Assembly: GCA_030649895.1 (NCBI GenBank)
Contig: JAUSEX010000031.1
Location: 2,620 to 66,619, forward strand
Direction: 5' to 3'
DNA from: Candidatus Omnitrophota bacterium
GTDB taxonomy: Bacteria > Omnitrophota > Gorgyraeia > Gorgyraeales > Gorgyraeaceae
Length of the DNA stretch: 64,000 nt
In this document: in pieces, positions 1 through 64,000 of the stretch
Layout of the letters: each line of letters starts with the position of its first letter
How positions within the stretch are numbered: the stretch's first letter is position 1
The notes under the pieces: generated by a model
What the model was told of the DNA's origin: nothing
Database searches by the model: none
The model's input: the letters and a program-made list of their open reading frames with translations, nothing else
Position numbers and translations under genes: made by a program

Positions 1-58
1 AAAAGAAAGATTAAAAGTATTAGAGCAGAAAAATTAAAAAAGAAAGGAAACGTAACGC

Positions 59-685
59 ATGTTTGAACTTATACAGAAAAGCGGGGCAATAATATATCCC
101 ATTATACTGTGTTCTATAATAGCTCTTGGCATAATCCTGGAGAGGCTTTATTATCTTCGTAAAATAAAGATAGACGCAGTAGCTTTTATGAACAATATAG
201 AAGCCGCTCTGAAGCGCAATAAAATCGCAGAGGCGGTGAAGATATGTGAAGATACTCCTGGCCCTATAGCGCGTATAATAAAAGCAGGGTTGTTTAAGCA
301 CGATAGGCCCAGGCAGGAAATAAGAGAGGCGATAGAAGACGCAGGCCATCAGGAGGTGCCAAGGCTTGAAAAATATATTAAAATTTTAGCCACTATAGCT
401 CATATATCCCCGCTTCTCGGGCTTCTTGGAACCGTTGCTGGGATGGCAAAGGCCTTTCAGGTTATCCAGATGAAAACAATAGCCCTTAACCCTGTGAATA
501 CAGCTGATCTGGCAGGCGGGGTGTGGCAGGCGCTTTTGACTACAGCCGCAGGCCTTATTGTAGCGATACCTGCAATAGTGGCTTATCATTATCTGGTTAG
601 CAAGGTTCAGGATTTCGTGCTTGAAATGGAACGCAGCGCAACAGAGCTGATAAATATAATGTCACAGAGGGTAGAGGGGTATTAA
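59..685 (+). CDS. exbB: MotA/TolQ/ExbB-family proton channel
   Basis: 208 aa. Three predicted TM segments. Conserved C-terminal LGLLGTVAGM...TTAAGL motif of ExbB/TolQ. Followed directly by ExbD-like and TonB-like genes. Confidence 0.75.
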   Translation: MFELIQKSGAIIYPIILCSIIALGIILERLYYLRKIKIDAVAFMNNIEAALKRNKIAEAVKICEDTPGPIARIIKAGLFKHDRPRQEIREAIEDAGHQEVPRLEKYIKILATIAHISPLLGLLGTVAGMAKAFQVIQMKTIALNPVNTADLAGGVWQALLTTAAGLIVAIPAIVAYHYLVSKVQDFVLEMERSATELINIMSQRVEGY

Positions 686-1084
686 ATGAAATTTAAGCGC
701 AATATCTACATAGAAGACGCTCAACCGGATATGGTGCCTTTTGTAAACTGCGTTTTCCTGCTGTTAATGTTTTTTCTATTGACCTCAAATTTTATTTTTC
801 AATCAGGTATTAAGATAAGCCTTCCAAGGGTAGTGACAAGCGAGGTTTTACAAGAGAATACCGCTATAATCGTTATTACTCCTGATAACAGGTTTTATTT
901 AAATCAGACGCCCGTGACTTTAGTGGAGCTGAAAAGCAAGCTTGAAAAAATGTCCACCCTGGAGCCAATATTGATAAAGGCGGACAGAGACGTTACTTTA
1001 AACAAGGTAGTTAATATATGGGATTTTTGCAGGGGCATTGGCATAAAGCAGGTTAACATAGCCACCAATCAGGAGGTAGAGTAG
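686..1084 (+). CDS. exbD: ExbD/TolR biopolymer transport protein
   Basis: 132 aa. Single N-terminal TM (FVNCVFLLLMFFLLTS) plus periplasmic domain. Start abuts exbB stop, suggesting translational coupling. Confidence 0.7.
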   Translation: MKFKRNIYIEDAQPDMVPFVNCVFLLLMFFLLTSNFIFQSGIKISLPRVVTSEVLQENTAIIVITPDNRFYLNQTPVTLVELKSKLEKMSTLEPILIKADRDVTLNKVVNIWDFCRGIGIKQVNIATNQEVE

Positions 1085-1152
1085 TATCTTTATAACAAAA
1101 TAAAGTTGTAAGCTATAAGTCGTTCTTACAGCTTACAACTTACAGCTTAAAA

Positions 1153-1782
1153 ATGCAGTTACTTAAAGACCGCAATCTAAATAGCGCAATATTAATTTCA
1201 GTTTTATGGCATTTTTTATTGATAGCTTCAGTCAACCCGGTATTTAAAACCGGTCATATGATGGAGCATGATACTTCAATATCATTTCTTGGGAGCATTC
1301 TTGAGCGGGTTGTCCCGGGAGAAGAAAAGCCTCTTATGCCTGGTTATGTCCCAAAAGAAAATAAGATGTATAAATCAGGATTAGACGAAGCGGATTTTAT
1401 CAATATGCGTCCGGAAAAGATAGAGGTTCTTTATTTACCAGATATTCGAAGTTTTTTGAGTTTAAACGTGTTTCACAAAAAAGAAGCAGCCAGGGTTGAT
1501 TTTGCGGATTTTTTTATTAAAGGAGAAGCTAGGGACAGGGTGATTATGTATAAACCTGACCTTAATAAAGTTACGGTTTTGCCTTCGGATTTTAATTCAG
1601 ATTTCAGCGCGAATGTTAAATTTAAAATATCAAAAGAAGGGTTTGTTAAATATGTAGAATGCATTACATCAAGTGGTTTTCCTGAAATAGACCAGGCAGC
1701 TATAAGGTACATAAGGAAATGGCAGTTTGTTCCTAATCCAAAAGATGACCAGGAGGGGATTGTGCGGGTTAGTTTTAAATAA
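1153..1782 (+). CDS. TonB-family energy transducer (TonB C-terminal domain protein)
   Basis: 209 aa. N-terminal TM. C-terminal ~80 aa (KFKISKEGFVKYVECITSSGFPEIDQAAIRYIRKWQFVP) resembles the TonB_C fold. Position is after exbBD. Confidence 0.5.
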   Translation: MQLLKDRNLNSAILISVLWHFLLIASVNPVFKTGHMMEHDTSISFLGSILERVVPGEEKPLMPGYVPKENKMYKSGLDEADFINMRPEKIEVLYLPDIRSFLSLNVFHKKEAARVDFADFFIKGEARDRVIMYKPDLNKVTVLPSDFNSDFSANVKFKISKEGFVKYVECITSSGFPEIDQAAIRYIRKWQFVPNPKDDQEGIVRVSFK

Positions 1783-2036
1783 TGTTAAAGATAGAGTTTT
1801 CTGCCGCAATCGCATGGTATCTTATTTTAACAACGTGCCTTGTATTGCTGGTCCTTGTATTTGAAAATAGGAAAGGGCCGAAGCAGTTTTCTTCCGAAAA
1901 AAGTTTTTTATGGCAATGTTCTATATGTACTTACGTATATATAGATAGCAGGCATGCTAACATATCTCAGTGTTCGCGATGCGGGAGTTACAATAAAAAA
2001 GAAGAGGTAGAGAAAGGAGGAAGTGCTTATGCCTGA
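1782..2036 (+). CDS. hypothetical small membrane protein with CxxC...CxxC zinc-ribbon
   Basis: 84 aa. TM helix, then CSICTY...CSRCGS motif. Start overlaps the previous stop. Confidence 0.3.
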   Translation: MLKIEFSAAIAWYLILTTCLVLLVLVFENRKGPKQFSSEKSFLWQCSICTYVYIDSRHANISQCSRCGSYNKKEEVEKGGSAYA

Positions 2037-2298
2037 TGAAAAGATAGTAAATGAAGAAGAAAAGCTGCCTATAGCCCCGCCATTAAAAGTACTGGATTAC
2101 AGGACTATCAGCAGGGGTTTCGGGTGGTGGTCGGCAGTAGTCCTGGTTGAATCATGGGGCAATAAACGCCTATGTATGTATTTATGGCAGAAGTCAGATA
2201 ATGGCTGGAAAAGAAAGCAAAAATATACAATACATAGCCAGGAGCGTTGGCAGCTGATATCCGGAGCAGTTGAAAAATTAGTAGGAGAATTGCAATAA
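2023..2298 (+). CDS. hypothetical protein
   Basis: 91-aa ORF in the operon gap with a GGAGG-like RBS (gaaaggagga) upstream. No recognisable domain. Confidence 0.25.
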   Translation: MLMPDEKIVNEEEKLPIAPPLKVLDYRTISRGFGWWSAVVLVESWGNKRLCMYLWQKSDNGWKRKQKYTIHSQERWQLISGAVEKLVGELQ

Positions 2299-2396
2299 AG
2301 GCGAAGGCCGAGAATAGGCACGGCTCATAAAGACCTTTGTGACAATATTGCAGGACAGAGACTTTAGTCTGCCAAAAACAATGTTAAAGGTATAAT

Positions 2397-2759
2397 ATGA
2401 AAACACATAATAATAAAGGCATAGCTATTTTTATAACCTTAGCGCTATTATTTTTGCTGTCTTTAATCGTCACGGCAGTCTTGTTAACAGCGTATAATTA
2501 TGCCAATATAAGCGCAGGCCAGATAAACAGGCTGAAAGCCCTAAAACTTGCAGAATCAGGCGTTAACTACGCTTATTGGAAAATCAGGATTGGCAAAGAC
2601 GATGCAGGCGATGATATAACTTATCCGTGCACGTTGAATCCGGATCCGTCTAATCCATCTCTGGTTCCAGCCGGCTGGACTCTTAATGTAGATGTTACAA
2701 ACGATAACCCGCGCAGGATTCAATCGAGAGTTACATACCCTAAATCTGGGGCGCTATAA
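2397..2759 (+). CDS. PilX-like minor pilin / pilus assembly protein (PilX N-terminal domain)
   Basis: 120 aa. Hydrophobic N-terminal helix followed by ALKLAESGVNYAYW, which resembles the PilX_N signature. Confidence 0.5.
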   Translation: MKTHNNKGIAIFITLALLFLLSLIVTAVLLTAYNYANISAGQINRLKALKLAESGVNYAYWKIRIGKDDAGDDITYPCTLNPDPSNPSLVPAGWTLNVDVTNDNPRRIQSRVTYPKSGAL

Positions 2760-2905
2760 TTTTATAAGTATCTGTATTTAAATATGTTAAGGAAAAACAA
2801 CAGAAACTTGGATGTTTTTTCTTATTTTTTTTATTCTGCGATTATTTTTCCATAACTCATTTGTTTTAAATGAGTTGCTTCAGCCTTCAGCCTTCAGCTC
2901 GTTAC

Positions 2906-2934
2906 TTGACAAAGTAAGTTCTTTATGGTATATT
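2906..2934 (+). promoter_or_regulatory. sigma-70-like promoter (TTGACA-17-TATATT) upstream of the HTH gene
   Basis: TTGACA at 2906-2911, 17-nt spacer, TATATT at 2929-2934. Preceded by three tandem cttcagc heptamers and a hairpin (2850-2880). Confidence 0.5.
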
Positions 2935-2979
2935 TTGTTCCACCTATAAAATAGGTAAATCTATTAGGAGGTGTTATAG

Positions 2980-3162
2980 ATGTCAAGACTTATGGATACA
3001 GATGAATTAGCCAGATACCTCAAGCTGGAGAAGCAGACTATCTACAATTGGCTTCATCAAAAAAAGATTTCAGGCATAAAGGTAGGCCATGTCTGGAGAT
3101 TTGATAAGAAGTCAGTTGATGAATGGTTGAATTCTCAGATGGTAGAAGCTAAAGCTAAGTAG
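2980..3162 (+). CDS. helix-turn-helix DNA-binding protein (excisionase/MerR-like HTH_17 family)
   Basis: 60 aa. DELARYLKLEKQTIYNWLHQKKISGIKVGHVWRF is a classic Xis-type HTH. Has its own promoter and a downstream hairpin. Confidence 0.6.
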   Translation: MSRLMDTDELARYLKLEKQTIYNWLHQKKISGIKVGHVWRFDKKSVDEWLNSQMVEAKAK

Positions 3163-3185
3163 GAAACGGTTTAAAACCGTTTCCT
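3161..3185 (+). terminator. perfect hairpin (aggaaacggttt-aaa-accgtttcct) overlapping the stop of the HTH gene
   Basis: 11-bp stem. No strong U-tract follows, so it may be an attenuator or processing site rather than a full terminator. Confidence 0.4.
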
Positions 3186-3207
3186 ACAACGTAGTAAGGT
3201 TTTTATA

Positions 3208-4833
3208 ATGAATAAAAATATATTATCTATCATTAATCCTAAAAAGGTCGTTGGCTTGTATATCAGCCATGATACTGTAGACCTTGTTGTGCTTAAATCA
3301 AGCATTGGAGGCCCTAAGCTTATAAAGTTCGGTCAGGCGGCTATATATCCGGCGAAGGCTGAGCATGGCGGAGAAATTATACCCGAGGCTCAGGCATCCT
3401 GCTCTACTCTTTCTCAACCCTCTTCCGAAACGCCCAATAAAACTGGAACCAGAGAAGAGTATGTTATAAGAGCAATAAAAAAGGTTCTTTTGGAAAACGA
3501 CGAGAAGCCTGGAAATATAGTTACAGCTATTCCAAGCGAAGAGGCCATGGTCCGCTATTTTCAAATGCCTAAAATCCCGAAGCAAGAAAGAGCGGTTGCC
3601 GTTAATTTTGAAGCAAAACGATATATACCTTTTCGCGTGGAAGATGTTGTTTCTGATTTTCAAGTGTTACCAAGCAAGGCTGTGCAGAATGCGATGGATG
3701 TAGTGTTTGTGGCAGTTAAAAAAGATACCCTGGAACAGTATTTAAATATTTTTAATACAGCGGGGCTTAATCCTGTTATCATAGAATCCGCGCCTTTTAG
3801 TTTAATGAGGGCATTTAACGCAGCCCAGCAAATAGACCCCAAAGTCAATACCGCAATAGTTAGCGTAGACAGCAATGCCCTTAACATCAATATTCTCAGG
3901 AGCGGGGTACCGTACATAATAAGAGATATACCTATATTTGATATGGAAACCGAGGGCAAATCATTAGAGCCTATATTTGAAAAGATGCTGGCAGAGATAA
4001 AGCTATCTTTTGATTTTTATGAAAAACAATTTCCGAGCGAAGTTATAGATAAAATAATTATATACAGTAAATTGCCTCTGGAAAATTGGCATGAAATAGT
4101 AGGCAAAGAATTGCAGATACCCGTAGAGGTGGGGGACCCTTTAAGAGGAATAAAGATAGCATCAGGGGTTGTACCTGCGAGGGTAGCTATATGTTTCGGG
4201 ATAGCGCTCAGAGGCCTGGCAGAGCCTTTTATTGACATAAATCTAGGCAAAGAAAAACTGCTTGTTTATAAAAAGAAGGAGTTTTTCTTAAGGGTAATAC
4301 TTCTAGGGGCTTCTCTGGCCGTATTTTTATTGATAGTATTCAAGATTCTTGCAACAAGGGCTATGGTGCCTCTTATTAACGAATTAGATAAGACATTATC
4401 CGAAAGGCCGAAGGTGGAGGTGAATATAAAGAGTGATAATATAGCTGATCTCGAAAAAATAAAAAATGAGATGGAAGCAAAAAAAAATATCATGGAAGAT
4501 CTGATATCCAGCCGGACTTATTTGACTCCTAGGTTGCAGGATATTGTAAAAATAATGTCTAAGGATATGTGGCTCTCTGAAATAAGTTTTGAAGAGAAAA
4601 TAGATAAAAAAAATACTTCCAGGACTACCAGATTCCTTAATATAAGAGGTTATTGTATTACAAGCGATAAGATCGGCGAAAAAGCCGATAGCGTGAATAT
4701 CTTTCTGGGTAAACTAAAAGAATCAAAAGGCGTTAATAATGGAATGCCCAAGGCTGATATTATATCTGTTAAAAAGATGGATATGGAAGATAAAAAGGTT
4801 TCTAGTTTTGAAATAGTATTAACAGGGCCATGA
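3208..4833 (+). CDS. pilM: type IV pilus assembly protein PilM fused to PilN
   Basis: 541 aa. N-terminal ~340 aa is an actin-like ATPase fold (PilM). After INLGKEKLL (a PilN-like INLLP motif) comes a TM helix and a ~190-aa PilN-like periplasmic region. Confidence 0.8.
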   Translation: MNKNILSIINPKKVVGLYISHDTVDLVVLKSSIGGPKLIKFGQAAIYPAKAEHGGEIIPEAQASCSTLSQPSSETPNKTGTREEYVIRAIKKVLLENDEKPGNIVTAIPSEEAMVRYFQMPKIPKQERAVAVNFEAKRYIPFRVEDVVSDFQVLPSKAVQNAMDVVFVAVKKDTLEQYLNIFNTAGLNPVIIESAPFSLMRAFNAAQQIDPKVNTAIVSVDSNALNINILRSGVPYIIRDIPIFDMETEGKSLEPIFEKMLAEIKLSFDFYEKQFPSEVIDKIIIYSKLPLENWHEIVGKELQIPVEVGDPLRGIKIASGVVPARVAICFGIALRGLAEPFIDINLGKEKLLVYKKKEFFLRVILLGASLAVFLLIVFKILATRAMVPLINELDKTLSERPKVEVNIKSDNIADLEKIKNEMEAKKNIMEDLISSRTYLTPRLQDIVKIMSKDMWLSEISFEEKIDKKNTSRTTRFLNIRGYCITSDKIGEKADSVNIFLGKLKESKGVNNGMPKADIISVKKMDMEDKKVSSFEIVLTGP

Positions 4834-5390
4834 GCATGAAAACAAAAAAAATAGAAAAAAATACCGTTAATAAACTTTATATAGCTATGGCTGTTATTAT
4901 AGTCCTGACGCTAATCACAGGAATTCTTTTTATTTACACGCCTTTTGCAAGTAAAAATAAATCCCTGAGGGCCGATATATTAAAAGAAAGGGATAAAAAT
5001 GTTCTGATAGGCAGGATAAGGGCCCTGAGTAAATATATAAAGATATATGATAAAAAGATTCCAGAGGGCGGAAGCGTTTCATGGCTTTTAGGCGAGGTTT
5101 CAAATATTGCTTCAAGCGAACAAGTAGAGGTGTCTTCTATAAAGCCCGGGAATCCGGAAGGTTACGGGTTGTATACGAAACTATCTGTGGCAGTTGACTT
5201 AATTTCTACGTATAGTCAGCTTGGAAACTTTGTTTCCAGGATAGAATCTTCAGAAAAGTTTCTCAAGATAGAAAGTATTAATATAAAGAGGATGGATCTT
5301 GACGGGAAACCTGAAAAAAGTTCAGACAGATTTAAGGCATTTGACGTAAAGGTAAATATTGTTATAAGCACTATTGTGCAGAAGGAATAG
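4830..5390 (+). CDS. pilO: type IV pilus assembly protein PilO
   Basis: 186 aa. Single N-terminal TM plus coiled coil plus periplasmic domain. Position between pilMN and pilQ. 4-nt start/stop overlap. Confidence 0.6.
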   Translation: MSMKTKKIEKNTVNKLYIAMAVIIVLTLITGILFIYTPFASKNKSLRADILKERDKNVLIGRIRALSKYIKIYDKKIPEGGSVSWLLGEVSNIASSEQVEVSSIKPGNPEGYGLYTKLSVAVDLISTYSQLGNFVSRIESSEKFLKIESINIKRMDLDGKPEKSSDRFKAFDVKVNIVISTIVQKE

Positions 5391-5393
5391 TTT

Positions 5394-5882
5394 ATGGCAG
5401 AGACAACGCCCAAAAAACAGCATATCATAGAATATGTAGCAATAGGGGCGCTGGTTCTGGTGGCCCTTATTATAGGTATGTCCAGATTTAAAAAGGGAGA
5501 TGTCGATGATGAAGTTTTTTCAAGAAAGGAATTTACAAAGAAATGGAAAGAGGTGGAAATATTCGAAGCCAAGCTTCCAAAGAATGAAAAAACGGTAACT
5601 TTTACTCCGGAAGGAGAAATGCTCCCTTTTAAAAGCCCTTTTGATAATGTAGAGGAGAGCAGGCAAGCGGAGGGAGAAAATGTGGTTCTCCCTGAGATGA
5701 AATATCAGGGTATGATTTGGAAAAGCTCTCGGCCTCAGGCGATCATAAATAATAAGGTATATGATATAAAAGATATTATTAACGTAGATAAAGACGGAGA
5801 AGGTATCGAGGTCAAGGATATAAATAAAGACGGTATTCATTTAATATACAAAGGAAAGGAATTTATCGTAAGGCCGAAATAA
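5394..5882 (+). CDS. PilP-like pilus assembly protein (hypothetical)
   Basis: 162 aa. N-terminal TM. Assignment rests only on position between pilO and pilQ. Confidence 0.35.
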   Translation: MAETTPKKQHIIEYVAIGALVLVALIIGMSRFKKGDVDDEVFSRKEFTKKWKEVEIFEAKLPKNEKTVTFTPEGEMLPFKSPFDNVEESRQAEGENVVLPEMKYQGMIWKSSRPQAIINNKVYDIKDIINVDKDGEGIEVKDINKDGIHLIYKGKEFIVRPK

Positions 5883-5970
5883 CCGCGGAACTACGCAGAA
5901 ACTGGCTTTTGGTCAGACGCGGAACAGCGCTGAAACTTATATATAATTTCAGCGATAAATATGGGAGGTT

Positions 5971-7368
5971 ATGATGAAAGCAATCAGAGTAATTACCGCT
6001 ATTATATTTACTATTTTTAGTTCAGTTCCGTTTTCGTTTGCCGCTGATATGCACACTAAAGACATGTCCCCAGGTAAAATCAGCCTGATATCTATGGATT
6101 TTCAGGACGCAAACCTCAAGACGGTATTGAAGATTTTTTCCCAGCAGTCCGGACTTAATTTTATTGCCAGCCAGAATGTCCAGGAAAGGACTGTCACTGT
6201 TTATTTTGATAATGTCAAGATAGAAGACGCCCTGAATTATATAATGAATGCCAACAATCTGATTTACGAACAAGAATCAGGGTCCAATATATTCATAGTT
6301 AAAGAGACGGGAAAACCAGAGATAGAGACTATTACAAAAATATATGAATTAAAATATGCTCAATTGAGCGCGCCTGCTAAGTCTTCTGAAGGAGTATCTC
6401 AGGATGCAGAAATAGTTTCTATTATTCAGAACATACTTTCTTCGAATGGAAAAGTGGTGGCTGATAAGAGATCCAACAGCCTTATCATAAAAGATGTGCC
6501 AAGTCAATTCCCCATGGTAGAAGATTTATTGGCAAGATTGGATATAAGGACTCCTCAGGTAATGATAAAGGTAGAAATCCTGGAAACTACTACAAAGGCA
6601 GTAGAAAATCTTGGAATAAATTGGAGCGGCTCATTCGGGCAGTATGCGGGGCCTATCCATAATACTATATTTCCTATGAATAACTCTCTAGGGGAGAATA
6701 ATTCAAGCGGAGAAGGGATTTCAGCCACAGGCACTTTTAGTATGTCAGGCGTGACTGCTGTTATATCCGCATTGTTAAACAACACTGATACAAAGCTTCT
6801 CGCCAGGCCTCAAGTCATGGCTATGAATAATGAAACAGCGAAAATAGAGCTTTCTTCCAAAGAGAAATCCAATGTGACAAATCAAGCTCAAACTGTAAAT
6901 AGCGTGACTACTACAGGTAATACGTATGAGGAAAGCGATACAGGAGTTATCTTGGAAGTCACGCCGCAAATCAGTAAAGATGGTTATATTACAATGAATT
7001 TAAAGCCCAGTTTCGCTGAATTAGAGCTTTCCAGATTTACAGGCGCATATGATACCCATACAAGAGCTACAGAGACTACAGTTATGGTTAAAGACGGAGA
7101 AACGGTTGTTATCGGGGGCCTTATTAAATCTAAGCATGAAGGCGGCGTTAAAAAAGTGCCATTTTTTGGAGATATACCTATTTTAGGAGCTGCATTTCGT
7201 TATAAATCTAAAGATAATTCCGATAGAGAGCTTGTAATATTTATTACGCCTAATATTATTAAAGATACTTCGTATGCGCTTGGGAATATCTCCGAGAGAG
7301 AGCAGGAAAGGCCAAAGGCAATAAGAGAGAAAGAGGTTAATACGGTGTTGGATTTGTTTGGGGGATAA
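5971..7368 (+). CDS. pilQ: type IV pilus secretin PilQ
   Basis: 465 aa. Signal peptide, secretin-N domains. C-terminal secretin motif LLARPQVMAMNNETAKI...VVIGGLIKSKHEGGVKKVPFFGDIPILGAAFRYKS. Confidence 0.85.
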   Translation: MMKAIRVITAIIFTIFSSVPFSFAADMHTKDMSPGKISLISMDFQDANLKTVLKIFSQQSGLNFIASQNVQERTVTVYFDNVKIEDALNYIMNANNLIYEQESGSNIFIVKETGKPEIETITKIYELKYAQLSAPAKSSEGVSQDAEIVSIIQNILSSNGKVVADKRSNSLIIKDVPSQFPMVEDLLARLDIRTPQVMIKVEILETTTKAVENLGINWSGSFGQYAGPIHNTIFPMNNSLGENNSSGEGISATGTFSMSGVTAVISALLNNTDTKLLARPQVMAMNNETAKIELSSKEKSNVTNQAQTVNSVTTTGNTYEESDTGVILEVTPQISKDGYITMNLKPSFAELELSRFTGAYDTHTRATETTVMVKDGETVVIGGLIKSKHEGGVKKVPFFGDIPILGAAFRYKSKDNSDRELVIFITPNIIKDTSYALGNISEREQERPKAIREKEVNTVLDLFGG

Positions 7369-7392
7369 TTAAATAAACGGGTTACATGTAAG

Positions 7393-9102
7393 ATGAAAAA
7401 ATCCAGAGAAAAATTAGGTCATATGCTATTAAAGGAAGGCCTTATCACGGAAGAGCAGTTGGAAAAGGCTATTGATGTCCAGAAAAAAGAAGGGAAAAGA
7501 CTGGGAGAAACTTTAATAAACCTTGGGATTGTCACAGAAAAAGATATTGTGATCGCAATGGCAAAACAGCTGTCAATTCCCTATGCCTCTTACGCAAAAG
7601 GCCTTTTGAGGCCTGCAGAAAACCAGGATCTTGCAAAATTAGTGCCTGAAGATTATGCCCGCAGAAATATGCTTATTCCTATTTCCAGGCATGCGAATTC
7701 TCTCACAGTGGCCTTTATGGATCCATTGGACCTCATTACCATGGACAATTTAAAACGCATGACAAACTGCGATATAAATCCTATCATCGCCACTAGAACA
7801 GATCTTCAGCGATCTATAGATGAATTTTACGGGAGAGAGGATCTTTTAAAAGATGCTATTAGCGATTCATATGAATTAGAAGAGTTTAAACTGGAGAAAG
7901 ACGCGGAAGAAGATTTGAGCTTAGATGATCTTATTGCAAGGGCGGAAGAGGCGCCTGTTATAAAACTCGTAGATCTTATATTGATGCAGGCTATAAAAGA
8001 CAGGGTCAGCGATATACATATAGAACCTTTTAAAGATAAGATTAATATACGATATAGGATAGACGGAATCCTGTATGAGATACCTCCTCCGGCAAAGCAT
8101 CTATTGCCTGCAATAGTTTCCAGGATAAAGATACTTTCAAATCTGGATATAGCGGAACGCAGGCTTCCGCAGGATGGCGTATTTTTTGTAAAAGTAAATA
8201 ACAAGGGCATAGATATACGCGTATCGACTATTCCAGCTATATTTGGCGAGAAAGTAGTGCTCAGGATACTTGATAAATCTGCTACGCCTCTTAACCTGGG
8301 AGACCTTGGTTTTGATCCTGAAGAGCTTGAAAAATTTAGAAGGGCTATTAACAGTCCTCACGGCTTAGTTTTAATTACGGGCCCCACAGGGAGCGGCAAA
8401 ACCACAACCCTATATGCAGCGCTAAATGAAATAAAAAGTCCGCGTAAAAATATCTCAACAGTAGAAGACCCTGTAGAGTATAAACTAGAAGGCATAAACC
8501 AGGTTCAAATAAAACCTAGCATAGGTTTTACATTTGCAGGGGCGCTAAGGGCATTTTTGAGGCAAGACCCTGATATTATAATGGTAGGAGAGGTAAGGGA
8601 TCTGGAAACGGCTCAGATATGCATAAGGGCTTCTCTCACTGGGCATCTTGTTTTAAGCACTCTTCATACTAATGATGCGCCAAGCGCCATAGCCAGGCTG
8701 ATAGATATAGGCCTTGAGCCCTACCTGATAAGCTCTTCGTTGATTATGGTGGGGGCTCAAAGGCTCATCAGGAGGCTATGTCCGGAATGCAAGGAGGCTT
8801 ATGAGACAACGCCTGCGTTAATCAAGGACTTGGGCATAAAACAAGAGCTTTTGTATAAACCTAAGGGTTGCGATTATTGCAGCCATACTGGTTATAGGGG
8901 CAGGATAGCTATTTACGAAATGATATTAATAGATGATAAATTAAGAGAATTGATTTCAAGAGGGGCTTCGCTGGGAGAGATTAAAAATAGGATAAAAGAG
9001 CTTGGTTTAAAAACTCTTATTAAGAGCGGGCTGAAAAAAGCAGAAGAAGGCATGACAAGCGTTGAAGAGGTGCTTAGCGTAACGTTGGTTGCGGGAGAAT
9101 AA
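7393..9102 (+). CDS. pilB: type IV pilus assembly ATPase PilB (GspE family)
   Basis: 569 aa. N-terminal GSPII_E_N domain. Walker A GPTGSGKTTTL, Walker B, and a tetracysteine CPEC...CDYC motif. Confidence 0.9.
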   Translation: MKKSREKLGHMLLKEGLITEEQLEKAIDVQKKEGKRLGETLINLGIVTEKDIVIAMAKQLSIPYASYAKGLLRPAENQDLAKLVPEDYARRNMLIPISRHANSLTVAFMDPLDLITMDNLKRMTNCDINPIIATRTDLQRSIDEFYGREDLLKDAISDSYELEEFKLEKDAEEDLSLDDLIARAEEAPVIKLVDLILMQAIKDRVSDIHIEPFKDKINIRYRIDGILYEIPPPAKHLLPAIVSRIKILSNLDIAERRLPQDGVFFVKVNNKGIDIRVSTIPAIFGEKVVLRILDKSATPLNLGDLGFDPEELEKFRRAINSPHGLVLITGPTGSGKTTTLYAALNEIKSPRKNISTVEDPVEYKLEGINQVQIKPSIGFTFAGALRAFLRQDPDIIMVGEVRDLETAQICIRASLTGHLVLSTLHTNDAPSAIARLIDIGLEPYLISSSLIMVGAQRLIRRLCPECKEAYETTPALIKDLGIKQELLYKPKGCDYCSHTGYRGRIAIYEMILIDDKLRELISRGASLGEIKNRIKELGLKTLIKSGLKKAEEGMTSVEEVLSVTLVAGE

Positions 9103-9160
9103 CAATCAGCGTAAAATATATTCAATGAATAGCAAAGGAGCTGAAGGCGGAGGGTGAGAT

Positions 9161-10387
9161 ATGCCATTTTTCAGGTACATGGCCAGGGATAAGTCCGGTA
9201 AATTAATAGATGAAAGAGTGGAAATCAAGAGCGAAGAAGACCTGGTTAATAGTTTGCAGGCAAGGGGCCTTATAGTTATATCGATCGGGCCTGCTTCTGA
9301 AGTCAAGGTAAAGAAAAAGGGAGATATGAGGAAATATCACAAAGCAGTCAAGCCTCATGACCTTATAATGTTTTCAAGAGAACTGGCAACGCTTTTGGGC
9401 GCAGGCGTAACGCTCATAAAGAGTTTGGAGATATTATGCAAGCAGATAGAATCCCAGACTCTTCTCAAGACCGTAGAGCAGATAAAAAAAGATGTAGAAG
9501 GCGGTTATACTTTTCAAAGCGCTTTAAAAAAGCACGATAAGATATTTTCTAATTTCTGGATAAATCTGGTAGAAACAGGAGAGGCATCAGGCCACCTTCC
9601 TTTAAGCCTTGACCAAGTTGCTGCTTACCTGGAAGAGAATGCAGAATTGAAAAGAAAAATCATGTCAGCGCTCATGTATCCTCTTGTATTGGTGGTTGTG
9701 GCAACAGGCGCGATAGCGGTGTTTTTGATTAAGATAATTCCTGTATTTTCTGAGATATTTAAAGGTTTTGATGTGGAATTGCCGGTTCTTACGCAGATAG
9801 TTATTAGCGTAAGCAATATAGCGAGAAAATATTTTCTTGTTGTAATAGTAGCAGTCGTAGTGATAGTTGTTGTTATGAAAAAATATATATCTACTGATAA
9901 AGGGAGGTGGCAGTTTGACAGTATTATGATTAAGATACCTGTTGTAGGCCAGCTGATTCAGGAGATAGCTACGGAGCGGTTTGCAAGCGGCTTAGGCACG
10001 CTTATTAAAAGCGGGGTTCCTATATTACATGCGCTTGAAATATCCGAAAAAACAGCAGGTAATAAAATAATGGAAAAAGAGCTTAAGGAAGTCAGGATGG
10101 CTGTAAAAGAAGGCAAGGGAATGGGTAAGACCATGCAAAACAGCAGCTTGTTTTCTCCTCTTGTAATCCAAATGATAAGCGTAGGAGAAGAAATAGGAGA
10201 ATTGGGTAAAATGCTGGATAGGGTTTCCGTGTTTTATAAAGAAAGAGTGAATACATTTATTTCGAGGGTTACTACAATGTTTGAACCTATAATTCTAGTT
10301 TTCATGGGTATTGTAGTAGGCATTTTAGTGGTAGCGATGTTTATGCCTATATTCAGTTTGTCCAGCGCTGTAAAGGCGTCTGGTTAA
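9161..10387 (+). CDS. pilC: type IV pilus platform protein PilC (GspF family)
   Basis: 408 aa. Two GspF repeats and three TM segments. Confidence 0.85.
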   Translation: MPFFRYMARDKSGKLIDERVEIKSEEDLVNSLQARGLIVISIGPASEVKVKKKGDMRKYHKAVKPHDLIMFSRELATLLGAGVTLIKSLEILCKQIESQTLLKTVEQIKKDVEGGYTFQSALKKHDKIFSNFWINLVETGEASGHLPLSLDQVAAYLEENAELKRKIMSALMYPLVLVVVATGAIAVFLIKIIPVFSEIFKGFDVELPVLTQIVISVSNIARKYFLVVIVAVVVIVVVMKKYISTDKGRWQFDSIMIKIPVVGQLIQEIATERFASGLGTLIKSGVPILHALEISEKTAGNKIMEKELKEVRMAVKEGKGMGKTMQNSSLFSPLVIQMISVGEEIGELGKMLDRVSVFYKERVNTFISRVTTMFEPIILVFMGIVVGILVVAMFMPIFSLSSAVKASG

Positions 10388-10401
10388 TATAGATAATTTA
10401 T

Positions 10402-10429
10402 TTGACTTCTATTATTTATAATGTATAAT
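10402..10429 (+). promoter_or_regulatory. sigma-70-like promoter (TTGACT-16-TATAAT) for the first pilin gene
   Basis: TTGACT at 10402-10407, TATAAT at 10424-10429. A G-rich RBS (aaggggggaaaATG) follows. Confidence 0.45.
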
Positions 10430-10484
10430 TAAATAATAGAAAATGTAGCCTGATCGGGGCGAATATACAAAAAAAGGGGGGAAA

Positions 10485-10850
10485 ATGAATAAAAAAGGTT
10501 TTACGCTTGTAGAAGTGCTGATAGTTGTCATAATTATAGGTATCCTTTCTGCTATAGGTATACCTCAATTTGCGGCATCTATTGAAAAAGCAAAAGGCGG
10601 AGAAGCAAGGGCAGGCCTAGGCCACATTCAGACAGGTGAAAAAGTATATTTTGCTGAAAGCGAATATTATACAACCGTTTTAAGTGACCTTGATATAACT
10701 TTAAGTCAGCAATACTGGACTTTTACTATAGCTACGCTTAGTTCTACAACCTATACGGCAACTGCTACAAGGTCGGGCGGAACACATACCGGCGAGACTT
10801 TGACTATGGATCAGGCTGGAACAATTTCCGGAGACTGGGAATATAGATAG
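10485..10850 (+). CDS. pilA: type IV pilin (prepilin with N-terminal methylation motif)
   Basis: 121 aa. MNKKGFTLVEVLIVVIIIGIL is a class III signal peptide with G-F cleavage site and Glu5. No cysteines. Confidence 0.8.
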   Translation: MNKKGFTLVEVLIVVIIIGILSAIGIPQFAASIEKAKGGEARAGLGHIQTGEKVYFAESEYYTTVLSDLDITLSQQYWTFTIATLSSTTYTATATRSGGTHTGETLTMDQAGTISGDWEYR

Positions 10851-10916
10851 TTAGATCTTCTTTGTAGTATAATATTGCTTTAGGGCGACTACATAAATTA
10901 AAAAAGGAGAGCAAAG

Positions 10917-11342
10917 ATGCATAAAAAAGGGTTTACTCTTCTAGAGGTGCTTATAGTTGTTATAATTATAGGCATTCTTGCTGCTATAGCATTGCCGCAA
11001 TATACGGCAACTATAGAAAAAAGCAGGTCTGCTGAAGCAGCTTCAAATATTGGAGCTCTTAGGACAGCTGTAGATAGGTATTGGTATCAAAACAATGCTT
11101 CTGATCCTACGAATACTGACTTGGATAAGTTAGATATAGATAACCCGAATAACGTTATCGGTAAACTATACACTTATTCAATCTCATCCAATACCAGCAC
11201 TGCTTCTACAAGAACGTATACTATACTTGCTACACGCACTTCTTCTGGTGGAACTACCTATACAGTTCAATGGGTGCAGACAAATAATAATACAGGCAAC
11301 CTTTACAGAAGCGCTAATCTTGGCGGTCCTGTGGCGCCCTGA
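10917..11342 (+). CDS. type IV pilin paralog
   Basis: 141 aa. MHKKGFTLLEVLIVVIIIGILAAIALPQY. Own RBS aaaaggagagc. Confidence 0.8.
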   Translation: MHKKGFTLLEVLIVVIIIGILAAIALPQYTATIEKSRSAEAASNIGALRTAVDRYWYQNNASDPTNTDLDKLDIDNPNNVIGKLYTYSISSNTSTASTRTYTILATRTSSGGTTYTVQWVQTNNNTGNLYRSANLGGPVAP

Positions 11343-11374
11343 TACTATGTTGCGGCAGGCAATGTTTCATATGT

Positions 11375-11429
11375 AAAAAAAGGCTCTATGTTTTTGGAGT
11401 TTTTGATTGTCGTTATAATTAACGGGTAA
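11375..11429 (+). pseudogene. pilin gene remnant (N-terminal fragment KKGSMFLEFLIVVIING-stop)
   Basis: Translates to a degenerate copy of the pilin N-terminal methylation/hydrophobic motif followed by a stop. Lies in the intergenic gap between pilin 2 and pilin 3. Confidence 0.4.
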
Positions 11430-11573
11430 TAATTTTACATTGCTTGATACAGATAGCCCAAATGGTATAGTAAACAAAGTTTAAGTATTTTTTTCGGATA
11501 ACGAATATTAAGCGCTCAAAGAAAATATAGTTTTACAGCAACGCGGATAGGGAGTGCCGGTACGAGAAAATAT

Positions 11574-11990
11574 ATGTTATCCAAAAAACGTAAAGTTGCT
11601 TTTACTCTTACAGAAATATTGATAGTTGTTATTATTATTGGAATACTTGCCACGCTTGCCCTTCCTATGCTTGTCAAAACGCTTGAAAAGGCAAAGGTAG
11701 GAGAGGCGATGAGCAATTTGAATCTTATCAGGACAGGCCAGAAGATATATTTTTTAGAATGCAACCAATTTGCCCCAAGTATAGATAATTTGAATATAGA
11801 AAACCCAAATGATGCCTCGTCCCGTTATTTTTATTACGATCTAGACGCTACGGTACCTGTAGGAACTGATTTTAAGGCTAAGGCAACAAGAGGCGGAAGC
11901 GGGGCTACAGGTGCGTCTGAGCCTTATCAAGATGACGAATATTATATCCAAAAAGACGGCACTATTCACGGAAGATTTGCAAGTCCCTAA
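11574..11990 (+). CDS. type IV pilin / pseudopilin paralog
   Basis: 138 aa. KVAFTLTEILIVVIIIGILATLALP has Ala instead of Gly at the -1 cleavage position. Confidence 0.7.
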   Translation: MLSKKRKVAFTLTEILIVVIIIGILATLALPMLVKTLEKAKVGEAMSNLNLIRTGQKIYFLECNQFAPSIDNLNIENPNDASSRYFYYDLDATVPVGTDFKAKATRGGSGATGASEPYQDDEYYIQKDGTIHGRFASP

Positions 11991-11992
11991 AA

Positions 11993-12412
11993 ATGGCATT
12001 ATTCTCAGAAGAGTTACCCTCCTATCCTGAAATCACAAAGATATTGAGTAAGAGAGGCTTTACTCTAACAGAAGTGATTGTTTCTACGCTTGTTTTAGCA
12101 ATGCTCGCTGCGGGTGTAGCTAGCGCGTTTTGGGGCGCGCAACACTTGCTTAATCGCACAAGACATAGGACACAGGCATATAATTTTGCAGTAGAGGCCA
12201 TAGATAGATTGAGGAGTAATTATCAATATTCCTCGGATCCGGCTATGAATATAAGCAATGATCATGACCAGTCAGAGATAGATTCAGAGGGGATATTAAA
12301 AGGAGAGATTGCTGATCTTGGCGGGACGCTTAAATATGATATTGCAGAACTTCAGTCTAACGGGTATAAGCAGGTTAATATTAAGGTGCATTGGGATGAG
12401 CCGGCTTTTTAA
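11993..12412 (+). CDS. minor pilin-like protein (long leader, PilV/FimT-like)
   Basis: 139 aa. KRGFTLTEVIVSTLVLAMLAAGV sits after a ~21-aa leader. Confidence 0.55.
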   Translation: MALFSEELPSYPEITKILSKRGFTLTEVIVSTLVLAMLAAGVASAFWGAQHLLNRTRHRTQAYNFAVEAIDRLRSNYQYSSDPAMNISNDHDQSEIDSEGILKGEIADLGGTLKYDIAELQSNGYKQVNIKVHWDEPAF

Positions 12413-12929
12413 AAAGAAATCAGGTCTGACAATAGTGGAGCTGATGATGGCCACGCTCCTTATGAGCATGGTGTTTTTAGCGGTATCCAGTATTTATGTC
12501 GCAAGCCAGAGATTTTATCTTACTTCAAGCAATAAGGTCATCATAAGTAATGAGGTGCAGTATGCGATACAACATATATATAAATATACTATGATGGCTA
12601 TGGGAGATAAAAATACAGCCTCTTTTCAAATAACCGGCGCAACCCAGCTTGACATCAGCATAAATGATAGCAATCCTCTTACAAGCGCTAATTATAGCAG
12701 CGGAGTGGAAAATTATAGATACCGCTATGACGCTGTAACTAAAAAGATATTTTTTCAAGTTGGTTCCGGAGGAGAAGAAGATCTGATCCCGAAGGTGAAT
12801 GTTACCGAGGTTAATTTTACAAAAACAGAAAATACTCTGACAGGTTATATAAAAGCTTATTACACAGATCCTACTCAGATCCTTACTTTTTATTTTGGCT
12901 GTTATCCCCGCCTGGCAAGCTTCAATTGA
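12396..12929 (+). CDS. minor pilin-like protein (PilW-like)
   Basis: Start re-assigned to the ATG at 12396 (MSRLFKKKSGLTIVELMMATLL). The track ORF begins at 12309 inside the previous gene. 17-nt overlap with the upstream gene. Confidence 0.5.
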   Translation: MSRLFKKKSGLTIVELMMATLLMSMVFLAVSSIYVASQRFYLTSSNKVIISNEVQYAIQHIYKYTMMAMGDKNTASFQITGATQLDISINDSNPLTSANYSSGVENYRYRYDAVTKKIFFQVGSGGEEDLIPKVNVTEVNFTKTENTLTGYIKAYYTDPTQILTFYFGCYPRLASFN

Positions 12930-13125
12930 TGGTCTCTGCGCAGTATTTTACATTGTAAGCTAGCCTGTTTTTTTGGTCGGCCATTTGACACTGAAAAATT
13001 TTTCCGTCTACCATGATTTACAGCTTGTTTCGTTTTATTATATAGAAATATTTCAAATGTGCCTAAGACCTTGGCTTGTAGGCAGGCAATAAGATAAAGT
13101 TATTTCCAATGCAGCTTAAAAATGG

Positions 13126-13131
13126 TATAAT
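13126..13131 (+). promoter_or_regulatory. possible -10 box (TATAAT) of the tRNA-Ala cassette promoter
   Basis: ggTATAATt at 13124-13132. A weak -35 (ttccaa, 13104-13109) sits 16 nt upstream. Confidence 0.3.
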
Positions 13132-13232
13132 TAATACTTTAGAATATTATAAGGTCTTTCAGCGCCTACAATGTTTCTGTTCGTCATATTGTTTAGCGGT
13201 ACTTCAAGATCAAATTTTGCTTCGCAAAATTT

Positions 13233-13308
13233 GGGCCTGTAGCTCAGCTGGGAGAGCGCTTCGTTCGCAACGAAGAGGTCAGCGGTTCGATCCCGCTCAG
13301 GTCCACCA
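13233..13308 (+). tRNA. tRNA-Ala (anticodon CGC)
   Basis: Cloverleaf by eye: 7-bp acceptor with the G3:U70 Ala identity pair, D-arm GCTCAGCTGGGAGAGC, anticodon loop TTCGCAA, T-arm AGCGGTTCGATCCCGCT, encoded CCA. The track ORF 13109-13573 across it is spurious. Confidence 0.85.
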
Positions 13309-13524
13309 ATTCTGCGTCGAAGGCAGAATTAATCTTGAGCAAGTCAAAAATTCTACAAATAGGAGAATTTTTGACGAAGCGAAAGACCTTTGCGGATCTA
13401 TGAAAGGTCCTTCAGTAGCTAAAATGCGCGCTTTGCTCGCATTTTTGACGTTGCTTCAGAATAGAATTTGCTTTGCGAATTCTATTCTATCTCGCTCATG
13501 TTCACCAAAGCATAAGGAGATTTC

Positions 13525-14250
13525 ATGCGCTTTTACGTTCCCCCTGGCTCAATATTCCCGTCAAAAAAATTAATACAGATAAAAGATAAGACAGAAGTTC
13601 ATCATATTCGCGATGTCATGCGCCTTAAAAAATGGGATATTGTGGATATCTTTGATGGCGAAGGCAAGGAATTCTCATGTTTTATTGAAGAGGTGAAAAA
13701 AGAAGAAGTTATTATAAAAATCAAAGAAGAACTAACCCCTAAATCTGATACGCCCTTTAATGTCACTTTGTATCAGGCTGTTCCTAAAAAAACCAAAATG
13801 GATTTTATAGTGGAAAAGACTGTAGAATTAGGCGTGGGTCGGATAGTCCCCTTAATAACTGACAGGACAGTGCCTGATATGAAGGATTTTACTAAAAAAG
13901 TGGAAAGATGGAAAAGGATAGCTATGGCCAGCTCTAAGCAATGTGGCAGGCGTATTCTGCCTGTCATTTCAGATGTTACGGATTTTAAAAGCGCCTTAAT
14001 GGATTCAAAACAAAAAGATTTAGCAATTTTTGCCAGTCTGGATAAAGAAACTAAGTCTTTAAAGAATATATTAAGAGGAATAGCGCAGAAAAATATAGCG
14101 GTATTTATAGGTCCTGAAGGGGATTTTAGCCCAAGAGAGGTATCTATGGCTAAGGAAAGCGGATGTGATCTGTGTTCGCTGGGCAGACTTGTCCTTAAAT
14201 CAGAGACAGCGGCTATCTATATATTGTCATGCTTATCATATGAAGCGTAA
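13525..14250 (+). CDS. rsmE: 16S rRNA (uracil1498-N3)-methyltransferase RsmE
   Basis: 241 aa. N-terminal MRFYVP...HHIRDVMRLKKWDIVDIFDGEG PUA-like region plus C-terminal SPOUT domain. Confidence 0.8.
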   Translation: MRFYVPPGSIFPSKKLIQIKDKTEVHHIRDVMRLKKWDIVDIFDGEGKEFSCFIEEVKKEEVIIKIKEELTPKSDTPFNVTLYQAVPKKTKMDFIVEKTVELGVGRIVPLITDRTVPDMKDFTKKVERWKRIAMASSKQCGRRILPVISDVTDFKSALMDSKQKDLAIFASLDKETKSLKNILRGIAQKNIAVFIGPEGDFSPREVSMAKESGCDLCSLGRLVLKSETAAIYILSCLSYEA

Positions 14251-15940
14251 TAAAATAGTTACGGTGCTAAATAGAGATTGGATTATATTCTTTATTTTTT
14301 TAGCGGCCATTTCAATAAGAGTTCTTTATGTCTTCCAGATTTTACAGTTCCCGCTTACGGAATATTTTATTAAATCATATACTTTTGATCAGTATACTTA
14401 TAATACCAGCGCAATAAAAATCATGTCAGAAGGATGGATAGGCTCGCAGGTTTTTGCCAAAGAGCCACTTTATCCGTATTTTCTGGCGATTATATATAAA
14501 ATATTCGGATATAGCCATATTCCTGTATATATAATTCAAACAATCTTTACGTCGTTAGGCGCGCTGTTTTTATGCAGAATAGCGACTATTCTTTTTAATA
14601 AGCTGACGGGCTATATAACGGCGTTTATTTTCGCGTTCTATTCACTATCCATTTATTACGATGCGCTCCTTTTAAGAGAAAGCTTTATTGCATCATTAGG
14701 TATTTTCTTATTGTACATAATATTGAAAGCAGAAATTAAGAATAAGGCTGGTCCCTGGTTTTTAGCAGGCATAACGCTAGGCTTTCTGATGATAACGAGG
14801 CATAATATGTTATTTCCGTTTATATTGATTTATATATTTACGGCGAAGAAACCTTTTAGTCGGGCATTCAGATTCGCTTTGATATTTACCGCGGGTTTTT
14901 TTATAATAATCATGCCTGTATTAATAAGAAATTATGCTGTTTCCGGAGGTGAATATATAGGGATCTCAAAAGAGGTTAATGCATTTTGGGTAGGCAATAA
15001 TCCAACTGCGTCAGGCGTAGATGTGGATTGGTCTAAGGAGTATGAATACCTTAATAGTAAAGCAGGAGGAAATACGCTCAAAACAGCTGTTGTTTTTTTT
15101 GAAGAGATAAAAAAGAGACCGGATGCGTACATCAGGCTGTATCTCAGGAAGGCATGGATGTTCTTTAACGGATACGAAGCGCCTTCTAACACGAATTATT
15201 ATATTTACAGGGAAGAGTTTCCCACTGCATTGCGATGGCCGCTATTTAGTTTTCAATTTGTCTGCGCTCTTGGCATACTAGGCGTATTCTTGAGTCTATT
15301 TATGAAGCCTGCCAGGCCTTATATAGCATATATTTTTTTCTTAGTCCTTAGTGTCTCAGTCATATTATTCCATATTCAAGACAGGTTTAGACTGGTGGTC
15401 GTTCCATTTTTCATCATATTTGCCTCGTATTCAATTTATATTATCATACAGGGCATTAGAAACAGCGCATACCTGAAACCGGCTATTGGTATAATAATCT
15501 CGGTATTTCTATATATTCTCATAAGACCTGACCTTACATACGGAGGCTTCAGAACAGGGCAGAGTAAAATCAGGCCTAATGACAGGACCAATCTCGCGCT
15601 ATCCTATGTAAACGCTTATGAGAAAGAAAAGAGCAGCAATTTATTGAAACTTGCTTTCAGGCAGTGCAACCTGGCGCTAAAGGAAGCAAATAGTTTTTAT
15701 GTGCCATACCTCATAAAAGGCCGGGTATATTTTTTAGAAGGCAGATTAATAAGTTCAATAAATGAGTATAAAAAAGCCGTTATATACAATAATCGCAATC
15801 CATTTTTATATAATGAACTGGCAGGCGTCTATTATGCCAGAGGCGCTTATTGGAAATCTTTTTTATGCATAAAACGTGCATTACATCTTTATCCTGGGAA
15901 TAAAGGTTTTGAAAAAAATTTATCTCTAATACATTTATGA
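14240..15940 (+). CDS. GT-C membrane glycosyltransferase (GT39/ArnT/PMT_2-like) with C-terminal TPR repeats
   Basis: Start moved to the ATG at 14240 (MKRNKIVTV). The track ORF 14165 overlaps rsmE. About 11 TM helices with an EPLYPY loop motif and a TPR-like C-terminus. Confidence 0.65.
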   Translation: MKRNKIVTVLNRDWIIFFIFLAAISIRVLYVFQILQFPLTEYFIKSYTFDQYTYNTSAIKIMSEGWIGSQVFAKEPLYPYFLAIIYKIFGYSHIPVYIIQTIFTSLGALFLCRIATILFNKLTGYITAFIFAFYSLSIYYDALLLRESFIASLGIFLLYIILKAEIKNKAGPWFLAGITLGFLMITRHNMLFPFILIYIFTAKKPFSRAFRFALIFTAGFFIIIMPVLIRNYAVSGGEYIGISKEVNAFWVGNNPTASGVDVDWSKEYEYLNSKAGGNTLKTAVVFFEEIKKRPDAYIRLYLRKAWMFFNGYEAPSNTNYYIYREEFPTALRWPLFSFQFVCALGILGVFLSLFMKPARPYIAYIFFLVLSVSVILFHIQDRFRLVVVPFFIIFASYSIYIIIQGIRNSAYLKPAIGIIISVFLYILIRPDLTYGGFRTGQSKIRPNDRTNLALSYVNAYEKEKSSNLLKLAFRQCNLALKEANSFYVPYLIKGRVYFLEGRLISSINEYKKAVIYNNRNPFLYNELAGVYYARGAYWKSFLCIKRALHLYPGNKGFEKNLSLIHL

Positions 15941-17982
15941 AGATTATCGCTAGAACTCATATATTATTTATAGCGCTTATTATAGTAATAGTATTTTCTA
16001 GCTCCCTGAAGAATAATTTTGCGTGGGATGATAAGTTTTTGATAGTGAATAACCCTAATATAAAAGATTTAGCCTGCATACCAAAGATATTTAATAATCA
16101 ATTATATGAAGGCGACGGGATGCATAGTAATTTCTACAGGCCTATCCAGCTTCTTTCTTTCATGGCAGATTATCGTATATGGAAACTTAATCCATTTGGA
16201 TACCATCTTACAAGTTTATTGCTGCATATATTCAATTCAGCGTTGGTATATCTTATTGTATTTGCTATCAGTTTATCCCCATATATGGCTTTCATCACAG
16301 GTTCTTTGTTTGGAATCGCTCCTGCTATATCAGGCATTGTATTTTATATACCAGCAAGGTCTGATTTATTAATGGCTTTATTTTTATTTCTATCTGTGTG
16401 GTTTCTTATCAAATATAGACAGAAAGGTAAAGGCATGCTATATGTGTTATCCATCGTTTCATTCGTACTGTCGCTTTTATGCAAAGAAATGGCAATGATG
16501 TTGCCGTTGTTATTATTGTTAATAGAATTAAGCGCAGGTAGTGGTAACGATCGCCCCATGCCACGCTTTAAATATCTAGTGCCTTACCTGGCAATAGTAC
16601 TAACATATGCCTTACTCAGGGTCACTATATTTAATTTTGCAAAAGGGACTAACTTTATCATAGACTTAAGTTTTTCTGCTACTTTACCGTTATGGGTACG
16701 CCTTTTAACGGATTTTAAGATAATATTTTTATATATGAAGATATTAATATTGCCTTTTGGGCTGCATATGGAATGGTTTATAGAGCCTGTTAGAAATGTA
16801 TTTCATTCAGGCATATTGCCATACATAGCCGGGTTTATTCTTGTGATATTAGGCCTTAAAAAAATAGCCAGTAAAAATAAACTTGTTCTATTTGGTAGTT
16901 TGTGGTTTTTATTCGCATTATTGCCTGTTCTGAATATATATCCCATATCGGTACTTTTTGGAGAGGGCTGGCTTTATGTGCCATCAGTAGGCTTTTTTAT
17001 TGTTTTCAGCGCCATTTTTCAGGATATTATAAGGCTCAAGCTGGGAAAAATATTCAGTGGAATCTTAGTTGCGTTGTTCTTAGTTTATTATGCATTTTTT
17101 ACTATTTTTTACGGATCAGTATGGAAAGATTCCGTGAGCGTGTTTAGCAACGTATTGAAATACGAAAAAAATAGCCCTTTTATTTATCTTACCTATAACA
17201 ATCTAGGAATGGCATATTATGATAAAGGGGATTTTACAAGGTCTATCGAATATTGCAAGAAAAGCATATCTTTAAACCCGAAATATTTTGAAGCTTATAA
17301 TAACTTAGGCGTTGCTTATGTCGCTACAGGTAAAACCGTAAGAGCCATGGAATCTTTTAAAAAGGCTATTAGATTAAAAAAGGATTTTGTATCCAGTTAT
17401 TGTAATCTGGGCCATTTGTATGCTTTTATAGGTTTTGAAGATAAAGCTGTGGAGATTTTAAACGCAGCAATAAAGATAGACCCAAATTCTTACAGGGCAT
17501 ATTGCAATCTAGGGTATGTGTATACGGAGAAAGGCGACATGACTAAAGCAGAAGAGTTCTTTAAAAAAGCCAGCCAGCTAAGAGAAGGAGATTATGAGCT
17601 GCATTACTGTTTGGGCACCGTGTATATAAAAAATAAAAATTATAAGAAAGCCCTAGATGAATATAAAAAGGCATTGGGGCTTAGATTATGCGATTTTGAG
17701 ATTTATAATAAATTAGGTTTTGCTTATATAAAGAACGGCAGATTTAAAGAGGCCGAGGCCGCGTTCAGGCATTCATTGGCATTGAATAAAGAACAGAGTG
17801 AGCCGTATAATAATTTAGGTAATCTTTATGCTGTGTTTGGCTATTTTGGTTTAGCTATTCATGAGTATAGGGAGGCTTTAAAAGTGGGATCGGTAGATAA
17901 GAAAATAGTCGATAATATTAATAAAGCAAAATCCGGATGGAAGCGAGCGTTAACGAAGCATAAAGCGAAGAGTATAAAATAA
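15937..17982 (+). CDS. TMTC-like (DUF1736) GT-C O-mannosyltransferase-like membrane protein with TPR repeats
   Basis: 681 aa. N-terminal FAWDDKFLIVNNP...YRPIQLLSF motif characteristic of the DUF1736/TMTC family, multiple TM helices, and at least 7 C-terminal TPR repeats. Confidence 0.6.
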   Translation: MKIIARTHILFIALIIVIVFSSSLKNNFAWDDKFLIVNNPNIKDLACIPKIFNNQLYEGDGMHSNFYRPIQLLSFMADYRIWKLNPFGYHLTSLLLHIFNSALVYLIVFAISLSPYMAFITGSLFGIAPAISGIVFYIPARSDLLMALFLFLSVWFLIKYRQKGKGMLYVLSIVSFVLSLLCKEMAMMLPLLLLLIELSAGSGNDRPMPRFKYLVPYLAIVLTYALLRVTIFNFAKGTNFIIDLSFSATLPLWVRLLTDFKIIFLYMKILILPFGLHMEWFIEPVRNVFHSGILPYIAGFILVILGLKKIASKNKLVLFGSLWFLFALLPVLNIYPISVLFGEGWLYVPSVGFFIVFSAIFQDIIRLKLGKIFSGILVALFLVYYAFFTIFYGSVWKDSVSVFSNVLKYEKNSPFIYLTYNNLGMAYYDKGDFTRSIEYCKKSISLNPKYFEAYNNLGVAYVATGKTVRAMESFKKAIRLKKDFVSSYCNLGHLYAFIGFEDKAVEILNAAIKIDPNSYRAYCNLGYVYTEKGDMTKAEEFFKKASQLREGDYELHYCLGTVYIKNKNYKKALDEYKKALGLRLCDFEIYNKLGFAYIKNGRFKEAEAAFRHSLALNKEQSEPYNNLGNLYAVFGYFGLAIHEYREALKVGSVDKKIVDNINKAKSGWKRALTKHKAKSIK

Positions 17983-17986
17983 AGGC

Positions 17987-18958
17987 TTGAAAATGGAAAA
18001 ACCTTTTGTTTCGGTTGTAATACCAACTTTTAATTCTGCGTCAACGCTTAGCCTGACAATTAAGGCATGCCTAGATCAGGATTATCCTAAAGATAGATTT
18101 GAGATAATAGTCATAGACGATGGCTCATGCGATAATACGAAAGATGTTGTAGCGGAGTTTAGGATAAAGTATCTATATCAGAAGAAAAGTGGGCCTGCTT
18201 TAGCCAGGAATAATGGCTGGAGGAATTCAAAAGGCGACGCAATATGTTTTACTGATGCGGATTGTATACCTGACGGAGACTGGGTTTCAAAATTAGCCCA
18301 GCATTATAATATGAATGACGTAGGGGCCGTGGCAGGTAGTTATAGCGTGCATGGCTCACCTTATCTGCTGGATAAATTTGTTCATTATGAGATACAGGAT
18401 AGGCATTCAAGGATGCCTGAACATATAAGTTCTTTTGGCACTTATAATGTAATGATTAAAAGGGTTGTTCTTGAGGTTACGGGCGGATTTAATCCCGAGT
18501 ATTATAATGCAAGCGGAGAAGATACCGACCTTTCCTATAGGATAACAGGAGCAGGCTATAGGATATATTTTGCAAAGGATGCCTTTGTGAGCCATAAAAA
18601 CATATTAAGGCTCTGGAAGTATCTTTTTGTTCAGTTCAGGCATAGTTACTGGAGGATGAAACTTTACAGGGGAAATGCCCATATGATAGTTAAAGATAGA
18701 TATGGTTATTGGAAAGATTTTCTGGAAGCGTTACTGGTAATGACATTGATTAGTTCTTTGTTTTTTAATTTTGGTTATAGGGCCATGTTAATAGCTGCGC
18801 TTTTTTTGATTCAATTACCAGTAGTTTTTAAGATTTTTTTTCAAGGCAAGAGTATTTTGTATCTAAGTTTTTCGCTAGTTACTTTTATCCGCGCTTTTAT
18901 TCGCATTGTAGGAGGCATATTTGGGTTTATCAAGTTCTGGATTTTCCGCATGGGATGA
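17987..18958 (+). CDS. family 2 glycosyltransferase
   Basis: 323 aa. VVIPTFNSASTLSLTIKACLDQDY...IIVIDDGSCDNT (GT-A DxD context), DAD motif, C-terminal TM helices. Confidence 0.8.
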   Translation: MKMEKPFVSVVIPTFNSASTLSLTIKACLDQDYPKDRFEIIVIDDGSCDNTKDVVAEFRIKYLYQKKSGPALARNNGWRNSKGDAICFTDADCIPDGDWVSKLAQHYNMNDVGAVAGSYSVHGSPYLLDKFVHYEIQDRHSRMPEHISSFGTYNVMIKRVVLEVTGGFNPEYYNASGEDTDLSYRITGAGYRIYFAKDAFVSHKNILRLWKYLFVQFRHSYWRMKLYRGNAHMIVKDRYGYWKDFLEALLVMTLISSLFFNFGYRAMLIAALFLIQLPVVFKIFFQGKSILYLSFSLVTFIRAFIRIVGGIFGFIKFWIFRMG

Positions 18959-19571
18959 TTTCTGGAGAGCACGTGGAGCAGAAAAAGCTGTGTCATGGTC
19001 TAAAAAGCGCATAACAGGCATAGTTTCTCGCTATCTGAGGCCTGGTATGGATATATTGGACGCAGGGTGCGGCGCAGGATTTTTCTCCTCTTATTTTATA
19101 TCCCGCGACTGCAATGTCCATTCCCTGGACTATTCTGAGAAGGCTCTTAGTATTGCGAAGAACGCCACTGATAATAAATCCAGGATGTATATAAACGCTG
19201 ATATTCTTAAAACTGGCGCATTGGCAATGCTTGATATAAAATTTGATATAATATTTACTGATGGGCTGCTGGAGCATTATTCAATAGAAAATCAGGATGC
19301 GATTATACGCAATATGAAAAGCGTAAAAAAAGAGCAGGGCTATATTATAGATTTTGCGCCGAACAGGATTTCTCTTTGGAATATTATAAGGCCTTTTGTA
19401 ATGAATATAGAAGAGAGGCCTTTTACGATGAGCGAGTTTGTAAGCTTACATAAGAGGAATGGTTTGAGCGTTGTTGCTTCAGGAGGCATAAATGTGTTGC
19501 CGCTCAGGATTTCGCCGGAAAGATTGTTAGGCAGTTATTTTGGAATGCTATTTTATTGCATAGCGGCGTAA
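18921..19571 (+). CDS. class I SAM-dependent methyltransferase
   Basis: 216 aa. Motif I ILDAGCGAGFFS. Overlaps the GT2 gene by 38 nt, so the true start may be downstream. Confidence 0.65.
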   Translation: MGLSSSGFSAWDDFWRARGAEKAVSWSKKRITGIVSRYLRPGMDILDAGCGAGFFSSYFISRDCNVHSLDYSEKALSIAKNATDNKSRMYINADILKTGALAMLDIKFDIIFTDGLLEHYSIENQDAIIRNMKSVKKEQGYIIDFAPNRISLWNIIRPFVMNIEERPFTMSEFVSLHKRNGLSVVASGGINVLPLRISPERLLGSYFGMLFYCIAA

Positions 19572-19802
19572 TATTAATTTTTCTTCGGATCCGGCAGGCT
19601 GTTTGGCACTGAAAAGTTTCGTCGTCCACTACAGTTTACAGTTCGCAAATTTGGAGGAATTCCCTTGCCAAATACATGAACAATAAGTATGTGGAAAAGC
19701 AGACTCAGTCAGTTTCGCCATTTGCTCGTTGTAATCCCTTGCGGACTTTTGCCGAAACTTTTTTTGATGTGCCTCAGGCCCCAGCCCGAAGACAGGGCGA
19801 GC

Positions 19803-19858
19803 GGCCCTTCGACAGACTCAAGGTTTTTAGTCCCGAGTGAAGCCGAGAGGGCATTTTT
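19803..19858 (+). terminator. GC-rich stem followed by TTTTTT in the 5' leader of the B12-radical SAM gene (candidate attenuator/expression platform)
   Basis: ggcccttcg...cgagagggc stem, then attttttcg at 19853-19861. Sits ~45 nt upstream of the 19904 start. Confidence 0.35.
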
Positions 19859-19903
19859 TCGTAGGCTTGTTAGGCTAAGAATAAACTAGATAGTTAAAAT
19901 TAT

Positions 19904-21337
19904 ATGAAAATATTGTTTCTTAATCCATCTTATGGGAAAGGATTTTGTAAGACTGCACGCTGGTTTGCGAAGTCCAGGGCAAGGGAGCAACGGCACCCTG
20001 ATTATATCTGCGTAGCTATAGCTGTGCTTGAGGAAGGCGGTCATACATGTAAGTTTATAGATGGAGCAGCCAGGGATATGTCTTTTAAGGAAACAAGGCA
20101 AATATTTAAGGATTTTAAACCCGATATGGCTGTTATAAATGCGACAACGCCTTCTATAGATTCTGATTTAAGTTATGCAAAGATGTGCAAGGAAGAGGGT
20201 GATAATAAGGTTATTACTGTTATGATAGGCGCGCATGTCAGCGCTGAACCGGAAGGTACCTTAAAAAAAGGTAACGGATTTTTGGATATAGTTGCAAGAA
20301 GAGAGTATGACTGGACATTGAAAGATATTGCGGGTGGCAATGAGTTTTCAAGCGTTCAGGGAATATCTTATTGCAGGGAAGGCAATATAACCCATAATCC
20401 CGAGAGGCATTTTATCCGGGATCTTAATGAGTTGCCTTTTCCTGCATGGCGACATATAAATCCGCGCGATTACTATAGCCCTGCAAAAAGAAATCCGTTT
20501 CTTACCGTGATTACAGGGAGAGGATGCGAGGGCAGGTGCGTATTTTGCCTGTTTCCGCAGGTAATGTATGGCAGGCAATATAGGCACAGGAGCGCCGAGA
20601 GCGTCCTAGACGAGATAGAATATGACATAAGGTTTTTCCCTTCTTTGAAAGAAATAATGTTTGAGGATGACACCTTTACTTTTAGTAAATACAACAGCAG
20701 GCTGGAAAGTATATGCAAAGGTATTATAGATAGAGGTATAAAAATTTCATGGTGCTGCAACGCAAGGCCCGAGATACAGGATATTTTGCTTTTGAGACTC
20801 ATGAAAAAAGCAGGCTGCAGGATGATGTGCGTTGGTTTTGAATCAGGAGACGATGCCATATTAAAGAATCTGAAAAAAGATATTACTGCTGATAGAATGA
20901 GAAATTTTGCCGATCTCTCCAGAAACGCAGGCATTTCTGTGCACGGGTGTTTTGTTATAGGCGCTCCAGGCGAAACGCCTGATTCAGTTAATAGGACTAT
21001 AAAATTTGCCGCTAAGCTTCCTATAGATACGGTTCAATTCAGCGGATTGTGCGCTTATCCGGGAACAGAGTTTTATAATTGGTGCAAGGAGAACAGTTAT
21101 ATTGTTGCTAGAGACTGGAAAGAATGGGTGGATGAGAAGAAAGAGCAGAGGGCGATAATAGATTACCCGGCTCTTTCTTGTAGCGCTATGAATAAAGCCG
21201 TAGACAGGGCGCTTTACAATTTCTATCTTAGGCCTGGCTACATATTCTCGCAGATAATACATCCAAAGTCATTCCGCGACATCAAGGCCAGATTAAAAGG
21301 GCTTTCGAACTTTGCCGCTTACCGCTTAAGGAATTGA
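19904..21337 (+). CDS. B12-binding domain radical SAM protein (class B)
   Basis: 477 aa. N-terminal cobalamin-binding Rossmann-like domain, then CEGRCVFC (CxxxCxxC) and a TIM-barrel rSAM core. Paralogous to the N-terminal 470 aa of the 50923 gene. Confidence 0.85.
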   Translation: MKILFLNPSYGKGFCKTARWFAKSRAREQRHPDYICVAIAVLEEGGHTCKFIDGAARDMSFKETRQIFKDFKPDMAVINATTPSIDSDLSYAKMCKEEGDNKVITVMIGAHVSAEPEGTLKKGNGFLDIVARREYDWTLKDIAGGNEFSSVQGISYCREGNITHNPERHFIRDLNELPFPAWRHINPRDYYSPAKRNPFLTVITGRGCEGRCVFCLFPQVMYGRQYRHRSAESVLDEIEYDIRFFPSLKEIMFEDDTFTFSKYNSRLESICKGIIDRGIKISWCCNARPEIQDILLLRLMKKAGCRMMCVGFESGDDAILKNLKKDITADRMRNFADLSRNAGISVHGCFVIGAPGETPDSVNRTIKFAAKLPIDTVQFSGLCAYPGTEFYNWCKENSYIVARDWKEWVDEKKEQRAIIDYPALSCSAMNKAVDRALYNFYLRPGYIFSQIIHPKSFRDIKARLKGLSNFAAYRLRN

Positions 21338-21663
21338 AAATGAATAGTAAAAGCAGATTTTTTATTATTTTTAATATGGATGTGTTTTCTTTTCAGATTT
21401 ATTTACCTGGCGCGTTTTGTGCCTGGATTTAATGGTAATGAGGCGCTTTATGATATAAAAACTTATATCATAAAGCATGAGTCGTTTATATTGATGGGGT
21501 TTAATATACACAGGGCCTTTGATAGGCTATACGAGAACTTTGTTCTATTAGCTTATGGGTGTTAATATTTTTTTCATTAAGATTTCCAAGAATAAAGAGA
21601 ATACGAGTTTAAATAATTAGCATGTATTTTTGCTTATAAAACAGGCTGATCGGCAGATAAAAT

Positions 21664-22866
21664 ATGAGACTTGATATTATGAGGAAGATAGATTTTTGGG
21701 TAGGCACGCCGCTATGTTTTATTCTTTCTTTATTTAAGCGTAGAGGGGCGAGGTCCGCAAGGTTTAATAAAATATTATTCATAGAGTTGTCGGAGATGGG
21801 AAGCGCCATATTAGCGTACTCCGCCATCAAAAGAATAAAAGAAACTTTGCCTTGCGCCGAGTTATATTTCTGGGTGTTTGAAAGGAATAAAGAAAGCGTG
21901 CAGGTATGTGGCATAATACCAGAAAAGAATATTATTACGATGAATGATAAGACATTTTATTCCATTGTAAGAGATTCTGTCAGGAATATCTGTAGGATAC
22001 GGTCCGAAAAAATAGATGTAGTAATTGATATGGAGCTTTTTTCTAGGTTTACCGCAATATTAAGTTGTCTTAGCGGCGCAAAAACAAGAGCGGGTTTTTA
22101 TAGATTTTTTCAAGAAGGGCTTTTCAGGGGCTCCCTTTCTAATATAAGAGTGCAGTATAATCCCCATCTTCATATAAGTTCGAATTTTATGGCGCTTAGC
22201 GAATCTTTGTTGACAATGGAGCCGCATATGCCTTTTTATAAAGGAAGAATAGAAAGCGCGAAGATAAGATTGCCGGTATTTGAGCCGGATAAGGCGTCTA
22301 TGGGTAAAATAAGAGCCTTGCTTGATAGTAATTCTGGGATGCGCTTAACAGAGAATAGTAAAATAGTAGTTATCAATCCTTTTGGAGGAAACTTGCTGCC
22401 TATAAGGAGCTGGCCATTGGAAAATTATATGTTTCTGGCAGAAAGGCTTCTTATTCATGAAGATACTTTTGTAGTCATTATAGGCATTGAATCAGACAGT
22501 AAAGAAAAGAGTCGAATGCGCAGGATAGCAGGCCATGGAAGAGTTGCTGATATCACAGGCAAATTGTCTCTTGCGGATTTGTTAGCCCTTTTTTCCATGT
22601 CAGATATTTTTATAACCCATGACAGCGGGCCTGTCCATTTCGCAAGCCTTACAAAGGTTAATATGATAGTTTTGTTCGGGCCTGAAACTCCGATTTGTTA
22701 CGGCCCGCTAAAAAAAGACGTTGTTATGTTTTATTCCGGTTTTGCATGCAGCCCATGCCTGTCAGCTTATAATCACAGAAAGTCGCCCTGTAAGGACAAT
22801 AAATGTCTTAAGGCGATAAGCGTGGAAGATGTTTATAAAACCGCAGTAAGATTGATAGAAAAATAG
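21664..22866 (+). CDS. family 9 glycosyltransferase (ADP-heptose:LPS heptosyltransferase-like)
   Basis: 400 aa. Two Rossmann halves with VVINPFGG...SWPLENY and ITHDSGPVHFASL motifs typical of RfaF/WaaC-like GT9. Confidence 0.7.
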   Translation: MRLDIMRKIDFWVGTPLCFILSLFKRRGARSARFNKILFIELSEMGSAILAYSAIKRIKETLPCAELYFWVFERNKESVQVCGIIPEKNIITMNDKTFYSIVRDSVRNICRIRSEKIDVVIDMELFSRFTAILSCLSGAKTRAGFYRFFQEGLFRGSLSNIRVQYNPHLHISSNFMALSESLLTMEPHMPFYKGRIESAKIRLPVFEPDKASMGKIRALLDSNSGMRLTENSKIVVINPFGGNLLPIRSWPLENYMFLAERLLIHEDTFVVIIGIESDSKEKSRMRRIAGHGRVADITGKLSLADLLALFSMSDIFITHDSGPVHFASLTKVNMIVLFGPETPICYGPLKKDVVMFYSGFACSPCLSAYNHRKSPCKDNKCLKAISVEDVYKTAVRLIEK

Positions 22867-22889
22867 CGCTAAGAGGATAATCGGTAGTA

Positions 22890-24857
22890 ATGAAAAAAAT
22901 ACTTATTTTCTTTACATTCGCGGTTTTGGCATTGTTTTTAGTGCATCCTGTGCAGAATGGAGATACATGGATGCACCTTAAATCCGGCCAATTAATGATA
23001 GAAAGAATGCAAGTGCTTAGCATAGATGACTATTCATACACTATAGCCGGCAAGGAATGGCTAAATCACCAGTGGTTATCGCAGGTTATTTTCTATTTTG
23101 TGTATAAACTTTTTGGCGTCAATGGGCTTATATTCTTCTTAGCTATTGTAATATTTTTCGCGTTTATCTTATTATTTATAAATACATACAGAAGGAATAG
23201 TTGGTTATTGTCTGTTTTTCTAGTATTGTTAGTCATGTTATTTTCGCTAGAGCAATTTTTGATCCGGCCGCTCATATTTTCTTTATTTTTATTTTCACTT
23301 TTCATATTTATTTTACATAGATATAAGTACGTATGGCCTCCGGAAAAAGAGAAATATCTGTATGCGTTAATCCCGCTTCAGATTTTTTGGGTAAATTTAC
23401 ATGGCGCGGCTATAATGGGTATTTTTCTTGTATGGGCTTATATAGCCGGCGAATTTATAGATAACAATATAAGGCGCAATTTCAAAAACTATTTTTACAT
23501 AAGAAAGAGTAAATATAAAAAACTGCTATATGTTGGAATACTAGTGGTTGTTTCAGCCGGTCTTACCCCATACGGATATAGGGCAATTTTATTTCCTATA
23601 AATGAGTTAAAAGAAATGTATTTTTTAACTGAATGGGCACCTGCTTTACATAAGGATATTTTTCTTAATTTTGGCGCAATGCCATATTACCGGTTATTTC
23701 TTCTGATCAGTATATGTGTATTTATTTTTAGAATTAATCTTATTTCTTCAGCTAATATTATTATCTTCGGATCTCTTTTGTACCTTTCTTTAAGCGGGAA
23801 AAGGCATTTGCCATTATATGGCTTTGCAATAGCCCCGTGTATCAGCGAATATTTAAGAGGGATAGAGCTTAGAAAAGTGCCGTTATATATAAAAAAGTTT
23901 TTTATCGGTGCGTTATCCATAGCATTGGCTTTGTATTTGGTATTATTGGTTAAAGATATCATTACCGGAAGGTATTATGTGAGAAAAAAGATAGAATCGT
24001 GGGTTGGTTTAGGTAAGGTAGGGTATCCAGAGAAAGCGGTAGATTTTTTGTTGAAATCTGGATTAAAAGGAAATATGTTTAATGATTTTAGCAGTGGTTG
24101 CGACCTTATATGGGGATTGTATCCTGAAAAGAAGGTTTTTATAGACGGCAGAAATACTATTTATGGCAGTAAGTTTATAGAAGATAATTATGTAGGGCCT
24201 TTAATAGACACTTTTCTTTTCGAAAGAGTAGTCGATAAGTATAATATAACTTATGTTTTTTTGAACGACTATGTTTCTAATAATATAGAAAAAATTGTAC
24301 CTTATTTATATCATAGCGAGAATTGGAAATTGATTTTTTTTGATGACATGGCGTGCATATTTGTAAAAAATACAGAATCCAATTTTGAAATAATAAATAA
24401 ATACCATGTAGATCTGCGAGAGAAAAAAGAAGTTATCAAATTAAATAAATTCAAGTGGCAAATATTTTATCCTAAAGGTTATATAAATAGAGCTGCTTTC
24501 TATGAGAAAGCCGGCTTGCTAGATATGGCAATAGATACTCTCAGGGATACCCTTTTAATTGCGCCAGAAGCGGAAGACGGTTATTGTAATTTGGGCATTT
24601 TATATTTAAAAAAAGAAATGTGGCTAGATGCTGTTGAAGAATTCAAAAAGGCAATAAAGCTTAATAAAAAGAGTCTTACGGCGCATAATAATCTTGGGGC
24701 TGTATATATAAAATTAGGCAGATATAAAGATGCGATAGATCAATTCAAAAAGGTTTTATGGCTGAATCCATTATACGTAGAAGCTATATATAATATTAGA
24801 ATAGCTACGAGAGGTTATAAAAATCAAAAGCTTTTATATAAAAACACTGGGATGTAA
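22890..24857 (+). CDS. polytopic membrane protein with C-terminal TPR repeats (putative GT-C-like glycosyltransferase)
   Basis: 655 aa. About 12 TM helices, then TPR repeats (YCNLGILYLKKEMWLDAVEEFKKAIKLN...). Confidence 0.5.
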   Translation: MKKILIFFTFAVLALFLVHPVQNGDTWMHLKSGQLMIERMQVLSIDDYSYTIAGKEWLNHQWLSQVIFYFVYKLFGVNGLIFFLAIVIFFAFILLFINTYRRNSWLLSVFLVLLVMLFSLEQFLIRPLIFSLFLFSLFIFILHRYKYVWPPEKEKYLYALIPLQIFWVNLHGAAIMGIFLVWAYIAGEFIDNNIRRNFKNYFYIRKSKYKKLLYVGILVVVSAGLTPYGYRAILFPINELKEMYFLTEWAPALHKDIFLNFGAMPYYRLFLLISICVFIFRINLISSANIIIFGSLLYLSLSGKRHLPLYGFAIAPCISEYLRGIELRKVPLYIKKFFIGALSIALALYLVLLVKDIITGRYYVRKKIESWVGLGKVGYPEKAVDFLLKSGLKGNMFNDFSSGCDLIWGLYPEKKVFIDGRNTIYGSKFIEDNYVGPLIDTFLFERVVDKYNITYVFLNDYVSNNIEKIVPYLYHSENWKLIFFDDMACIFVKNTESNFEIINKYHVDLREKKEVIKLNKFKWQIFYPKGYINRAAFYEKAGLLDMAIDTLRDTLLIAPEAEDGYCNLGILYLKKEMWLDAVEEFKKAIKLNKKSLTAHNNLGAVYIKLGRYKDAIDQFKKVLWLNPLYVEAIYNIRIATRGYKNQKLLYKNTGM

Positions 24858-26100
24858 GGTTAACCAGTATGAGTCGCAGATGATCCGCGAGAATTTTCTG
24901 AAGGAGGGATATACTGAAGCCGGAAATAGCGACGAAGCTGACGTGTGCGTGGTCAACACCTGCACCGTTACCTCGACAAGTGATTCCAAGTCTTTAAAAT
25001 CAATCCGTTCCGGCTTAAGAAAAAAGGATAAATGCGTAGTCGCCACAGGGTGCATGATAAATGATAGAGACCTGGATTTAGCCAAACTTAAAGGGGTAGA
25101 TTTTATTATAAAGAACAAAGATAAATATAAAATCCCGAAAATTATTCAACAATCCCTTGAGCCTTCAGCCTTGAGCCCTCAGCCAAGCGGGTCTATCACG
25201 TGGTTCGAAGGCCATTCCAGGGCGTTCGTGAAGGTTCAGGACGGCTGCAACAATAGATGTTCTTATTGCAAGGTTAGTATTGTAAGAGGCAGGTCCAGGA
25301 GCAGGGCTTCCGAAGAAGTGTTTCGCGAATGCGAAACTTTAATAAAAAACGGCTATAAGGAAATAGTGCTTACGGGGATATGTCTCGGCGCTTATGGCAG
25401 GGATATTTCAAATAGCGTAGATCTTTCGAGATTAATAAAAGAACTATGCAGGATAAAAGGGGATTGGCGCATAAGACTTAGCTCCATAGAGCCCAAAGAC
25501 GTGGTAGACGGCCTTATCTCGCAGATGAGATCGGAAGATAAACTCTGTAAACATTTACATATCCCATTTCAGAGCGGGGATGATGATATATTAAAAAGAA
25601 TGAACAGGCCATATGCCGCAGGCGATTATATAGGCATTGTTAATAAATTGAGAAAAGCTATTCCTGATATCGCTATCTCTACGGATATAATGGTAGGGTT
25701 CCCGGGAGAAGAAGAAGCTAATTTTCAGAATACAATGACTTTTATTAAAGAGATAAGGCCTATGCGCTTGCATACTTTCGGATTTTCGAAAAGGATAGGC
25801 ACGCCTGCGCATAGCTACAAAGATAATGTGGCTAGCGCCATAAAAAAAAAGAGAGAGCACGCTCTTATGGATGCAGTTAAGGGTTTTACCAAAGAGTTTG
25901 AGGGGATGTTTATAGGTAAAATTGCAAGGGTTCTCGTTGAAGATAAAAGGGATAAAGATGATTTTCTACAAGGATATACAGACAGATATATAAAGGTACT
26001 CATAGATGGGCCAGATAGCGCGAAATCCTGCCTTTTAACTTGTCAGCTGACCTTGACAAATCAGAAAGCGTATGGTATACTTCTTTCATATTCGGATTAA
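24805..26100 (+). CDS. MiaB/RimO/MtaB-family radical SAM methylthiotransferase
   Basis: Has the MTTase N-domain (VVNTCTVTS), CNNRCSYC radical SAM motif and a C-terminal TRAM-like domain. The conserved N-terminus FYIKTLGCKVNQYESQ is encoded in-frame upstream of the first ATG (24880) with no ATG/GTG/TTG. The 5' boundary is given as the frame opening at 24805 and is uncertain. Confidence 0.75.
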   Translation, partial: LREVIKIKSFYIKTLGCKVNQYESQMIRENFLKEGYTEAGNSDEADVCVVNTCTVTSTSDSKSLKSIRSGLRKKDKCVVATGCMINDRDLDLAKLKGVDFIIKNKDKYKIPKIIQQSLEPSALSPQPSGSITWFEGHSRAFVKVQDGCNNRCSYCKVSIVRGRSRSRASEEVFRECETLIKNGYKEIVLTGICLGAYGRDISNSVDLSRLIKELCRIKGDWRIRLSSIEPKDVVDGLISQMRSEDKLCKHLHIPFQSGDDDILKRMNRPYAAGDYIGIVNKLRKAIPDIAISTDIMVGFPGEEEANFQNTMTFIKEIRPMRLHTFGFSKRIGTPAHSYKDNVASAIKKKREHALMDAVKGFTKEFEGMFIGKIARVLVEDKRDKDDFLQGYTDRYIKVLIDGPDSAKSCLLTCQLTLTNQKAYGILLSYSD

Positions 26101-26116
26101 TTCCTCAAACTAATTT

Positions 26117-26659
26117 ATGCCTCAAATAAAATTTAACTGGGTTGATATATTTTTCATAATTGTTTTATTTAGAACATGTTACATAAGTTTCAAAAATGGA
26201 CTTTTACCGGAATTTTTCAGGATTTCAGGTCTTTTTCTAGCGTTTGTTCTTTCGTTTAATAATTATATTCTGGCTAGCGATTTTCTTGCCAAGCACGCCA
26301 GATTGACAGGTCTAAAAGCAGAGGCAACAGGCTTCGTATTCATATTTTTAACAGTTCTACTGGTCTTTAAACTGCTGACTGTATTGGCAGTTAAACTTTT
26401 GGGCAATTCTGAAAACGTTTCCTTGGCCAACAAGATGGTAGGCCTGATGTTTGGATTAGCAAGAGGAATTCTTTTAACAGGGCTTTTTTACTTTTTGTAT
26501 ACCCACAGCCCTGTTGATTATTTTTATAAAAGCGCGAAAGAAAAATCTTTTTCAGCTCCGTACGCCTCGCTCGTGGCGCCTTTTGCGTATAAGACAGGGA
26601 TGAGTTTTTATCCCCTCGAGAAACACGAGACACCGCTCGTTAAACTATTAGGAAAATAA
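26117..26659 (+). CDS. cvpA: CvpA-family membrane protein
   Basis: 180 aa, four TM helices, N-terminal pattern typical of colicin V production protein family. Confidence 0.65.
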   Translation: MPQIKFNWVDIFFIIVLFRTCYISFKNGLLPEFFRISGLFLAFVLSFNNYILASDFLAKHARLTGLKAEATGFVFIFLTVLLVFKLLTVLAVKLLGNSENVSLANKMVGLMFGLARGILLTGLFYFLYTHSPVDYFYKSAKEKSFSAPYASLVAPFAYKTGMSFYPLEKHETPLVKLLGK

Positions 26660-26693
26660 AATTGGCGCGTGACGCCAATCACAGGAGGATGAA

Positions 26694-27653
26694 GTGAAAC
26701 TTATAGACATCTATAGGAGTGTAGTGTTTTTTGGAATGGAACAGGATCCCAGAGGCAAGGATAAAGTTAAGAAGGAGCTTTTAGGGGCAAAGAATGAATA
26801 CGAAAAATTGAGCGCCAAGGATAAAGAGTTTTATGATAAGGAAAGACTTGAGAACCCTTACAGCGACACAAGGATCCTTTTCGGTAAACATGACAGTGAA
26901 ATAAAAACGATCCTGGTAGGCGTGGATATGGAGGTAGGGGAGATAGTCCTTGCTGAAAGGCTAAAAGAAAAAGGCGAGAAAATAGATTTGGTAATGACTC
27001 ATCATCCCGAAGGCCTTGCCTTGGCGGGATTTTTTAATGTGATGTATATGCAAGCGGATATATTGAGCAAGATAGGCGTTCCTATAAATGTCGCAGAGTC
27101 TCTTATGTGCGACAGGATCAGGGAGGTTGAAAGAAGGGTCATGCCTGTGAATCACACCCGTGCCGTTGACGCGGCAAGGCTTTTGGATATTAATTTTATG
27201 AGCTGCCATACGCCGGCCGATAACCACGTCGCTACTTATCTGCAGGATTTGATGGATAAGAAAAAACCGGGCACGCTTGGCGATATTATTGATATATTAA
27301 GGGAGATACCTGAATATAATGCAGCAGCCAAAGAGAATGCCGGCCCCAAGATAACAAGAGGCGATAATTCGCGCAAGGCGGGCAAGATCTTTGTAGACAT
27401 GACGGGCGGCACGGAAGGCTCCAAGGATATATTCAAAAAGCTTTCAGAGGCGGGTATCTCCACTATTGTATGTATGCATCTTAGTGAAGAGCATTTTAAA
27501 AAAGCGCAGGAAGAGCATATGAATGTTGTAGTCGCAGGCCATATAGCGAGCGACAATGTAGGACTCAATATGATACTTGATGAGCTTGAGAAAAAGTCCA
27601 AGCTTAAGATATTGGCGTGTTCCGGGTTCAGGAGATTTACAAGGAAAAAATAA
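26694..27653 (+). CDS. Nif3-family dinuclear metal center protein
   Basis: GTG start after an AGGAGG RBS. DLVMTHHPEG motif and length of NIF3/YqfO. Upstream of dnaG, as in many genomes. Confidence 0.65.
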   Translation: MKLIDIYRSVVFFGMEQDPRGKDKVKKELLGAKNEYEKLSAKDKEFYDKERLENPYSDTRILFGKHDSEIKTILVGVDMEVGEIVLAERLKEKGEKIDLVMTHHPEGLALAGFFNVMYMQADILSKIGVPINVAESLMCDRIREVERRVMPVNHTRAVDAARLLDINFMSCHTPADNHVATYLQDLMDKKKPGTLGDIIDILREIPEYNAAAKENAGPKITRGDNSRKAGKIFVDMTGGTEGSKDIFKKLSEAGISTIVCMHLSEEHFKKAQEEHMNVVVAGHIASDNVGLNMILDELEKKSKLKILACSGFRRFTRKK

Positions 27654-29414
27654 ATGGGCAAGATACCGGAAAACATATTGAACGAGATACAGGATAGATG
27701 CGATATAGTAGAGGTGATTTCAAACTATATTTCGCTTAAGCCATCAGGTAGAAATTTTAAGGCGTGCTGCCCCTTTCATCATGAGAAAACGCCTTCTTTT
27801 GTCGTGAGCCCCGATAAGCAGATATATCATTGTTTTGGATGTAACTCAGGCGGAAACGTGTTTAATTTTATAAAAGAATATGAAAAAATGGATTTTATAG
27901 ACGCTGTAAAAATGCTGGCCGAAAAAACAGGCGTAAAGCTGCCTGAGTATAAAAGCCATGATGACCAGGACAGTTCTGTCGTAAGCACGCTGTATTCAAT
28001 CAACGACATTGCGGTGAATTATTACTCTAATTTTTTAGAGAAGGCCGGGTCATCTTCGGATGTGAAGCGGTATATAGTAAAAAGAGGCCTTGACGCAGTC
28101 GTGTTAAAAAAATTCAGGGTTGGTTATGCTGACTCTTCATGGAAAGCCCTTATAGATTATTTGTCCGGAAGGGGCGTTAAACAGGATATGATTCTCAAGG
28201 CGGGGTTGGTTACTAAAGGCAAAGACGGCGCTTATTATGATCTTTTCAGGAACAGGATTATTTTTCCGATATTTGACGCGAGGGACAAGGTTGTAGGTTT
28301 CGGCGCCAGGGTTATGGATGAAGCTATGCCAAAGTATATAAACTCTCCTGAAACAGCTATTTATAAAAAGGGTCTGCATTTGTATGGCCTTAATTTTGCA
28401 AAGGCTAATATAAAGGAAAAAAATTTTGCGATAATCACGGAAGGGTACCTGGACGTGATGACGTGCCATCAATATGGCGTTGCCAATTCAATAGCGTCTC
28501 TGGGAACCGCCCTTACGACAGAGCAGATAAGGCTTTTGAAGAGATACACCCACAATGTGGTTATGCTTTACGACGCTGATCAGGCAGGAGAAATGGCGTC
28601 ATTGAGAGGTTTGGATTTATTTTTAGAAGAAGGCATGAATGTAAAAATAGCTACTCTGGAAAAAGGCCATGACCCGGATAGTTTTTTAAGGAAGTTTGGC
28701 AGGGAAAAATTTGACACGGCGATAAATAAATCAAAGAGCCTTTTTACGTATAAGTTAGATATATTGAAAAATAAATTTGATAAGAGAGACCCCGAGTCAA
28801 AGGCGGAGATTATAAAAGAGATGCTTTCCACTATTTACAAGGTGAAGAATGCGATAGTAAAGGCGGAATATATAAGGCTTCTTTCTTACGAACTTTCAGT
28901 CAAAGAAGATGCTGTATGGGAAGAGCTAAAGAAGATAAAAGACAAAAGGCCGTCTGATTTTAATCGTTCCAAGCAGGACGTTAAGAGGCCTATCGAGATA
29001 TCCCCCGCTGAAAAGATATTGACGAGGCTGATGTTAGAAGATATTAATGTGGTTAAAATAGTAAAGGACGAACTTAAGCCGTCTGATTTCAGGAACCATG
29101 ATATTCGAAATATAGCTGAAGCGCTTTTTTTAATTGACACAGATGGCGGATTAATAGATGTAGGCAGGTTAATAAATTCAATGGAGAACAAAGTGCCTCA
29201 GAATGTCGTATCTTTTATAGTGAACGAGGAAGTGGATATAAAGGATAAAGAGAAAAACGTGTGTGACTGTATAATGTCCATAAAAAAGGAAAACAGGTCC
29301 AGGCTGTTAAAGGATATACAAAGCAGGCTGGATATAGCGCAGAAGAGCGGTTACGAGGAAGAAGAAAAGAGGCTTTTAGAGGAGTTTAATCAGATTATAA
29401 AGAAGGGGGTTTAG
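27654..29414 (+). CDS. dnaG: DNA primase DnaG
   Basis: 586 aa. Zinc ribbon [31 protein letters not shown] domain ([19 protein letters not shown]). Confidence 0.9.
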
Positions 29415-29416
29415 CT

Positions 29417-31027
29417 ATGAAAAAAGAAACGAAGGAGAAAAAGGCGCTGAATATCGAAGGCCAGCTAGATAAACTGGTGGCCATAGGCAGGAAAAAGGGA
29501 CATCTCACCTATGAAGAGATCAATGGTTTCCTTCCGGAAGACGTTGTTTCTCCCGAACAAATAGAGAAGGTCTTCGCTGTCCTGGAGAAGGAGAACATAG
29601 AGGTGGTTGACGCAGAAGAAGAATTAAAACCTGCGAACAAAGAAGAAGAGGCTGAAGAAGGCAAGCAGATATTTGATAAAGACAGGCGGATTGTAGCAGA
29701 ACCTGGCGAGGCGCGTGAGCCTGTAGTGGATATAGGCATAGAGGATCCCGTGAAGATGTATCTCAGGCAGATGGGTCAAATACCGCTTCTTTCCAGGCAG
29801 GATGAAATAAGACTTGCCCAGGAAATAGAAAAGGCGGAAGAGGATTACAAGAGGTCTATATTAAGTTCGCCTTTTGTAAAAGACGAAGTCCTTGCTCTTA
29901 GCAACAGGATCCTTTCCAGAAGCGTAAACATGGACGAGATTATAAAGGAAGACCCTAAGATAAAAACAGAAATTCTGATATTTAAAAAGATCACGAATCT
30001 AGTGCGCAGAATCAGGGCTGCCAGGAAAGGGTCTAATATCATGGAGTTGTGCCTGGAGTTTAATTTTTGCATTTCCATTGTAGATGATATGGCTAACGGT
30101 ATAAAGATGGCAATTTCCGAGATTGACGCCATTGACAAAGAGATGCAGAGGATGAGAAAGCGCAGGATAAAAGGCAGTATACAGAGTTTTGAGAAAAGAA
30201 AAAAGGACATAGAGTCCAGGTTTGGCAAAAAGATAGACGATATAAAGAAAGATTATGCGCTTATCAGAAAGAAGGCCTTGAGGTTTAATAGGGTTAAAAA
30301 GGCCATGGTAGAGGCGAATCTGAGGCTTGTTGTGAGCATTGCTAAGAAGTATACCAACAGGGGTCTTTCTTTTCTGGACTTGATCCAGGAAGGAAATATA
30401 GGCTTAATGAAGGCTGTTGAGAAATTTGAATACAGGCGCGGGTATAAGTTTTCTACGTATGCTACCTGGTGGATAAGGCAGGCGGTTACCCGCTCAATAG
30501 CTGATCAGGCCCGCACTATCAGGATACCTGTTCATATGACAGAGACTATCAATAAGCTTATAAGGGTTTCCAGGATCCTGGTTCAGGAAAATGGCAAGGA
30601 GCCTACGGCAGAAGAGATCGCTCATGAGATGAGGATGGGCGTTGAAAAGGTAAGAAGCATCCTTAAAATAGCTCAGGAGCCTATTTCTCTGCAGACTCCC
30701 ATAGGCGATGAAGGCGATACCAATTTCGGCGATTTTATAGAGGATAAAAGGGCTGTTTCTCCTGCGAATGCCACTGCTTATACTATCTTAAAAGAAGAGA
30801 TGGATAACATACTTAATACACTTACAGAAAGAGAAAAGAGGGTATTAAGGCTGAGGTTTGGAATAGGCGATGGTTATCCCAGGACGCTTGAAGAAGTTGG
30901 CAGCATATTCAATGTGACCAGGGAGAGGGTCAGGCAGATAGAGGCAAAGGCGCTGAGGAAACTAAGGCATCCTACGAGGTCCAGGAGGCTTAAGAATTTC
31001 CTTGAAATAGCTTTTAGCCAGGAGTAA
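29417..31027 (+). CDS. rpoD: RNA polymerase sigma factor RpoD (sigma-70)
   Basis: 536 aa. Regions 1.2-4.2, including [19 protein letters not shown] (region 2), [27 protein letters not shown], and a region 4 HTH. Confidence 0.92.
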
Positions 31028-31050
31028 GCCTTGCCGATAGTTAAGAAATA

Positions 31051-31085
31051 AAAGGGGCTGGATTTTATCCAGCCCCTTTTTCTTG
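31051..31085 (+). terminator. rho-independent terminator after rpoD
   Basis: aaaggggctggat-ttta-tccagcccctttttcttg. A second perfect 12-bp hairpin (atgaggggttcc-ggg-ggaacccctcat, 31100-31126) follows. Confidence 0.75.
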
Positions 31086-31144
31086 TTCGCTGAACCATAA
31101 TGAGGGGTTCCGGGGGAACCCCTCATGACGAAAGAGTTAAAATC

Positions 31145-31999
31145 ATGGTTAAAAAGTTTCTCATAGCTTTAATTATTTCCGGATTATTAGCGAAGCCTTG
31201 TTTTGCAGATTTCAGGTTTGCTGTTATAGGCGATACCAGGGGCGATAGCTCTAGCGGGATTAATGTCAAGGTAATGAAAGCTATTCTGGAAAAAATAAAA
31301 CAAGAGAAAGTGGATTTTATTATAGTCACGGGAGATATGATAACCGGATCTACGAAAACCAGCACCCATAGAAGCAGATTAAAAAAATGGAAAGACATTA
31401 TTGAAAGGTACAGGGTGCCTTTTTATGTAGGCGTTGGAAACCATGAGATAGAATCAGAGCTGTCTCAAAATATAGTGAAGTCAATTTTTGAAATGCCTGA
31501 AAACGGGCCACCTGATTTTAAAGAATTGGTATATTCTTTTGATCATAAAAATACCCACTTTATAATGCTTGATACGGAGATTTTTAATAGTTTTCATGTC
31601 TTAGGCAAAGTTCAGATGAAATGGCTCAGAGAAGATCTGAAAAAAAATCAGGAAAAACCCATTTTCGTATTTGGCCATGACCCAGCTTACCCTGTCTATA
31701 GTCACATAGGCAGTTCTCTGGATAAGGATCCGGCGCAAAGAAATGAACTATGGGCTGTATTAAAAAAATACAAGGTCGGTGCTTATATCTGCGGCCATGA
31801 GCATCTATTCAATAGGGGCATTCATGACGGCGTTTATCAGGTGATAACAGGAGGCGGAGGAGCTCATTTATCTGTCCCGAAAGAACAGGGTGGATTTTAT
31901 AATTTCATAATTATAGACGTGAAGGATGCCGGGGCAACTCTTGTTACCGTCAAAGATATAAACGGTTCCGTAAGAGATATTTTTAAGATTGCTCCGTGA
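31145..31999 (+). CDS. secreted calcineurin-like metallophosphoesterase
   Basis: Start moved to MVKKFLIALIIS (signal peptide). The track start 31100 lies inside the terminator hairpins. Motifs GDTRGD, GDMI, GNHE, GHEH. Confidence 0.7.
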   Translation: MVKKFLIALIISGLLAKPCFADFRFAVIGDTRGDSSSGINVKVMKAILEKIKQEKVDFIIVTGDMITGSTKTSTHRSRLKKWKDIIERYRVPFYVGVGNHEIESELSQNIVKSIFEMPENGPPDFKELVYSFDHKNTHFIMLDTEIFNSFHVLGKVQMKWLREDLKKNQEKPIFVFGHDPAYPVYSHIGSSLDKDPAQRNELWAVLKKYKVGAYICGHEHLFNRGIHDGVYQVITGGGGAHLSVPKEQGGFYNFIIIDVKDAGATLVTVKDINGSVRDIFKIAP

Positions 32000-32205
32000 T
32001 TTACTAAACATTTTTCAAGGAGTGTGTGCGAATCTGGATAATTATATTGCCTTCCGAAGAGATCTTTTCTTTATAATTCAAATTTTGTAATACTGTCAAT
32101 GTTAGGTAGCGCTACAATGAGCTCTTGCCAGCCCTGGCGCTTACGTAATATGTTACCTGACTCTTCAAATAGTACAGATTCATAGAATTTTACTCTTGTC
32201 ATAAT

Positions 32206-32234
32206 ATAATTCAGGTGGTATAATTTATGACTTA
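32206..32234 (+). promoter_or_regulatory. sigma-70-like promoter (TTGTCA-17-TATAAT) driving tRNA-Met
   Basis: TTGTCA at 32206-32211, TATAAT at 32229-32234. The tRNA starts 12 nt downstream. Confidence 0.6.
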
Positions 32235-32245
32235 CGGGCCCATAG

Positions 32246-32322
32246 CTCAGTTGGTTAGAGCACCTGACTCATAATCAGGTGGTCCAAGGTTCAAGTCCTT
32301 GTGGGCCCACCATGTTATTTTA
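32246..32322 (+). tRNA. tRNA-Met or tRNA-Ile2 (anticodon CAT)
   Basis: GGGCCCATAGCTCAGTTGGTTAGAGCACCTGACTCATAATCAGGTGGTCCAAGGTTCAAGTCCTTGTGGGCCCACCA. Anticodon loop CTCATAA, CCA encoded. An elongator-type anticodon stem cannot separate Met from lysidine-Ile. Confidence 0.85.
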
Positions 32323-32455
32323 CAATTTAAGATAGGGCTTTAAAAGGACTTGAAGTGAGTCCCGCTAGATGCGACAAATAGGAGCATCTGTTTAGCGGGA
32401 CGAGTGGCCGACCCTGAGCCCTTCGCTGTGTTCAGGATAAACTCCGCGAAGGGCG

Positions 32456-32476
32456 CCAAGTCCTTGTGGGCCCACC
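32456..32476 (+). repeat. direct duplicate of the 3' end of tRNA-Met (T-stem 3' strand + acceptor 3' strand)
   Basis: caagtccttgtgggcccacc (20 nt) is identical to 32303-32322. This is a partial tRNA 3' copy 134 nt downstream, like the att-site scar of a tRNA-targeting integrative element. Confidence 0.55.
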
Positions 32477-32582
32477 GATTTCGCTGAAAGCGAAATCGAT
32501 CTTGAGAATACGACCGAATAGAGAGTATTCGAAGGACCTAAAGGATTAGTAAGCTAGATAGAATAAAGAATAAGCAAGCGTA

Positions 32583-32661
32583 GGTCCTTCAGTGCCTATG
32601 ATCTTCCTTTTTGTAGGATTGTTTAACGGCGCTTCAGGATCCAAATTTGCTTTGCAAATTT
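32583..32661 (+). repeat. conserved ~80-nt tRNA leader element (second copy at 13153-13232)
   Basis: The two leaders (before tRNA-Val and tRNA-Ala) align at ~75-80% identity. Both begin GGTC(C/T)TTCAG and end with a perfect hairpin (caaatttgc-ttt-gcaaatttg) abutting the tRNA 5' end. Confidence 0.6.
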
Positions 32662-32737
32662 GGGCGATTAGCTCAGCTGGTTAGAGTGCTGCCTTCACAT
32701 GGCAGAGGTCACTGGTTCGAGCCCAGTATCGCCCACC
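32662..32737 (+). tRNA. tRNA-Val (anticodon CAC)
   Basis: GGGCGATTAGCTCAGCTGGTTAGAGTGCTGCCTTCACATGGCAGAGGTCACTGGTTCGAGCCCAGTATCGCCCACC. Anticodon loop TTCACAT. 3' CC encoded, followed by G. Confidence 0.85.
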
Positions 32738-32828
32738 GATTTCGCCGGAAACGAAATCGATCCTGAAAAAGCGACGAATAGGAGCTTCTGAAGGACCTGT
32801 TAAAATAGGCATAATATAAGGAGATCAT

Positions 32829-33563
32829 TTGGAGCAAAAACCGATTAAAGGGCAGATAGGACTATTGATAGAACTTCAGGCCTTGGATACCCAGATCTAT
32901 GCTTTTAACAGGGAAAAGGCATCTACGCCAGGTTATCTGAAAGCAATCGATGATATGCTTGAATCTAAGAAGGCAGGCATTAAGCAGGCGGAGGATAGCT
33001 TAAAAGGCGTCCAGCTGAAATTAAAAGAAAAAGAAGGGAGCCTTCAGCAGAAAGAAGATCAGATAAAAAAACTGCAAGGCCAGCTTTATACATTGAAGAC
33101 GAATAAAGAATATTCTACCATGCTTGCCGAGATAGAGGGTATTAAGGCGGATAATTCTCTGATAGAAGAAGATATTATTAAATTTATGGACGAGATAGAG
33201 TTTGCCAGGAAGAAGATATCGGAAGAGAAAGAGCTCTACAGGATTGAAGAGGCTAGATCTCAGAAGGATAAAGAGATTATTAATTTAAAGGCCAAAGATA
33301 TAGAGGCGGCCCTTTCAACGCTTAATGAAAAAAGAAACGTCATAGCCCCTAATATAGAAAAACAGGTGATATCCAAGTATGAGAAGACTCTGAAGAATAA
33401 AGACGGCCTTGCAATAGTGCCTGTTGAAAACGGTTCCTGCGGCGGGTGTCATATGGGCCTTCCTCCTCAGGTTATAAGCGATGTAAAATTAAGAGAGGAT
33501 ATAATTATCTGCGGCAGTTGCCTGAGGATACTTTATATGGAGGACAATGTCGAAATCAATTAA
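32829..33563 (+). CDS. COG1579-family zinc-ribbon coiled-coil protein
   Basis: 244 aa. Long coiled coil plus C-terminal CGGCHMGLPPQ...CGSC zinc ribbon. Typical partner gene of rnhA. Confidence 0.65.
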   Translation: MEQKPIKGQIGLLIELQALDTQIYAFNREKASTPGYLKAIDDMLESKKAGIKQAEDSLKGVQLKLKEKEGSLQQKEDQIKKLQGQLYTLKTNKEYSTMLAEIEGIKADNSLIEEDIIKFMDEIEFARKKISEEKELYRIEEARSQKDKEIINLKAKDIEAALSTLNEKRNVIAPNIEKQVISKYEKTLKNKDGLAIVPVENGSCGGCHMGLPPQVISDVKLREDIIICGSCLRILYMEDNVEIN

Positions 33564-33975
33564 TATATTTATAGACGGCGCATCAAGAGGAAATCCCGGG
33601 CCTTCGGGCATAGGCATAGTATTTTGCGACGATCAGGACAAGGTTGTTAAAAAGTTATTTAAATTTATAGGAAACGCTACCAATAATGTGGCGGAATACT
33701 CAGCGCTTATATACGCTATGCAGGAAGCGCTGATAGATAGATATGACGATGTAAAGGTAAAGTCCGACAGCGAATTGCTAACCAGGCAGCTGACAGGAGA
33801 ATATAAAGTAAAAAATGATAACCTCAGGCCTTATTACGATATGTTTCAGCATATTGCGAGAGGCTTCAATAAGATAGAAGTTATCTCTATAGCCAGAGAA
33901 ATAAATTCAATAGCAGATAAGCTTGCAAATAAAGCGATAGATTCCAGGTTTGACAGTTCTTTAAAAATAGAATAG
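33547..33975 (+). CDS. rnhA: ribonuclease HI
   Basis: 142 aa. IFIDGASRGNPGPSGIGIV (catalytic Asp), AEYSALIYAM (catalytic Glu), and the DS...D motif of the RNase H1 fold. Confidence 0.8.
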   Translation: MSKSINIFIDGASRGNPGPSGIGIVFCDDQDKVVKKLFKFIGNATNNVAEYSALIYAMQEALIDRYDDVKVKSDSELLTRQLTGEYKVKNDNLRPYYDMFQHIARGFNKIEVISIAREINSIADKLANKAIDSRFDSSLKIE

Positions 33976-34383
33976 GCGTAGGCTGGATGATCGCGTTGGC
34001 TTATAACCAGATAGCTGAAAGATCCTTCGGCGCTTTGCGCCTCAGGATCATCGGCATAAATTTTGGCACTAGGGCCGATGAGGAAAGTCCGGGCTCCAAA
34101 GGGCAGCGTAGCGGGTAACGCCCGTCGTCACGCCCCTTAAATATACGCGTGATAGGATAAGAGCCACAGAGACGAGTTCCGCTGTTAAAAATTCGGCGGA
34201 GGTGAAACGAGGTAATCTCTACGCGGAGCAAGGCCAAATAGGTCCGGCTGAAAGAGCTGCCCGCTCGTAATAGCTGGACGGGTAGGTTGCATGATTCCGG
34301 CAGCAATGCCGGGGCATAGATAGATGATCGTCGCAATCAGCGCTTGGCGCTGATTGACAGAACCCGGCTTACAGGCCTGCGCC
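33976..34383 (+). ncRNA. rnpB: RNase P RNA (bacterial type A)
   Basis: Contains the universally conserved P4 strands GAGGAAAGTCCGGGCTCC (34076-34093) and ACAGAACCCGGCTTA (34358-34372). GGGCAG.GTAACGCC and GGAGCAAGGCCAAATAGG blocks align to E. coli M1 RNA. The 5' GGCGTAGGCTG pairs with the 3' CAGGCCTGCGCC (P1). The antisense track ORF 34001-34336 is spurious. Confidence 0.9.
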
Positions 34384-34506
34384 TATATATTCTTCGAGCG
34401 AGGCCGAAGGCCGAGTCGAGAAGTCTGCACCGAGTTATGTTGAAGAGCTCTCGATTCGCGGAGTTTATCCTGAGCGAAGCGAAGGGCTCGCTCGAACACT
34501 ATTAAA

Positions 34507-35460
34507 ATGCGTAAAATAATAATTTTTTTAATGCTAATGTTAATATCCGCTACTCTTTACGCGGACACTGTTATTTTAAAAAACAGGACAAAGGTAAAGG
34601 GGCTTGTGGTAGATGAGTATGTTGACAGGATTGCCCTAAGCACTGCGGAAGGGGAAGAGCATATCCTGCGTAAAGACATAGACAGGGTAGAATACGATAC
34701 TCCTGAGCAGAATTTTATGCAGCTGGGGAGGGCATATGACGAAAAAGGCTGGTATGACAAGGCAGTTTTTTATTATAAAAAGGCCATGGATATAAACCCG
34801 GATTATAAAGAGGCCAGAGACGCTTATGTTGCGAGCCACGCAAAAATGTGGCGCGAAGAAGAAAAAAGGACAAAAAAAGACATAGATCTCCATAATATGG
34901 CCAAAGAATGGCAGGAGAGGAAAAGCAGGAAGGAGCCGGTTGTAGTTAAAAGCAAGAAAAATATTGTGAAGGAGAGCCTTGGTATTAGTTTAGTGGAACA
35001 TGAAGGCGTTTTCAGTATAAACGATGTGGTCGCGGGCTCAAGCGCGGCCAAGGCAGGTATCCAAAAAGGCGATTTTCTTGTAGGTATATGGGGAAGGCTT
35101 ATACGCTATAGCAAGCTCGAAGACATTCTGGGAGAGTTGATAGGGCCAAAATATTCCGAAGTGAAGATTCTCGCAGAAAGGAACATCCCTGTTCCAGTAG
35201 AAGCAGGGGTTAACACGTATAAGGAGTTAGGCGTGTCTCTTGGTTTTGAATATGAAGGCCTTTTGATAAAAGACATCGCTTCAGGCAAAAAAGGAGAGCT
35301 GTCAGGGCTCAAAAAAAGCGACCTTGTGATAGCCATCGATAAAAATATTACAAGATATCTCCCGCTGGATAGCGTCATTTCTCTGATAAATAACCCTAAA
35401 GGCGATAAAATAGTTTTTACGGTCAGAAGAAATATAAACTTGAGAAGAGAGGGGGAATAA
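34507..35460 (+). CDS. secreted TPR + tandem PDZ domain protein
   Basis: 317 aa. Signal peptide, one TPR-like repeat, two PDZ-like segments (GISLVEHEGVFSINDVVAGSSAAKAGIQKGDFLV; GVSLGFEYEGLLIKDIASGKKGELSGLKKSDLV). Confidence 0.6.
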   Translation: MRKIIIFLMLMLISATLYADTVILKNRTKVKGLVVDEYVDRIALSTAEGEEHILRKDIDRVEYDTPEQNFMQLGRAYDEKGWYDKAVFYYKKAMDINPDYKEARDAYVASHAKMWREEEKRTKKDIDLHNMAKEWQERKSRKEPVVVKSKKNIVKESLGISLVEHEGVFSINDVVAGSSAAKAGIQKGDFLVGIWGRLIRYSKLEDILGELIGPKYSEVKILAERNIPVPVEAGVNTYKELGVSLGFEYEGLLIKDIASGKKGELSGLKKSDLVIAIDKNITRYLPLDSVISLINNPKGDKIVFTVRRNINLRREGE

Positions 35461-36056
35461 TGCCAAGGCCTATTTTCAGAAGAAGAAAATATATAATACA
35501 AAAAGGCTTGCAGTTTCGTTACATAGGGTTGGTTTTTGGGCTAGCGCTTATAGCGTCAATAGTCACCGGCTGGACCGTGTTTGCGACAGGGTGGCATTTT
35601 CTCGGAGAAAAGCTTGCGAGCGTTTATCCCCAAGGGCGGCTGGTATACGTGCTCAGGGCTACAAATCTGGCTTTATTGCGCAATCTTTTATTGATATCGC
35701 CTCTGATTTTCATACTAGGGCTTTTATTTTCCCACAGGATAGCGGGGCCTGTTTACAGGATAAGCAAAACGCTTGAGGAAATTATAAAAGGAAATCTTGG
35801 CCTCAAGATAAAACTAAGAGAAGGCGATGAACTTGTGGACCTGGCTGATATGATAAATAGGCTTACGGAAAGTTTCAACAATACCGTGGTTATAGATAAA
35901 GATATAGCAATAAAAATAGAAAAGGACTTAGAAGAGATAAAAAAACTTCTCGCCGGACAGCCGTGCGATTATGCTAAAATAGAATTGCTGGTAAACTCTA
36001 TTCATGCGAAATCTAAAGAACTATCCTCATCATTCAGCAAGTGGACTGTTGCGTAA
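35460..36056 (+). CDS. membrane protein with HAMP-like domain
   Basis: 198 aa. Two TM helices flank a short loop, then an amphipathic HAMP-like segment (IAGPVYRISKTLEEIIKGNLGLKIKLREGDELVDLADMINRL). Confidence 0.4.
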   Translation: MPRPIFRRRKYIIQKGLQFRYIGLVFGLALIASIVTGWTVFATGWHFLGEKLASVYPQGRLVYVLRATNLALLRNLLLISPLIFILGLLFSHRIAGPVYRISKTLEEIIKGNLGLKIKLREGDELVDLADMINRLTESFNNTVVIDKDIAIKIEKDLEEIKKLLAGQPCDYAKIELLVNSIHAKSKELSSSFSKWTVA

Positions 36057-36115
36057 ATAATATTAAATAGACCAGCCTATGCGTTTAGCGGATGCTGTTG
36101 TAAGCAGGTGACGCT

Positions 36116-36144
36116 ATGTTGACAACAGGGTATTTTTTTGTTAA
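36116..36144 (+). promoter_or_regulatory. sigma-70-like promoter (TTGACA-17-TAAACT) upstream of the GT4 gene
   Basis: TTGACA at 36116-36121, TAAACT at 36139-36144. Start codon 15 nt downstream, so a short leader. Confidence 0.35.
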
Positions 36145-36158
36145 ACTAATAGATACTT

Positions 36159-37325
36159 ATGCGTATATGTCATGTGATAACAAAGCCTGAACTAGGCGGG
36201 GCGCAGCTTTCCACTCTAAATCTTATCTTGAACCTTCCAAAAGACAAATATCAGATATCTGTAATTACTTCTCCCCGGGGTATCTTAAACCCAGACTTTA
36301 AAAATCTAGAGAACAGTAAGGCCTATTTTTCGTCTTTTTTAATAAGGCAGTTAAATCCAATATTAGATATATTGGCATTAATACATATATATCTTATATA
36401 TAGATCTAATGAGTTTAAAATCATTCATACTCATAGTTCAAAGGCAGGGATTGTAGGAAGATGGGCGGCATTTATTTATAATATAACAATATTTGGCTCC
36501 AGGCTTAAGGCTGAAGGCTCTAGGGTTGTACATACAGTTCATGGGTGGCCTTTTAATGATTATCAGCCGTTTTTAGTAAAGAGATTTTATATTTTTCTTG
36601 AGAGGATCACGGCAACTTTCACTACAAAAATTATATGCGTTTCAAAAAAGGATATAGAAACAGGCTTAAAATATAAAATAGCGCCAAGAGATAAATTTGT
36701 CCTGATAAAATACGGGATACCGCTTGATCGGTTCAAGAATTCCAATGGCAACGGAGCGGATAAAAAGAGAGAATTGGGGGTTAATAATAATGACCCTGTT
36801 GTCGGGATGATTTCCTGCCTTAAGCCTCAGAAATCCCCAGTGGATTATGTCAGGGCGTGTATAACTGTTTACAGCAGAATGCCTAATGTGAATTTCCTAT
36901 TGATAGGAGACGGTGTTTTAAGAAACAGGTGCAAGTCAGAGCTTAAAGGGTCATCCCTGAACGGCAGGTTTATTTTTACTGGCTGGAGGAAGGATATTTC
37001 TGATATTCTGGATATTATTGACATAGTGGTCCTTACTAGCAAGTGGGAGGGCCTTCCTATTGCTATAATAGAGGCGCTTAGTAAGGGCAAGCCTGTAGTG
37101 GCAACTGATGCCGGCGGCATGCGGGAACTGGTTAAAGACGGGATCACTGGATATATTACCAGGCCGGGAGATTACAAGGATACAGCTGAGAGGATATTAA
37201 GTATTCTCGAAAATAGAGATTCTTTTTTGAAAATGCAAAGAGAGGCAGCGGAATCAATAGACGATTCATTTGATATTAATGCAATGGCAATCAATATGGA
37301 TAATCTATACAGGAGGCTGGCATGA
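36159..37325 (+). CDS. family 4 glycosyltransferase (GT-B)
   Basis: 388 aa. EGLPIAIIEALSKGKPVVATDAGGMRELV is the E-x7-E GT4 signature region. Confidence 0.8.
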   Translation: MRICHVITKPELGGAQLSTLNLILNLPKDKYQISVITSPRGILNPDFKNLENSKAYFSSFLIRQLNPILDILALIHIYLIYRSNEFKIIHTHSSKAGIVGRWAAFIYNITIFGSRLKAEGSRVVHTVHGWPFNDYQPFLVKRFYIFLERITATFTTKIICVSKKDIETGLKYKIAPRDKFVLIKYGIPLDRFKNSNGNGADKKRELGVNNNDPVVGMISCLKPQKSPVDYVRACITVYSRMPNVNFLLIGDGVLRNRCKSELKGSSLNGRFIFTGWRKDISDILDIIDIVVLTSKWEGLPIAIIEALSKGKPVVATDAGGMRELVKDGITGYITRPGDYKDTAERILSILENRDSFLKMQREAAESIDDSFDINAMAINMDNLYRRLA

Positions 37326-38314
37326 TTTTATTCTACACGGTATTGTGCTCTTTTATTTTAAGCCTTTTATTGGTCCCCATTACTATAAGAATAAGCGCCA
37401 GGTTCAATATATTAAAACCGGCGAAAGATAAGAATGGCAAACCTTGCATAGGAGGGGCGGGTATTTACATGGCGTTCCTCGCAGCGGTTTTAACCAGCCT
37501 GTTTTTCATTAAATTGCCTGCTGTGAAATTATCAGGGATTATATTGTCTTCTTCCGTGATATTGCTGCTCGGATTGATAGACGACATAAAAGATCTCAGG
37601 CCTATGCTTAAAATATCAGGAGAGTTGCTGGGCATAGGCGTTCTTATATTTTTTGGATTTTTTACTAAAATAGCATTTCTACCAGGATGGGCGAATATAT
37701 TAATCACAACGGCGTGGCTTTTATTTATAACTAACGCATTTAATCTGCTTGATATAATGGATGGCTTGACGTCAGGCCTGGTAATTATCGTATCTTTGAG
37801 TTTACTGATAGTAGCGTTTATAAATAAAGATATTTTTTCCTGCGTTATTCTCGCGGCTCTTATAGGAGCTCACGCAGGATTTTTAAGATATAATTATCCT
37901 CCCGCCAGTGTTTACATGGGAGATACGGGCAGCCTTTTTTCAGGATTTTTGCTGGCAATGGTAGCTATAAATATCAGCTACGCTCCCATAGAAAGACAGA
38001 TCGCGCTTTTTACGCCTATTTTAGCGATGAGCCTTCCTATCTACGATACATTGTTTCTAATAGTCATGCGTATTAAAAAGAAAAAGCCTATTTTTAACAA
38101 AACAAGAGACCATTTTGTATTAAGGCTTGTGACTATGGGGTGCAGCATAAAAAAAAGTATCTGGATAATGTATTTTTTCAGCGTATTACTGGCGCTATCA
38201 GTAATAATAGTCGCTTTCAGCAATAATTTGACAGGGTTTGTCATGCTGTTGGTTATCGGGCTGGCGTTTATTTTAATGGGGAAAAAAGTCGGGATGGTAA
38301 ATATAGACGATTAG
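37322..38314 (+). CDS. polyprenyl-phosphate sugar-1-phosphate transferase (WecA/MraY/TagO family)
   Basis: 330 aa, ~10 TM helices. NAFNLLDIMDGLTSG and MGDTGSLFSGFLLA motifs of the PNPT (GT4-MraY-like) superfamily. Initiating enzyme of an undecaprenyl-linked glycan. Confidence 0.85.
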   Translation: MILFYTVLCSFILSLLLVPITIRISARFNILKPAKDKNGKPCIGGAGIYMAFLAAVLTSLFFIKLPAVKLSGIILSSSVILLLGLIDDIKDLRPMLKISGELLGIGVLIFFGFFTKIAFLPGWANILITTAWLLFITNAFNLLDIMDGLTSGLVIIVSLSLLIVAFINKDIFSCVILAALIGAHAGFLRYNYPPASVYMGDTGSLFSGFLLAMVAINISYAPIERQIALFTPILAMSLPIYDTLFLIVMRIKKKKPIFNKTRDHFVLRLVTMGCSIKKSIWIMYFFSVLLALSVIIVAFSNNLTGFVMLLVIGLAFILMGKKVGMVNIDD

Positions 38315-38329
38315 TGTCTTAGAAAAAAT

Positions 38330-39655
38330 ATGAAAAATGAAGAAACTATAATATTAGGCGCGGGGCTTGCAGGCTTGAGCGCAGCATATCATCTGAAAAA
38401 AGGCTACGCATTATTTGAAAAAGACGGCGAGATAGGCGGTATGGCCAGGTCGGTACATAAAGACGGGTACACTTTCGATTACGACGGCCATCTTTTGCAT
38501 TTCAGAAATGAATATACGTTTAATCTTGTTTCAGAGCTTTTAAACGGGAATCTGGCGCCGCACAAACGCAATTCCTGGGTGTATTCAAAAGGTATTTTTA
38601 CCAGATATCCTTTTCAGGCAAATTTCTATGGCCTTCCGAATTCCGTAGTGAAAGATTGCCTGATGGGCCTTATCAAAGCCAGGGTTCTAAGTGCGTCGCA
38701 TTTAAATTCAAACGGGAGTTTTGAGAGCTGGATAATAAAAACGTTCGGGGAAGGCGTAGCAAATCACTTTATGAAGCCATATAACAAAAAATTTTGGACA
38801 GTTGATCTGAGAGAGTTGACGTGCGAGTGGCTGGATGGCTTTGTGCCTGTCCCGGATCTGGAGGATACTGTAACAGGCGCTATATCGGATAACACGAAGC
38901 CGTACGGTTACAACTCCAGATTCTGGTATCCTGTGAAAGGCGGGATATCTGAATTGGTGAAAGGATTTTCAGGAAAAATCAGAAGCGCGCATGTTAATAA
39001 AAAAGCCGTTACCATAGACCAGCGCAGGAAAGAAGTGGTTTTTGAGGACGCCACAATAAAGAAATTTAAAAATATGATAACTACTATACCATTGCCTGAG
39101 CTATCCGGACTTCTGGTAGATATGCCTTCGGAGGTGCAGCAGGCATTTTCAATGTTGAGGTGGACATCTATATATGTGTTAAATATAGGCATAAAAAGCG
39201 ATAATTTAACGGAAAGGCATTGGGTTTATTATCCCGAAGAAAATGTGATTTTCTACAGGGTAGGCTTTCCCACAAGTTTTTCAACGGATGCGGCGCCCGA
39301 GAACAGGATCTCTATCTATGCTGAGATAGCGTATTCAGATGTAAAGAAGATAGATAAATTTGAGGCGCTCCCCAAGGCTATCAGCGATCTTAAAACATGC
39401 GGTATTATTTCAGAAGAATCCGAAGTGGAAATATGCCTGCCGATGGATATCAAATACGGGTATGCGATTTATGATTCCAATAGAAGGCATGCTGTCCAGA
39501 TTATAAAAAATTATCTGGAAAGATTCGAAATATATACGATTGGAAGGTACGGGAGCTGGAAATATATGTCCATGGAGGACGTGATATTAGAGGGCAGGGC
39601 GCTGGCAGAAAAAATGAATTCATGCAATAAGTATAAGGTTGAGGCTAAGGCCTAG
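38330..39655 (+). CDS. FAD/NAD(P)-binding flavoprotein (UDP-galactopyranose mutase / amine-oxidase-like)
   Basis: 441 aa. N-terminal GxGxxG dinucleotide fold (IILGAGLAGLSAAYHL) and GGMARS...FDYDGHLLHF resembling Glf/HemY-like oxidoreductases. Confidence 0.5.
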   Translation: MKNEETIILGAGLAGLSAAYHLKKGYALFEKDGEIGGMARSVHKDGYTFDYDGHLLHFRNEYTFNLVSELLNGNLAPHKRNSWVYSKGIFTRYPFQANFYGLPNSVVKDCLMGLIKARVLSASHLNSNGSFESWIIKTFGEGVANHFMKPYNKKFWTVDLRELTCEWLDGFVPVPDLEDTVTGAISDNTKPYGYNSRFWYPVKGGISELVKGFSGKIRSAHVNKKAVTIDQRRKEVVFEDATIKKFKNMITTIPLPELSGLLVDMPSEVQQAFSMLRWTSIYVLNIGIKSDNLTERHWVYYPEENVIFYRVGFPTSFSTDAAPENRISIYAEIAYSDVKKIDKFEALPKAISDLKTCGIISEESEVEICLPMDIKYGYAIYDSNRRHAVQIIKNYLERFEIYTIGRYGSWKYMSMEDVILEGRALAEKMNSCNKYKVEAKA

Positions 39656-39663
39656 GTTAAGAT

Positions 39664-41511
39664 ATGGCTGTATATATTTTGGGAATCTCGTGTTTCTACC
39701 ATGATGCCGCAGCTGCGCTGATAAAAGACGGAGAGATTATAGCTGCGGCGCAGGAAGAGCGTTTTACGCGCAAGAAGCACGATTTTAATTTTCCGGAAAA
39801 CGCTATCAAGTATTGTCTGAGCGAAGCGTGTATAGAAACCAGGGATTTATCTTTCGTAGCCTTTTATGATAAACCTCTCTTAAAATTTGAAAGGATACTG
39901 CTGACATATTTTTCTTATGCCCCTATAGGTTTCAGGTCTTTTAATAAAGCAATACCTTTGTGGCTCAGGGACAGGCTGTGGATGTCCAGCCTTATTTCAG
40001 AAAATCTGAATTATCAGGGCAAGATTCTTTTTACAGAGCACCACGAATCGCATGCTTCATCCGCATTTTACCCATCGCCTTTTAAAGAAGCGGCTATTCT
40101 CACGATGGATGGCGTAGGAGAATGGGCCACTACAAGTTTTGGCGTAGGCAAGGACAATGATTTTGAATTATTGTATGAAATAAGATTTCCGCATTCTTTA
40201 GGGCTTTTATATTCCGCTTTTACTTATTACACAGGCTTTAAAGTCAATTCAGCTGAATATAAGGTCATGGGCCTTGCGCCTTATGGAGAGCCAAAATACG
40301 CAAATCTAATCTTAAAAGAACTTATAGATTTAAAAGAAGACGGTTCTTTTAAGCTTAATATGAAATATTTCAACTATTGCGCCGGTCTTACAATGACAAA
40401 TAAAAACTTTGACAAGCTGTTCAAACGGCCGCCCAGAAAACCTGAGACAAAAATTACGCAACTTGATATGGATCTTGCAAGGTCAGTCCAGGCTGTAACA
40501 GAAGAGGCTATGCTTAGAACCTGTAGGCATATTCATAAGTTAACCGGCCAGAAAAATCTTTGCCTTGCAGGGGGCGTTGCTTTGAACTGCGTTGCGAACG
40601 GAAAGATTTTAAAGGAAGGGCCTTTTGAGAATATCTGGATCCAGCCTTCAGCCGGAGACGCGGGAGGGGCGCTGGGGGCGGCGTTACGAATCTGGTATAA
40701 ATATTTAGGAAACAAGCGGAGCGCTGATGATATCCATGATTCACAGAAAGGCTCTTATCTCGGGCCTGAATATCAGGATAGTTATATAGAAAACTATCTG
40801 AAAACCAACAATATAGCATATTCTAAGTTAGGCAGACAGGAATTATCAAAAACTATAGCCGGTTATATTAGCAATGAAAAGGTTATAGGATGGTTTCAGG
40901 GAAGGATGGAATTCGGGCCCAGGGCCCTTGGGGCGCGCAGCATAATAGGAGACGCCAGATCGCCTGTCATGCAATCAAGGATGAATCTTAAGATAAAATT
41001 CAGGGAATCGTTCAGGCCGTTCGCTCCCAGCGTCCTGGCTGAAAAGGCAAAAGATTATTTTAATATAGACTGTGAAAGCCCGTATATGCTATTGGTAGCT
41101 GAAGTAGAAAAATCCCATATTTGCTTTCCGATCGCCGATCGGAAAACCATATCCGATCGGCGATCGGAAAAAGAGTTAGAAGGCTTTGACAGGTTGAAAA
41201 TTATACGATCTGATATACCGGCGGTGACTCACATAGACAATTCAGCCAGGCTACAGACGGTGTCGGAAGACACGCCTAATAAAGCTTATTACGAGCTTAT
41301 CATGGAATTATATAAAAATATCGGTTGCCCTGTGATAATAAACACATCTTTTAATGTAAGAGGGGAGCCTATAGTAGCCAGCCCCCAGGACGCTTACAGG
41401 TGTTTTATGCGGACTGAAATGGATTATCTGGTGATAGGGAGCTTTGTGATTGATAGAAAACAGCAGCCAAAAAAAGACCTGGAAGACAGGCAATATTTTG
41501 AATTGGATTGA
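39664..41511 (+). CDS. carbamoyltransferase (NodU/CmcH family)
   Basis: 615 aa. MAVYILGISCFYHDAAAALIKDGEIIAAAQEERFTRKKHD is the hallmark N-terminus. C-terminal YrdC-like transfer domain. Confidence 0.9.
   Translation: MAVYILGISCFYHDAAAALIKDGEIIAAAQEERFTRKKHDFNFPENAIKYCLSEACIETRDLSFVAFYDKPLLKFERILLTYFSYAPIGFRSFNKAIPLWLRDRLWMSSLISENLNYQGKILFTEHHESHASSAFYPSPFKEAAILTMDGVGEWATTSFGVGKDNDFELLYEIRFPHSLGLLYSAFTYYTGFKVNSAEYKVMGLAPYGEPKYANLILKELIDLKEDGSFKLNMKYFNYCAGLTMTNKNFDKLFKRPPRKPETKITQLDMDLARSVQAVTEEAMLRTCRHIHKLTGQKNLCLAGGVALNCVANGKILKEGPFENIWIQPSAGDAGGALGAALRIWYKYLGNKRSADDIHDSQKGSYLGPEYQDSYIENYLKTNNIAYSKLGRQELSKTIAGYISNEKVIGWFQGRMEFGPRALGARSIIGDARSPVMQSRMNLKIKFRESFRPFAPSVLAEKAKDYFNIDCESPYMLLVAEVEKSHICFPIADRKTISDRRSEKELEGFDRLKIIRSDIPAVTHIDNSARLQTVSEDTPNKAYYELIMELYKNIGCPVIINTSFNVRGEPIVASPQDAYRCFMRTEMDYLVIGSFVIDRKQQPKKDLEDRQYFELD
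41125..41171 (+). repeat. in-frame palindromic insert inside the carbamoyltransferase CDS
   Basis: ttccgatcgccgatcggaa-aaccatat-ccgatcggcgatcggaaaaa. Two nested palindromes encoding ...FPIADRKTISDRRSEK... in a region not typical of NodU cores. Confidence 0.4.
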
Positions 41512-41543
41512 TATCGCGGAACTTATACGGAAGAGATGAATGT

Positions 41544-41963
41544 ATGAAAAATAATATTGTTCGAGCGAGGCCCGAAGAGCAGAGTCGAGAACTGCGGAAA
41601 TTCGGGTTTAATATAGGTTTAGGTTTGAATATACTCGGATGCATAATGTTTTACAGGCGCAGGGAACATTTTATATGGCTTGCTGCTATCGGGTCCGCTG
41701 CCCTGGTTTCAGCTGTTTTATATCCGAAGGCCTTAAAGCCGCTAAAGAAGTTTTTAGACAAGCTGATTTTTATTATTGGCTGGCTCATGAGCGCGATAAG
41801 CATGTCGATAGTTTTTTATCTAATATTCACGCCAATAGCAATCTTGCTTAGAATTATTGGAAAAGACCTGCTTAATGAAAAAATGGATAAAAAAGCCGCT
41901 TCTTATTGGATCAAGAGAAAGGCAAGTATTTTTTCAGAAAAATCTTATGAACAGATGGGCTGA
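41544..41963 (+). CDS. small membrane protein, SxtJ-like (carbamoyltransferase-associated)
   Basis: Two TM helices. Gene order mirrors the sxtI-sxtJ arrangement; family assignment is from memory. An alternative TTG start at 41508 overlaps the upstream stop. Confidence 0.35.
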   Translation: MKNNIVRARPEEQSRELRKFGFNIGLGLNILGCIMFYRRREHFIWLAAIGSAALVSAVLYPKALKPLKKFLDKLIFIIGWLMSAISMSIVFYLIFTPIAILLRIIGKDLLNEKMDKKAASYWIKRKASIFSEKSYEQMG

Positions 41964-41977
41964 AGATAGGATGGAGA

Positions 41978-42760
41978 ATGAACTTAATAGTCAGATTTAA
42001 AAAAATAATAGCTGAAAGACAGATTATCAGGGGCATGGTAATAAAAAATTTAAAGAGCAAATATATCGGCTCTATATCAGGGATCTTGTGGGCTGTTATA
42101 AATCCTTTGTTGATTATGCTGGTGATCACCTTTGTTTTTAGCCAGATAATGAAGACAGATATAAAGCATTTTCCATTATTGGTGTTAAGCGCGCTTTTAC
42201 CTTGGAATTTTTTTAATAATTCTATAAATGAATCCGCAGCTTCGATCAGCAGCAATGTCGATGTGTTAAGGCAATTTGTGATGCTTAAAGAGACTATCCC
42301 TATAGCTACGGTAATAACTAATCTTATAACTTTTTTATTTGGTTTTATAATTGTCCTGCCGGTTTTTATTATGTTTAATACAGGCATTGTAAATTATCTT
42401 ATCTTGCTGCCTTTTGTAGTGGTGCTACATTTTATTTTTACATTAGGGATCTCCATGCTTCTTAGTATAATAAATGTTTATTTTAAAGACTTGCCTCAGT
42501 TATTGAATATTTTTTTAATGTTACTATTTTGGCTTACGCCTGTATTTTATTCCATAGATATGATACCTCAAAAATACCACTGGCTTATTATTGCCAATCC
42601 GAGCGCATGTTATATTATTATTTACAGGGCGCTATTATATCAGGGTTTTAGCGGCGGCATATCTATATGGTTACTTGCGATTGGATTTGCTTTGATCAGC
42701 ATAATAAGCGGGTATTTTTTATTTATGAAAAAAGAATCGGAAATCTTGAAATACGCGTAG
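41978..42760 (+). CDS. wzm: ABC-2 type polysaccharide exporter permease (Wzm/TagG-like)
   Basis: 260 aa, six TM helices, ABC-2 family pattern. Immediately upstream of the ATPase. Confidence 0.8.
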   Translation: MNLIVRFKKIIAERQIIRGMVIKNLKSKYIGSISGILWAVINPLLIMLVITFVFSQIMKTDIKHFPLLVLSALLPWNFFNNSINESAASISSNVDVLRQFVMLKETIPIATVITNLITFLFGFIIVLPVFIMFNTGIVNYLILLPFVVVLHFIFTLGISMLLSIINVYFKDLPQLLNIFLMLLFWLTPVFYSIDMIPQKYHWLIIANPSACYIIIYRALLYQGFSGGISIWLLAIGFALISIISGYFLFMKKESEILKYA

Positions 42761-42783
42761 ATAAAAACGATGGATTGAATATC

Positions 42784-45597
42784 ATGAGCATGATATCTTT
42801 AAAAGATGTTGGTTTAAAATATAAGGTAGAGTTTAAAGAAAACGGCAGGATTACAACCGAGGATTTTTTGGCGCTTAAGGATATAAATATAGAGATAGAA
42901 AAAGGGGAAATCGTAGGGATCATAGGTGAAAATGGGGCTGGGAAAACCACGTTACTTAAAATAATAGCCAGGATGCTGGCGCCTGATAAGGGTACAGTTG
43001 ATGTAAATGGCAAAGTCTCTATGCTTATGGAAATAGGGTCTGGTTTTCACAGGGAGCTTACAGGCAGAGAGAATATATATACTATTTCTTCATTATTTGG
43101 CTTTTCAAAAGCGGAGATAGAGGCGAAATATGGTGATATAGTGAAGTTTGCAGCTATAGGCAGGTTTATAAATGCGCCGGTAAAGATTTATTCTCAAGGC
43201 ATGTATATGCGCCTGGCTTTTGCTATAGCGATACATGTGAACCCCGATATCTTGCTGGTGGATGATATATTTGCGGTCGGAGATGTTTATGCGCAGCGTA
43301 AATGTATCAATAAAATGTTTGAACTTAAAGAGCAGGGCAAGACTATTATTTTTGTTAACCAGGATATAGAAATACTAAAAAGATTCTGCACAAAGGGTAT
43401 ATTCTTAAGGGAAGGCAGCGTTGTTAAGGAAGGACCTATAGATAAAATATGCGATTACTATATGGAATCAGTGGGTGAAAAAAAAGGAATTGCTATTTTG
43501 GAAAAAGGTTTATTAGGCGTAGTTTTTAATAATGGCAGACTTATTCTAAGGTGGAAGAACAACGCTATTACATGTGGTTTTGGCGGATATACTATGGTTT
43601 TAACTTCAGGCCGTCAATATCTGTCAAATACTGCTGACTGGGAAGTCCAAAAGTCTAAGACAGGCGATGAAATCATAGCCATAGGTAAATGGCCTGATAC
43701 CCCGCTTATTCAATGCTGGAAAATAGTTTTCTTAAGTGAGAGAGAATTTTCATGGGAAATAACGATGCAAATGTTTGAAAATATTGCTATAGAGAAATTT
43801 TCTGCAGATATTATATTTATAGAGGGATATAAAAAGTGGTTTACTTTGGACAGTGAAACTAGTTTCCCGGAGGCTTTTGTTCACGATGCAGAATGGGAAT
43901 ACAATCTAGTCAGTGATTCTGCCAATAAGCTAATCGGCTTAAAAGGCAATAATCAAATATCAGGCTTTTTACCCGTGGTAATTTTAGACAGGTCTAATGA
44001 TAATATGGAAATAAAATGTGAAGTTTGTAATACAGGCGCCGATATAGGAGGCAGGGCAGTCCGATATCAGTCTCTTTGTCAGAAGCCGGGATTTGATTAT
44101 ATCCAGGATAAATACAGGTGTTTCCTTAGCACGGTAAGAATATTTGAATCTGAAGAAGGCGAGGGTTTAAAAAATTATATTAGTTGTACAAAACAAATAA
44201 TAAGTGAATCCTACATTATACGCAAAGGCTTAATAAGCCTTTTTTGCAAGGATCATAAGGTTGAAATTTATTATCGAGATAAATTACTTACGAGCGGAAT
44301 AGGTTTAAATGTGAGATTTAAATGCCAAGATAAAAATTACAGCCCTCTTGATGGGCAATGGGTTATGCACAAAAAAAATAATGAAGAAATAGCAATAACT
44401 ATTTCTTGGGGCGGGAAATCGCCACTTATTCAAACATGGAAGCTGAAATTGCAGGATGATAATGTTGTAGCATGGGAAATAGAGATGGAGATTAATGAAA
44501 AGACAGTGATAAGAAATAAGGAAGTAGAGCTGACACTTAATGAAGAATATGAGAAATGGATAACTGAGAATGAAAGAGGAGATTTTAAAAAAGCAGAGAA
44601 ACAAGGCAGCACAGTGCTTTTAAATAAATATATAAATGAACATATCGGCGTAGAGGGCATATCTAAAGTGGATGGGTTAGTTTTGCCTGGTGTAATATTT
44701 AATTATAAAGACGCGGCCCCCAAGGTTTCTTACATTTCTAAAATAAAAGAAGGGATAATGGCTACAAAATTACGGTATACGGAAATAGACTGTAAGGATA
44801 ATTTTTATATTCCATCAGGAAGGTATGAATATTTTAAAGGCGAGATAAAAGTGATAGCTGATCAAGAAAAAAGCCAGGATTTGATAAATAAAAAATCGGC
44901 TATTGGTAAGAAGGAATCATTAAACAGAATAGAACTTGGCAGCGTGTCGTTAGTTTTTGATAACGGAAGAGGCAGGATTTTTTGGAACGGTACAGAATTG
45001 ACAAAAGGATTAGGGCTGTACGCGTCTATTTTTTTTAAAGACGTATGGCATGATTCCTCTCAGGCTTTTTGGGAGGTTAAAAAGTTAGACCAAAAAAGAT
45101 TATCGGCTGTTGGTTATTGGCCTTGGCTGCCACTGATACAGACTTGGAAGATTTGTTTAGAGGATGAAAATACTGTTGTGTGGGATATAAAAAAAGAAAT
45201 TTGGGATGATGTTATTTTAAAAAGAGAACAGGTAAATCTTATGCTTTCGGATAACTATAAGGCATGGTCTGCTCATAAACGAATTCATGGAAAGTTTCCC
45301 AGTACATTTAGCAAGCATAGTGGTATTTTTTGGGATAGACTGTGGTGTGGGGATACTACCTCTCCTATTAGAGTTGAAAAGCAGAGGATTGGAAATAGGA
45401 TTTTAGGTGGGCAGCTTTTACCAGCTGTTGCTCTTGATTGTTCAATAGATTGTCCTGCCCGCTATTTCATTATTGAAAATACGGATGATTTATTTGAAGC
45501 CCGGGTTCTACAGTGTGAATTTGATTCGAATCAGAAATGCGGCGTTAATAAAGATAGAGATAAATATTTTGAAGGGCGAATCAAGGTAAATATTTAA
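42784..45597 (+). CDS. wzt: ABC transporter ATP-binding protein (Wzt/TagH-like) with ~690-aa C-terminal extension made of three novel bipartite modules
   Basis: Start placed at ATG 42784 (MSMISLKDVGL) after the permease stop. Walker A GENGAGKTT, ABC signature YSQGMYMRLAFA, Walker B ILLVDDIFAVGD. The C-terminal repeats start near 43510, 44230 and 44940. Confidence 0.85.
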   Translation: MSMISLKDVGLKYKVEFKENGRITTEDFLALKDINIEIEKGEIVGIIGENGAGKTTLLKIIARMLAPDKGTVDVNGKVSMLMEIGSGFHRELTGRENIYTISSLFGFSKAEIEAKYGDIVKFAAIGRFINAPVKIYSQGMYMRLAFAIAIHVNPDILLVDDIFAVGDVYAQRKCINKMFELKEQGKTIIFVNQDIEILKRFCTKGIFLREGSVVKEGPIDKICDYYMESVGEKKGIAILEKGLLGVVFNNGRLILRWKNNAITCGFGGYTMVLTSGRQYLSNTADWEVQKSKTGDEIIAIGKWPDTPLIQCWKIVFLSEREFSWEITMQMFENIAIEKFSADIIFIEGYKKWFTLDSETSFPEAFVHDAEWEYNLVSDSANKLIGLKGNNQISGFLPVVILDRSNDNMEIKCEVCNTGADIGGRAVRYQSLCQKPGFDYIQDKYRCFLSTVRIFESEEGEGLKNYISCTKQIISESYIIRKGLISLFCKDHKVEIYYRDKLLTSGIGLNVRFKCQDKNYSPLDGQWVMHKKNNEEIAITISWGGKSPLIQTWKLKLQDDNVVAWEIEMEINEKTVIRNKEVELTLNEEYEKWITENERGDFKKAEKQGSTVLLNKYINEHIGVEGISKVDGLVLPGVIFNYKDAAPKVSYISKIKEGIMATKLRYTEIDCKDNFYIPSGRYEYFKGEIKVIADQEKSQDLINKKSAIGKKESLNRIELGSVSLVFDNGRGRIFWNGTELTKGLGLYASIFFKDVWHDSSQAFWEVKKLDQKRLSAVGYWPWLPLIQTWKICLEDENTVVWDIKKEIWDDVILKREQVNLMLSDNYKAWSAHKRIHGKFPSTFSKHSGIFWDRLWCGDTTSPIRVEKQRIGNRILGGQLLPAVALDCSIDCPARYFIIENTDDLFEARVLQCEFDSNQKCGVNKDRDKYFEGRIKVNI

Positions 45598-45621
45598 GAT
45601 TTATTTTATTAGATAGATAAA

Positions 45622-46656
45622 ATGGACATTAGCACGCAAAATATCAATGCAAATTTTAAAAGAAACGGATCAAATTCTATTTTTCCGAATTATTGCTGTT
45701 TTGTAATTACGCTTAAGTGTATAATGAAATGTAAAATGTGTCACATTTGGAGAGATAGTGGAAACATCTTAAACGAACTGACAATTCAAGAATGGAAAGA
45801 TGTTGTAAATTCTCTCAAGGGTTTTTTGGATACGAAATATGATATTATATTATCCGGCGGAGAGCCGCTTTTAAAGAAAGATATACTAGGTCTGGTAAGT
45901 TATATTGCAAAATCAGGGTACAGGGCATCTCTTGAAACAAACTCTTATCTTGTTGATGAAGAACTGGCCAGGGCAATCCAGGATTCAGGGTTGTGGAGAA
46001 TTTGTATTTCATTGGATAGCTTGGCTGAGGATACGCATGATTCATTAAGAGGAAGAAAAGGTTCGTATGGAAGGGTAATGAGAGGGATTGAATATTTAAA
46101 TAAGTTTTGTCCATCGGTCGGTATAAATATACAAACTACTATTATGGAGCAAAATTTAGATGAGCTTGCTAAGCTTGCTGAATGGGTAGCTAGTGATGAA
46201 CGATTAGATTATGTTTATTTCCAGGCAATAGTCCGTCCTTTTGGCACGCCTATGGATGAAAATTGGTTTAAAGGCGATCATTATGGGTTTTTATGGCCTA
46301 GCCATACAGATAAAGTAAATCTGGCTATAGAAGAGCTGATAAGAATTAAAGAAAATAATCCTAAAATTGCCAATACAGTTGCTCAGTTTAAGGCGTATAA
46401 GGCATATTTTAAAGACCCGGTTAACTTCGGTAATAACATAAAATGCACGATAGGTAACCGCGATATTAATATAAATCCATGCGGCGATGCATACCTTTGT
46501 TTTTCAAAAGATTCCATAGGCAATATAAAAAATAGAAGCATAGAAGAAATATGGTATTCAGAAAAGGCTGACAAGGTAAGAAATGAGATCATTGGCTGTA
46601 AAAAACATTGCCATTTTTTACTCAATTGTTCTTTTGAAAAGGGAGACTATTTTTAG
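45622..46656 (+). CDS. radical SAM protein with C-terminal Cys-rich (SPASM/twitch-like) domain, paralog 1 of 8
   Basis: 344 aa. YCCFVITLKCIMKCKMCHIW (CxxxCxxC), SGGEPLL glycine motif, C-terminal C-x12-C-x5-C...C-x3-C-x5-C (IGCKKHCHFLLNC). Confidence 0.8.
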   Translation: MDISTQNINANFKRNGSNSIFPNYCCFVITLKCIMKCKMCHIWRDSGNILNELTIQEWKDVVNSLKGFLDTKYDIILSGGEPLLKKDILGLVSYIAKSGYRASLETNSYLVDEELARAIQDSGLWRICISLDSLAEDTHDSLRGRKGSYGRVMRGIEYLNKFCPSVGINIQTTIMEQNLDELAKLAEWVASDERLDYVYFQAIVRPFGTPMDENWFKGDHYGFLWPSHTDKVNLAIEELIRIKENNPKIANTVAQFKAYKAYFKDPVNFGNNIKCTIGNRDININPCGDAYLCFSKDSIGNIKNRSIEEIWYSEKADKVRNEIIGCKKHCHFLLNCSFEKGDYF

Positions 46657-46679
46657 TAGATTTTTATCTAAAAATTATT

Positions 46680-47696
46680 ATGCAAGATAAGCCATTTAAT
46701 TTTTTAAAATCTCAAAGCAGCCTTTTAGATATACGAAAACCGGCATTTTGCTGTATAGGTATTTCTACAGGGTGCATTTTGAAATGCAAGATGTGTTCAG
46801 TGTGGAAAACCAAATATGTTGCTATGCCACAAGAACCTACTATGGATGAATGGTTTCGTTTTATCGAGCTTGCTGCCGGCTTAACGGAAAATTCTATCGA
46901 GATAAACGTTTCCGGAGGAGAGCCTTTATTAGATGAAAGAAATTTAGCGTTAGTTAAATTTAGCGCCAAAAAAGGACTTTCAACTTCTATGCCTACCAAC
47001 GGTTTTCTCATAGACAAAGAGATGGCTTATAAAATAGCAGATAGCGGACTAAGCGCGATAGGCATATCTTTGGATGGTATCAAAAAAGATACGCATGATT
47101 TTTTAAGAGGCGTAGAGGGATGCCATGACAAAGCAATGCAGGCGATTGACTATCTTGATAGATGCTGCGGAAATATAGGAATAGGAATTTTGACAACTAT
47201 ATCAGAGAAGAATATCGATGAAATTATTGAGCTAACCAGGTGGGCTAATGAAGACAATAGAATCGAAACTATTATTTTTCAGGCGGTAACTCAGCCATTT
47301 AATACTCCTTTTGACGATGAATGGCATGATAAAAGCGAATATAGTTTTCTCTGGCCGAAAGACATCAGAAAGACCCATGTCTTATTAGACGAGATAATAA
47401 AACTAAAAAAAATGGCGTATAAGATATCCAACACAGTTTCTCAATTGGAAACTTTTAAGAAGTATTTTGAAAACCCCTTGGGATTTATTAAAAAAGATGC
47501 GTGTAATGTGGATTTTTATATGAATATAAATCAATTTGGAGATGTATATATGTGTCCAAGAAAAAAAGCTGTAGGGAATATAAGAAAATGCACTCCAAAA
47601 GATATGTGGTATTCAGAAGGCGCAAATCAAATGAGAGAAGAAATAAAAAGCTGCAGAGTAAATTGTCATCATGTATTAAATTGTTGTTATGAATGA
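46680..47696 (+). CDS. radical SAM/SPASM-like protein, paralog 2
   Basis: 338 aa. FCCIGISTGCILKCKMCSVW, SGGEPLL, KSCRVNCHHVLNCCYE. Confidence 0.8.
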   Translation: MQDKPFNFLKSQSSLLDIRKPAFCCIGISTGCILKCKMCSVWKTKYVAMPQEPTMDEWFRFIELAAGLTENSIEINVSGGEPLLDERNLALVKFSAKKGLSTSMPTNGFLIDKEMAYKIADSGLSAIGISLDGIKKDTHDFLRGVEGCHDKAMQAIDYLDRCCGNIGIGILTTISEKNIDEIIELTRWANEDNRIETIIFQAVTQPFNTPFDDEWHDKSEYSFLWPKDIRKTHVLLDEIIKLKKMAYKISNTVSQLETFKKYFENPLGFIKKDACNVDFYMNINQFGDVYMCPRKKAVGNIRKCTPKDMWYSEGANQMREEIKSCRVNCHHVLNCCYE

Positions 47697-50600
47697 GGAT
47701 GGTGGTTATCGTATGAACAGCTGGACAGCAAAATTTAAGAATAAAATATATGCGTTCGAAAAGATATTCAAGCAAAAAAGGACAAGCTTTCGCACGATAT
47801 ATAATGGTACCTTAAGGCTCTTTCTGGATGAAAATAATAGGCTTAGGATATATTATAAAGACAATGAGCTTACAAAAGTCTCCGGTTTGAATACTAACAT
47901 ATTATCCGAAGCTAATTGGCATAGTTCGCTTGACTCTATAGTTAATAATATAGAAAAACTATCTTCTGAAGAGATGATTATCCATTTGAAGCATAGTCAG
48001 CTTCCTCTTGTGCAAGCTTGGCATCTGAAATGCAACTCAGAAGATACGCTTAGCTGGGAAGTAAATATGCATATAAAAAAACCGTTACGTATAGATTGTA
48101 TGAAAGCATCCTTGTTCTTATCCAAAGCTTATGAGGATTGGATAATTCCTGCCAAACAAGATACATTTCCTCCTTTTTCTGATTTTCAATGGAAAAGTAT
48201 GAATTCTTTTGAAGATAAAGCCGGCTTCATAGGCCTTGCTTCTTCCTTAGAAGAATTTCCTGGCATGTCTCTTAAAAGTTCTGATAACTCAAAAGCTTCA
48301 TTAATAATCCAAAATACCGATATAAATCTTTCTTCCCGTGTTCTTGAAATTCAATGCGAAGATAAAAAAGAATTCTACCAGCCCGGCACCTACTCTTTTC
48401 TTAAGGCCACAATACAGTTTTATCCTGATAAGAATGTTTTAAAAAATATTCTCAAAGAAATAAAGGAGCAGGAACAAAAGAAGCAGGACGAGCTAATGCT
48501 TCAAGAAGAAGAGCGCCTCAAAAAAGCCAAAGAGGAAGACCATAAGCTCCGCACCCTTCAAAGCGGCCCCTTTAGGCTCCATATAGACCAGCATAACAGG
48601 TTTCACCTCTATTATAAAGAACAAGAGCTTACCAAAGGAGTTGGTATTAATATGGGAATACTCTCTGAAGGTAATTGGTATGCTGCCTGTGATTCCAGAA
48701 TTGAAATAAAAAGGCCGTCTTCTAATAAGATGCTTGTACAGTTTATTTACAATAAGCTTCCTGTTATTTGCTCATGGCAGATAGATTTTAAGCCGGAAGG
48801 CGTGTTTACCTGGGTCATTGATATATCTTTTAAAGAATCTCTACGCATAGATCGAAGCAATGTTTCTTTATTCTTATCCAAATCTTACGATAATTGGATT
48901 GCTCCTCCTGAAGAAGGGAGTTTCAGCTCTTCATTCGGCCCAGGGTGGCAAAGGATGAATACTCACAAAGACAATGCTGAATTTACCGGATTATATTCTT
49001 CTTCAGAAGAATTTCCGGATGTGATTTGTAAAAGCTCAAAGGATTCAAAAGCTTCATTAATAATCCAAAATACCGATATAAATCTTTCTTCCCGTGTTCT
49101 TGAAATTCAATGCGAAGATAAAAAAGAATTCTACCAGCCCGGCACCTACCCTTTTCTTAAGGCCACAATACAGTTTTATCCTGATAAGAATGTTTTAAAA
49201 AATATTCTCAAAGAAATAAAGGAGCAGGAACGAAAGAAGCAGGAACAGGAACAAAAACGGCTTCAAGAATTAGAAAGGCTTAGACAGGAAGAAGAAAGGC
49301 TTAAGCAGGAACAGGAACAGAAGAAACAGGAAGAAAATCACAAACAGAATGAATTTAAAAAAATATACATGTTATTAAAAGAAGACGAAAAAGATTTTCC
49401 ATTAATCGAGGATAATGATGTGTATGTATATGGAGACTGCGAAGACTTGCATGACAAAATTGCTTCTCAACAAGGAAATTTTAATAATCTCATTTCAAGA
49501 ATAGAGACAGCCAAAAAAAAAGGTTTAAAGGTTAATATAAAAATAGGCGTATCGAAATTTAATTTTTTTAAGCTAGACACTATTATTCAATTTTATTCTA
49601 GATTGCTAAATAGCCGCATAGACCTGCGTTCTGTTTCTTTGAATTTTTTACCCGCAAAGAATATTTTTTATTATTTCGCCGAGTATATAAAACAATTAAA
49701 TATGCAGCTCGAATCGAGTAATATAGGGCTTTTCTTAAGAGACAAAGAGTTGCCCGGCCTTCTTTGGGCTATTTCTAGCCAAGCAGATCAATATAATGAG
49801 AAAGATTTATTGCGATTATTGGGAGTTATAACGGAGCACGCCTTTATTGGACCTCAAACTATCGTTCTAGATATTAATCATAGCTGTAATACTAATTGTA
49901 TACATTGTTGGATCCATACGCCAAAGCGTAAGGCCTCTCTACAGCTTAGTAATTTAAAGATGGACATCTCTTTATATAAAAATATTATTGATGATGCGGC
50001 AAATCTTTTATGTGACGAGATTATCATACAGGGAGATGGCGAGCCTCTTCTAGACGATAGATTTTTAGAAATGACCTGTTATGCGCGGGATAAGGGATTA
50101 AAAGTTTTATTTTTTACGAATGGCATACTTTTGGATAAAGAAAAAGCCGGTAGAATAATAGACTTGGAAGTAAACGAGATATTCTGCAGCCTTCCTGCAG
50201 GAACAGATAAGACTTATGCCTTGGTTAATCCGGGGCATTCAAAGGATACCTTTCATCATATAGCAGCGAATTTAAAAAATTTAAGCTTGATGAGAAAAAA
50301 ATCAGGAAAAAACAAACCATTATTACAAATGTCCCATGTTATCCATAACCTGAATTATCATGAGTTAGAAGAAATGGCTGAATTGGACGCTTATATAGGA
50401 GCGGATAAAACAAGATTTTATCTTGCCCGCTTAGATGAGAATATAGATTTTTTAAAATTAAGCCCTAGACATATTAAGATAATAAAAGAATCCCTAAAAA
50501 AGACAGCGCCCTATTTAAAAAGCAAGCACGTAGAATTACAAGACAATATATATTTTCAGCTAGAAAACTATAACTCTACAACAGGTTATTGGTCTAAAAA

Positions 50601-50910
50601 TGCGTTTTTAAAGTCTGGCTGTCCGGTGGGATGGTTTTTTTCTTTAATATTAGCCAAGGGTGAAGTAAGCATTTGCTGTCATTTGCGCGTTGTTGATCAT
50701 TTAAAACTCAAATCTTTTGAAGATATATGGAAATCTGAATCTTATAATAAATTCAGAAGTCAAGCCAAGTATTTAGCAAAAAACAAAAATATTGTTTTTA
50801 ACAATAATATGAAACTATATGATGAATTTTGCAATCATTGCGATACTCATCAGGTTATTTTAAGGATTTATGACTTGCTTCAAAAGTATAATCTGCATAA
50901 ATTTTTATAA
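47689..50910 (+). CDS. giant multidomain radical SAM/SPASM protein (2 novel bipartite modules + E/K/Q-rich coiled coil + rSAM core)
   Basis: 1073 aa. The N-terminal half has two copies of the Wzt-type module. A KEQEQKKQ.../RLQELERLRQEEERLKQEQEQKKQEE linker follows. The C-terminus carries CNTNCIHC (CxxxCxxC), GDGEPLL, and a Cys-rich tail (CPVGW...ICCH, CNHCD). Confidence 0.8.
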   Translation: MNEDGGYRMNSWTAKFKNKIYAFEKIFKQKRTSFRTIYNGTLRLFLDENNRLRIYYKDNELTKVSGLNTNILSEANWHSSLDSIVNNIEKLSSEEMIIHLKHSQLPLVQAWHLKCNSEDTLSWEVNMHIKKPLRIDCMKASLFLSKAYEDWIIPAKQDTFPPFSDFQWKSMNSFEDKAGFIGLASSLEEFPGMSLKSSDNSKASLIIQNTDINLSSRVLEIQCEDKKEFYQPGTYSFLKATIQFYPDKNVLKNILKEIKEQEQKKQDELMLQEEERLKKAKEEDHKLRTLQSGPFRLHIDQHNRFHLYYKEQELTKGVGINMGILSEGNWYAACDSRIEIKRPSSNKMLVQFIYNKLPVICSWQIDFKPEGVFTWVIDISFKESLRIDRSNVSLFLSKSYDNWIAPPEEGSFSSSFGPGWQRMNTHKDNAEFTGLYSSSEEFPDVICKSSKDSKASLIIQNTDINLSSRVLEIQCEDKKEFYQPGTYPFLKATIQFYPDKNVLKNILKEIKEQERKKQEQEQKRLQELERLRQEEERLKQEQEQKKQEENHKQNEFKKIYMLLKEDEKDFPLIEDNDVYVYGDCEDLHDKIASQQGNFNNLISRIETAKKKGLKVNIKIGVSKFNFFKLDTIIQFYSRLLNSRIDLRSVSLNFLPAKNIFYYFAEYIKQLNMQLESSNIGLFLRDKELPGLLWAISSQADQYNEKDLLRLLGVITEHAFIGPQTIVLDINHSCNTNCIHCWIHTPKRKASLQLSNLKMDISLYKNIIDDAANLLCDEIIIQGDGEPLLDDRFLEMTCYARDKGLKVLFFTNGILLDKEKAGRIIDLEVNEIFCSLPAGTDKTYALVNPGHSKDTFHHIAANLKNLSLMRKKSGKNKPLLQMSHVIHNLNYHELEEMAELDAYIGADKTRFYLARLDENIDFLKLSPRHIKIIKESLKKTAPYLKSKHVELQDNIYFQLENYNSTTGYWSKNAFLKSGCPVGWFFSLILAKGEVSICCHLRVVDHLKLKSFEDIWKSESYNKFRSQAKYLAKNKNIVFNNNMKLYDEFCNHCDTHQVILRIYDLLQKYNLHKFL
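48290..48477 (+). repeat. intragenic near-identical direct repeat, copy 1 (copy 2 at 49046-49233)
   Basis: The two 188-nt copies differ at 2 positions (756-bp period). Flanking module sequence has diverged to ~50% amino-acid identity. Confidence 0.85.
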
Positions 50911-50922
50911 AGGATTTTAGCT

Positions 50923-53115
50923 ATGAAAATAGTCCTTGCTAATTTGCCATGGAATAGTTTTGGAAAAGTAGGGGTTCGGGCAGGTTCGAGATGGCCGCAT
51001 TTAAAAGGCCGTACTGAAAAGCATTATTTACCTTTTCCTTTTTTCTTGGCGTATACGGCAGCTTTGCTTAAAGAAAATGATTTTGACGTGAAGTTGATTG
51101 ATGCTATTGCCGAGAAAAGATCGTATAAGGGGTTTTTGGGCGACATAAAAAAACTTAAGCCGCGCATCCTTATCTGCGAAACTTCAACGGTTACCTTGGA
51201 GCATGATATAAAATTTTTAGAAAAGATAAAGAAAGAGGTTTCGGGTATTTTTTTTGTAATTTGCGGCCCTGATATCAATATAAGGCAACCTGCTTTTCTT
51301 GAAAAATATAGATTTATAGACGCTGTCCTTGCCGGAGAATACGAATTTACAGTTCTTGACTTGGTCAGGTGCATCCGGGAAAATAAGGAGTTAAATAATA
51401 CGCCGGGCATTATATATCGCGATTCAAATAATGTTAAGGTTAATCCATTCCGCCCCCTGATTAACCTGGATAAATTGCCATGGCCATTGAGAAAAGGGCT
51501 GCCTATGGGCATGTATAATGATACGCCAGGGGATATGCCTATACCGTCAGCGCAAATGCTTGCCAGCCGCGGTTGCCCTTATAGATGCAAATTCTGTCTT
51601 TGGCCTCAAGTTATGTATCAAAGCAATAGTTACAGGGCCAGGGATATAATTGACGTGGTGGATGAAATGGAATATTTAATAAAAGAGATGCATTTTAAAT
51701 CAATATATTTTGATGACGATACTTTCAATGTGGGCAAGGGTCGGATGTTAAAGTTGTGCGATGAGATAAAAAAGCGGAAGCTGGATATTCCTTGGGCAAT
51801 AATGGCAAGGGCTGATTTGATGGATAGGGAAATTTTAGAAAAAATGAGAGAGACAGGATTATTTGCGGTTAAGTATGGAGTAGAATCTGCGTCACAAGAA
51901 CTTTTGGATAATATAAATAAGAATATGGATATTAAGAAAACAGAAGAAATTATAAGGCTTACAAAGAAGCTGGGCATTAAAACTCATTTGACGTTTACAT
52001 TCGGCCTTCCCGGCGAAACTAAAGAAACTATACGAAAAACAATAGATTTTGCGTTAAGATTAGACCCTGCTACTATCCAATTTTCCATAGCTACGCCTTT
52101 TCCAGGGACATCTTTTTATGAAGAGATGATGGCGAAAGGCCATATTATTTCCGAAAATTGGACAGAGTATGACGGGAATCATAAAAGCGTCATAGGTTTA
52201 CCTGATACCACAAAAAAAGACCTTGAATTTGCCATAAGGTCTGCTTATAAAGAGTGGGCTGTTCATTGTTCTAGAAGAAATACATTTAAGAAATTAGGTT
52301 ATTACCAGTTAATGTCAAAATCATTAAAGGTGCATGGAATTTTTATAACATTTTTTAAGATTATAAGATTTTTAACACGATATTTGTTTCTATATCTCAA
52401 AGAAAAAATATTTTTTAAAAAAGAGATAGAAAATAAGACAAAAGAAAATGGCCTTAAAATCGGCAGATTAATATTAATATTTAATGGCAACGGCCTGGTA
52501 TTGTATTGGGATGATATGCGGTTGACGAAAGGAGAAGGTTTCGCAAGTTTATTTAGTTTTCAAGGAAAATTATCGCAAAAACTTTTTAATCAATGTTGGA
52601 ATTTTGAAAGGGTAAATAATAATGAGCTGTTACTTACAAGGAGCCAAGATGGCGTTGGTATGGATGAGACATGGAGGCTGAAGATTATAGATGAAAAGCA
52701 GATTGATTGGGAGATAGAGATTAATTTAAAGAATGAAATTGAATTTAGCGCCAAAAAGGCCATGCTTATTTTGTCAAGCAGGTATCGTACGTGGATAGAT
52801 AGCTGGGGCGAAGGCAGGTTCTATCCTATGACAGATTATAGAAATGTAGAATTAAGAAATCCTAGCACCGGTTTTATAGGGTTAAGAGGGCGCAAAAAAC
52901 TAAAAGGCCAACTGCCAACTATCTTGCTGGAATTATCAGGAAATAATGGCAGCTATTTACCTTTTATCAAAAATGCCAAGTCGATTTTTGGCGCCAGGGT
53001 GCTTGAGGCGCAGATAAAAAACTTCAACGGGCATGGTGAAAAATATTTGCCTGGCGCATATAAATTATTTTCTGGAAGAATAAAGATTGTAGAAGAAGAT
53101 TTTAGCAAGAGATAA
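50923..53115 (+). CDS. B12-binding radical SAM protein fused to a C-terminal novel bipartite module
   Basis: 730 aa. N-terminal 470 aa is paralogous to the 19904 gene (CPYRCKFC). The C-terminal ~220 aa (from GRLILIFNGNGLVLYWDD...) matches the Wzt/giant-rSAM module. Confidence 0.85.
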   Translation: MKIVLANLPWNSFGKVGVRAGSRWPHLKGRTEKHYLPFPFFLAYTAALLKENDFDVKLIDAIAEKRSYKGFLGDIKKLKPRILICETSTVTLEHDIKFLEKIKKEVSGIFFVICGPDINIRQPAFLEKYRFIDAVLAGEYEFTVLDLVRCIRENKELNNTPGIIYRDSNNVKVNPFRPLINLDKLPWPLRKGLPMGMYNDTPGDMPIPSAQMLASRGCPYRCKFCLWPQVMYQSNSYRARDIIDVVDEMEYLIKEMHFKSIYFDDDTFNVGKGRMLKLCDEIKKRKLDIPWAIMARADLMDREILEKMRETGLFAVKYGVESASQELLDNINKNMDIKKTEEIIRLTKKLGIKTHLTFTFGLPGETKETIRKTIDFALRLDPATIQFSIATPFPGTSFYEEMMAKGHIISENWTEYDGNHKSVIGLPDTTKKDLEFAIRSAYKEWAVHCSRRNTFKKLGYYQLMSKSLKVHGIFITFFKIIRFLTRYLFLYLKEKIFFKKEIENKTKENGLKIGRLILIFNGNGLVLYWDDMRLTKGEGFASLFSFQGKLSQKLFNQCWNFERVNNNELLLTRSQDGVGMDETWRLKIIDEKQIDWEIEINLKNEIEFSAKKAMLILSSRYRTWIDSWGEGRFYPMTDYRNVELRNPSTGFIGLRGRKKLKGQLPTILLELSGNNGSYLPFIKNAKSIFGARVLEAQIKNFNGHGEKYLPGAYKLFSGRIKIVEEDFSKR

Positions 53116-53119
53116 TGAT

Positions 53120-54379
53120 ATGAAAAATATTTTCTATAATTGCACTAACGTTTTTAGAATTAAAAGGCTTTTTGGGAACTATATTGATACTATTAGTGTT
53201 TTTGACGGCTTATACGCATATAGAGGCCCTGGTTTCGCACAGATAGATTTAACGAACAACTGCAATAATGATTGCATAGGCTGTTGGTGTAATTCCCCTC
53301 TTTTGGAGGAAAAAAAGATTGATCCTGAGATAAAAAAACAAAGCCTTCCTTTCAAAAGGGTTATAAAGTTGATAGATGAGCTCTATAAAATGGGGGCTAG
53401 CCACATATATTATGCGGGTGGAGGAGAACCATTTATGCATCCTCAGATTATGGATATTCTCAGATATACAAAAAAGAAAGGGTTTACATGCTATGTTAAT
53501 ACGAATTTTACTTTAGTTGATGAAAAGGCCGTGAAAGAGTTAGTGGGTTTAAAAATAGATCATTTGACCGTGAGCGTTTGGGCAGGAACGCCGCAAGTTT
53601 ATTCTACCACTCACCCTAGTAAAAACGAAGATACGTTTTATAAAATAAAAGAAATGTTGAAGTTGCTAAATACGATTAAGCATAAATATCCTATAATAAA
53701 ACTTTATAATGTTATTTTCAATATGAACTATCATAGCATAGAAACAATGGTTGAGTTTGCTGCCCAAACTGGTTCGGAAACAGTAGAATTTACCGTTATA
53801 GATACGATACCAGGAAAAACGGATAAATTATTACTAAACGACAAAGAGGCGCGCAGTTTGCTTGATGACTGCGGAAGATTAAAGGAAAAATACGGAGATT
53901 TTAAAAATAATGTTCAATTGCTGGGATTTGAGCAATTTATGCGCAGGATTTCAAATATTGATGCTGTATCTGCGGAATATGATTCAAACATTATAGGGAA
54001 GATACCTTGCTATGCAGGGTGGGCATTTGTAAGGATATTAGCGGATGGCAATGTTAATTCATGCCTTAAGTCGCATAGATTTCCGGTTGGAAATATACTT
54101 GGCCAGGATTTTCGTAAGATTTGGAACGGTTCATTGCAGAGGCGTTTTAGGGAGAAAACAGCGGAGTTTAAACAAGGAGATTCTTTCTTTTCCTTGATCG
54201 GCAATGACCCTGATTCTAATATGGGTTGCTATAAAAGCTGTGATAATATAGGACATAACATGAATATGCACGGCAAATTTACTTCACTTAATAAATTAGA
54301 GAGAAATGCCTTAAAAGGCATAGCTAATATCATGAAAACCATAAGGAAAATCAAGGAGGCGGCAAATGGCAGAAACTAA
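53120..54379 (+). CDS. radical SAM/SPASM-domain protein
   Basis: 419 aa. CNNDCIGC (CxxxCxxC), AGGGEPFMH, and a C-terminal Cys cluster (CYAGW...CLKSH, CYKSCDNIGH). Confidence 0.8.
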   Translation: MKNIFYNCTNVFRIKRLFGNYIDTISVFDGLYAYRGPGFAQIDLTNNCNNDCIGCWCNSPLLEEKKIDPEIKKQSLPFKRVIKLIDELYKMGASHIYYAGGGEPFMHPQIMDILRYTKKKGFTCYVNTNFTLVDEKAVKELVGLKIDHLTVSVWAGTPQVYSTTHPSKNEDTFYKIKEMLKLLNTIKHKYPIIKLYNVIFNMNYHSIETMVEFAAQTGSETVEFTVIDTIPGKTDKLLLNDKEARSLLDDCGRLKEKYGDFKNNVQLLGFEQFMRRISNIDAVSAEYDSNIIGKIPCYAGWAFVRILADGNVNSCLKSHRFPVGNILGQDFRKIWNGSLQRRFREKTAEFKQGDSFFSLIGNDPDSNMGCYKSCDNIGHNMNMHGKFTSLNKLERNALKGIANIMKTIRKIKEAANGRN

Positions 54380-54537
54380 TTTACAAAAGTTTGTTAAACA
54401 TTGCAAGGCAGGCGGGTTATTTTATGCTATTAGTAGAGGCGTTAAATATGTAACTTGGCGCAATAAATGTAAAAAAATGGGTATAGACTGTGGAAAATTC
54501 AGCAGAGAAAGATAGCTGTATTAAAAAAAGGTGATTT

Positions 54538-55587
54538 TTGGAATATCTTAAAGAGTTGCTCGGGACTAAAAAATGTTTCGATAGAAAGATATTGGAATTT
54601 TCCTGTTTTGGCATAACTGATGATTGTATCTTAAAATGCAAGATGTGCCATAAATGGAAAGAGGATATATTTATTAAAAAAAAGGCAAAGATCCCCTCTT
54701 TGAAAGATTGGAAGAATTGCGTTAGTTCTATTAGGGGCATCACTGATGATTCTTTTCAGATAAACTTTGGCGGAGGAGAGCCATTTTTAAATAAAGATAT
54801 CTTGGAATTAGTCAGGTTCTGTAAATCAAAAAACTTTAAGACAAATATAGCTACTAATGGATATCTTATAGATCAAGAGATGGCTAAAAAGATAGCGGAT
54901 TCCGGATTGGACAGCGTTATCTTATCATTAGATAGTCTGGATGAAAATACGCATGATTATTTGAGAGGCGTAAAGGGTGTTTTTAGCAGAGTCATGGATG
55001 GCATGGCGCATCTCGATAAATATTGTAACGGTATTTATAAGGGCATATGCTGCGCGATATATGAAAAGAACTTAGATGGCATATTGAATCTTATGGAGTG
55101 GGTAGATAATGATTCCAGAATAAATTCCATTTATTTCATGGCTTGCATGCAGCCGAATAATACTCTGGTAGATCCGGGGTGGCATAAAAAAGATGAATTT
55201 AATTTTCTTTGGCCGAAAGATTCAAAAAAGATCTCTGGTGTAATAGACAAGCTTATAGAGCATAAAAAAAATAATTCCAAAATAACCAATCAAATTTGTC
55301 AATTAGAAGCATTTAAGTTATACTACCGGTGTCCGGAGAAATTTGTCAAGAATACAAAATGCAATATGGATAGAGCTGTTCATATCAGTTCTTGCGGCGA
55401 TATATTTCTTTGCTATAGATGGCCTTTATTAGGCAATATTCAGACAGATGATCTAGCCGAGGTCCTGGGCTCAGAAAAAGCCGGGCGTATAAAGCAAGAT
55501 ATAGCCGGCTGTAAAGATAACTGCCATTTTTTGCTTAATTGTTTTTTTAAAGATGAATATCCTTTTGAATCAGAAACCAAAAAATAA
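54538..55587 (+). CDS. radical SAM/SPASM-like protein, paralog 3
   Basis: 349 aa. FSCFGITDDCILKCKMCHKW, GGGEPFL, AGCKDNCHFLLNCFF. Confidence 0.8.
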   Translation: MEYLKELLGTKKCFDRKILEFSCFGITDDCILKCKMCHKWKEDIFIKKKAKIPSLKDWKNCVSSIRGITDDSFQINFGGGEPFLNKDILELVRFCKSKNFKTNIATNGYLIDQEMAKKIADSGLDSVILSLDSLDENTHDYLRGVKGVFSRVMDGMAHLDKYCNGIYKGICCAIYEKNLDGILNLMEWVDNDSRINSIYFMACMQPNNTLVDPGWHKKDEFNFLWPKDSKKISGVIDKLIEHKKNNSKITNQICQLEAFKLYYRCPEKFVKNTKCNMDRAVHISSCGDIFLCYRWPLLGNIQTDDLAEVLGSEKAGRIKQDIAGCKDNCHFLLNCFFKDEYPFESETKK

Positions 55588-55610
55588 ATTATATACGAAA
55601 GGAATTTTAA

Positions 55611-56669
55611 ATGAAAAGCAATGTTAAGAATAGCCTTACAAGGCAAGATGTGCCTGCGGTATTAAAACCAGGTTTTTGCTGTATAGGTATCGTTGATACG
55701 TGTATGTTAAAATGCCAGATGTGCCACAAATGGCAGGATGATCCTGGCACCATTGGTTTTTCTCAGCCTACTACTGACGAGTGGAAAATGTTTATCAGGC
55801 AGTTAAGAGACTTGGTGGATGAAGGGTTTGAGATTGATTTTGGAGGCGGGGAAGCTTTGATGAGAAATGATGTTTTGGATCTGGTATCTTATGCCAAGAG
55901 TTTAGGGTTTAGAAACGCCATAGCTTCAAATGGCTACCTTATTAATGAAGACATGGCAAAAAGGATAGTGGATTCCGGGTTAGACAGCATAGTTTTATCA
56001 TTAGACAGCTTAAAACCCGAGGTCCATGATCGAATGCGCGGTGTAAAAGGCGTTACAGAAAGGGTATTTAAGGCTATTGAATTCTTAAGAAAATATTCAA
56101 AAGATATACACATAGGGATATGCACGATAATAATGGAACAGAGCCTTGGCGGCATTATAGACTTGGCTGAATGGGTAAATACTAATAGGGACAAGATGAA
56201 CTCGATTCTTTTTATGGCTCCCATGCAGCAAAATAATACGCCTTTTGATCCTGGATGGTTCAAGAAAACAGAATATAATTTTATATGGCCAAAAGACAAT
56301 AAAAAAACCCAGAATGTCCTTGATGAGTTAATAAGACGCAGAAAATTGGGACATTGGATAGGCGATTCAGTGGTGCAATTAGAGGCTTTTAAAGCATATT
56401 TTGAAAACCCTGCCAGGTTTGTGAAAAAAAGCCCTTGCAATCTGGACAGGGCTATACATGCGAGTTCCATTGGTGATGTATTCTTTTGTTATCGTTACGG
56501 CCTTTTAGGCAATATAAAAAATGGGGATGATATAAGGGAAATATGGCATTCAGGATCAGCCGACAGGGTCAGGACTGATATTAAAAAATGCCAGCATAAT
56601 TGCCACTTTTTGCTTAACTGTTTTTTTGAAGGCGATTATCCCTTTACGGTAGGAGGAGAGGGGGGTTGA
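55611..56669 (+). CDS. radical SAM/SPASM-like protein, paralog 4
   Basis: 352 aa. FCCIGIVDTCMLKCQMCHKW, GGGEALM, KKCQHNCHFLLNCFF. Confidence 0.8.
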   Translation: MKSNVKNSLTRQDVPAVLKPGFCCIGIVDTCMLKCQMCHKWQDDPGTIGFSQPTTDEWKMFIRQLRDLVDEGFEIDFGGGEALMRNDVLDLVSYAKSLGFRNAIASNGYLINEDMAKRIVDSGLDSIVLSLDSLKPEVHDRMRGVKGVTERVFKAIEFLRKYSKDIHIGICTIIMEQSLGGIIDLAEWVNTNRDKMNSILFMAPMQQNNTPFDPGWFKKTEYNFIWPKDNKKTQNVLDELIRRRKLGHWIGDSVVQLEAFKAYFENPARFVKKSPCNLDRAIHASSIGDVFFCYRYGLLGNIKNGDDIREIWHSGSADRVRTDIKKCQHNCHFLLNCFFEGDYPFTVGGEGG

Positions 56670-56670
56670 A

Positions 56671-57717
56671 ATGCCTGATTCTTGCGAAGTAAGATCGGAG
56701 AAAGAAACTTTAAATGAAAAAAATGTTCTAAAACCCAGTTTTTGCTGTGTAGCTGCTACGGATTATTGTATGTTACGCTGCAAGATGTGCAATAAGTGGC
56801 ATGAACCTGCCCCAAAGAAAGAGGAGTTGCCTTCTTTGGATGAGTGGAAAAATTTTATAGCCGGTTTTAGAGAATTGGTAGACGAAGGTTTTGAAATGGA
56901 TTTTGGGGGAGGCGAGGCGTTATCGATGCCAGGCATATTGGATTTAGTAAAATTTGCAAAACTAAAAGGGTTTAGGACAACTATGGCTTCAAATGGGTAT
57001 CTTATTGATATGGATATGGCTAAGAGAATCGCAGATGCAGGATTAGATGCCGTAAGCTTGTCTTTAGATAGCTATAACCCTGAGGTTCACGATAAAATGA
57101 GGGGAGTTAAAGGCGTTCATCAGCAGGTAATGAATGCTATAGATAATTTGACAAAATATTCTCCGCAAACAAGAAAAGGCCTTTGCTGTATTATCATGAA
57201 CGAAAATTTGGATGAAATCCTCAATCTTGTTGATTGGGCAAATGGCAATAAAAAAGTAGACTGGATATATTTTATGGTAGTAGTCCAGCCTAATTATAGC
57301 GGGCCGTTGACAGATAACTGGGTGGATGAGTATCAATATCTCTGGCCTAAAGATAAATCAAAGGTGCTTGCTGTTCTAGACGAGCTTATAATGCGAAAGA
57401 AAAATGGCTCCAAGGTAAGCAATAGGGTAGAGCATCTCAGGGCATACAAGGCGTATTTTAACAATCCGCAGAAATTAGTAAATAAGGCCAGATGCATTGT
57501 TGGCGGCAAGGCAATAAGCGTTAATGCTTATGGCTTTGTCCAACTCTGTCTTTTTAAGGATTTTATAGGAAATATAAGGCAGAATGATATCAGGGAATTA
57601 TGGCGTTCTCAGGATGCAAATTTAATAAGAAAAAAAGTAGATGAGTGCAAGACAAATTGTCATTTGCTTCTTAATTGTTGTTATATAGAAGATGAACCGT
57701 CTCTCTATTCGGATTAA
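56671..57717 (+). CDS. radical SAM/SPASM-like protein, paralog 5
   Basis: 348 aa. FCCVAATDYCMLRCKMCNKW, GGGEALS, DECKTNCHLLLNCCY. Separated from paralog 4 by 1 nt. Confidence 0.8.
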   Translation: MPDSCEVRSEKETLNEKNVLKPSFCCVAATDYCMLRCKMCNKWHEPAPKKEELPSLDEWKNFIAGFRELVDEGFEMDFGGGEALSMPGILDLVKFAKLKGFRTTMASNGYLIDMDMAKRIADAGLDAVSLSLDSYNPEVHDKMRGVKGVHQQVMNAIDNLTKYSPQTRKGLCCIIMNENLDEILNLVDWANGNKKVDWIYFMVVVQPNYSGPLTDNWVDEYQYLWPKDKSKVLAVLDELIMRKKNGSKVSNRVEHLRAYKAYFNNPQKLVNKARCIVGGKAISVNAYGFVQLCLFKDFIGNIRQNDIRELWRSQDANLIRKKVDECKTNCHLLLNCCYIEDEPSLYSD

Positions 57718-57731
57718 ATATCCTTGACCAG

Positions 57732-58739
57732 ATGAACCAGGACTTTCTCGTTCGCAAGCCTAAATACTGCTGCTGGGTTCTTAATTATCGCTGTATGTTA
57801 AGATGCAAGATGTGCTACATCTGGAATATCAAAGACGATAAAAGCCAGGAAACTACCATGGAGGAGAAAAAGAAATTTGTCAAATCCTTGCGCGGCATGG
57901 TAGGCCCTGATTTTGAATTTCACTTATCAGGCGGGGAGCCTTTAATGACAGAGGGGGTTTTGGATTTAGTTAGTTTTATTGCTGATGAAGGATATAAGAC
58001 AAATATGGTTACAAATGGCTTTCTTATCGATGAAAAAATGGCAGAAGATGTTATGAATTCTAAACTGGGGAGCGTTACTATTTCATTAGATGGAATAAAT
58101 CCAGATACCCATGATTATATCCGAGGCGTAAATGGCAGCTATTCCAGGATAATGGAAGCTATCGAATATCTGGATAGGTCTAGAAAAGATAAAAGCCCGA
58201 AAATCTCCATGTTGACTGTTATAATGGAACGCAATTTAGATGAGCTGCTTGAGCTTGCAGAATGGGTTCAACAGGATAAGAGGTTAGAGATGATAAGCTT
58301 TCAGGCAATAAACCAGCCTTTTTGCGAAGATATGGATAAAGAATGGTTCAGAGAAAATAAAAATAGTTTTCTATGGCCTCAGGATAAAGCAAAAACCAGC
58401 TTTATTATGGAGAGGCTTAGAGAATTAAGGTTAAAAGGGAATAAAATAGGGAATCACCATAATCATTTTTTGCATTTCAGGGAATATTTTAAGGATCCGA
58501 ACACATTTTTAAAGAAGATAAAATGCAATCTTGGAGATTATGAGTTTCATGTTGATCCGTACGGGAAGATGTTTTTCTGCTCTTTTACAGATTCGATGGG
58601 AAATATAAAAAAAGATGATATAAATAAAATCTGGTATTCGCCGGAAACAAAAAAAATAAGGCAGGATGTGTATAATTGCCGCAGAAACTGCCATATAATG
58701 ATTAATTGTTTTTATGAAGATGAAGCCTGCATTACGTAA
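57732..58739 (+). CDS. radical SAM/SPASM-like protein, paralog 6
   Basis: 335 aa. YCCWVLNYRCMLRCKMCYIW, SGGEPLM, YNCRRNCHIMINCFY. Confidence 0.8.
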   Translation: MNQDFLVRKPKYCCWVLNYRCMLRCKMCYIWNIKDDKSQETTMEEKKKFVKSLRGMVGPDFEFHLSGGEPLMTEGVLDLVSFIADEGYKTNMVTNGFLIDEKMAEDVMNSKLGSVTISLDGINPDTHDYIRGVNGSYSRIMEAIEYLDRSRKDKSPKISMLTVIMERNLDELLELAEWVQQDKRLEMISFQAINQPFCEDMDKEWFRENKNSFLWPQDKAKTSFIMERLRELRLKGNKIGNHHNHFLHFREYFKDPNTFLKKIKCNLGDYEFHVDPYGKMFFCSFTDSMGNIKKDDINKIWYSPETKKIRQDVYNCRRNCHIMINCFYEDEACIT

Positions 58740-59982
58740 AACATTTTTTATAACAGTGCCAGCCGTATTGATTTTTCTCATCGTGCTGGAGTTATGCTTG
58801 AGGATGTGCGGGTATTTATATATACAGCGTCACAATCATGAAGCGCATACCAAAACAACGGAATTAAGTAAGGATAAACTCAGGATTCTTTGCTTGGGAG
58901 ATTCTTTTACTTTTGGCGTGGGGTCTAGTCCTGAAAACAATTATCCAAAGCAGTTAGAAAGAATATTGCAGGAAAATATCTCTGAGAAAATAAGCGTTAT
59001 TAATGGGGGCCGCCTTGCCAATACTTCATCGTTACTCTTAAAAAATTTACAAGAAAATATTAATAAATATTCTCCGTCTATCATAGTTGTAATGATAGGA
59101 ATGAATAATAGTTGGAACTTAGAAGGCAGCAGTTATTTTTTGTTAAATAGCAGCATAGGTTTACTGGAAAGACTGGAAAGAATGTCAAGCTCTTTCCGTA
59201 TATACAAATTATTAAAGATAGGATGGGTTAATTTTAAATATAAAATAGATGGAAATAAGAAAATAGCTTCTGCTAATAATTCGATTCGGAAAATAAAACC
59301 TGAATCATTAGAGTTATCCGCTATTGGCAATGAATTATTCTTAAAAGGGGAGTATATCCTGGCTATAGAGAAGTTGCAGGAGTCATTAAAAATAGATAAC
59401 AACAACTACGATGCGTATTTATTTTTAGCAGGTATGCGAAATACTCAGAAAGAATTTCAATTAGCTGAAAAAGAGATATGGCAAGCTATTAATTCGATAG
59501 ATGAATGGGACGATCATCTTATCTGCACAGTGCTTCTAGCCATCAATAGGCTTGGCGATAAGAAAGAAGCAGAATTAGTAAAACTGAAATCGTATTTTAA
59601 AAGTAAATATTATGGGAATAAAAAGAGCAGGCTACTTAAGATAATAGAGGCAGATTTAGATTTTTCAAAAAAAGAAACCATATCTAAAGTGCTGGAATAT
59701 GATTTGGAACGGATAGTTAGGTTGGCTAGGGAGAACAGAGTAACGCTTATTTTGCAGACTTATCCAAGGAGCATACTTGAGAATATTACTATAGAAACAA
59801 TAAGCCGAAAATATAATAGTTGCTTAGCAAACAACGAAATAATATTTAAAGAAAAGGCTCGAAGCGATTTTTTTGTTGCCGATGGCCATTGTAATGAGAA
59901 AGGATATGAATTAATTGCGGAAAATGTGTATGATATTTTGGTTAAAGAAGAAATGTTACCTAGAAAAAGAACAGGAGAATAG
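58714..59982 (+). CDS. membrane-anchored SGNH/GDSL-family hydrolase with TPR-like C-terminal region
   Basis: 422 aa. N-terminal TM, then GDSFTFGVG (GDS-x block I) and later SGNH blocks. Overlaps paralog 6 by 26 nt. Confidence 0.6.
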   Translation: MKMKPALRKTFFITVPAVLIFLIVLELCLRMCGYLYIQRHNHEAHTKTTELSKDKLRILCLGDSFTFGVGSSPENNYPKQLERILQENISEKISVINGGRLANTSSLLLKNLQENINKYSPSIIVVMIGMNNSWNLEGSSYFLLNSSIGLLERLERMSSSFRIYKLLKIGWVNFKYKIDGNKKIASANNSIRKIKPESLELSAIGNELFLKGEYILAIEKLQESLKIDNNNYDAYLFLAGMRNTQKEFQLAEKEIWQAINSIDEWDDHLICTVLLAINRLGDKKEAELVKLKSYFKSKYYGNKKSRLLKIIEADLDFSKKETISKVLEYDLERIVRLARENRVTLILQTYPRSILENITIETISRKYNSCLANNEIIFKEKARSDFFVADGHCNEKGYELIAENVYDILVKEEMLPRKRTGE

Positions 59983-59986
59983 AATA

Positions 59987-61045
59987 ATGGCAGATAAAAT
60001 AAAAGAGAATTTAAGCAAGACAATTGTTTTACCCGCATTTTGCCTTTTGGTTGTTTCTAAAATATGCAATTTTAGATGTAAGATGTGCAATATGTGGAAG
60101 AATAAAGAACGCGGTATAGACAGGAAAGAACTTACCATGGAAGAGATGAAAGGTTTTGTAGATGATTTGAAGAATGTTACTACAGAGCCTATCTTTATTC
60201 ATCTTATAGGAGGAGAGGCATTATTAAGAAAGGATTTAACGGAGATCGTATCTTATATAAAGAAAAGCGGCTTTAATAGCTCTATTACTACGAATGGATA
60301 TTATATTGATGATGAGATGGCGAAAAAGTTAGTTGAATCAGGGCTTAAAGGAATATTTCTTTCTCTGGACGGTTTTGAGGAAGATACCCATGATTATCTG
60401 CGAGGCGTTAAAGGCAGCTATAGGCGCGTGATGGATGCTATTGAATTATTGGATAAAAATAGGGGAGACGATAAGTTGAATAGGTTAAGTATCGGCATAA
60501 CTATGACGCTTATGGAGAAGAATTTGGACGAGGTGTTGGATTTGGCTGAATGGGCAAATAACAATGAAAAGATAAACGATTTATTTATTAATGCATGTTT
60601 GCAGCCATTTGACGCCGATGATCATGAAAGAGAATGGTTTAAAAATAGAAAGAATAGCGATGTCTGGCCGCAGGATATAGAAAAAGTTTGCGCTATCTTA
60701 GAAAAGTTGGCTTTGTTAAAGGAAAAGGGTTATAAGATTTGCAATCCTCCGAAACAACTGAGGCTGGTCAAGGAGTATTTTAAAAACCCCTATAGATTTA
60801 TACATGACAGTAAAATAAAATGCCCAAGGGGAGACTTGGCTCCGGAAATAAACGCTTATGGAGATATAAATATGTGTTTTTGTATGCCGCCTGTTGCAAA
60901 CATAAGAGAGAAGAAGTTTTCAGAGGTATGGTATTCCAGGGAAATGGAGGACGTAAGAAATGAAATAAATAAATGTAAGAAAGATTGCGATATAGCTGTA
61001 AATTGCTTCTATAAAATTGAAAATATAACCGATTATGTTAAATAA
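59987..61045 (+). CDS. radical SAM/SPASM-like protein, paralog 7
   Basis: Start moved to ATG 59987 (MADKIKENL) with an AGGAG RBS 9 nt upstream. The track start 59915 overlaps the SGNH gene. AFCLLVVSKICNFRCKMCNMW, IGGEALL, NKCKKDCDIAVNCFY. Confidence 0.8.
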   Translation: MADKIKENLSKTIVLPAFCLLVVSKICNFRCKMCNMWKNKERGIDRKELTMEEMKGFVDDLKNVTTEPIFIHLIGGEALLRKDLTEIVSYIKKSGFNSSITTNGYYIDDEMAKKLVESGLKGIFLSLDGFEEDTHDYLRGVKGSYRRVMDAIELLDKNRGDDKLNRLSIGITMTLMEKNLDEVLDLAEWANNNEKINDLFINACLQPFDADDHEREWFKNRKNSDVWPQDIEKVCAILEKLALLKEKGYKICNPPKQLRLVKEYFKNPYRFIHDSKIKCPRGDLAPEINAYGDINMCFCMPPVANIREKKFSEVWYSREMEDVRNEINKCKKDCDIAVNCFYKIENITDYVK

Positions 61046-62012
61046 GAGCCCAAAAACCTGTCTTCTGACTGTAACAAATAATTGTGTTTTGCGCTGCAAA
61101 ATGTGCCATCTATGGCAGCTTAATACCGCAGAAAATGAAGTTAATATAGATGACTGCAAAAGATTAATAGATTCTTTTAAGGGGTTTGGGCCAGAACCTG
61201 TAGAGGTGCATATTATTGGAGGAGAATCCTTGATTAAAAAAGGAGTATTAGACTTGATCTCGCATATAAGCAACAAAGGATCTAGGACTGTTATGACTTC
61301 ATGCGCATATACTATAGATGAAACAATGGCAAAGGCAATTGCCGGATCTGGTTTAAATATGTTAAATATATCCATAGATAGCTTAAACCCATTAGTTCAT
61401 AATTTTTTAAGAGGGCGAGATGATTCTTTTCAGCGCGCAATGAGCGCAATTGATTATCTGAGTAAGTATAAAGATAATAGACTGAGATTAGGTATCAACA
61501 CTGTTATTTCAGCAAAGAATTTAGATGATATAGTTGGATTAAGCGAGTGGACACTAGGTAATAAAAATCTGGATTCTATTTATTTTATGGCAGTAATGAG
61601 GCCTTTTGGCTCTAACCTGGACTGGCATTGGTTTAAAAAAGAGGAATATAAGGATCTCTGGCCTTTGGATTATTCTAAAGTTGAACTAGTATTAGATAAA
61701 CTCATTACTTTAAAAAACAAAGGCTCTAAGATAGGGAATCCTGCAAGTCAATTAGAGGTCTTTAAGACATATTTTAAAAATCCTTTCGATTTTATAAAAG
61801 TCAATAGGTGCAATGTTTCTGAGCAAGCCCTTAATATAAACGCATTAGGCGATGTTTATCTTTGTTTTTTTATGGAAAAATTGGGCAATATCAAAGAACA
61901 TAATGTGGCGCAGCTTTGGAATTCCGATAAGGCGCAAAAGATCCGCGCCCAGATGCGCTCCTGCAGGAATAATTGCGAATTAGTAGTGAATTGTTATTAT
62001 GAGGAAAAATAA
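61035..62012 (+). CDS. radical SAM/SPASM-like protein, paralog 8
   Basis: 325 aa. KTCLLTVTNNCVLRCKMCHLW, IGGESLI, RSCRNNCELVVNCYY. 11-nt overlap with paralog 7. Confidence 0.8.
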   Translation: MLNKSPKTCLLTVTNNCVLRCKMCHLWQLNTAENEVNIDDCKRLIDSFKGFGPEPVEVHIIGGESLIKKGVLDLISHISNKGSRTVMTSCAYTIDETMAKAIAGSGLNMLNISIDSLNPLVHNFLRGRDDSFQRAMSAIDYLSKYKDNRLRLGINTVISAKNLDDIVGLSEWTLGNKNLDSIYFMAVMRPFGSNLDWHWFKKEEYKDLWPLDYSKVELVLDKLITLKNKGSKIGNPASQLEVFKTYFKNPFDFIKVNRCNVSEQALNINALGDVYLCFFMEKLGNIKEHNVAQLWNSDKAQKIRAQMRSCRNNCELVVNCYYEEK

Positions 62013-63624
62013 TCGTAGAGATACTAATTTTATAGAGTCTAAAATGAGAAGAAGGAATTATTTATTTTTAATATTAATAATATTAAGTTTTCATGTCTTC
62101 CTAAACTATCAAGTATTGAAGAAAAGTAATATTATAAGAATGGATGATGAAGGAGGGACTATAATAGCAGGCTTGAATTGTTACAATATAATATTCTTGG
62201 ATCATAGCATTAAGCTTGTTAATAAATTAGGTTTTATTTTAGGCCTGCATGGTCAATGCCATCCTCGTTTTGTTGAACTCGCAGAAGCGCTTTCTTGGAA
62301 GGCGCTTAATTTATTTAAAATTTTAGACATAACTTCAATGATTTTAGTAGTTAATGCTATATTTTTTATTATTTTATTAGGCAGTGTATATGGAATTGGT
62401 TCAATAGTTTATAATAGAAATGTAGGCATATTATCTGCAGCGCTGGTTTCAATGTTTCCTTTGGTATTTGGACATTCAAGATTAGCTATGCGAGATTTTC
62501 CTTTGATGTGCATGGTTTCTCTGGGTTTTTATCTGCTTCTGAAGGCCGGTAAATTTAGTTCTAGTTTGTATAGCGTATTATCTGGCGTAGTGTTTGGTTT
62601 AGCGCAATTGACCAAAGAAACTGCTTTTATTTTTTTTCTTACCCCATTAATTTATTATTTTACTGGATCTTACTCGTTGGACAATAAAAAGAAGGTGTTG
62701 CGAAATTTTATTGTTACTTTGGCTTGTTTTTTAATTTTAACCGGAGTTGTATATTTCAGATTAGAAAATCTGCACGCGTTTAAAATATATTTTGGGAAAA
62801 CTTGTTATATCAGGAATTATCCCAATTTTTTTTATTATTTAAAAAATTTTATAGAAATTACAGGGCCATTTATTTTGATTATATCGTTGCCTTTGTTTGT
62901 TCAATACTTGGTTAACATTAAAAGAAGAGAGAAAATTCTATTTGTTTGGTTTATTATCCCGATTATATTGTTTAGCATTACCCCAAATAAAGCTATCAGA
63001 TTTCTTTTCCCCATATTGCCGGCTTTTGCCCTAATCGTAAGCAGCGAAATAGCCAATATTAATTTATCTAAAGAATTTAAAAAGGTATTTTATATTATGC
63101 TGATTTCAATCTCAATACTTCAATATGCGTTTTTCAATGCTGGAATTTTAGATACAAAATTTAAAAACCCGTATTTTGAAGCAGGCATCTTGTCTGTTAG
63201 AAAAGATAAATATTTGCCTGAATATATGAGATTATTGGATGTTTTTAAAAAAGAAGCAAAAAATAATAATGTCTCGGGAAATAAGAATGTAGTTTTTTTA
63301 TTCAATATTCGGGAGATCTATTGGCCGTTTTGGCTGGATACTTGGGTATATAAAATGCCTTTCAATGTATCTAATTCACTGCTGGTAGATGAGGTAGATG
63401 TGATTAATACCTACCATGTTGATTGGGATAAAGAAATTTTGAAAGCGGATTATATTGTTAATAAAACAGGCTTTAAAGAACGGCAAGATTATCGGAATCA
63501 TATTTTAGATGGGTTGGAAAAAGGTTTTATTAAATATAAAGATAGATTTGAATTAATCGCTGACATTAAGCTATTGTTTGATAACTCTGCGGTATACGTG
63601 TATAAAAAAGTTAGTCACAATTGA
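62002..63624 (+). CDS. GT-C membrane glycosyltransferase (GT39/ArnT/PMT_2-like)
   Basis: 541 aa, ~12 TM helices. MFPLVFGHSRLAMRDFPLMCMVSLGFYLL loop region resembles ArnT/PMT-family mannosyltransferases. Confidence 0.6.
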   Translation, partial: RKNNRRDTNFIESKMRRRNYLFLILIILSFHVFLNYQVLKKSNIIRMDDEGGTIIAGLNCYNIIFLDHSIKLVNKLGFILGLHGQCHPRFVELAEALSWKALNLFKILDITSMILVVNAIFFIILLGSVYGIGSIVYNRNVGILSAALVSMFPLVFGHSRLAMRDFPLMCMVSLGFYLLLKAGKFSSSLYSVLSGVVFGLAQLTKETAFIFFLTPLIYYFTGSYSLDNKKKVLRNFIVTLACFLILTGVVYFRLENLHAFKIYFGKTCYIRNYPNFFYYLKNFIEITGPFILIISLPLFVQYLVNIKRREKILFVWFIIPIILFSITPNKAIRFLFPILPAFALIVSSEIANINLSKEFKKVFYIMLISISILQYAFFNAGILDTKFKNPYFEAGILSVRKDKYLPEYMRLLDVFKKEAKNNNVSGNKNVVFLFNIREIYWPFWLDTWVYKMPFNVSNSLLVDEVDVINTYHVDWDKEILKADYIVNKTGFKERQDYRNHILDGLEKGFIKYKDRFELIADIKLLFDNSAVYVYKKVSHN

Positions 63625-63688
63625 GTAATTTCAGATTCTGTGACATTAAAGCTTTCAATTAAGATGCCTGGTTGAGATCGGAACCAAA

Positions 63689-64000
63689 CTTGAAAACAAA
63701 GAATCTAGTTATTTTAAGAGTTCTATTATTTATTTTATTAGTAGTAGGATTTTTAGCCTTGTGTGTTTTTGTAAAAAGACCTTTCCAAGAGCCTGAATTC
63801 AATGTTACAGAGAAAACCGACCTATCTTTAGATATTAAAATAAGCCAAGATGACATCTCTTCCTGCAGAGATTTTATTAAGAACAATGAGCGATACCGAA
63901 AGCCAATATCAAAGGCAAAATTTTCAAAGCAGATCAACGATGCTCAGGGCTATTTAAAAGCTCACCCTTCGGGTAAGATCGCTAAGGATTTAAGAAAAAC
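63689..64000 (+). CDS. partial hypothetical membrane protein (TTG start, runs off window end)
   Basis: Open frame with no ATG. LKTKNLVILRVLLFILLVVGFLALCVFV is TM-like. The minus-strand track ORF 63659-63937 overlaps it and is less plausible. Confidence 0.25.

What the first reader, a model, noticed from the sequence alone, without database searches (positions are those of the whole stretch)
13153..13525. tRNA genes embedded in a conserved leader-tRNA-trailer cassette with an enclosing long-range stem
tRNA-Ala (13233) and tRNA-Val (32662) are each preceded by an ~80-nt leader that is ~75-80% identical between the two loci. Each leader ends in a perfect hairpin abutting the tRNA 5' end (caaattttgc-ttc-gcaaaatttg / ccaaatttgc-ttt-gcaaatttgg). 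Each tRNA is followed by a hairpin starting at the discriminator (aattctgc-gtcgaag-gcagaatt / cgatttcg-ccggaaa-cgaaatcg), then ATC(T/C)TGA, then (C)GAATAGGAG, then GAAGGACC or GAAAGACC. The leader 5' end GGTC(C/T)TTCAG is complementary to the trailer 3' end CTGAAGGACC. The whole ~200-nt precursor can therefore close into a long-range stem, reminiscent of rRNA processing stems cut by RNase III. The tRNA-Ala trailer extends into ~210 nt holding at least five consecutive hairpins before rsmE.
Basis: seen in the sequence. Interest (0 to 1): 0.55.

Follow-up and report, generated by a model that had tools for sequence, protein, structure and literature searches.

The report
Structured repeat element flanking tRNA genes
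The conserved sequences on both sides of these tRNA genes are inverted copies of one ~80-base, four-helix element found in many Omnitrophota genomes next to tRNAs, next to tmRNA and just ahead of protein-gene ribosome-binding sites; I found no published description of the family, and its role, probably marking or stabilising transcript ends, is not proven.

Summary
tRNA-Ala (13233) and tRNA-Val (32662) each carry an ~80-nt leader (76% identical to each other) and a related trailer.

The reading changes. Leader and trailer are the same element, "E", in opposite orientations, with a third copy at 13406-13485 in front of rsmE. E has four helices (P0, Pa, Pb, Pc). On 64 distinct copies, 96% of cells pair and 23 of 26 pairs show double changes.

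A pattern scan and a covariance model found about 70 copies in Omnitrophota MAGs and metagenomes. None turned up in Rfam, phage, plasmid or viral collections, or in the literature searched.

The Pc hairpin always faces a gene boundary: the tRNA 5' end, the tRNA 3' end (inverted copy), the tmRNA 5' end, or the GGAGG of protein genes such as dnaK and groES.

Compensatory changes are within each copy. In 3 of 7 doubly flanked tRNAs they break leader-trailer pairing. The enclosing stem is therefore a by-product of two inverted copies, not the conserved feature.

E is absent from the syntenic tRNA-Ala/rsmE locus in seven other Omnitrophota genomes, so it is not an obligatory tRNA signal.

Best reading: a new structured repeat family acting in RNA as hairpin-linker-hairpin punctuation. 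The mechanism is unproven.

The parts
13103..13131 (+). Promoter-like site (TTTCCA-17-TATAAT with upstream TG) ahead of the tRNA-Ala unit
   Evidence: Consensus scan. The same TGGTATAAT motif is conserved upstream of tRNA-Ala in syntenic loci L042, L047 and L003. Function is inferred.
13153..13234 (+). Element E, copy 1: leader of tRNA-Ala (P0 GUCUU/AAGAU, Pa, Pb, then the Pc hairpin CAAAUUUUGC-UUC-GCAAAAUUUG, whose last G is tRNA position 1)
   Evidence: Covariance model R1, 85.9 bits, E = 4.7e-18. Sequence, alignment.
13233..13308 (+). tRNA-Ala(CGC), with CCA encoded
   Evidence: ARAGORN; Rfam RF00005, 65.6 bits.
13305..13388 (-). Element E, inverted degenerate copy: trailer of tRNA-Ala. Its Pc end overlaps the CCA.
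   Evidence: R1, 44.3 bits, E = 4e-8 on the minus strand. nhmmer also matches the reverse strand.
13406..13485 (+). Element E, copy 2: no tRNA follows. It lies in the 5' UTR of rsmE, 39 nt before the ATG.
   Evidence: R1, 77.2 bits. The orthologous copy in L045 (RsmE 93% identical) differs by 12 substitutions, 7 of them in paired positions. All 5 affected pairs stay paired, 2 through double changes.
13525..14250 (+). rsmE (16S rRNA m3U1498 methyltransferase family), the downstream gene
   Evidence: ORF list; Pfam PF20260 and PF04452 on the identical protein; homologues named RsmE.
32196..32224 (+). Promoter-like site (TTGTCA-17-TATAAT with TG) directly ahead of tRNA-Met. No other + strand promoter-like site lies downstream of it as far as the scan's end (32900), which covers tRNA-Val and the start of the ORF at 32829.
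   Evidence: Co-transcription of Met, X, E, Val and the ORF is inferred.
32236..32312 (+). tRNA-Met(CAT), with no E leader
   Evidence: ARAGORN; Rfam, 77.2 bits.
32313..32480 (+). Module X: a structured spacer that ends in a duplicate of the last 20 nt of tRNA-Met (32458-32477)
   Evidence: Sequence. Fold z = -5.8, with the duplicate forming the 3' strand of the closing stem. Conserved with compensatory changes in L042, and also present in L004 and L043.
32474..32538 (-). Element E, inverted degenerate copy following the tRNA-Met 3' duplicate
   Evidence: R1, 39.1 bits, E = 7e-7.
32583..32664 (+). Element E, copy 3: leader of tRNA-Val. P0 pairs 32584-32588 with 32636-32640. The Pc hairpin (32641-32663) includes tRNA positions 1-2.
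   Evidence: R1, 89.6 bits, E = 6e-19. Sequence.
32662..32737 (+). tRNA-Val(CAC). The gene reads ACCG, so A76 is not encoded.
   Evidence: ARAGORN; Rfam, 66.1 bits; sequence.
32735..32797 (-). Element E, inverted short copy: trailer of tRNA-Val
   Evidence: R1, 43.7 bits, E = 5.7e-8.
32829..33563 (+). Downstream ORF (244 aa), starting 32 nt after the trailer
   Evidence: ORF list. The orthologous gene in L042 carries Pfam CT398_CC and Zn_ribbon_9.

Best explanation
Shown. The 'leader' and 'trailer' are copies of one ~80-nt element, E. Its consensus is GGUCCUUCAG-CGGC-UA-UAAUCC-UCCUAUUCGUC-GGAUUA-UUUAAC-GCCG-CUUCAGGAUC-AAAUUUGC-UUC-GCAAAUUUG. Each copy folds on its own into two domains joined by about one base:
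- a long irregular hairpin made of helix P0 (closing helix), helix Pa and helix Pb;
- a 9-bp hairpin, Pc, with a UUC loop.
Copies are scattered through many Omnitrophota genomes, singly, in tandem arrays and as inverted pairs. The Pc end always faces a gene boundary. Forward copies abut position +1 of tRNAs and tmRNA, or the GGAGG of protein genes. Inverted copies abut the tRNA CCA end.

Supported. Forward copies are under selection as RNA in the sense orientation.

Inferred mechanism. E acts as transcript 'punctuation' in operons that lack internal promoters and terminators.
- Two stable hairpins with a short exposed linker would give an endonuclease a defined cut site. Candidates are RNase III on the long hairpin or on a leader-trailer duplex, or an RNase E/Y-type enzyme at the linker.
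- The fragments left behind would have ends capped by hairpins. The downstream mRNA would start with Pc plus its Shine-Dalgarno sequence. The upstream RNA would end in the P0-Pa-Pb hairpin. The pre-tRNA would then be ready for RNase P and 3' trimming.
- A hairpin-linker-hairpin works in either orientation, which would explain why inverted copies serve as trailers.
- The family spreads and turns over like a repeat (duplication, loss, replacement by other repeat families), so any one copy is dispensable.
When two inverted copies bracket a tRNA they can also pair with each other, as in this window. That pairing is a consequence of the arrangement, not the conserved feature.
For: - One family, both orientations. 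nhmmer and the covariance model R1 hit all trailers on the opposite strand. The trailer loop GACGAAUAGGA is the reverse complement of the leader loop, and ATCCTGAAG is the reverse complement of CTTCAGGAT.
- Structure. On the MAFFT seed, 96% of cells pair, 15 of 21 pairs show double changes, and 0 of 500 shuffles reach this. RNAalifold independently adds helix P0. On 64 distinct copies, 96.2% of cells pair, 23 of 26 pairs show double changes, and versions with the partner slid by 1-3 columns pair at only 29-48%.
- Autonomy. P0 compensations are within a copy and break trans pairing in 3 of 7 doubly flanked tRNAs. Lone copies sit before protein genes and on a single side of tRNAs.
- Strict polarity. 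The Pc end is next to the tRNA or tmRNA in all 26 adjacent cases (12 leaders, 14 trailers; the 2 tmRNA leaders are additional). No copy has its 5' end next to a tRNA.
- RNA-level selection. Between the window and L045, all 7 substitutions at paired positions keep pairing, two through double changes and three through G-U pairs that are valid only in the E sense. Non-Watson-Crick pairs in leader and 5'-UTR copies are G-U in the E sense 26 times and A-C 15 times.
- Intercistronic setting. Promoter-like sites lie upstream of the units only, and there are no terminators. E often starts a few bases after the upstream stop codon, for example after rpsO in L039.
- A Pc-like hairpin still abuts tRNA-Ala in relatives that lack the rest of E (L047, L042; my reading of the sequences).
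Against: - No cleavage or RNA-end data exist, so the processing and stability role is inference.
- A purely structural role does not explain the strong primary-sequence conservation of unpaired segments (GGUCCUUC, UUUAAC, the loop, the Pc apex) across species and in both orientations.
- Inverted copies keep G2 and U61, which become an A-C mismatch in the transcribed trailer (21 of 21). They show no G-U bias in their own sense.
- Between the window and L045, by my reading of the alignment (not computed), the trailer copy took two changes that break pairs. Trailers may therefore be less constrained, or not functional as RNA.
- E is absent at the syntenic tRNA-Ala, tRNA-Met and tRNA-Val genes of 7 other genomes (0 of 9 tRNAs). 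It cannot be essential for tRNA maturation.
- Turnover, tandem arrays and truncated copies look like selfish repeat behaviour.
Confidence: 0.45

Rival explanations
1. Selfish miniature repeat (MITE- or REP/REPIN-like). E would be a non-autonomous mobile element whose hairpins are recognised as single-stranded DNA by a transposase. It would insert with fixed polarity next to acceptor-stem-like or GG-rich targets (tRNA ends, tmRNA, Shine-Dalgarno sites). Hosts would tolerate it without using it.
For: - Presence and absence vary at a syntenic locus. E is present in the window, L045 (RsmE 93% identical) and L003 (53%), and absent in 7 genomes at 60-78%.
- Other unrelated palindromic repeat families occupy the same intergenic slot in those genomes.
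- There are tandem arrays with truncated upstream copies, subfamilies that share compensated variants (GGTAC/AGTAT in L020, L032, L036), and both orientations.
- The two ends of a tRNA gene are related by two-fold symmetry through the acceptor stem. Polar insertion beside that sequence would give the mirrored E->tRNA<-E layout (inference).
- A separate 53-nt palindrome with a GGCCTG duplication sits between E and tRNA-Ala in L003, which suggests that small insertions occur here.
Against: - E has no terminal inverted repeats: GGTCCTTCAG at one end against CCAAATTTGC, the reverse complement of the other.
- There is no consistent target-site duplication. 35 of 66 distinct copies have none, and the longer matches I inspected lie in tandem arrays.
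- No transposase gene was seen in the annotated loci.
- E is absent from viral, phage and plasmid collections.
- Copies within one genome are diverged, not near-identical (62-76% in the window).
- An orthologous copy evolves by pair-preserving changes in place, including sense-specific G-U pairs. Neutral decay of a dead insertion would not do this.
- Placement is exact to the base at functional boundaries.
Confidence: 0.25
2. Leader and trailer exist in order to pair with each other, enclosing the tRNA in a long stem that RNase III cuts, as in rRNA operons.
For: - MFE folds of both window units form the outer 8-10 bp stem and an inner 8-9 bp stem around a junction of leader hairpin, tRNA and trailer hairpin.
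- In the window tRNA-Ala unit, all four strands carry the matching variant, GGTCT/AAGAT in both leader and trailer.
- Trailers keep G2 and U61, which would be Watson-Crick paired in trans but mismatched in cis.
Against: - Compensatory changes are within a copy and disrupt trans pairing in L009 Thr, L010 Gly and L036 Asp.
- Many tRNAs have E on one side only. tmRNA and protein genes have only the forward copy.
- The middle domains of leader and trailer in the window differ in length and cannot form a continuous duplex.
Confidence: 0.15
3. Regulatory leader. The forward copy would bind a protein or ligand to control transcription elongation or translation of highly expressed genes. Possibilities include a NusB/NusE boxA-like antitermination site around UUUAAC, or an anti-Shine-Dalgarno loop (CUCCU) that masks the GGAGG next to Pc. 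Inverted copies would be non-functional by-products.
For: - Forward copies precede tRNA, tmRNA, dnaK, groES, infC and oxidative-stress genes (gene names are my reading of the N-terminal sequences).
- Unpaired segments are highly conserved.
- UUUAAC resembles the core of the E. coli boxA sequence UGCUCUUUAACAA (from my own knowledge).
- The loop often reads CCUCCU.
Against: - Only six bases match boxA.
- The loop varies (UUCCUUUGGUC, UCGCUAAUCGCUC and others), so an anti-Shine-Dalgarno role is not conserved.
- High-scoring canonical copies are as common in the inverted position, at 82-103 bits. A leader-only function does not explain that.
- There is no terminator or sequestering expression platform. 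Pc covers only 1-2 bases of the Shine-Dalgarno sequence.
Confidence: 0.1
4. Self-cleaving ribozyme, or the handle of a dedicated Cas6-like endonuclease, that cuts exactly at the 3' base of Pc.
For: - The size, multi-helix fold, conserved junction bases, tandem arrays and exact abutment to mature 5' ends are compatible with this.
Against: - No match to any Rfam ribozyme family, even at E-values up to 10.
- No conserved sequence follows Pc, which would be needed for an HDV-like double pseudoknot.
- RNase P RNA is present in the window, so the tRNA 5' end needs no other enzyme.
- Inverted copies cannot share a catalytic fold.
Confidence: 0.05

Closest known systems
REP/BIME/REPIN elements of Enterobacteria and Pseudomonas (from my own knowledge)
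   Same: Extragenic, transcribed, structured repeats. They are found in both orientations, as inverted pairs and tandem clusters, between genes of an operon and after genes. They are thought to stabilise flanking mRNA, and they turn over between lineages.
   Different: - E is about 80 nt with four helices, not a single 20-40 nt imperfect palindrome.
- E has no GTAG-type 5' tetranucleotide.
- It is conserved in sequence across many species of a phylum rather than within a genus.
- Its polarity is strict and base-exact towards tRNA and tmRNA ends and Shine-Dalgarno sites.
- No RAYT transposase link has been examined.
Correia/NEMIS elements of Neisseria, and ERIC elements (from my own knowledge)
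   Same: Elements of about 100-150 nt, often co-transcribed in 5' UTRs. They fold into hairpins that RNase III can cut, and they can change mRNA stability. They show presence/absence polymorphism.
   Different: - Correia elements have 26-bp terminal inverted repeats and a TA duplication. E has neither.
- E is tied to tRNA and tmRNA borders.
rRNA operon processing stems cut by RNase III (from my own knowledge)
   Same: In the window, leader and trailer segments can pair and enclose the mature RNA.
   Different: - The pairing is not maintained by trans covariation.
- The same element works alone before protein genes.
- It is absent from orthologous tRNAs in related genomes.
5'-terminal stabiliser hairpins (E. 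coli ompA 5' UTR; Bacillus 5' stem-loops and STAB-SD) (from my own knowledge)
   Same: A stable hairpin immediately 5' of the Shine-Dalgarno sequence. The inverted copy displays an AGGAG(G) loop, which recalls STAB-SD.
   Different: Those are gene-specific sequences, not a dispersed conserved family. No 5' end has been mapped at E.
Archaeal bulge-helix-bulge flanks of pre-tRNA and pre-rRNA (review PMC7714728 turned up; abstract only seen)
   Same: Structured flanks that mark RNA ends for an endonuclease.
   Different: No 3-4-3 bulge-helix-bulge geometry is visible in E. Whether these bacteria have a splicing endonuclease was not examined.

Membership tests
rRNA-type RNase III processing stem | Leader and trailer are complementary and enclose the mature RNA | tested here: met
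   In the window, the outer stem has 8-10 of 10 pairs and the inner stem 8 of 9. MFE folds show both stems.
rRNA-type RNase III processing stem | The trans pairing is maintained by compensatory change across homologues | tested here: not met
   In 3 of 7 doubly flanked tRNAs the changes are compensated within a copy and mismatch in trans. Lone copies are common.
rRNA-type RNase III processing stem | Cleavage by RNase III | not testable with these tools
   This needs an enzyme assay or RNA-end mapping.
REP/REPIN | Multi-copy, extragenic, in both orientations, in inverted pairs and tandem clusters | tested here: met
   72 covariance-model hits in 37 sources. All copies whose surroundings I examined are intergenic. 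There are tandem arrays in L011, L014, L004 and L013, and inverted pairs between tRNAs.
REP/REPIN | A single short (20-40 nt) imperfect palindrome with a conserved 5' tetranucleotide (GTAG type) | tested here: not met
   E is 81 model positions with four helices and starts GGUCC.
REP/REPIN | Linked RAYT (Y1 transposase) gene | not tested
None appears among the Pfam labels of loci L040-L047.
MITE (Correia-like) | Terminal inverted repeats | tested here: not met
   The 5' end is GGTCCTTCAG. The reverse complement of the 3' end is CCAAATTTGC.
MITE (Correia-like) | Target-site duplication | tested here: not met
   35 of 66 distinct copies have none. The matches of 4 nt or more that I inspected lie in tandem arrays. 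The 5' flank is only A-rich (TAA or AAA).
MITE (Correia-like) | Filled versus empty orthologous sites | tested here: met
   At the syntenic tRNA-Ala/rsmE locus, E is present in the window, L045 and L003, and absent in L040-L044, L046 and L047.
Any Rfam 15 family, including the self-cleaving ribozymes | Covariance-model score at or above the gathering threshold | tested here: not met
   Only tRNA, tmRNA, RNase P RNA and group I intron hits appear in the window and 38 loci. Nothing relevant overlaps E even at E-values up to 10.
boxA (NusB/NusE) antitermination leader | A match to the boxA consensus, present only in the sense leader | tested here: not met
   Only UUUAAC matches, by eye. The element is equally common inverted downstream of tRNAs.

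The most novel reading that the evidence does not exclude
E is the recognition module of an undescribed Omnitrophota RNA-processing system. A dedicated endonuclease, or the RNA itself, would cut at fixed positions of the element. This would punctuate polycistronic transcripts at tRNA and tmRNA ends and create mRNAs that begin with Pc plus a Shine-Dalgarno sequence. It would be a bacterial counterpart of organellar tRNA punctuation or Cas6-type processing, built from a dispersed repeat.
Probability: 0.15. Interest if true: 0.85.

Novelty: new variant of a known kind. Interest (0 to 1): 0.6.

Why it matters
Omnitrophota are uncultured, often ultra-small bacteria whose RNA biology is unknown.

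This element is conserved at about the level of a tRNA across many species. Its four helices are well supported by covariation, and it sits base-exactly at tRNA ends, at the tmRNA 5' end and at ribosome-binding sites. Rfam does not contain it, and I found no description in the searchable literature.

If it is functional, it points to a lineage-specific way of cutting and stabilising polycistronic RNAs. It would also supply a natural 'insulator' part for synthetic biology.

If it is selfish, it is a repeat with an unusual, strictly polar preference for tRNA gene borders.

In either case it will affect gene calling (a spurious ORF at 13109-13573 spans it), tRNA flank analyses and assembly in these genomes.

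Tried and rejected
- **Known RNA families.** Rfam at gathering thresholds on the window and 38 loci, and at E-values up to 10 on both window loci, found nothing overlapping E.
- **Mobile genetic elements as carriers.** An exact-pattern scan of viral contigs and blastn against the phage and plasmid collections found no match.
- **Literature.** Searches on Omnitrophota with tRNA, repeat or RNA-motif terms, and on literal sequence strings, returned nothing relevant.
- **Sigma-54 promoter** (GG-N10-GC across AGGAUCAAAUUUGC). Rejected by eye: the spacing is one base short in most copies, the region covaries as a hairpin, and inverted copies would fire into tRNAs.
- **Sigma-70 -10 box at UAnAAU.** Rejected by eye: these bases form helix Pb and covary, and separate promoters lie upstream.
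- **HDV-like or hatchet ribozyme.** Rejected: there is no conserved strand after Pc and no Rfam signal.
- **T-box leader, CRISPR repeat and integron attC.** Considered by eye and dropped. Only the RYYYAAC-like GTTTAAC resembles attC, and it has no partner core site.
- **G-U versus A-C strand test on trailers.** Inconclusive: 8 against 9.
- **Target-site duplication search.** Negative.
- **First cis/trans pairing script.** It had a register error for the window copies. It was redone on alignment columns.
Full report
**1. What is in the window**

ARAGORN and Rfam find three tRNAs: Ala(CGC) at 13233-13308, Met(CAT) at 32236-32312 and Val(CAC) at 32662-32737. They also find an RNase P RNA at 33975-34387.

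The two leaders are 76% identical. GGTCYTTCAG occurs exactly four times in 64 kb, always at these loci.

Two things were missed:
- A third forward copy of the 'leader' at 13406-13485 has no tRNA behind it and sits directly before rsmE.
- A duplicate of the last 20 nt of tRNA-Met at 32458-32477 is followed by a third 'trailer'.

**2. Leader and trailer are one element in two orientations**

The trailer motifs are reverse complements of leader motifs:
- GACGAATAGGA against TCCTATTCGTC;
- ATCCTGAAG against CTTCAGGAT;
- CTGAAGGACC against GGTCCTTCAG.

A profile built from leaders hits the trailers on the opposite strand. So does covariance model R1, at 39-44 bits with E-values around 1e-7. I call the element E.

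**3. E is widespread in Omnitrophota**

One pattern scan of 185,579 species-representative genomes returned 18 loci. Thirteen are labelled Omnitrophota or Omnitrophica; five are labelled 'uncultured bacterium' or 'uncultured Planctomycetia bacterium' (three MAGs). A metagenome scan returned 20 more loci.

With R1, 72 copies were aligned. Rfam has no family for it. It is absent from viral, phage and plasmid collections. I found no description in the searchable literature.

**4. Structure**

On a MAFFT alignment of 24 copies, three helices that I drew by eye pair in 96% of cells. Double changes occur in 15 of 21 pairs, and 0 of 500 shuffles reach this.

RNAalifold independently added a closing helix, P0, which pairs GUCCU with AGGAU and has an invariant G-U at its outer end.

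On 64 distinct copies, 96.2% of cells pair and 23 of 26 pairs show double changes. Versions with the partner slid by 1-3 columns pair at only 29-48%. That alignment is fitted to the model, so it leans towards the structure.

The fold has two parts joined by about one base:
- P0-Pa-Pb, one long irregular hairpin capped by the loop UCCUAUUCGUC, with a UUUAAC bulge;
- the Pc hairpin, CAAAUUUGC-UUC-GCAAAUUUG.

**5. Context and polarity**

The Pc end always faces a gene boundary:
- Same strand, abutting or overlapping tRNA position +1: 12 cases.
- Opposite strand, overlapping the CCA: 14 cases.
- Same strand, abutting the tmRNA 5' end: 2 of 2 cases.
- Running straight into the GGAGG of protein genes.

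From their N-terminal sequences I read those genes as dnaK, groES, infC, dapA, aroC, a ferritin-like protein, superoxide reductase, a bactofilin and a PilZ protein. In L041 a pilin gene and a NIF3 gene carry short forms of E.

No copy has its 5' end next to a tRNA. Tandem arrays occur with an 84-nt period, and in them the upstream copies lack the Pc 3' strand. In L039, E lies between the rpsO stop codon and a terminator-like hairpin ahead of pnp.

**6. Is the enclosing stem real?**

Thermodynamically yes, in this window. MFE folds pair the leader 5' end with the trailer 3' end, and the leader CUUCAGGAUC with the trailer GAUCCUGAA.

Evolution points elsewhere. Every P0 variant is compensated within its own copy: GGTGC/AGCAT, GGTAC/AGTAT, GGTAT/AATAT and GGTCT/AAGAT.

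Among seven tRNAs flanked on both sides, L009 Thr, L010 Gly and L036 Asp carry such cis-compensated variants in one flank only. That leaves cis P0 at 5 of 5 in the leader-orientation copy (4 of 5 in every trailer as transcribed) but puts mismatches into both trans helices. Only the window tRNA-Ala unit shares its variant between leader and trailer.

Together with the many lone copies, this makes the long-range stem a consequence of two inverted copies rather than the selected feature.

**7. Is E selected as RNA?**

The copy before rsmE can be compared with its orthologue in L045, where RsmE is 93% identical. There are 12 substitutions. Seven fall in paired positions and affect five pairs. All five stay paired: two by double change (C-G to U-A) and three through G-U pairs that are valid only in the E sense.

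Non-Watson-Crick pairs in leader and 5'-UTR copies are G-U in the E sense 26 times and A-C 15 times; the most diverged of these copies carry most of the G-U pairs.

Trailers show no such bias (8 against 9). All 21 keep G2 and U61, which is an A-C mismatch in the transcribed trailer. By my reading of the alignment (not computed), the window trailer took two pair-breaking changes relative to L045. Forward copies therefore look like functional RNA. Inverted copies are less clearly so.

**8. Turnover**

The tRNA-Ala(CGC)/rsmE synteny (pilus genes, tRNA-Ala, rsmE) is conserved widely.
- E is present there in the window, in L045 (RsmE 93% identical) and in the distant L003 (53%).
- It is absent in seven genomes at 60-78% identity. 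In L042 the tRNA-Met and tRNA-Val genes also lack it, giving 0 of 9 tRNAs.
- In those genomes the same slot holds other structured repeat families, which I labelled F, G and H, plus a large palindrome. Several of them also place a hairpin against the CCA.
- In L047 and L042 a short hairpin resembling Pc still abuts tRNA-Ala (my reading).

E has no terminal inverted repeats and no consistent target-site duplication.

**9. Interpretation**

Shown:
- E is an autonomous four-helix repeat family. The window's leaders and trailers are inverted copies of it.
- Its polarity towards gene boundaries is strict.
- It is dispensable at any given locus.

Supported: sense copies are under RNA-level selection.

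Inferred: E works as hairpin-linker-hairpin punctuation in operons without internal promoters or terminators. It would offer a defined endonuclease site and leave hairpin-capped ends. Such a design works in either orientation.

The main rival is a selfish repeat with polar insertion next to tRNA borders. The RNase III enclosing-stem model, a regulatory leader, and a ribozyme or dedicated-nuclease handle follow in that order. None can be settled without RNA-end data.

**10. Verdict**

- The element is a new family, closest in kind to the REP/BIME and Correia repeats. It is unusual in its size, its conservation across many species and its base-exact association with tRNA, tmRNA and Shine-Dalgarno boundaries.

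Noticed in passing
window 32313-32480; also L042:19844-20002, L004:7525-7694 (minus strand), L043:9755-9995: Module X is a structured RNA of about 145-240 nt directly 3' of a tRNA (Met, Val(GAC) or Ala). It ends in a duplicate of that tRNA's own last ~20 nt and has a conserved core, GGACGAGTGGCCGAYC...hairpin...GGGCGCC. Its 5' part pairs with the duplicate and changes with the tRNA (GGACTTG/CAAGTCC, GGACTCG/CGAGTCC, GGGATT/AAATCCC). The fold z-score is -5.8. It is conserved with compensatory changes at the orthologous tRNA-Met locus of a genome whose RsmE is only 62% identical. It has no Rfam match. It could be a mimic of the tRNA 3' end, or the scar of a miniature integrative element.
   Followed up: partly
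L042:9881-9990 and 20222-20330; L041:9823-9980 and L042:19999-20144; L046:9590-9697 and 9774-9990; L041:9300-9700 and L047:1760-2090: Other Omnitrophota genomes carry unrelated structured repeat families (my labels F, G and H, plus a large palindrome) in the same tRNA-flanking slots. Several place a hairpin directly against the CCA. tRNA borders appear to be a general hot spot for structured repeats in this phylum.
   Followed up: partly
L003:6690-6750: A 53-nt palindromic insert, flanked by a GGCCTG (or GGGCCTG) duplication, separates the E copy from tRNA-Ala. It looks like a separate miniature insertion with a target-site duplication.
   Followed up: no
L006:5605-5839 (minus strand) and L020:3676-3895 (minus strand): Group I introns (Rfam RF00028, 82 and 101 bits) lie inside what look like tRNA genes that are flanked by E copies.
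   Followed up: no
L039:126-365: An E copy lies between the rpsO stop codon and a terminator-like hairpin, upstream of pnp. In E. coli the rpsO-pnp spacer holds a classic RNase III site (from my own knowledge).
   Followed up: partly
window 32734-32745 and 32474-32481: The tRNA-Val gene and the tRNA-Met 3' duplicate read ACCG, so A76 is not encoded. tRNA-Ala and the intact tRNA-Met encode ACCA. In the ACCG cases the trailer hairpin starts at C75.
   Followed up: no
window 33975-34387: RNase P RNA (bacterial class A, 194 bits) starts directly after the ORF at 33547-33975, on the same strand as the tRNA-Met/Val unit, with no E copy in front. It may be co-transcribed with that unit.
   Followed up: no
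window 13109-13573: A 154-aa ORF spans the E copies and tRNA-Ala. It is almost certainly spurious, and gene callers may report it.
   Followed up: no
L047:2150-2171; L042:9787-9805: Relatives that lack E keep a short hairpin resembling Pc (GATTTGT-TTC-GTAAATT; ATTCGC-TTC-GTGAAT) directly 5' of tRNA-Ala. Pc may be older than, or outlast, the rest of the element.
   Followed up: partly

Follow-up and report, generated by a model that had tools for sequence, protein, structure and literature searches.

The locus examined here is best explained as a system in which a lipid-linked glycan is tailored by radical chemistry in the cytoplasm and a module-gated ABC transporter (Wzm/Wzt) then exports it, a reading to which we assign a probability of roughly 60%. 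Eleven cytoplasmic radical SAM (rSAM) enzymes, encoded in a fixed series, would stand in for the usual tailoring enzymes. The system was described in no curated family, and a literature search found no paper on it; it points to an undescribed route of surface-glycan remodelling before export. The initial annotation of this DNA had already proposed an rSAM system of glycan or polymer modification and export, an interpretation that is supported here and of which every testable part held up.

Within the 64,000-nt stretch of DNA analysed (the window), positions 36159-63624 were found to hold a single tightly packed gene series, with all genes intact and on the + strand. The intergene distances, between -26 and +32 nt, are compatible with one operon. 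Tight gene boundaries in one long operon had been described previously for a locus starting at 41978; the boundaries were confirmed, but the operon most likely starts at 36159. Its probable first gene (36159..37325) encodes a GT4-family (GT-B) glycosyltransferase (PF00534, E 9e-32; PF13439). This is followed by genes for a multi-transmembrane polyprenyl-phosphate HexNAc-1-P transferase of the WecA/MraY type, the initiating enzyme (37322..38314; PF00953, E 9e-32; WecA model 64 bits, under cutoff), an FAD/NAD(P)-binding flavoprotein of the amine-oxidase type (38330..39655; PF01593, PF13450), a NodU/CmcH-type carbamoyltransferase (39664..41511; PF02543, E 2e-100; PF16861, E 2e-69) and a small SxtJ-like membrane protein with two transmembrane-like segments (41544..41963; PF19588, E 7e-9), for which the source contig has a 139-aa gene call. 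SxtJ-like proteins are usual partners of carbamoyltransferases. The best match of the flavoprotein was the uncharacterised PRK07208 flavoprotein family (165 bits), and the UGM-likeness claimed for it proved weak (UGM model 35 bits against a cutoff of 304); the other assembly parts previously named (GT4, WecA-like transferase, carbamoyltransferase and Wzm/Wzt) were recovered with Pfam.

The SGNH esterase and membrane glycosyltransferase reported further downstream were also identified. The former is an SGNH/GDSL hydrolase (58714..59982; PF13472, Lipase_GDSL_2, E 3e-12) with TPR repeats (TPR_11) and one N-terminal membrane anchor (transmembrane-like segment at residues 5-38), the catalytic part of which is probably outside the cytoplasm; SGNH genes recur in related loci. 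The latter, a GT-C fold transferase (61999..63624; PMT_2/ArnT-like; PF13231, E 6e-11; PF03901), is the last gene product of the operon. Hydrophobic segments marked the WecA-like transferase (~9 segments), Wzm, the SxtJ-like protein and the GT-C transferase (~8 transmembrane-like segments) as membrane proteins, with no true membrane span found in any rSAM enzyme or in Wzt; the single hydrophobic stretch among the rSAMs, in paralog p7, forms a strand within the rSAM core. The locus encodes just two cytoplasmic glycosyltransferases, which counts against the glycan-tailoring reading.

The exporter consists of Wzm, an ABC-2 permease (41978..42760; PF01061, ABC2_membrane, E 3e-13) with a galactan Wzm/RfbD model as its top NCBIfam match, under cutoff, and Wzt (42784..45597; ATG at 42784), called as a 937-aa gene. 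In Wzt, a TagH/Wzt-like (NCBIfam) ATPase domain (residues 1-235; PF00005, ABC_tran, E 8e-21) is followed by three tandem modules (43501-44193, 44194-44883 and 44884-45594). Pfam did not find Wzt_C (PF14524) in this protein, and the analysis supports the module taking the place of that canonical domain. The module had been noted earlier as common to the exporter ATPase and two of the rSAM enzymes, and BLASTP bore this out for Wzt, a 1073-aa rSAM protein (the giant) and a B12-type rSAM enzyme (E 1e-9 to 2e-27, with giant and Wzt at 2e-27). These hold six copies, with none elsewhere in the window. An AF2 model (pLDDT 87.6, pTM 0.83) predicted a mutarotase-like supersandwich fold for the ~225-aa module, in which W, Y, E, N and R mark the conserved positions and no His is invariant. 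This supersandwich also occurs in the periplasmic domain of YidC, PBCV-1 protein P19 and an NDH subunit; as these are proteins with no known sugar binding, the fold alone is no proof of glycan binding. Among the related loci the module was present in about 60 proteins, rSAM enzymes included, with up to 11 repeats on Wzt.

Radical_SAM (PF04055) was matched by eleven ORFs between 45622 and 62012 (E 6e-14 to 4e-26), ten of which also had SPASM (PF13186) over cutoff. Twelve rSAMs had been counted originally, a number reached only with the enzyme encoded upstream at 19904, as the locus itself holds eleven. A thirteenth rSAM in the window, at 24880, is MiaB-like and housekeeping. Every rSAM ORF is intact and no pseudogenes were found among them. 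Among ten rSAMs scanned with NCBIfam, a set without p4, p6 and p7, none reached the cutoff of any model, in line with the earlier view that this is not a known pathway.

The B12-binding rSAM assigned to the locus is a 730-aa class-B enzyme (50923..53115) whose alignment with HpnJ and BchE runs over the full length, its PF02310 score of 29.3 bits being slightly short of the 32.1 cutoff. An HpnJ/BchE-like region (residues 1-450) is followed by a long helix and one mutarotase-like module (~490-730). The paralogous enzyme claimed upstream (19904..21337, + strand; 477 aa; PF02310, 38.4 bits; PF04055) was confirmed by 30% identity to residues 1-441 of the 730-aa protein (E 6e-58); it lies in a second glycan-type cluster, and its tie to the main locus is uncertain. 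HpnJ was the best NCBIfam match of both B12 enzymes (266.6 bits for the 730-aa protein and 397.5 for the upstream one; cutoff 577.6).

This nearness to HpnJ is consistent with the rSAMs modifying the hydrocarbon of a lipid or polyprenol, or the sugar head group of a glycolipid, which Wzm/Wzt would then flip. Enzymes that act on the hydrocarbon of membrane lipids include Tes, Mss, Gms, Grs and HpnP/R. Weak matches to Tes and to ladderane-type B12 lipid rSAM models were obtained, and the N-terminus of the flavoprotein is weakly similar to HpnE and CrtI. Furthermore, lipid-modifying pairs of SPASM and B12 rSAMs are known (PMC11214058). However, every lipid-family score was far under cutoff, Pfam found no isoprenoid or fatty-acid synthesis genes in the locus, and chemistry on a lipid chain gives no account of the carbohydrate-type module repeated on Wzt, nor of the GT4 fusions and NDP-sugar enzymes of related loci described below. 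We regard lipid tailoring as unlikely; if the target is a glycolipid head group, this reading partly coincides with that of a tailored lipid-linked glycan and is no true competitor.

The giant (47689..50910) comprises two mutarotase-like modules with E/K/Q-rich helical spacers between, a partial rSAM-like segment at residues ~578-650 (partial HxsC/HpnH matches) and a C-terminal rSAM/SPASM region (PF04055, residues 731-899; SPASM, 978-1051). This region is related to the 419-aa rSAM/SPASM protein r419 (53120..54379; PF04055, PF13186), with 26% identity over 324 aa. The giant is kept at 1056-1209 aa in loci L002, L004, L005, L007 and L049, and r419 is the most conserved enzyme of the system (64-73% identity in L002 and L004).

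These two proteins and the eight ~340-aa rSAM/SPASM paralogs of the initial annotation were all confirmed, each with a PF04055 match; pairwise identity among the paralogs is 34-52%. The latter were designated p1 (45622..46656; 344 aa), p2 (46680..47696; 338 aa; PF04055, E 1e-19), p3 (54538..55587; 349 aa, TTG start; E 1e-20), p4 (55611..56669; 352 aa; E 2e-21), p5 (56671..57717; 348 aa; E 2e-24), p6 (57732..58739; 335 aa; E 1e-23), p7 (59987..61045; 352 aa from an ATG at 59987 placed by alignment; E 4e-26) and p8 (61035..62012; 325 aa; E 2e-20; SPASM, E 5e-11). A CX3CX2C motif and five C-terminal Cys are invariant across the eight. Their rSAM core begins at around residue 25, and they thus have no N-terminal recognition domain. 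The closest structural neighbour was BlsE, a sugar-modifying rSAM, followed by SkfB and SuiB, with sequence identity to BlsE of only about 18% and a BlsE NCBIfam score of 57 bits against a cutoff of 400. Six of the eight (p3-p8) have reciprocal-best orthologs in the same order in seven related loci at 48-81% identity (p3, 49-72%; p4, 55-80%; p5, 67-81%; p6, 57-70%; p7, 53-80%; p8, 48-65%), against only 34-52% between paralogs, indicating an old and differentiated section of the series; orthologs of p2 (59-63%) are present in L002 and L049. The mutarotase-like module is absent from all eight and from r419, which counts against module-guided action on a glycan.

The survey of related loci covered 185,579 species genomes and returned 71 loci; all loci of the system are from uncultivated organisms. 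The pairing of Wzt module and rSAM array is kept in dozens of Omnitrophota loci, as a check of neighbourhood conservation had been advised to establish, and L002 has the identical order of GT4, WecA, flavoprotein, Wzm and Wzt. In L037 and L045, from two other phyla, the r419 family is fused to a full GT4 glycosyltransferase. L037, a related Desulfatiglandales locus, further encodes another GT4, two NDP-sugar epimerase/dehydratases, Wzm and a Wzt that has the canonical Wzt_C domain (PF14524). In nine loci, B12-rSAM, module and r419 form one fusion protein of ~1400 aa. Where loci are rearranged, the rSAM genes still adjoin genes for GT4, carbamoyltransferase and PMT_2 (the last in L012, L018, L020, L022, L027 and L071).

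It is very improbable that an ordinary polysaccharide export cluster merely neighbours an unrelated rSAM expansion serving, for example, metallo-cofactor or enzyme maturation. A maturase of a tungsten-cofactor oxidoreductase was the top NCBIfam match of r419 and the giant, and the small paralogs match the heme enzymes AhbD and NirJ, all under cutoff. Yet Pfam found no target oxidoreductase, sulfatase or tetrapyrrole genes in the locus, the genes overlap or abut, and the adjacency holds across about 70 loci despite rearrangement. The module common to Wzt and rSAM enzymes, together with the rSAM-GT4 and B12-rSAM-module-r419 fusions, largely refutes this reading.

A conserved gene for a basic 49-aa protein (pep; 54366..54515), overlooked in the earlier gene list, overlaps the stop of r419 by 14 nt and is preceded by the Shine-Dalgarno sequence AAGGAGG. 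No Pfam match was found for pep; its substitution pattern is of the coding type, and it recurs in 10 related loci (61-70% identity). Such a small ORF, conserved and translationally coupled within the rSAM array in 11 loci, could be the precursor of a RiPP or peptide-derived cofactor, modified by the SPASM and B12 rSAMs and exported by the ABC-2 transporter. SPASM domains occur throughout the locus and SPASM-type rSAMs are best known as peptide maturases; top NCBIfam matches include peptide maturases and cofactor enzymes, all under cutoff, and the second and third structural neighbours of the paralogs may be read likewise. The candidate does not behave as a precursor, however. It is conserved over its entire length, with no split into leader and core, and is missing from most related loci that retain the rSAM set. 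Elsewhere its motif occurs in cis: stand-alone modules have it at the N-terminus, B12-rSAM proteins have it ahead of their module, and in r419 it forms an N-terminal extension. Pep resembles a helix inside enzymes of other loci; it probably represents this helix, located there ahead of modules and r419, in free-standing form, and may act as a docking or adaptor piece. Pfam found no PqqD/RRE domain and no leader peptidase, the paralogs carry no N-terminal extension, and a peptide product leaves the GT4-rSAM fusions, the Wzt_C context and the mutarotase-like modules unexplained. We consider a RiPP origin quite unlikely.

For glycan tailoring, we infer the substrate, its binding by the modules, the order of steps and all of the chemistry as follows. 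The WecA-like transferase would prime polyprenyl phosphate and the GT4 enzyme would lengthen a simple backbone. The flavoprotein would supply conventional decorations, as would the carbamoyltransferase together with its SxtJ-like partner. While the lipid-linked glycan is still on the cytoplasmic side of the membrane, the giant and the B12-type rSAM may bind it through their mutarotase-like modules. These two, r419 and the eight BlsE-like paralogs would act on sugar carbons in a succession of radical reactions. The B12 enzyme may catalyse C-methylation or ring contraction, and candidates for the SPASM/twitch enzymes are epimerisation, oxidation, decarboxylation, dehydration or cross-linking. 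Wzt would recognise the finished glycan with its three module copies before export through Wzm. Completion or transfer of the glycan beyond the cytoplasm would fall to the GT-C transferase and the membrane-anchored SGNH hydrolase.

Known ABC-dependent O-antigen pathways with a substrate-reading Wzt include those of E. coli O8/O9a, K. pneumoniae O12 and Aquifex aeolicus (Wzm-Wzt), and in E. coli O9a the Wzt_C domain reads the chain cap, a parallel to the recognition of the finished glycan proposed here for the Wzt modules. Shared with these are WecA-type initiation on polyprenyl phosphate, full cytoplasmic assembly, a Wzm permease, a Wzt ATPase with a C-terminal extension positioned to read the glycan and, in L037, canonical Wzt_C. 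In contrast, Wzt_C is replaced here by three ~225-aa modules that are also found on putative tailoring enzymes, and a WbdD-type kinase or methyltransferase terminator is missing, with eleven rSAMs as the proposed tailoring enzymes instead. Polymer-level glycan tailoring without radicals is known from alginate mannuronan C5-epimerases and heparosan C5-epimerase. The shared concept is a paralogous enzyme family that diversifies a simple backbone after polymerisation, although the C5-epimerases belong to unrelated families with unrelated chemistry, work in the Golgi or beyond the cytoplasm and do without Fe-S/SAM chemistry. Clusters of RiPPs with multiple rSAMs (proteusins/polytheonamide PoyB/C/D, sactipeptides, SkfB and SuiB) likewise place several SPASM and B12 rSAMs in one operon with an ABC exporter and a small ORF, but differ from this locus, which has no RRE or peptidase, a pep motif found inside enzymes elsewhere, a Wzm/Wzt-type exporter and, in related loci, GT4 fusions.

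Class-B rSAMs that act on sugars include the C-methylases GenK and GenD1, and HpnJ, for which ring contraction of lipid-linked glucosamine has been proposed. The B12 enzymes resemble HpnJ in having an N-terminal B12-type domain and an rSAM core, and the proposed HpnJ substrate is a sugar on a lipid; unlike HpnJ, they score under the equivalog cutoff, hopanoid genes are absent and the 730-aa enzyme adds a C-terminal helix and module. Other sugar-modifying twitch/SPASM rSAMs are DesII, BtrN and AprD4, along with the epimerases NeoN and HygY. BlsE itself is a cytosylglucuronate decarboxylase (PMC3715490). The paralogs share with the BlsE group a compact ~330-aa rSAM core with a C-terminal auxiliary-cluster domain and no peptide-recognition domain. 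Each known enzyme of the BlsE group occurs as a single copy, with nucleotide sugars or aminoglycosides as substrates, whereas here eight differentiated paralogs are encoded within an export operon.

Twenty one genes, all on the forward strand and with intergenic gaps of -26 to +32 nt, were found to occupy positions 36159-63624 of the window. The initial annotation had begun the locus at 41978, a start that is replaced here by 36159 as the most likely start of the operon. The first ORF (36159) encodes a GT4-family glycosyltransferase (Pfam PF00534, E 9e-32), and is followed by a WecA/MraY-type initiating transferase (37322; PF00953, E 9e-32), an amine-oxidase-type flavoprotein (38330), a carbamoyltransferase (39664), an SxtJ-like membrane partner of the latter (41544), a Wzm ABC-2 permease (41978; PF01061, E 3e-13) and a Wzt ATPase of 937 aa (42784, a corrected start; PF00005, E 8e-21). 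Downstream of the exporter, Pfam identified eight radical SAM (rSAM)/SPASM paralogs of approximately 340 aa, termed p1 to p8 (45622, 46680, 54538, 55611, 56671, 57732, 59987 and 61035, that of p7 being a corrected start), a giant rSAM/SPASM protein of 1073 aa (47689), a B12-type rSAM enzyme of 730 aa (50923) and an rSAM/SPASM protein of 419 aa, r419 (53120). An SGNH hydrolase with TPR (58714) and a PMT_2 GT-C transferase (61999) were also identified by Pfam. The locus genes previously listed were all found to be intact (Pfam and ORF check). The flavoprotein is present as described, with its suggested likeness to UGM being unconvincing (35 bits against a cutoff of 304 for the UGM model).

The locus contains core features of a Wzm/Wzt-type system, namely a permease with an adjacent ATPase, together with an initiating transferase and a cytoplasmic glycosyltransferase. 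The best NCBIfam matches of the Wzt were TagH and Wzt/RfbE, both under their equivalog cutoffs, and none of the accessory genes of the locus reached an NCBIfam cutoff. A promoter and terminator scan of the locus was uninformative, as the counts matched shuffled expectation, and neither a cobalamin or SAM riboswitch nor any other Rfam family was found in the locus. The G+C content of the rSAM part (42001-64000) is 0.30-0.39, below that of most of the upstream 42 kb (0.34-0.45); surface-polysaccharide loci are commonly low in G+C.

PF04055 scored above cutoff in all eleven rSAM enzymes of the locus. The initial annotation had counted twelve, and the twelfth is an HpnJ-like B12 rSAM that lies upstream of the locus at 19904. 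It belongs to a second glycan-type cluster (14165-24857, +), which holds three PMT_2/TPR membrane proteins, a GT2, a SAM methyltransferase and a GT9 heptosyltransferase-like gene. A thirteenth rSAM of the window, a MiaB/RimO-type methylthiotransferase (24880-26100, +; UPF0004 and Radical_SAM), is unrelated to the locus. Elsewhere in the window, a type IV pilus/type II secretion-like cluster (3208-12929, +; from translations read by eye only) was found to contain PilM/N/O-like genes, a secretin, a PilB-like ATPase, a PilC-like platform protein and five pilin-like genes whose products carry an FTL(V/T)E motif at the N-terminus. Also identified were a class A RNase P RNA (33975-34387, 194 bits) and genes for tRNA-Ala (13233-13308), tRNA-Met (32236-32312) and tRNA-Val (32662-32737). 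A 154-aa ORF called at 13109-13573 runs across the tRNA-Ala gene and is unlikely to be genuine.

The cysteines C33, C37 and C40 of the CX3CX2C motif are invariant across p1 to p8, and the cluster motif of r419 is CNNDCIGC. Despite a match to PF13186, the full seven-Cys SPASM motif for two auxiliary clusters was not found; only five C-terminal cysteines are invariant in p1 to p8 (C275, C293, C326, C330 and C336) and only four in r419 (C297, C315, C370 and C374), a pattern that looks more like twitch or partial SPASM. For B12 binding (PF02310), the 730-aa enzyme scored 29.3 bits against a cutoff of 32.1 and the upstream B12 rSAM 38.4 bits, the two being 30% identical. Against HpnJ, these enzymes scored 266.6 and 397.5 bits respectively, under the equivalog cutoff of 577.6, and no hopanoid genes were found in the window. 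Membership of the BlsE family (cytosylglucuronate decarboxylase, TIGR04466) was not found by sequence, and no NCBIfam cutoff was reached by any of the ten rSAM enzymes scanned (covering every large enzyme, the B12 rSAM at 19904 and, of the eight small paralogs, five).

Pairwise identity among p1 to p8 is 34-52%. Reciprocal-best orthologs of p3 to p8, in the same order, were identified in seven related loci of other genomes (L049, L004, L007, L006, L011, L059 and L030) with identities of 48-80%, well over those between the paralogs, while orthologs of p1 and p2 were found in fewer loci (L002, L049 and L007). Because of these same-order reciprocal orthologs in seven loci, at least the block of p3 to p8 is judged to be ancient, with every member retained, and recent tandem amplification was rejected for these six genes. 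The pattern of conservation is compatible with the enzymes performing distinct, non-redundant steps. As the rSAM core of p1 to p8 starts at about residue 25, these paralogs have no N-terminal peptide-recognition domain.

The proposal that the exporter ATPase and two of the rSAM enzymes share a module was confirmed using BLASTP (E 1e-9 to 2e-27). Three copies of this module, of approximately 225 aa, were found in the Wzt, two at the N-terminus of the giant and one at the C-terminus of the 730-aa B12 rSAM, with no further copies found in the window. No Pfam family was matched even at E <= 1, and a profile search of PDB sequences (E <= 1) returned no relative; an equivalent profile search with r419 found nothing. 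The word-indexed search for homologs gave only 12 fragments and a full HMM scan was needed, which identified only 614 family members among 1.84 billion representative proteins, typically carrying 2-9 copies each (8-9 in proteins P0135 and P0197). The fold of the module is a galactose mutarotase-like supersandwich, with further matches to the equivalent domains of GH2, GH36, GH38 and GH97 enzymes, glycan phosphorylases and polysaccharide lyases. Conserved positions among 14 module sequences are Trp, Tyr, Glu, Asn and Arg, and the catalytic His/Glu set of aldose-1-epimerases was not found among them. As these sequences have no invariant His, a role in binding appears more likely for the module than mutarotase catalysis.

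In the window Wzt, the position of the Wzt_C domain is filled by three modules whose fold is unlike that of Wzt_C, and PF14524 (Wzt_C) gave no match to this protein, while it does match the Wzt encoded in L037, a related locus (E 5e-22). Across related loci, a Wzt carries between 1 and 11 modules, the highest number being that of a 2743-aa homolog (L059:356-8587), in which an ABC ATPase domain is followed by 11 copies. Within the gene of the giant, a 299-nt direct repeat (48190-48488 and 48946-49244, 87% identity) spans the C-terminal portion of both modules along with the beginning of an E/K/Q-rich spacer. As the remaining parts of the two modules are far more diverged, this repeat points to either partial gene conversion or a duplication that arose recently within the gene. 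The helical, E/K/Q-rich spacers of the giant protein are reminiscent of the coiled-coil ruler of WbdD.

Across 185,579 species, with one genome taken for each, 71 related loci were identified. Most are from Omnitrophota, with other MAG labels being Wallbacteria, Cloacimonadota, Calescamantes, Desulfatiglandales, Myxococcales-type, Methanosarcinales and Woesearchaeota. The nearest loci with the gene order of the window (L002, L004, L005, L007, L010, L011 and L049) run from Wzm through a Wzt with three modules, the giant, a B12-rSAM with module, r419 and a small ORF to up to eleven small rSAMs. A second Omnitrophota group possesses the same set rearranged, running from small rSAMs through a giant with three modules to a fusion of approximately 1400 aa (B12-rSAM, module, r419, module), 3' of which lie a second B12 rSAM, a GT4, a carbamoyltransferase, a PMT_2 and another small rSAM. 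Of all proteins of the system, r419 is conserved best, with 64-73% identity in loci where p1 reaches only about 40-54%.

In L037 (Desulfatiglandales) and L045 (Wallbacteria), a complete GT4 glycosyltransferase is followed by a fused r419-type rSAM/SPASM domain. The neighbourhood in L037 contains a Wzm, a Wzt with canonical Wzt_C, a phosphodiesterase-family enzyme, another GT4 and two NDP-sugar epimerase/dehydratases and, judged by this gene content, is a textbook ABC-type glycan locus. Through the GT4 fusions and this context, the r419 family is tied to glycan assembly by evidence that does not depend on the module, which is specific to Omnitrophota. L037 also encodes a 2179-aa protein (14606-21142) that combines five rSAM domains with B12 and SPASM domains. 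Other megaproteins were found in L034 (7997-12319; 1440 aa, three rSAM/SPASM units) and L061 (12243-16736; 1497 aa, three B12-rSAM units). Homologs of r419 with 42-55% identity, often fused to B12 rSAM domains, were identified on contigs binned as Methanosarcinales or Woesearchaeota archaea (L051-L057, L062, L064, L065 and L068), which could be due to horizontal transfer or mis-binning. Some Omnitrophota have been reported to live on archaea.

The glycosyltransferase fusions and the shared carbohydrate-type module tie the rSAM enzymes to the exporter. That exporter and rSAM genes are adjacent by chance is highly improbable; the sharing of a module, the fusions and a linkage that is conserved all contradict it. 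Tailoring of a lipid or glycolipid is also unlikely; the likeness of the B12 enzymes to HpnJ and the known pairs of lipid rSAM enzymes are in its favour, but this explanation does not account for the carbohydrate-type modules and the fusions, and its glycolipid version merges with the main glycan model.

Between r419 and p3, a gene for a 49-aa product, pep (54366-54515, +), was identified that had been missed in the initial annotation. Its start and the end of r419, stop codon included, share 14 nt, an AAGGAGG Shine-Dalgarno site lies upstream, and pep is predicted to be translationally coupled to r419. The gene was found in the same place in ten related loci (61-70% identity), with a Shine-Dalgarno site in each, and differences across these loci fall at third codon positions (1056) approximately twice as often as at first and second positions (549 and 450). 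Pep is judged to be a real gene. Its product is basic (pI 10), has no TM segment and is conserved evenly over its full length. The motif F..h.K..GL.YA..+..KY of pep also occurs in cis in other loci, namely at the N-terminus of stand-alone modules, directly before the module in B12-rSAM proteins and in an N-terminal extension of r419, and the corresponding element forms a long helix in the module model. Pep is probably a free-standing copy of the helix that precedes the module, possibly acting as a docking or adaptor piece. An origin as a linker split off after r419 was rejected; the linker of the fused ~1400-aa proteins resembles the window r419's own C-terminal helix, so only motif-level homology is claimed for pep.

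A small gene amid rSAM enzymes could be read as the precursor of a RiPP cluster. This is improbable, because the pep motif is built into enzymes of other loci and neither a PqqD (RRE) domain nor a peptidase family was found by Pfam in any protein of the locus, a search that a very divergent RRE could escape. Nor does pep display the conserved leader and variable core of a molecule that is substrate only, and the GT4-rSAM fusions of L037 and L045 also argue against a peptide product.

All of the rSAM enzymes, the Wzt, the GT4, the flavoprotein and the carbamoyltransferase were found to be without a true membrane span, the sole hydrophobic stretch of p7 being a strand of the rSAM core. WecA, the SxtJ-like protein, Wzm and the GT-C transferase are polytopic, and the SGNH protein has a single N-terminal anchor. 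The most economical model is one of four stages, in which a polyprenol-linked glycan would be primed, extended and carbamoylated in the cytoplasm; remodelled there by the rSAM series, with at least two enzymes putatively holding it through their modules; recognised by Wzt through putative binding by its three modules and exported by Wzm; and finished outside by the GT-C transferase and the SGNH enzyme. Characterised rSAM enzymes of sugars suggest candidate reactions by analogy, namely C-methylation or ring contraction in the case of the B12 enzyme and, in that of the twitch-like enzymes, epimerisation, oxidation, decarboxylation or dehydration. The earlier reading of the locus as a glycan modification-export system is supported as far as computation on genomes that are uncultivated throughout allows.

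The three new features of the system are the replacement of ordinary tailoring enzymes by eleven differentiated rSAM enzymes, a module family that replaces Wzt_C and also occurs on tailoring enzymes, and rSAM-glycosyltransferase fusions. No description of these was found in curated families (Pfam, NCBIfam) or in the full-text literature searched, where Xanthomonas matches for radical SAM with Wzt and Wzm were irrelevant. In a preprint on Omnitrophota genomes, the sole mention of rSAM is a Pfam count for giant proteins. A conserved operon that pairs eleven differentiated rSAM enzymes with one to two glycosyltransferases would open up a new class of glycan modification and add new enzyme activities for the C-H functionalisation of carbohydrates. 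The module, p1 to p8, r419 and the GT4-rSAM fusions are cloneable targets, and the module family offers a handle for pulling out the polymer. Omnitrophota are a widespread phylum of ultra-small, probably host-dependent bacteria, whose cell surface the system is predicted to mark.

The overall frame is that of the already known ABC-transporter-dependent glycan pathway. Glycan diversity in such pathways is thought to be due to glycosyltransferases and simple transferases and rSAM enzymes are, to our knowledge, known to act on sugars only in small molecules (such as aminoglycosides, nucleoside antibiotics and deoxysugars). We tentatively propose, with a probability of roughly 0.4, that the locus encodes a 'radical assembly line' acting on a polysaccharide, the first to be known, in which eleven differentiated rSAM enzymes, at least two of them tethered to the glycan by the module, would rewrite a simple lipid-linked glycan at the polymer level and the exporter would check the product with the same module before releasing it. 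Stereochemistry and carbon skeleton would be changed by C-methylation, epimerisation, decarboxylation, ring contraction or C-C/C-O cross-linking. If true, such an assembly line would be widespread among Omnitrophota and would occur in other anaerobic phyla too, as the glycan counterpart of proteusin-type peptide tailoring.

Follow-up and report, generated by a model that had tools for sequence, protein, structure and literature searches.

In ABC-transporter-dependent O-antigen pathways, such as those of E. coli O9a, Raoultella/Klebsiella O12 and Aquifex aeolicus, priming is WecA-type, the glycan is assembled in the cytoplasm on polyprenyl phosphate and Wzm/Wzt exports it, with a C-terminal Wzt extension plausibly recognising the finished polymer. 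The mycobacterial galactan/arabinogalactan pathway is built from similar parts (WecA, the UDP-galactopyranose mutase (UGM) Glf, Rv3781/Rv3783 and the post-export GT-C transferases Emb/Aft, which carry C-terminal carbohydrate-binding domains) and is not known to employ radical SAM chemistry. Radical chemistry on carbohydrate rings is carried out by AprD4, BtrN, DesII, BlsE, GenK and HpnJ, the last in bacteriohopanepolyol cyclitol ether formation; their substrates are soluble nucleotide-sugars, aminoglycosides and one lipid head group, at one or two enzymes per pathway. Radical SAM enzymes with a SPASM domain act mostly on peptides, and a radical SAM core with a C-terminal SPASM-type Fe-S domain and a small conserved ORF are features of RiPP clusters (sactipeptides, ranthipeptides, SkfB, CteB, SuiB and PqqE). 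Here we analyse a locus of an uncultured groundwater bacterium of Candidatus Omnitrophota (genome 1.68 Mb, 97.7% complete) that partly resembles each of these systems. With a probability of roughly two in three, we read it as an ABC-transporter-dependent (Wzm/Wzt) envelope-glycan pathway in which a battery of radical SAM enzymes tailors a lipid-linked glycan on the cytoplasmic side, before or during export.

Glycan assembly and export genes

The locus is a single plus-strand gene string from position 36159 to the end (64000) of the window, the whole 64,000-nucleotide stretch that was analysed, and extends beyond it to at least 71784 on its contig (Table 1). The earlier note had it start at Wzm (41978). 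GT4, WecA-like transferase, UGM-like flavoprotein, carbamoyltransferase, SxtJ-like protein, Wzm and Wzt come first, followed by 11 radical SAM genes with SGNH and GT-C genes interspersed; Pfam bears out both the assembly parts and the interleaved SGNH and GT39-like genes (SGNH-TPR and PMT_2/GT-C) that the note had named. Gene boundaries, described there as overlapping or abutting by 1-26 nt, have true junctions of -26 to +47 nt; a single longer gap, of 158 nt, contains a conserved 49-aa ORF. Overlaps of 94 and 68 nt are ORF-calling artefacts: likelier starts are ATG 42784 for Wzt, whose ORF opens at 42667 and whose orthologs have 933-940 aa, and ATG 59987 for rS7. The tight spacing and single strand suggest one long operon, as the note had proposed. 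A promoter-like TTGACA-17-TAAACT at 36119-36147, before the GT4 gene, is weak evidence, and promoter and terminator scans of the locus gave signal at chance level.

Table 1 Features of the locus in window positions
Feature	Position	Strand	Evidence
GT4-family glycosyltransferase, 388 aa, first gene of the string	36159..37325	+	Pfam Glycos_transf_1 110 bits, Glyco_transf_4
Polyprenyl-phosphate sugar-1-phosphate transferase, WecA/MraY family, 330 aa	37322..38314	+	PF00953 110.8 bits
UDP-galactopyranose-mutase-like flavoprotein, 441 aa	38330..39655	+	PF01593, PF13450
NodU/CmcH-family carbamoyltransferase, 615 aa	39664..41511	+	Carbam_trans_N 337 bits, Carbam_trans_C 233 bits
SxtJ-like small membrane protein, 151 aa, 2 hydrophobic segments	41508..41963	+	PF19588 36.9 bits
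Wzm, ABC-2 permease of polysaccharide-type exporter, 260 aa	41978..42760	+	PF01061 50 bits
Wzt ATPase with three C-terminal modules, ~937 aa	42784..45597	+	ABC_tran 75 bits
Wzt modules, aa 265-496, 513-733, 739-974	43459-44154, 44203-44865, 44881-45588
rS1 (45622-46656) and rS2 (46680-47696), ~340-aa radical SAM/SPASM paralogs	45622..47696	+	Pfam, CX3CX2C
Giant, 1073 aa: two modules, radical SAM/SPASM at aa ~720-1073	47689..50910	+	Pfam, module comparison
Giant modules, aa 15-245, 268-497	47731-48423, 48490-49179
B12-domain radical SAM enzyme, 730 aa: aa 1-450 HpnJ/AprD4-like, linker helix, one module	50923..53115	+	Radical_SAM 82 bits
B12-enzyme module, aa 471-730	52333-53112
rS419, 419-aa radical SAM/SPASM	53120..54379	+	Pfam
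Conserved 49-aa basic ORF	54366..54515	+	RBS AAGGAGG at 54354
rS3 (54538-55587), rS4 (55611-56669), rS5 (56671-57717), rS6 (57732-58739), paralogs	54538..58739	+	Pfam
SGNH hydrolase/acyltransferase-like with TPR, 422 aa	58714..59982	+	Lipase_GDSL_2 48 bits, TPR_11
rS7 (ORF 59915, likely start 59987, end 61045) and rS8 (61035-62012)	59987..62012	+	Pfam; rS7 start and RBS
GT-C-fold membrane glycosyltransferase, PMT_2/ArnT-like, 541 aa	61999..63624	+	PMT_2 43 bits, Glyco_transf_22 32 bits
α/β-hydrolase-like protein (start), 348 aa	63672..64000, continues past window end	+
SGNH, SGNH-TPR, 111-aa ORF, GT9, divergent radical SAM-SPASM (340 aa), TPR protein	beyond window on contig C17 (locus L007)

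The WecA/MraY-family transferase has about ten hydrophobic segments and scores 64 bits with the WecA model, under that model's cut-off; a WecA-like gene adjoins FAD-Wzm-Wzt also in two other loci (L023 and L026). The flavoprotein's top solved relatives are eukaryote-type UGMs (3uka, 3ute and 4dsg; E 1e-42, 150 bits), and the carbamoyltransferase reaches 140 bits against the NodU equivalog, below its cut-off of 1000. Carbamoyltransferase followed by an SxtJ-like membrane protein recalls SxtI/SxtJ, a common and unspecific accessory pair that stands here in a glycan context and not in saxitoxin synthesis. The top NCBIfam match of Wzm is the galactan Wzm/RfbD model (60 bits, under cut-off). Wzt scores 213 bits with Aquifex Wzt (8dku) in an alignment that covers the ATPase domain only, followed by TarH/TagH and mycobacterial RfbE, which indicates an ATPase domain of bona fide O-antigen type.

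Thus far the locus resembles ABC-dependent O-antigen systems in priming, carrier and exporter. However, in place of the classical carbohydrate-binding domain of ~150 aa, the Wzt extension consists of three tandem ~225-aa modules (2-6 in most relatives), a WbdD-like terminator was not found, and eleven radical SAM enzymes follow the exporter, one of them fused to it in some genomes. The galactan pathway is matched in its WecA, UGM-like mutase, Wzm/Wzt and GT-C components, including GT-C proteins fused to C-terminal binding-type domains among the module relatives, but the locus UGM is of the eukaryote-type family, a GT2 galactofuranosyltransferase is missing and scores stay below equivalog cut-offs. 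It speaks against the glycan reading that only one GT4, few for polymer synthesis, precedes the exporter, and that the locus lacks a chain terminator and a classical Wzt carbohydrate-binding domain.

Radical SAM enzymes and the 49-aa ORF

PF04055 (Radical_SAM) scores above cut-off in 11 ORFs within 45622-62012, and PF13186 (SPASM) in ten of these, every one without a B12 domain. The B12-binding family PF02310 reaches 29.3 bits in the 730-aa enzyme, under the 32.1 cut-off, and 38.4 bits in a 477-aa protein upstream at 19904; the two proteins are 30% identical. The latter, counted by the earlier note as a twelfth enzyme, belongs to a different cluster beyond MiaB-like, CvpA, NIF3, DnaG and RpoD housekeeping genes. 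Eight ~340-aa paralogs are present as the note had said (ORF starts 45622, 46680, 54538, 55611, 56671, 57732, 59915 and 61035), but not in one tandem block: the order is two paralogs, giant, B12 enzyme, 419-aa protein, four paralogs, SGNH and two paralogs.

The paralogs are 34-52% identical to each other (41% for rS1 and rS2), and one-to-one orthologs of rS3-rS6 in genomes G008 and G014 share 68-88% identity, versus ~40% to other paralogs; for rS7/rS8 orthologs the range is 65-89%. Taken together, every paralog has an ortholog of its own, with 65-88% identity. Orthologs of rS419 (45-73% identity) occur in 79 loci. CX3CX2C is kept in every radical SAM ORF and dN/dS is 0.04-0.07 where synonymous sites are unsaturated: the genes are intact and under purifying selection, contrary to the pseudogenes that the note had allowed for. 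Neither the radical SAM proteins nor Wzt have hydrophobic segments.

rS419 and the catalytic part of the giant (26% identity to aa 717-1026) form a second subfamily. In the giant, a partial module and a helix, then a ~150-aa beta/alpha pre-domain (from nt 49411), lie between modules and catalysis. The AF2 model of aa 575-1073 (pLDDT 90) finds its best fold matches in BlsE (Z 25.8), SkfB (23.3) and DesII (22.0), with anSME at 18.8. For the B12 enzyme, HpnJ (267 bits, cut-off 578) and AprD4 (6fd2, 96 bits) are nearest. Unlike the known sugar-directed enzymes, at least 11 stand here in one exporter operon, with modules of a polymer-binding type and, in relatives, fusions to Wzt or GT4; none reaches a named-family cut-off.

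By sequence, the paralogs' nearest solved relatives are SkfB and CteB, across the radical SAM core only, and their C-terminal domain keeps just five of the seven canonical SPASM cysteines; both observations count against the glycan reading, as do SkfB's second rank by fold for the giant and the conserved 49-aa ORF inside the array. SPASM enzymes being typically peptide maturases, the cluster could instead mature a RiPP-like product, with the SPASM enzymes modifying the 49-aa ORF or another peptide or protein and the ABC-2 transporter exporting it. The small ORF follows a strong RBS and is conserved in four genomes (63-72% identity), invariably between the rS419 and rS3 orthologs, with a dN/dS of 0.13, a strongly conserved N-terminus and a conserved Cys. 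However, the peptide is conserved over its full length without a variable core, and its motif reappears in linker helices of the system. The ORF is missing from the related arrays in G007, G014 and loci outside Omnitrophota, where the motif is part of enzyme termini or linkers. Pfam detects no PqqD/RRE, leader peptidase or peptidase-ABC transporter in any ORF, the paralogs have just ~20-30 residues ahead of the cluster motif, and for the giant's pre-domain the model shows beta-alpha-alpha repeats in place of a winged helix. Wzm/Wzt is a transporter of O-antigen type, and the fusion partners are GT4 and Wzt. We consider peptide maturation very unlikely.

It is extremely improbable that the radical SAM proteins are maturases of other proteins (anSME-like activators or cofactor maturases) that simply lie inside a glycan locus. 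The tungsten-cofactor maturase model TIGR04317 (108-112 bits) and NirJ/AhbD-type models (80-116 bits) match weakly, and anSME is among the fold matches, which would fit this. But every score stays far short of the curated cut-offs (380-650), the locus has no sulfatase, tungsten enzyme or haem d1 gene, and the shared module, the exporter and GT fusions and the conserved Wzm/Wzt adjacency across phyla would be left unexplained.

A module shared by exporter and enzymes

The ~225-aa module that the earlier note had seen in the exporter ATPase and two radical SAM enzymes is indeed present in three copies in Wzt, two in the giant and one in the B12 enzyme. No Pfam family matches it. The AF2 model of the B12-enzyme copy (pLDDT 83.5, pTM 0.81; Foldseek E 1e-6) gives VIA Z scores of 17.8 (9awt), 15.3 (galactose mutarotase 3mwx) and 15.1 (3nre), and carbohydrate-active proteins make up nearly all of the 50 best matches; language-model neighbours are Apionate_lact_N and GH123_N, and the invariant residues are Trp and Phe. 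The predicted fold is a galactose-mutarotase-like beta-supersandwich, which does not in itself prove sugar binding because the YidC P1 domain and a virus capsid protein, not known sugar binders, share it. Of the family's 640 representatives, the best 150 include 86 Wzt ATPases with 2-6 modules, 10 GT-C proteins with modules, and others that combine modules with radical SAM or B12-radical SAM domains.

Gene order is the same in GCA_028716965 and GCA_041643295, the latter with GT4-WecA-FAD-Wzm-Wzt, and no more than ~5 kb separate modules and rS array in 13 of the 14 array-bearing Omnitrophota genomes checked, which come from several families and more than one class. Wzm-Wzt precedes radical SAM-SPASM proteins in two more distant relatives, and a B12-radical SAM enzyme and rS419 in a Desulfobulbaceae locus; against the glycan reading counts that a module common to Wzt and the radical SAM giant was not detected in two distant relatives. 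In P0084 (RKY36779.1, 1856 aa), encoded in a WecA-FAD-Wzm locus, a single chain holds ATPase, five modules, pre-domain, radical SAM and SPASM domains, and P0166 (1217 aa) has the same design. On a 2.2-Mb Desulfatiglandales contig, a GT4 is fused to an rS419-type radical SAM-SPASM enzyme (816 aa) in a polysaccharide locus, beside Wzt, GT4 and two sugar-nucleotide epimerase/dehydratases, and in Ca. Saelkia a B12-radical SAM enzyme is fused to an rS419-type one. Such natural fusions indicate a tie between radical SAM chemistry and glycan export. All comparative tests, on exporter type, flavoprotein, module fold, synteny and Wzt/GT4 fusions, support the note's proposal of an undescribed modification-export system whose enzymes and exporter act on the same polymer.

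The exported molecule could also be a glycolipid whose lipid part (polyprenyl carrier or glycolipid anchor) is tailored by the radical SAM enzymes through C-C or ether cross-links, cyclisation, methylation or saturation. HpnJ, the B12 enzyme's nearest named family, belongs to the hopanoid pathway; GDGT-MAS/Tes is one of the closest solved or named relatives that the paralogs have (7tol, 55 bits; Tes model, 40-58 bits); a polyprenyl synthetase sits between B12-radical SAM and rS419 in the Desulfobulbaceae locus; and Omnitrophota have other lipid radical SAM genes, homologues of Mss and Hbs. But HpnJ modifies the sugar-derived head group instead of the hopane, the 97.7%-complete genome yielded no squalene-hopene cyclase, and all Tes and HpnJ scores are far under cut-offs. 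The targeting module has a carbohydrate-enzyme fold, fusion partners are a glycosyltransferase and the exporter ATPase and no lipid enzymes, and top fold matches include BlsE and DesII. Lipid tailoring is hence unlikely.

A proposed glycan-tailoring pathway

From the gene content, domain folds, conservation, fusions and purifying selection observed here, we infer a substrate, sugar binding by the module, reactions and an order of steps for the glycan pathway as follows. The WecA-like enzyme would prime polyprenyl phosphate, GT4 would extend the chain with a furanose sugar from the UGM-like mutase, and the carbamoyltransferase would decorate it. Each soluble radical SAM enzyme (the eight SPASM-type paralogs, which diverged long ago, the two of BlsE/DesII-like type and the HpnJ/AprD4-like one with a B12 domain) would then catalyse a radical reaction of its own on sugar residues, not duplicated by the others; oxidation, epimerisation, deoxygenation, decarboxylation, ring rearrangement and cross-linking are candidates. 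The module, previously undescribed, may bind the polymer and therefore place enzymes and exporter on a common substrate, and it may hold back export until tailoring is finished. After export, the anchored SGNH and α/β-hydrolase proteins and the GT-C transferase would finish or attach the polymer. The SGNH-TPR protein is probably extracytoplasmic because it has one N-terminal hydrophobic segment (aa 11-29), the α/β-hydrolase-like protein also has one, and the GT-C protein is polytopic by hydrophobic segments and has relatives fused to the module in other genomes.

A literature search gave no paper describing a Wzt-module and radical SAM glycan system, in line with the earlier note. The locus is real and represents what appears to be an undescribed form of glycan pathway with ABC-transporter-dependent export. 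This form is most fully developed in Candidatus Omnitrophota and suggests that a cell-surface glycan is chemically tailored ahead of export in a way not described before.

Gene content of the locus

From 36159 to the end of the window, every long open reading frame (ORF) is on the + strand and the junctions are short; these ORFs encode an exporter, glycan-assembly proteins and a series of radical SAM (rSAM) enzymes.

Features of the locus in window coordinates, with the basis of each assignment
Feature	Position	Strand	Basis
GT4	36159	+	Pfam, 110 bits
WecA/MraY-family transferase (polyprenyl-phosphate priming)	37322	+	PF00953, 110.8 bits
FAD protein, UGM-like	38330	+	Pfam
NodU/CmcH-type carbamoyltransferase	39664	+	Pfam
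SxtJ-like protein	41508	+	Pfam
Wzm (ABC-2 permease)	41978	+	PF01061, 50 bits
Wzt	42667/42784-45597	+	PF00005, 75 bits
Two ~340-aa rSAM/SPASM proteins	45622, 46680	+	Pfam
Giant, 1073 aa, rSAM/SPASM in the last 350 aa	47689	+	Pfam
B12-domain rSAM protein, 730 aa	50923	+	Pfam
rS419, 419-aa rSAM/SPASM protein	53120	+	Pfam
Conserved basic ORF, 49 aa	54366-54515	+	RBS AAGGAGG
Four further ~340-aa rSAM/SPASM proteins	54538, 55611, 56671, 57732	+	Pfam
SGNH-TPR protein	58714	+	Pfam
Two further rSAM/SPASM proteins	59915/59987, 61035	+	Pfam
PMT_2/GT-C membrane transferase	61999	+	Pfam

Beyond the window the contig runs on for 6.7 kb, with genes for an alpha/beta-hydrolase-like protein, two SGNH proteins, a GT9 and a further divergent rSAM-SPASM protein. 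Taken as their longest ORFs, Wzt (start 42667) and rS7, one of the eight ~340-aa paralogs rS1-rS8 (start 59915), would run into the genes before them by 94 and 68 nt; the true starts are likely ATG 42784 and ATG 59987 (the latter with the RBS AGGAG), which remove both overlaps, and we regard the overlaps as ORF-calling artefacts. Promoter and terminator scans gave counts at the level of shuffled sequence and are neutral as to a single operon. Among sequencing runs, the locus occurs in groundwater DNA only, and none of the listed runs that contain it is an RNA run.

Wzm and a Wzt-type ATPase are encoded together, and the Wzt ATPase domain matches Aquifex Wzt at 213 bits and TarH at 189 bits; both proteins fall below the NCBIfam equivalog cut-offs. 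A priming enzyme and cytoplasmic glycosyltransferases are both present, with a single glycosyltransferase upstream of the exporter and the GT9 and GT-C proteins downstream. The classical C-terminal carbohydrate-binding domain of Wzt is absent, given that the alignment to the 404-aa Aquifex protein spans aa 33-253 only, and the Wzt extension is a different module. In the locus we found no Pfam match to a kinase or methyltransferase that could act as chain terminator. The classical carbohydrate-binding domain and the chain terminator are features of a subset of ABC-dependent systems. The UGM-like flavoprotein suggests that the polymer contains a furanose sugar. The rSAM proteins and Wzt have no hydrophobic segments, and there is a single one, at the N-terminus, in each of the SGNH and hydrolase proteins, a pattern that fits radical chemistry in the cytoplasm followed by extracytoplasmic finishing.

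The earlier note had counted a twelfth rSAM enzyme, an HpnJ-like B12-rSAM protein (19904-21337, 477 aa, 30% identical to the 730-aa B12 enzyme), as part of the locus. It instead sits in a separate glyco-cluster (14165-24857) behind MiaB-like, CvpA, NIF3, DnaG and RpoD genes, in the company of two PMT_2-TPR transferases, a GT2, a SAM methyltransferase, a GT9 and a TPR protein.

The radical SAM enzymes and their substrates

The rSAM core domain (PF04055) is found in all 11 ORFs at 53-93 bits against a cut-off of 29.5, each with a CX3CX2C motif, and the SPASM domain (PF13186) is above cut-off in all ten non-B12 proteins (23-43 bits). The B12-binding domain (PF02310) reaches 29.3 bits in the 730-aa protein, below its cut-off of 32.1, and 38.4 bits in the upstream 477-aa protein. 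These HMM results, the motif and the module described below confirm the earlier note's observation of an rSAM-rich exporter locus. The eight ~340-aa proteins are 34-52% identical and conserve C275, C293, C326, C330 and C336 plus one N-terminal Cys, that is, five C-terminal Cys compared with seven in the SPASM motif; rS419 and the catalytic part of the giant form a second subfamily. No rSAM protein reaches a curated NCBIfam cut-off, nor do the SGNH and GT-C proteins. The genome (1.68 Mb, 97.7% complete, from groundwater) holds 59 Radical_SAM domain matches in several islands (contigs C47, also locus L008, C19, C11 and C14), and the C47 island brings together PMT_2, B12-rSAM, rSAM-SPASM and a methyltransferase-phosphodiesterase fusion.

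The closest named family to the B12 enzyme is HpnJ, and its closest solved structure is AprD4, which is reported not to use cobalamin. Both HpnJ and AprD4 rearrange or dehydrate sugar-type rings. The kinship to HpnJ also bears on a lipid-directed reading of the rSAM enzymes, to which we assign a low probability: the B12 enzyme (266.6 bits) and its upstream copy (397.5 bits) both lie below the HpnJ equivalog cut-off of 577.6, and no squalene-hopene cyclase was found in the genome.

For the C-terminal half of the giant (pLDDT 90 model), BlsE is the top fold match (Z 25.8), followed by SkfB (23.3), DesII (22.0) and PqqE (21.6). Sugar and peptide enzymes are thus interleaved, and the fold alone leaves the substrate unsettled. 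An anSME appears only as the eighth match (Z 18.8) and Pfam matched no sulfatase gene in the locus, which speaks against a known anSME/sulfatase island, one of the explanations that the earlier note had named as fatal to its claim.

The peptide-type fold matches and a short conserved ORF are where a peptide-directed reading meets the data; we hold it, too, to be of low probability. Across all ORFs from 35460 to the contig end there was no Pfam match to an RRE/PqqD-like domain, a leader peptidase or a peptidase-containing exporter. A described RiPP cluster with identified precursors, also named in the earlier note, is a weak reading here. The pre-domain of the giant is predicted to be beta/alpha, not a winged helix. 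The 49-aa ORF overlaps the end of rS419, lies before rS3 and has a strong RBS; it occurs in the same place in four genomes (63-72% identity, dN/dS 0.13), and related arrays lack it. The motif of this ORF, KF..K..G..YA..K.FKY, turns up at three other sites as well: the helix that precedes the module, the C-terminal end of the HpnJ-like protein and, in genomes without the 49-aa ORF, the N-terminal end of rS419-like proteins. The ORF may be a docking or membrane helix that has become detached, and not a precursor peptide. We rejected a frameshifted rS419 C-terminus, given that rS419 ends in a C-terminal helix of its own and four genomes keep this arrangement.

A module shared by exporter and enzymes

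In the genome, BLASTP and iterated HMM searches detect a ~225-aa module in these proteins only: Wzt (three copies), the giant (two) and the B12 enzyme (one, C-terminal). For the module and the N-terminal half of the giant, Pfam gave only a sub-threshold chance match (Candida_ALS_N). An alignment of 12 copies was passed to AlphaFold (pLDDT 83.5, pTM 0.81), and the model, in which a long helix leads into an all-beta domain, is predicted to adopt a galactose-mutarotase-like beta-supersandwich fold (Foldseek and VIA-align). VIA-align gave Z 17.8 to an FpGalNase domain, 15.3 to galactose mutarotase and 15.1 to aldose 1-epimerase, with 203-212 aligned residues at rmsd 2.8-3.5; Foldseek gave TM 0.55-0.63. 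Carbohydrate-active proteins make up nearly all of the top 50 fold matches, and language-model neighbours agree with a carbohydrate-type fold. Only W114, W154 and F163 are invariant in the 12 copies, with no invariant His or Glu, which suggests a binding rather than a catalytic domain.

An exhaustive profile search returned 640 module cluster representatives. The best 150 of these are mainly Wzt ATPases with 2-6 modules, and they also include GT-C proteins with modules (8-12 segments by hydropathy count), modules with rSAM, and B12-rSAM with modules. No module shared between Wzt and the rSAM giants was detected in two distant relatives (G021, G030). Open frames of 2746 aa (G181:C178:30244-37620) and 4452 aa (G193:C60:2817-15272) in another class of Omnitrophota carry ~11 and ~19 tandem modules and may be related to giant proteins already described from the phylum.

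Conservation, fusions and meaning

Every named homologue of the paralogs, and of the module proteins, comes from Candidatus Omnitrophota. Of 41 close relatives, 12 carry the paralog family, always in arrays (up to 15); across the phylum, 17 of 301 sampled genomes have it. The neighbourhood of module and array is conserved: in 13 of 14 array-bearing genomes, no more than about 5 kb of the same contig separates the module genes from the array, and the gene order is repeated in GCA_028716965 and GCA_041643295, in the latter including GT4-WecA-FAD-Wzm-Wzt. The window paralogs each have their own ortholog in the relatives G008 and G014 at 65-88% identity, compared with ~40% to other paralogs, and dN/dS is 0.04-0.07 where measurable. 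From these one-to-one orthologs and low ratios we infer that the eight paralogs are old, individually maintained and non-redundant. Pseudogenes, a further explanation considered, can be dismissed on the same ratios and the retained CX3CX2C motifs, and each single 'stop inside' flag marks the terminal stop codon where the match ends. In G014 and G008 (L009:11538-13658, L014:4472-6547, L010:8377-13967), a ~700-aa protein unites two ~340-aa paralogs, and several B12-rSAM proteins carry N-terminal TPR domains; a 41.7-kb contig of G014 (C10) consists almost throughout of rSAM genes.

Several proteins join exporter and enzyme parts in one chain. P0084 (RKY36779.1, Omnitrophota, 1856 aa) combines a Wzt ATPase, five modules, the pre-domain of the giant and rSAM/SPASM, with WecA, an FAD protein and Wzm encoded upstream, and P0166 is of the same design. 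In Ca. Saelkia tenebricola, a 1928-aa ORF (L051:2560-8346) joins a B12-rSAM (54% identity) to an rS419-type enzyme (57% identity). With the rS419 alignment as query across genome contigs, the family extends outside Omnitrophota. On a 2.2-Mb Desulfatiglandales contig, an 816-aa ORF (L061:4726-7176) fuses GT4 to an rS419-type rSAM/SPASM enzyme beside Wzt, GT4, a phosphodiesterase and two sugar-nucleotide epimerase/dehydratases. A Desulfobulbaceae contig has the order sulfotransferase, Wzm, Wzt, B12-rSAM, polyprenyl synthetase (L086:4929-5852), rS419; the position of the synthetase keeps a lipid-carrier role in play. These fusions and neighbourhoods, from genomes of at least two phyla, are the strongest argument that the enzymes act on an exported glycan.

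A cassette of B12-rSAM, rS3/4-type, giant-C-type and rS419 genes without the module was also seen at seven loci (L087, L088, L091, L081, L084, L090, L098), on contigs titled Methanosarcinales, Nanoarchaeota, Woesearchaeota, 'archaeon' and Patescibacteria. These could be mis-binned Omnitrophota DNA or gene transfer, and the archaeal titles merit attention since the cultured Omnitrophota member lives on a methanogen.

Comparative evidence supports the glycan reading well, with the chemistry a candidate one. We put at about 0.4 the probability of a specific form of it, a 'radical glycan tailoring line', in which around a dozen rSAM enzymes would be docked by the module on the nascent lipid-linked polysaccharide and would introduce several radical modifications. 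The module would be a new sugar-binding supersandwich family, with the rSAM enzyme covalently fused to the Wzt exporter in some species; the marks along the polymer would be epimerised, deoxy, keto, ring-contracted or cross-linked sugars; and the exporter's own Wzt modules would read them and license export. The line would belong to Omnitrophota, with a simpler form in some Desulfobacterota and others.

A few small-molecule pathways (aminoglycosides, nucleoside antibiotics, the hopanoid head group) are known to use rSAM chemistry on carbohydrates, and we know of no case in which a dense rSAM set tailors an exported polysaccharide. Searches of the literature that is open without subscription gave no account of the system, and we class the locus as an apparently undescribed variation on the ABC-transporter-dependent glycan pathway. 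The tailoring line, if true, would be the first instance in which rSAM chemistry at polymer level is coupled to export by an ABC transporter. Three gains would follow from the reading, should it be right. One operon would supply a reservoir of new radical enzymes that modify sugars, at least 10 of them mutually distant and individually conserved; the 640 module cluster representatives, for which Pfam has no model, would make up a new family of carbohydrate-binding-type domains; and the Wzt-rSAM fusions would show a new logic of tailoring-export coupling. Omnitrophota are an uncultured phylum of very small cells whose single cultured member lives on methanogens. rSAM genes take up an unusually large share of this small genome. 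The glycan reading, if right, also bears on the Omnitrophota cell surface, where the polymer is likely a determinant of host contact and phage resistance.
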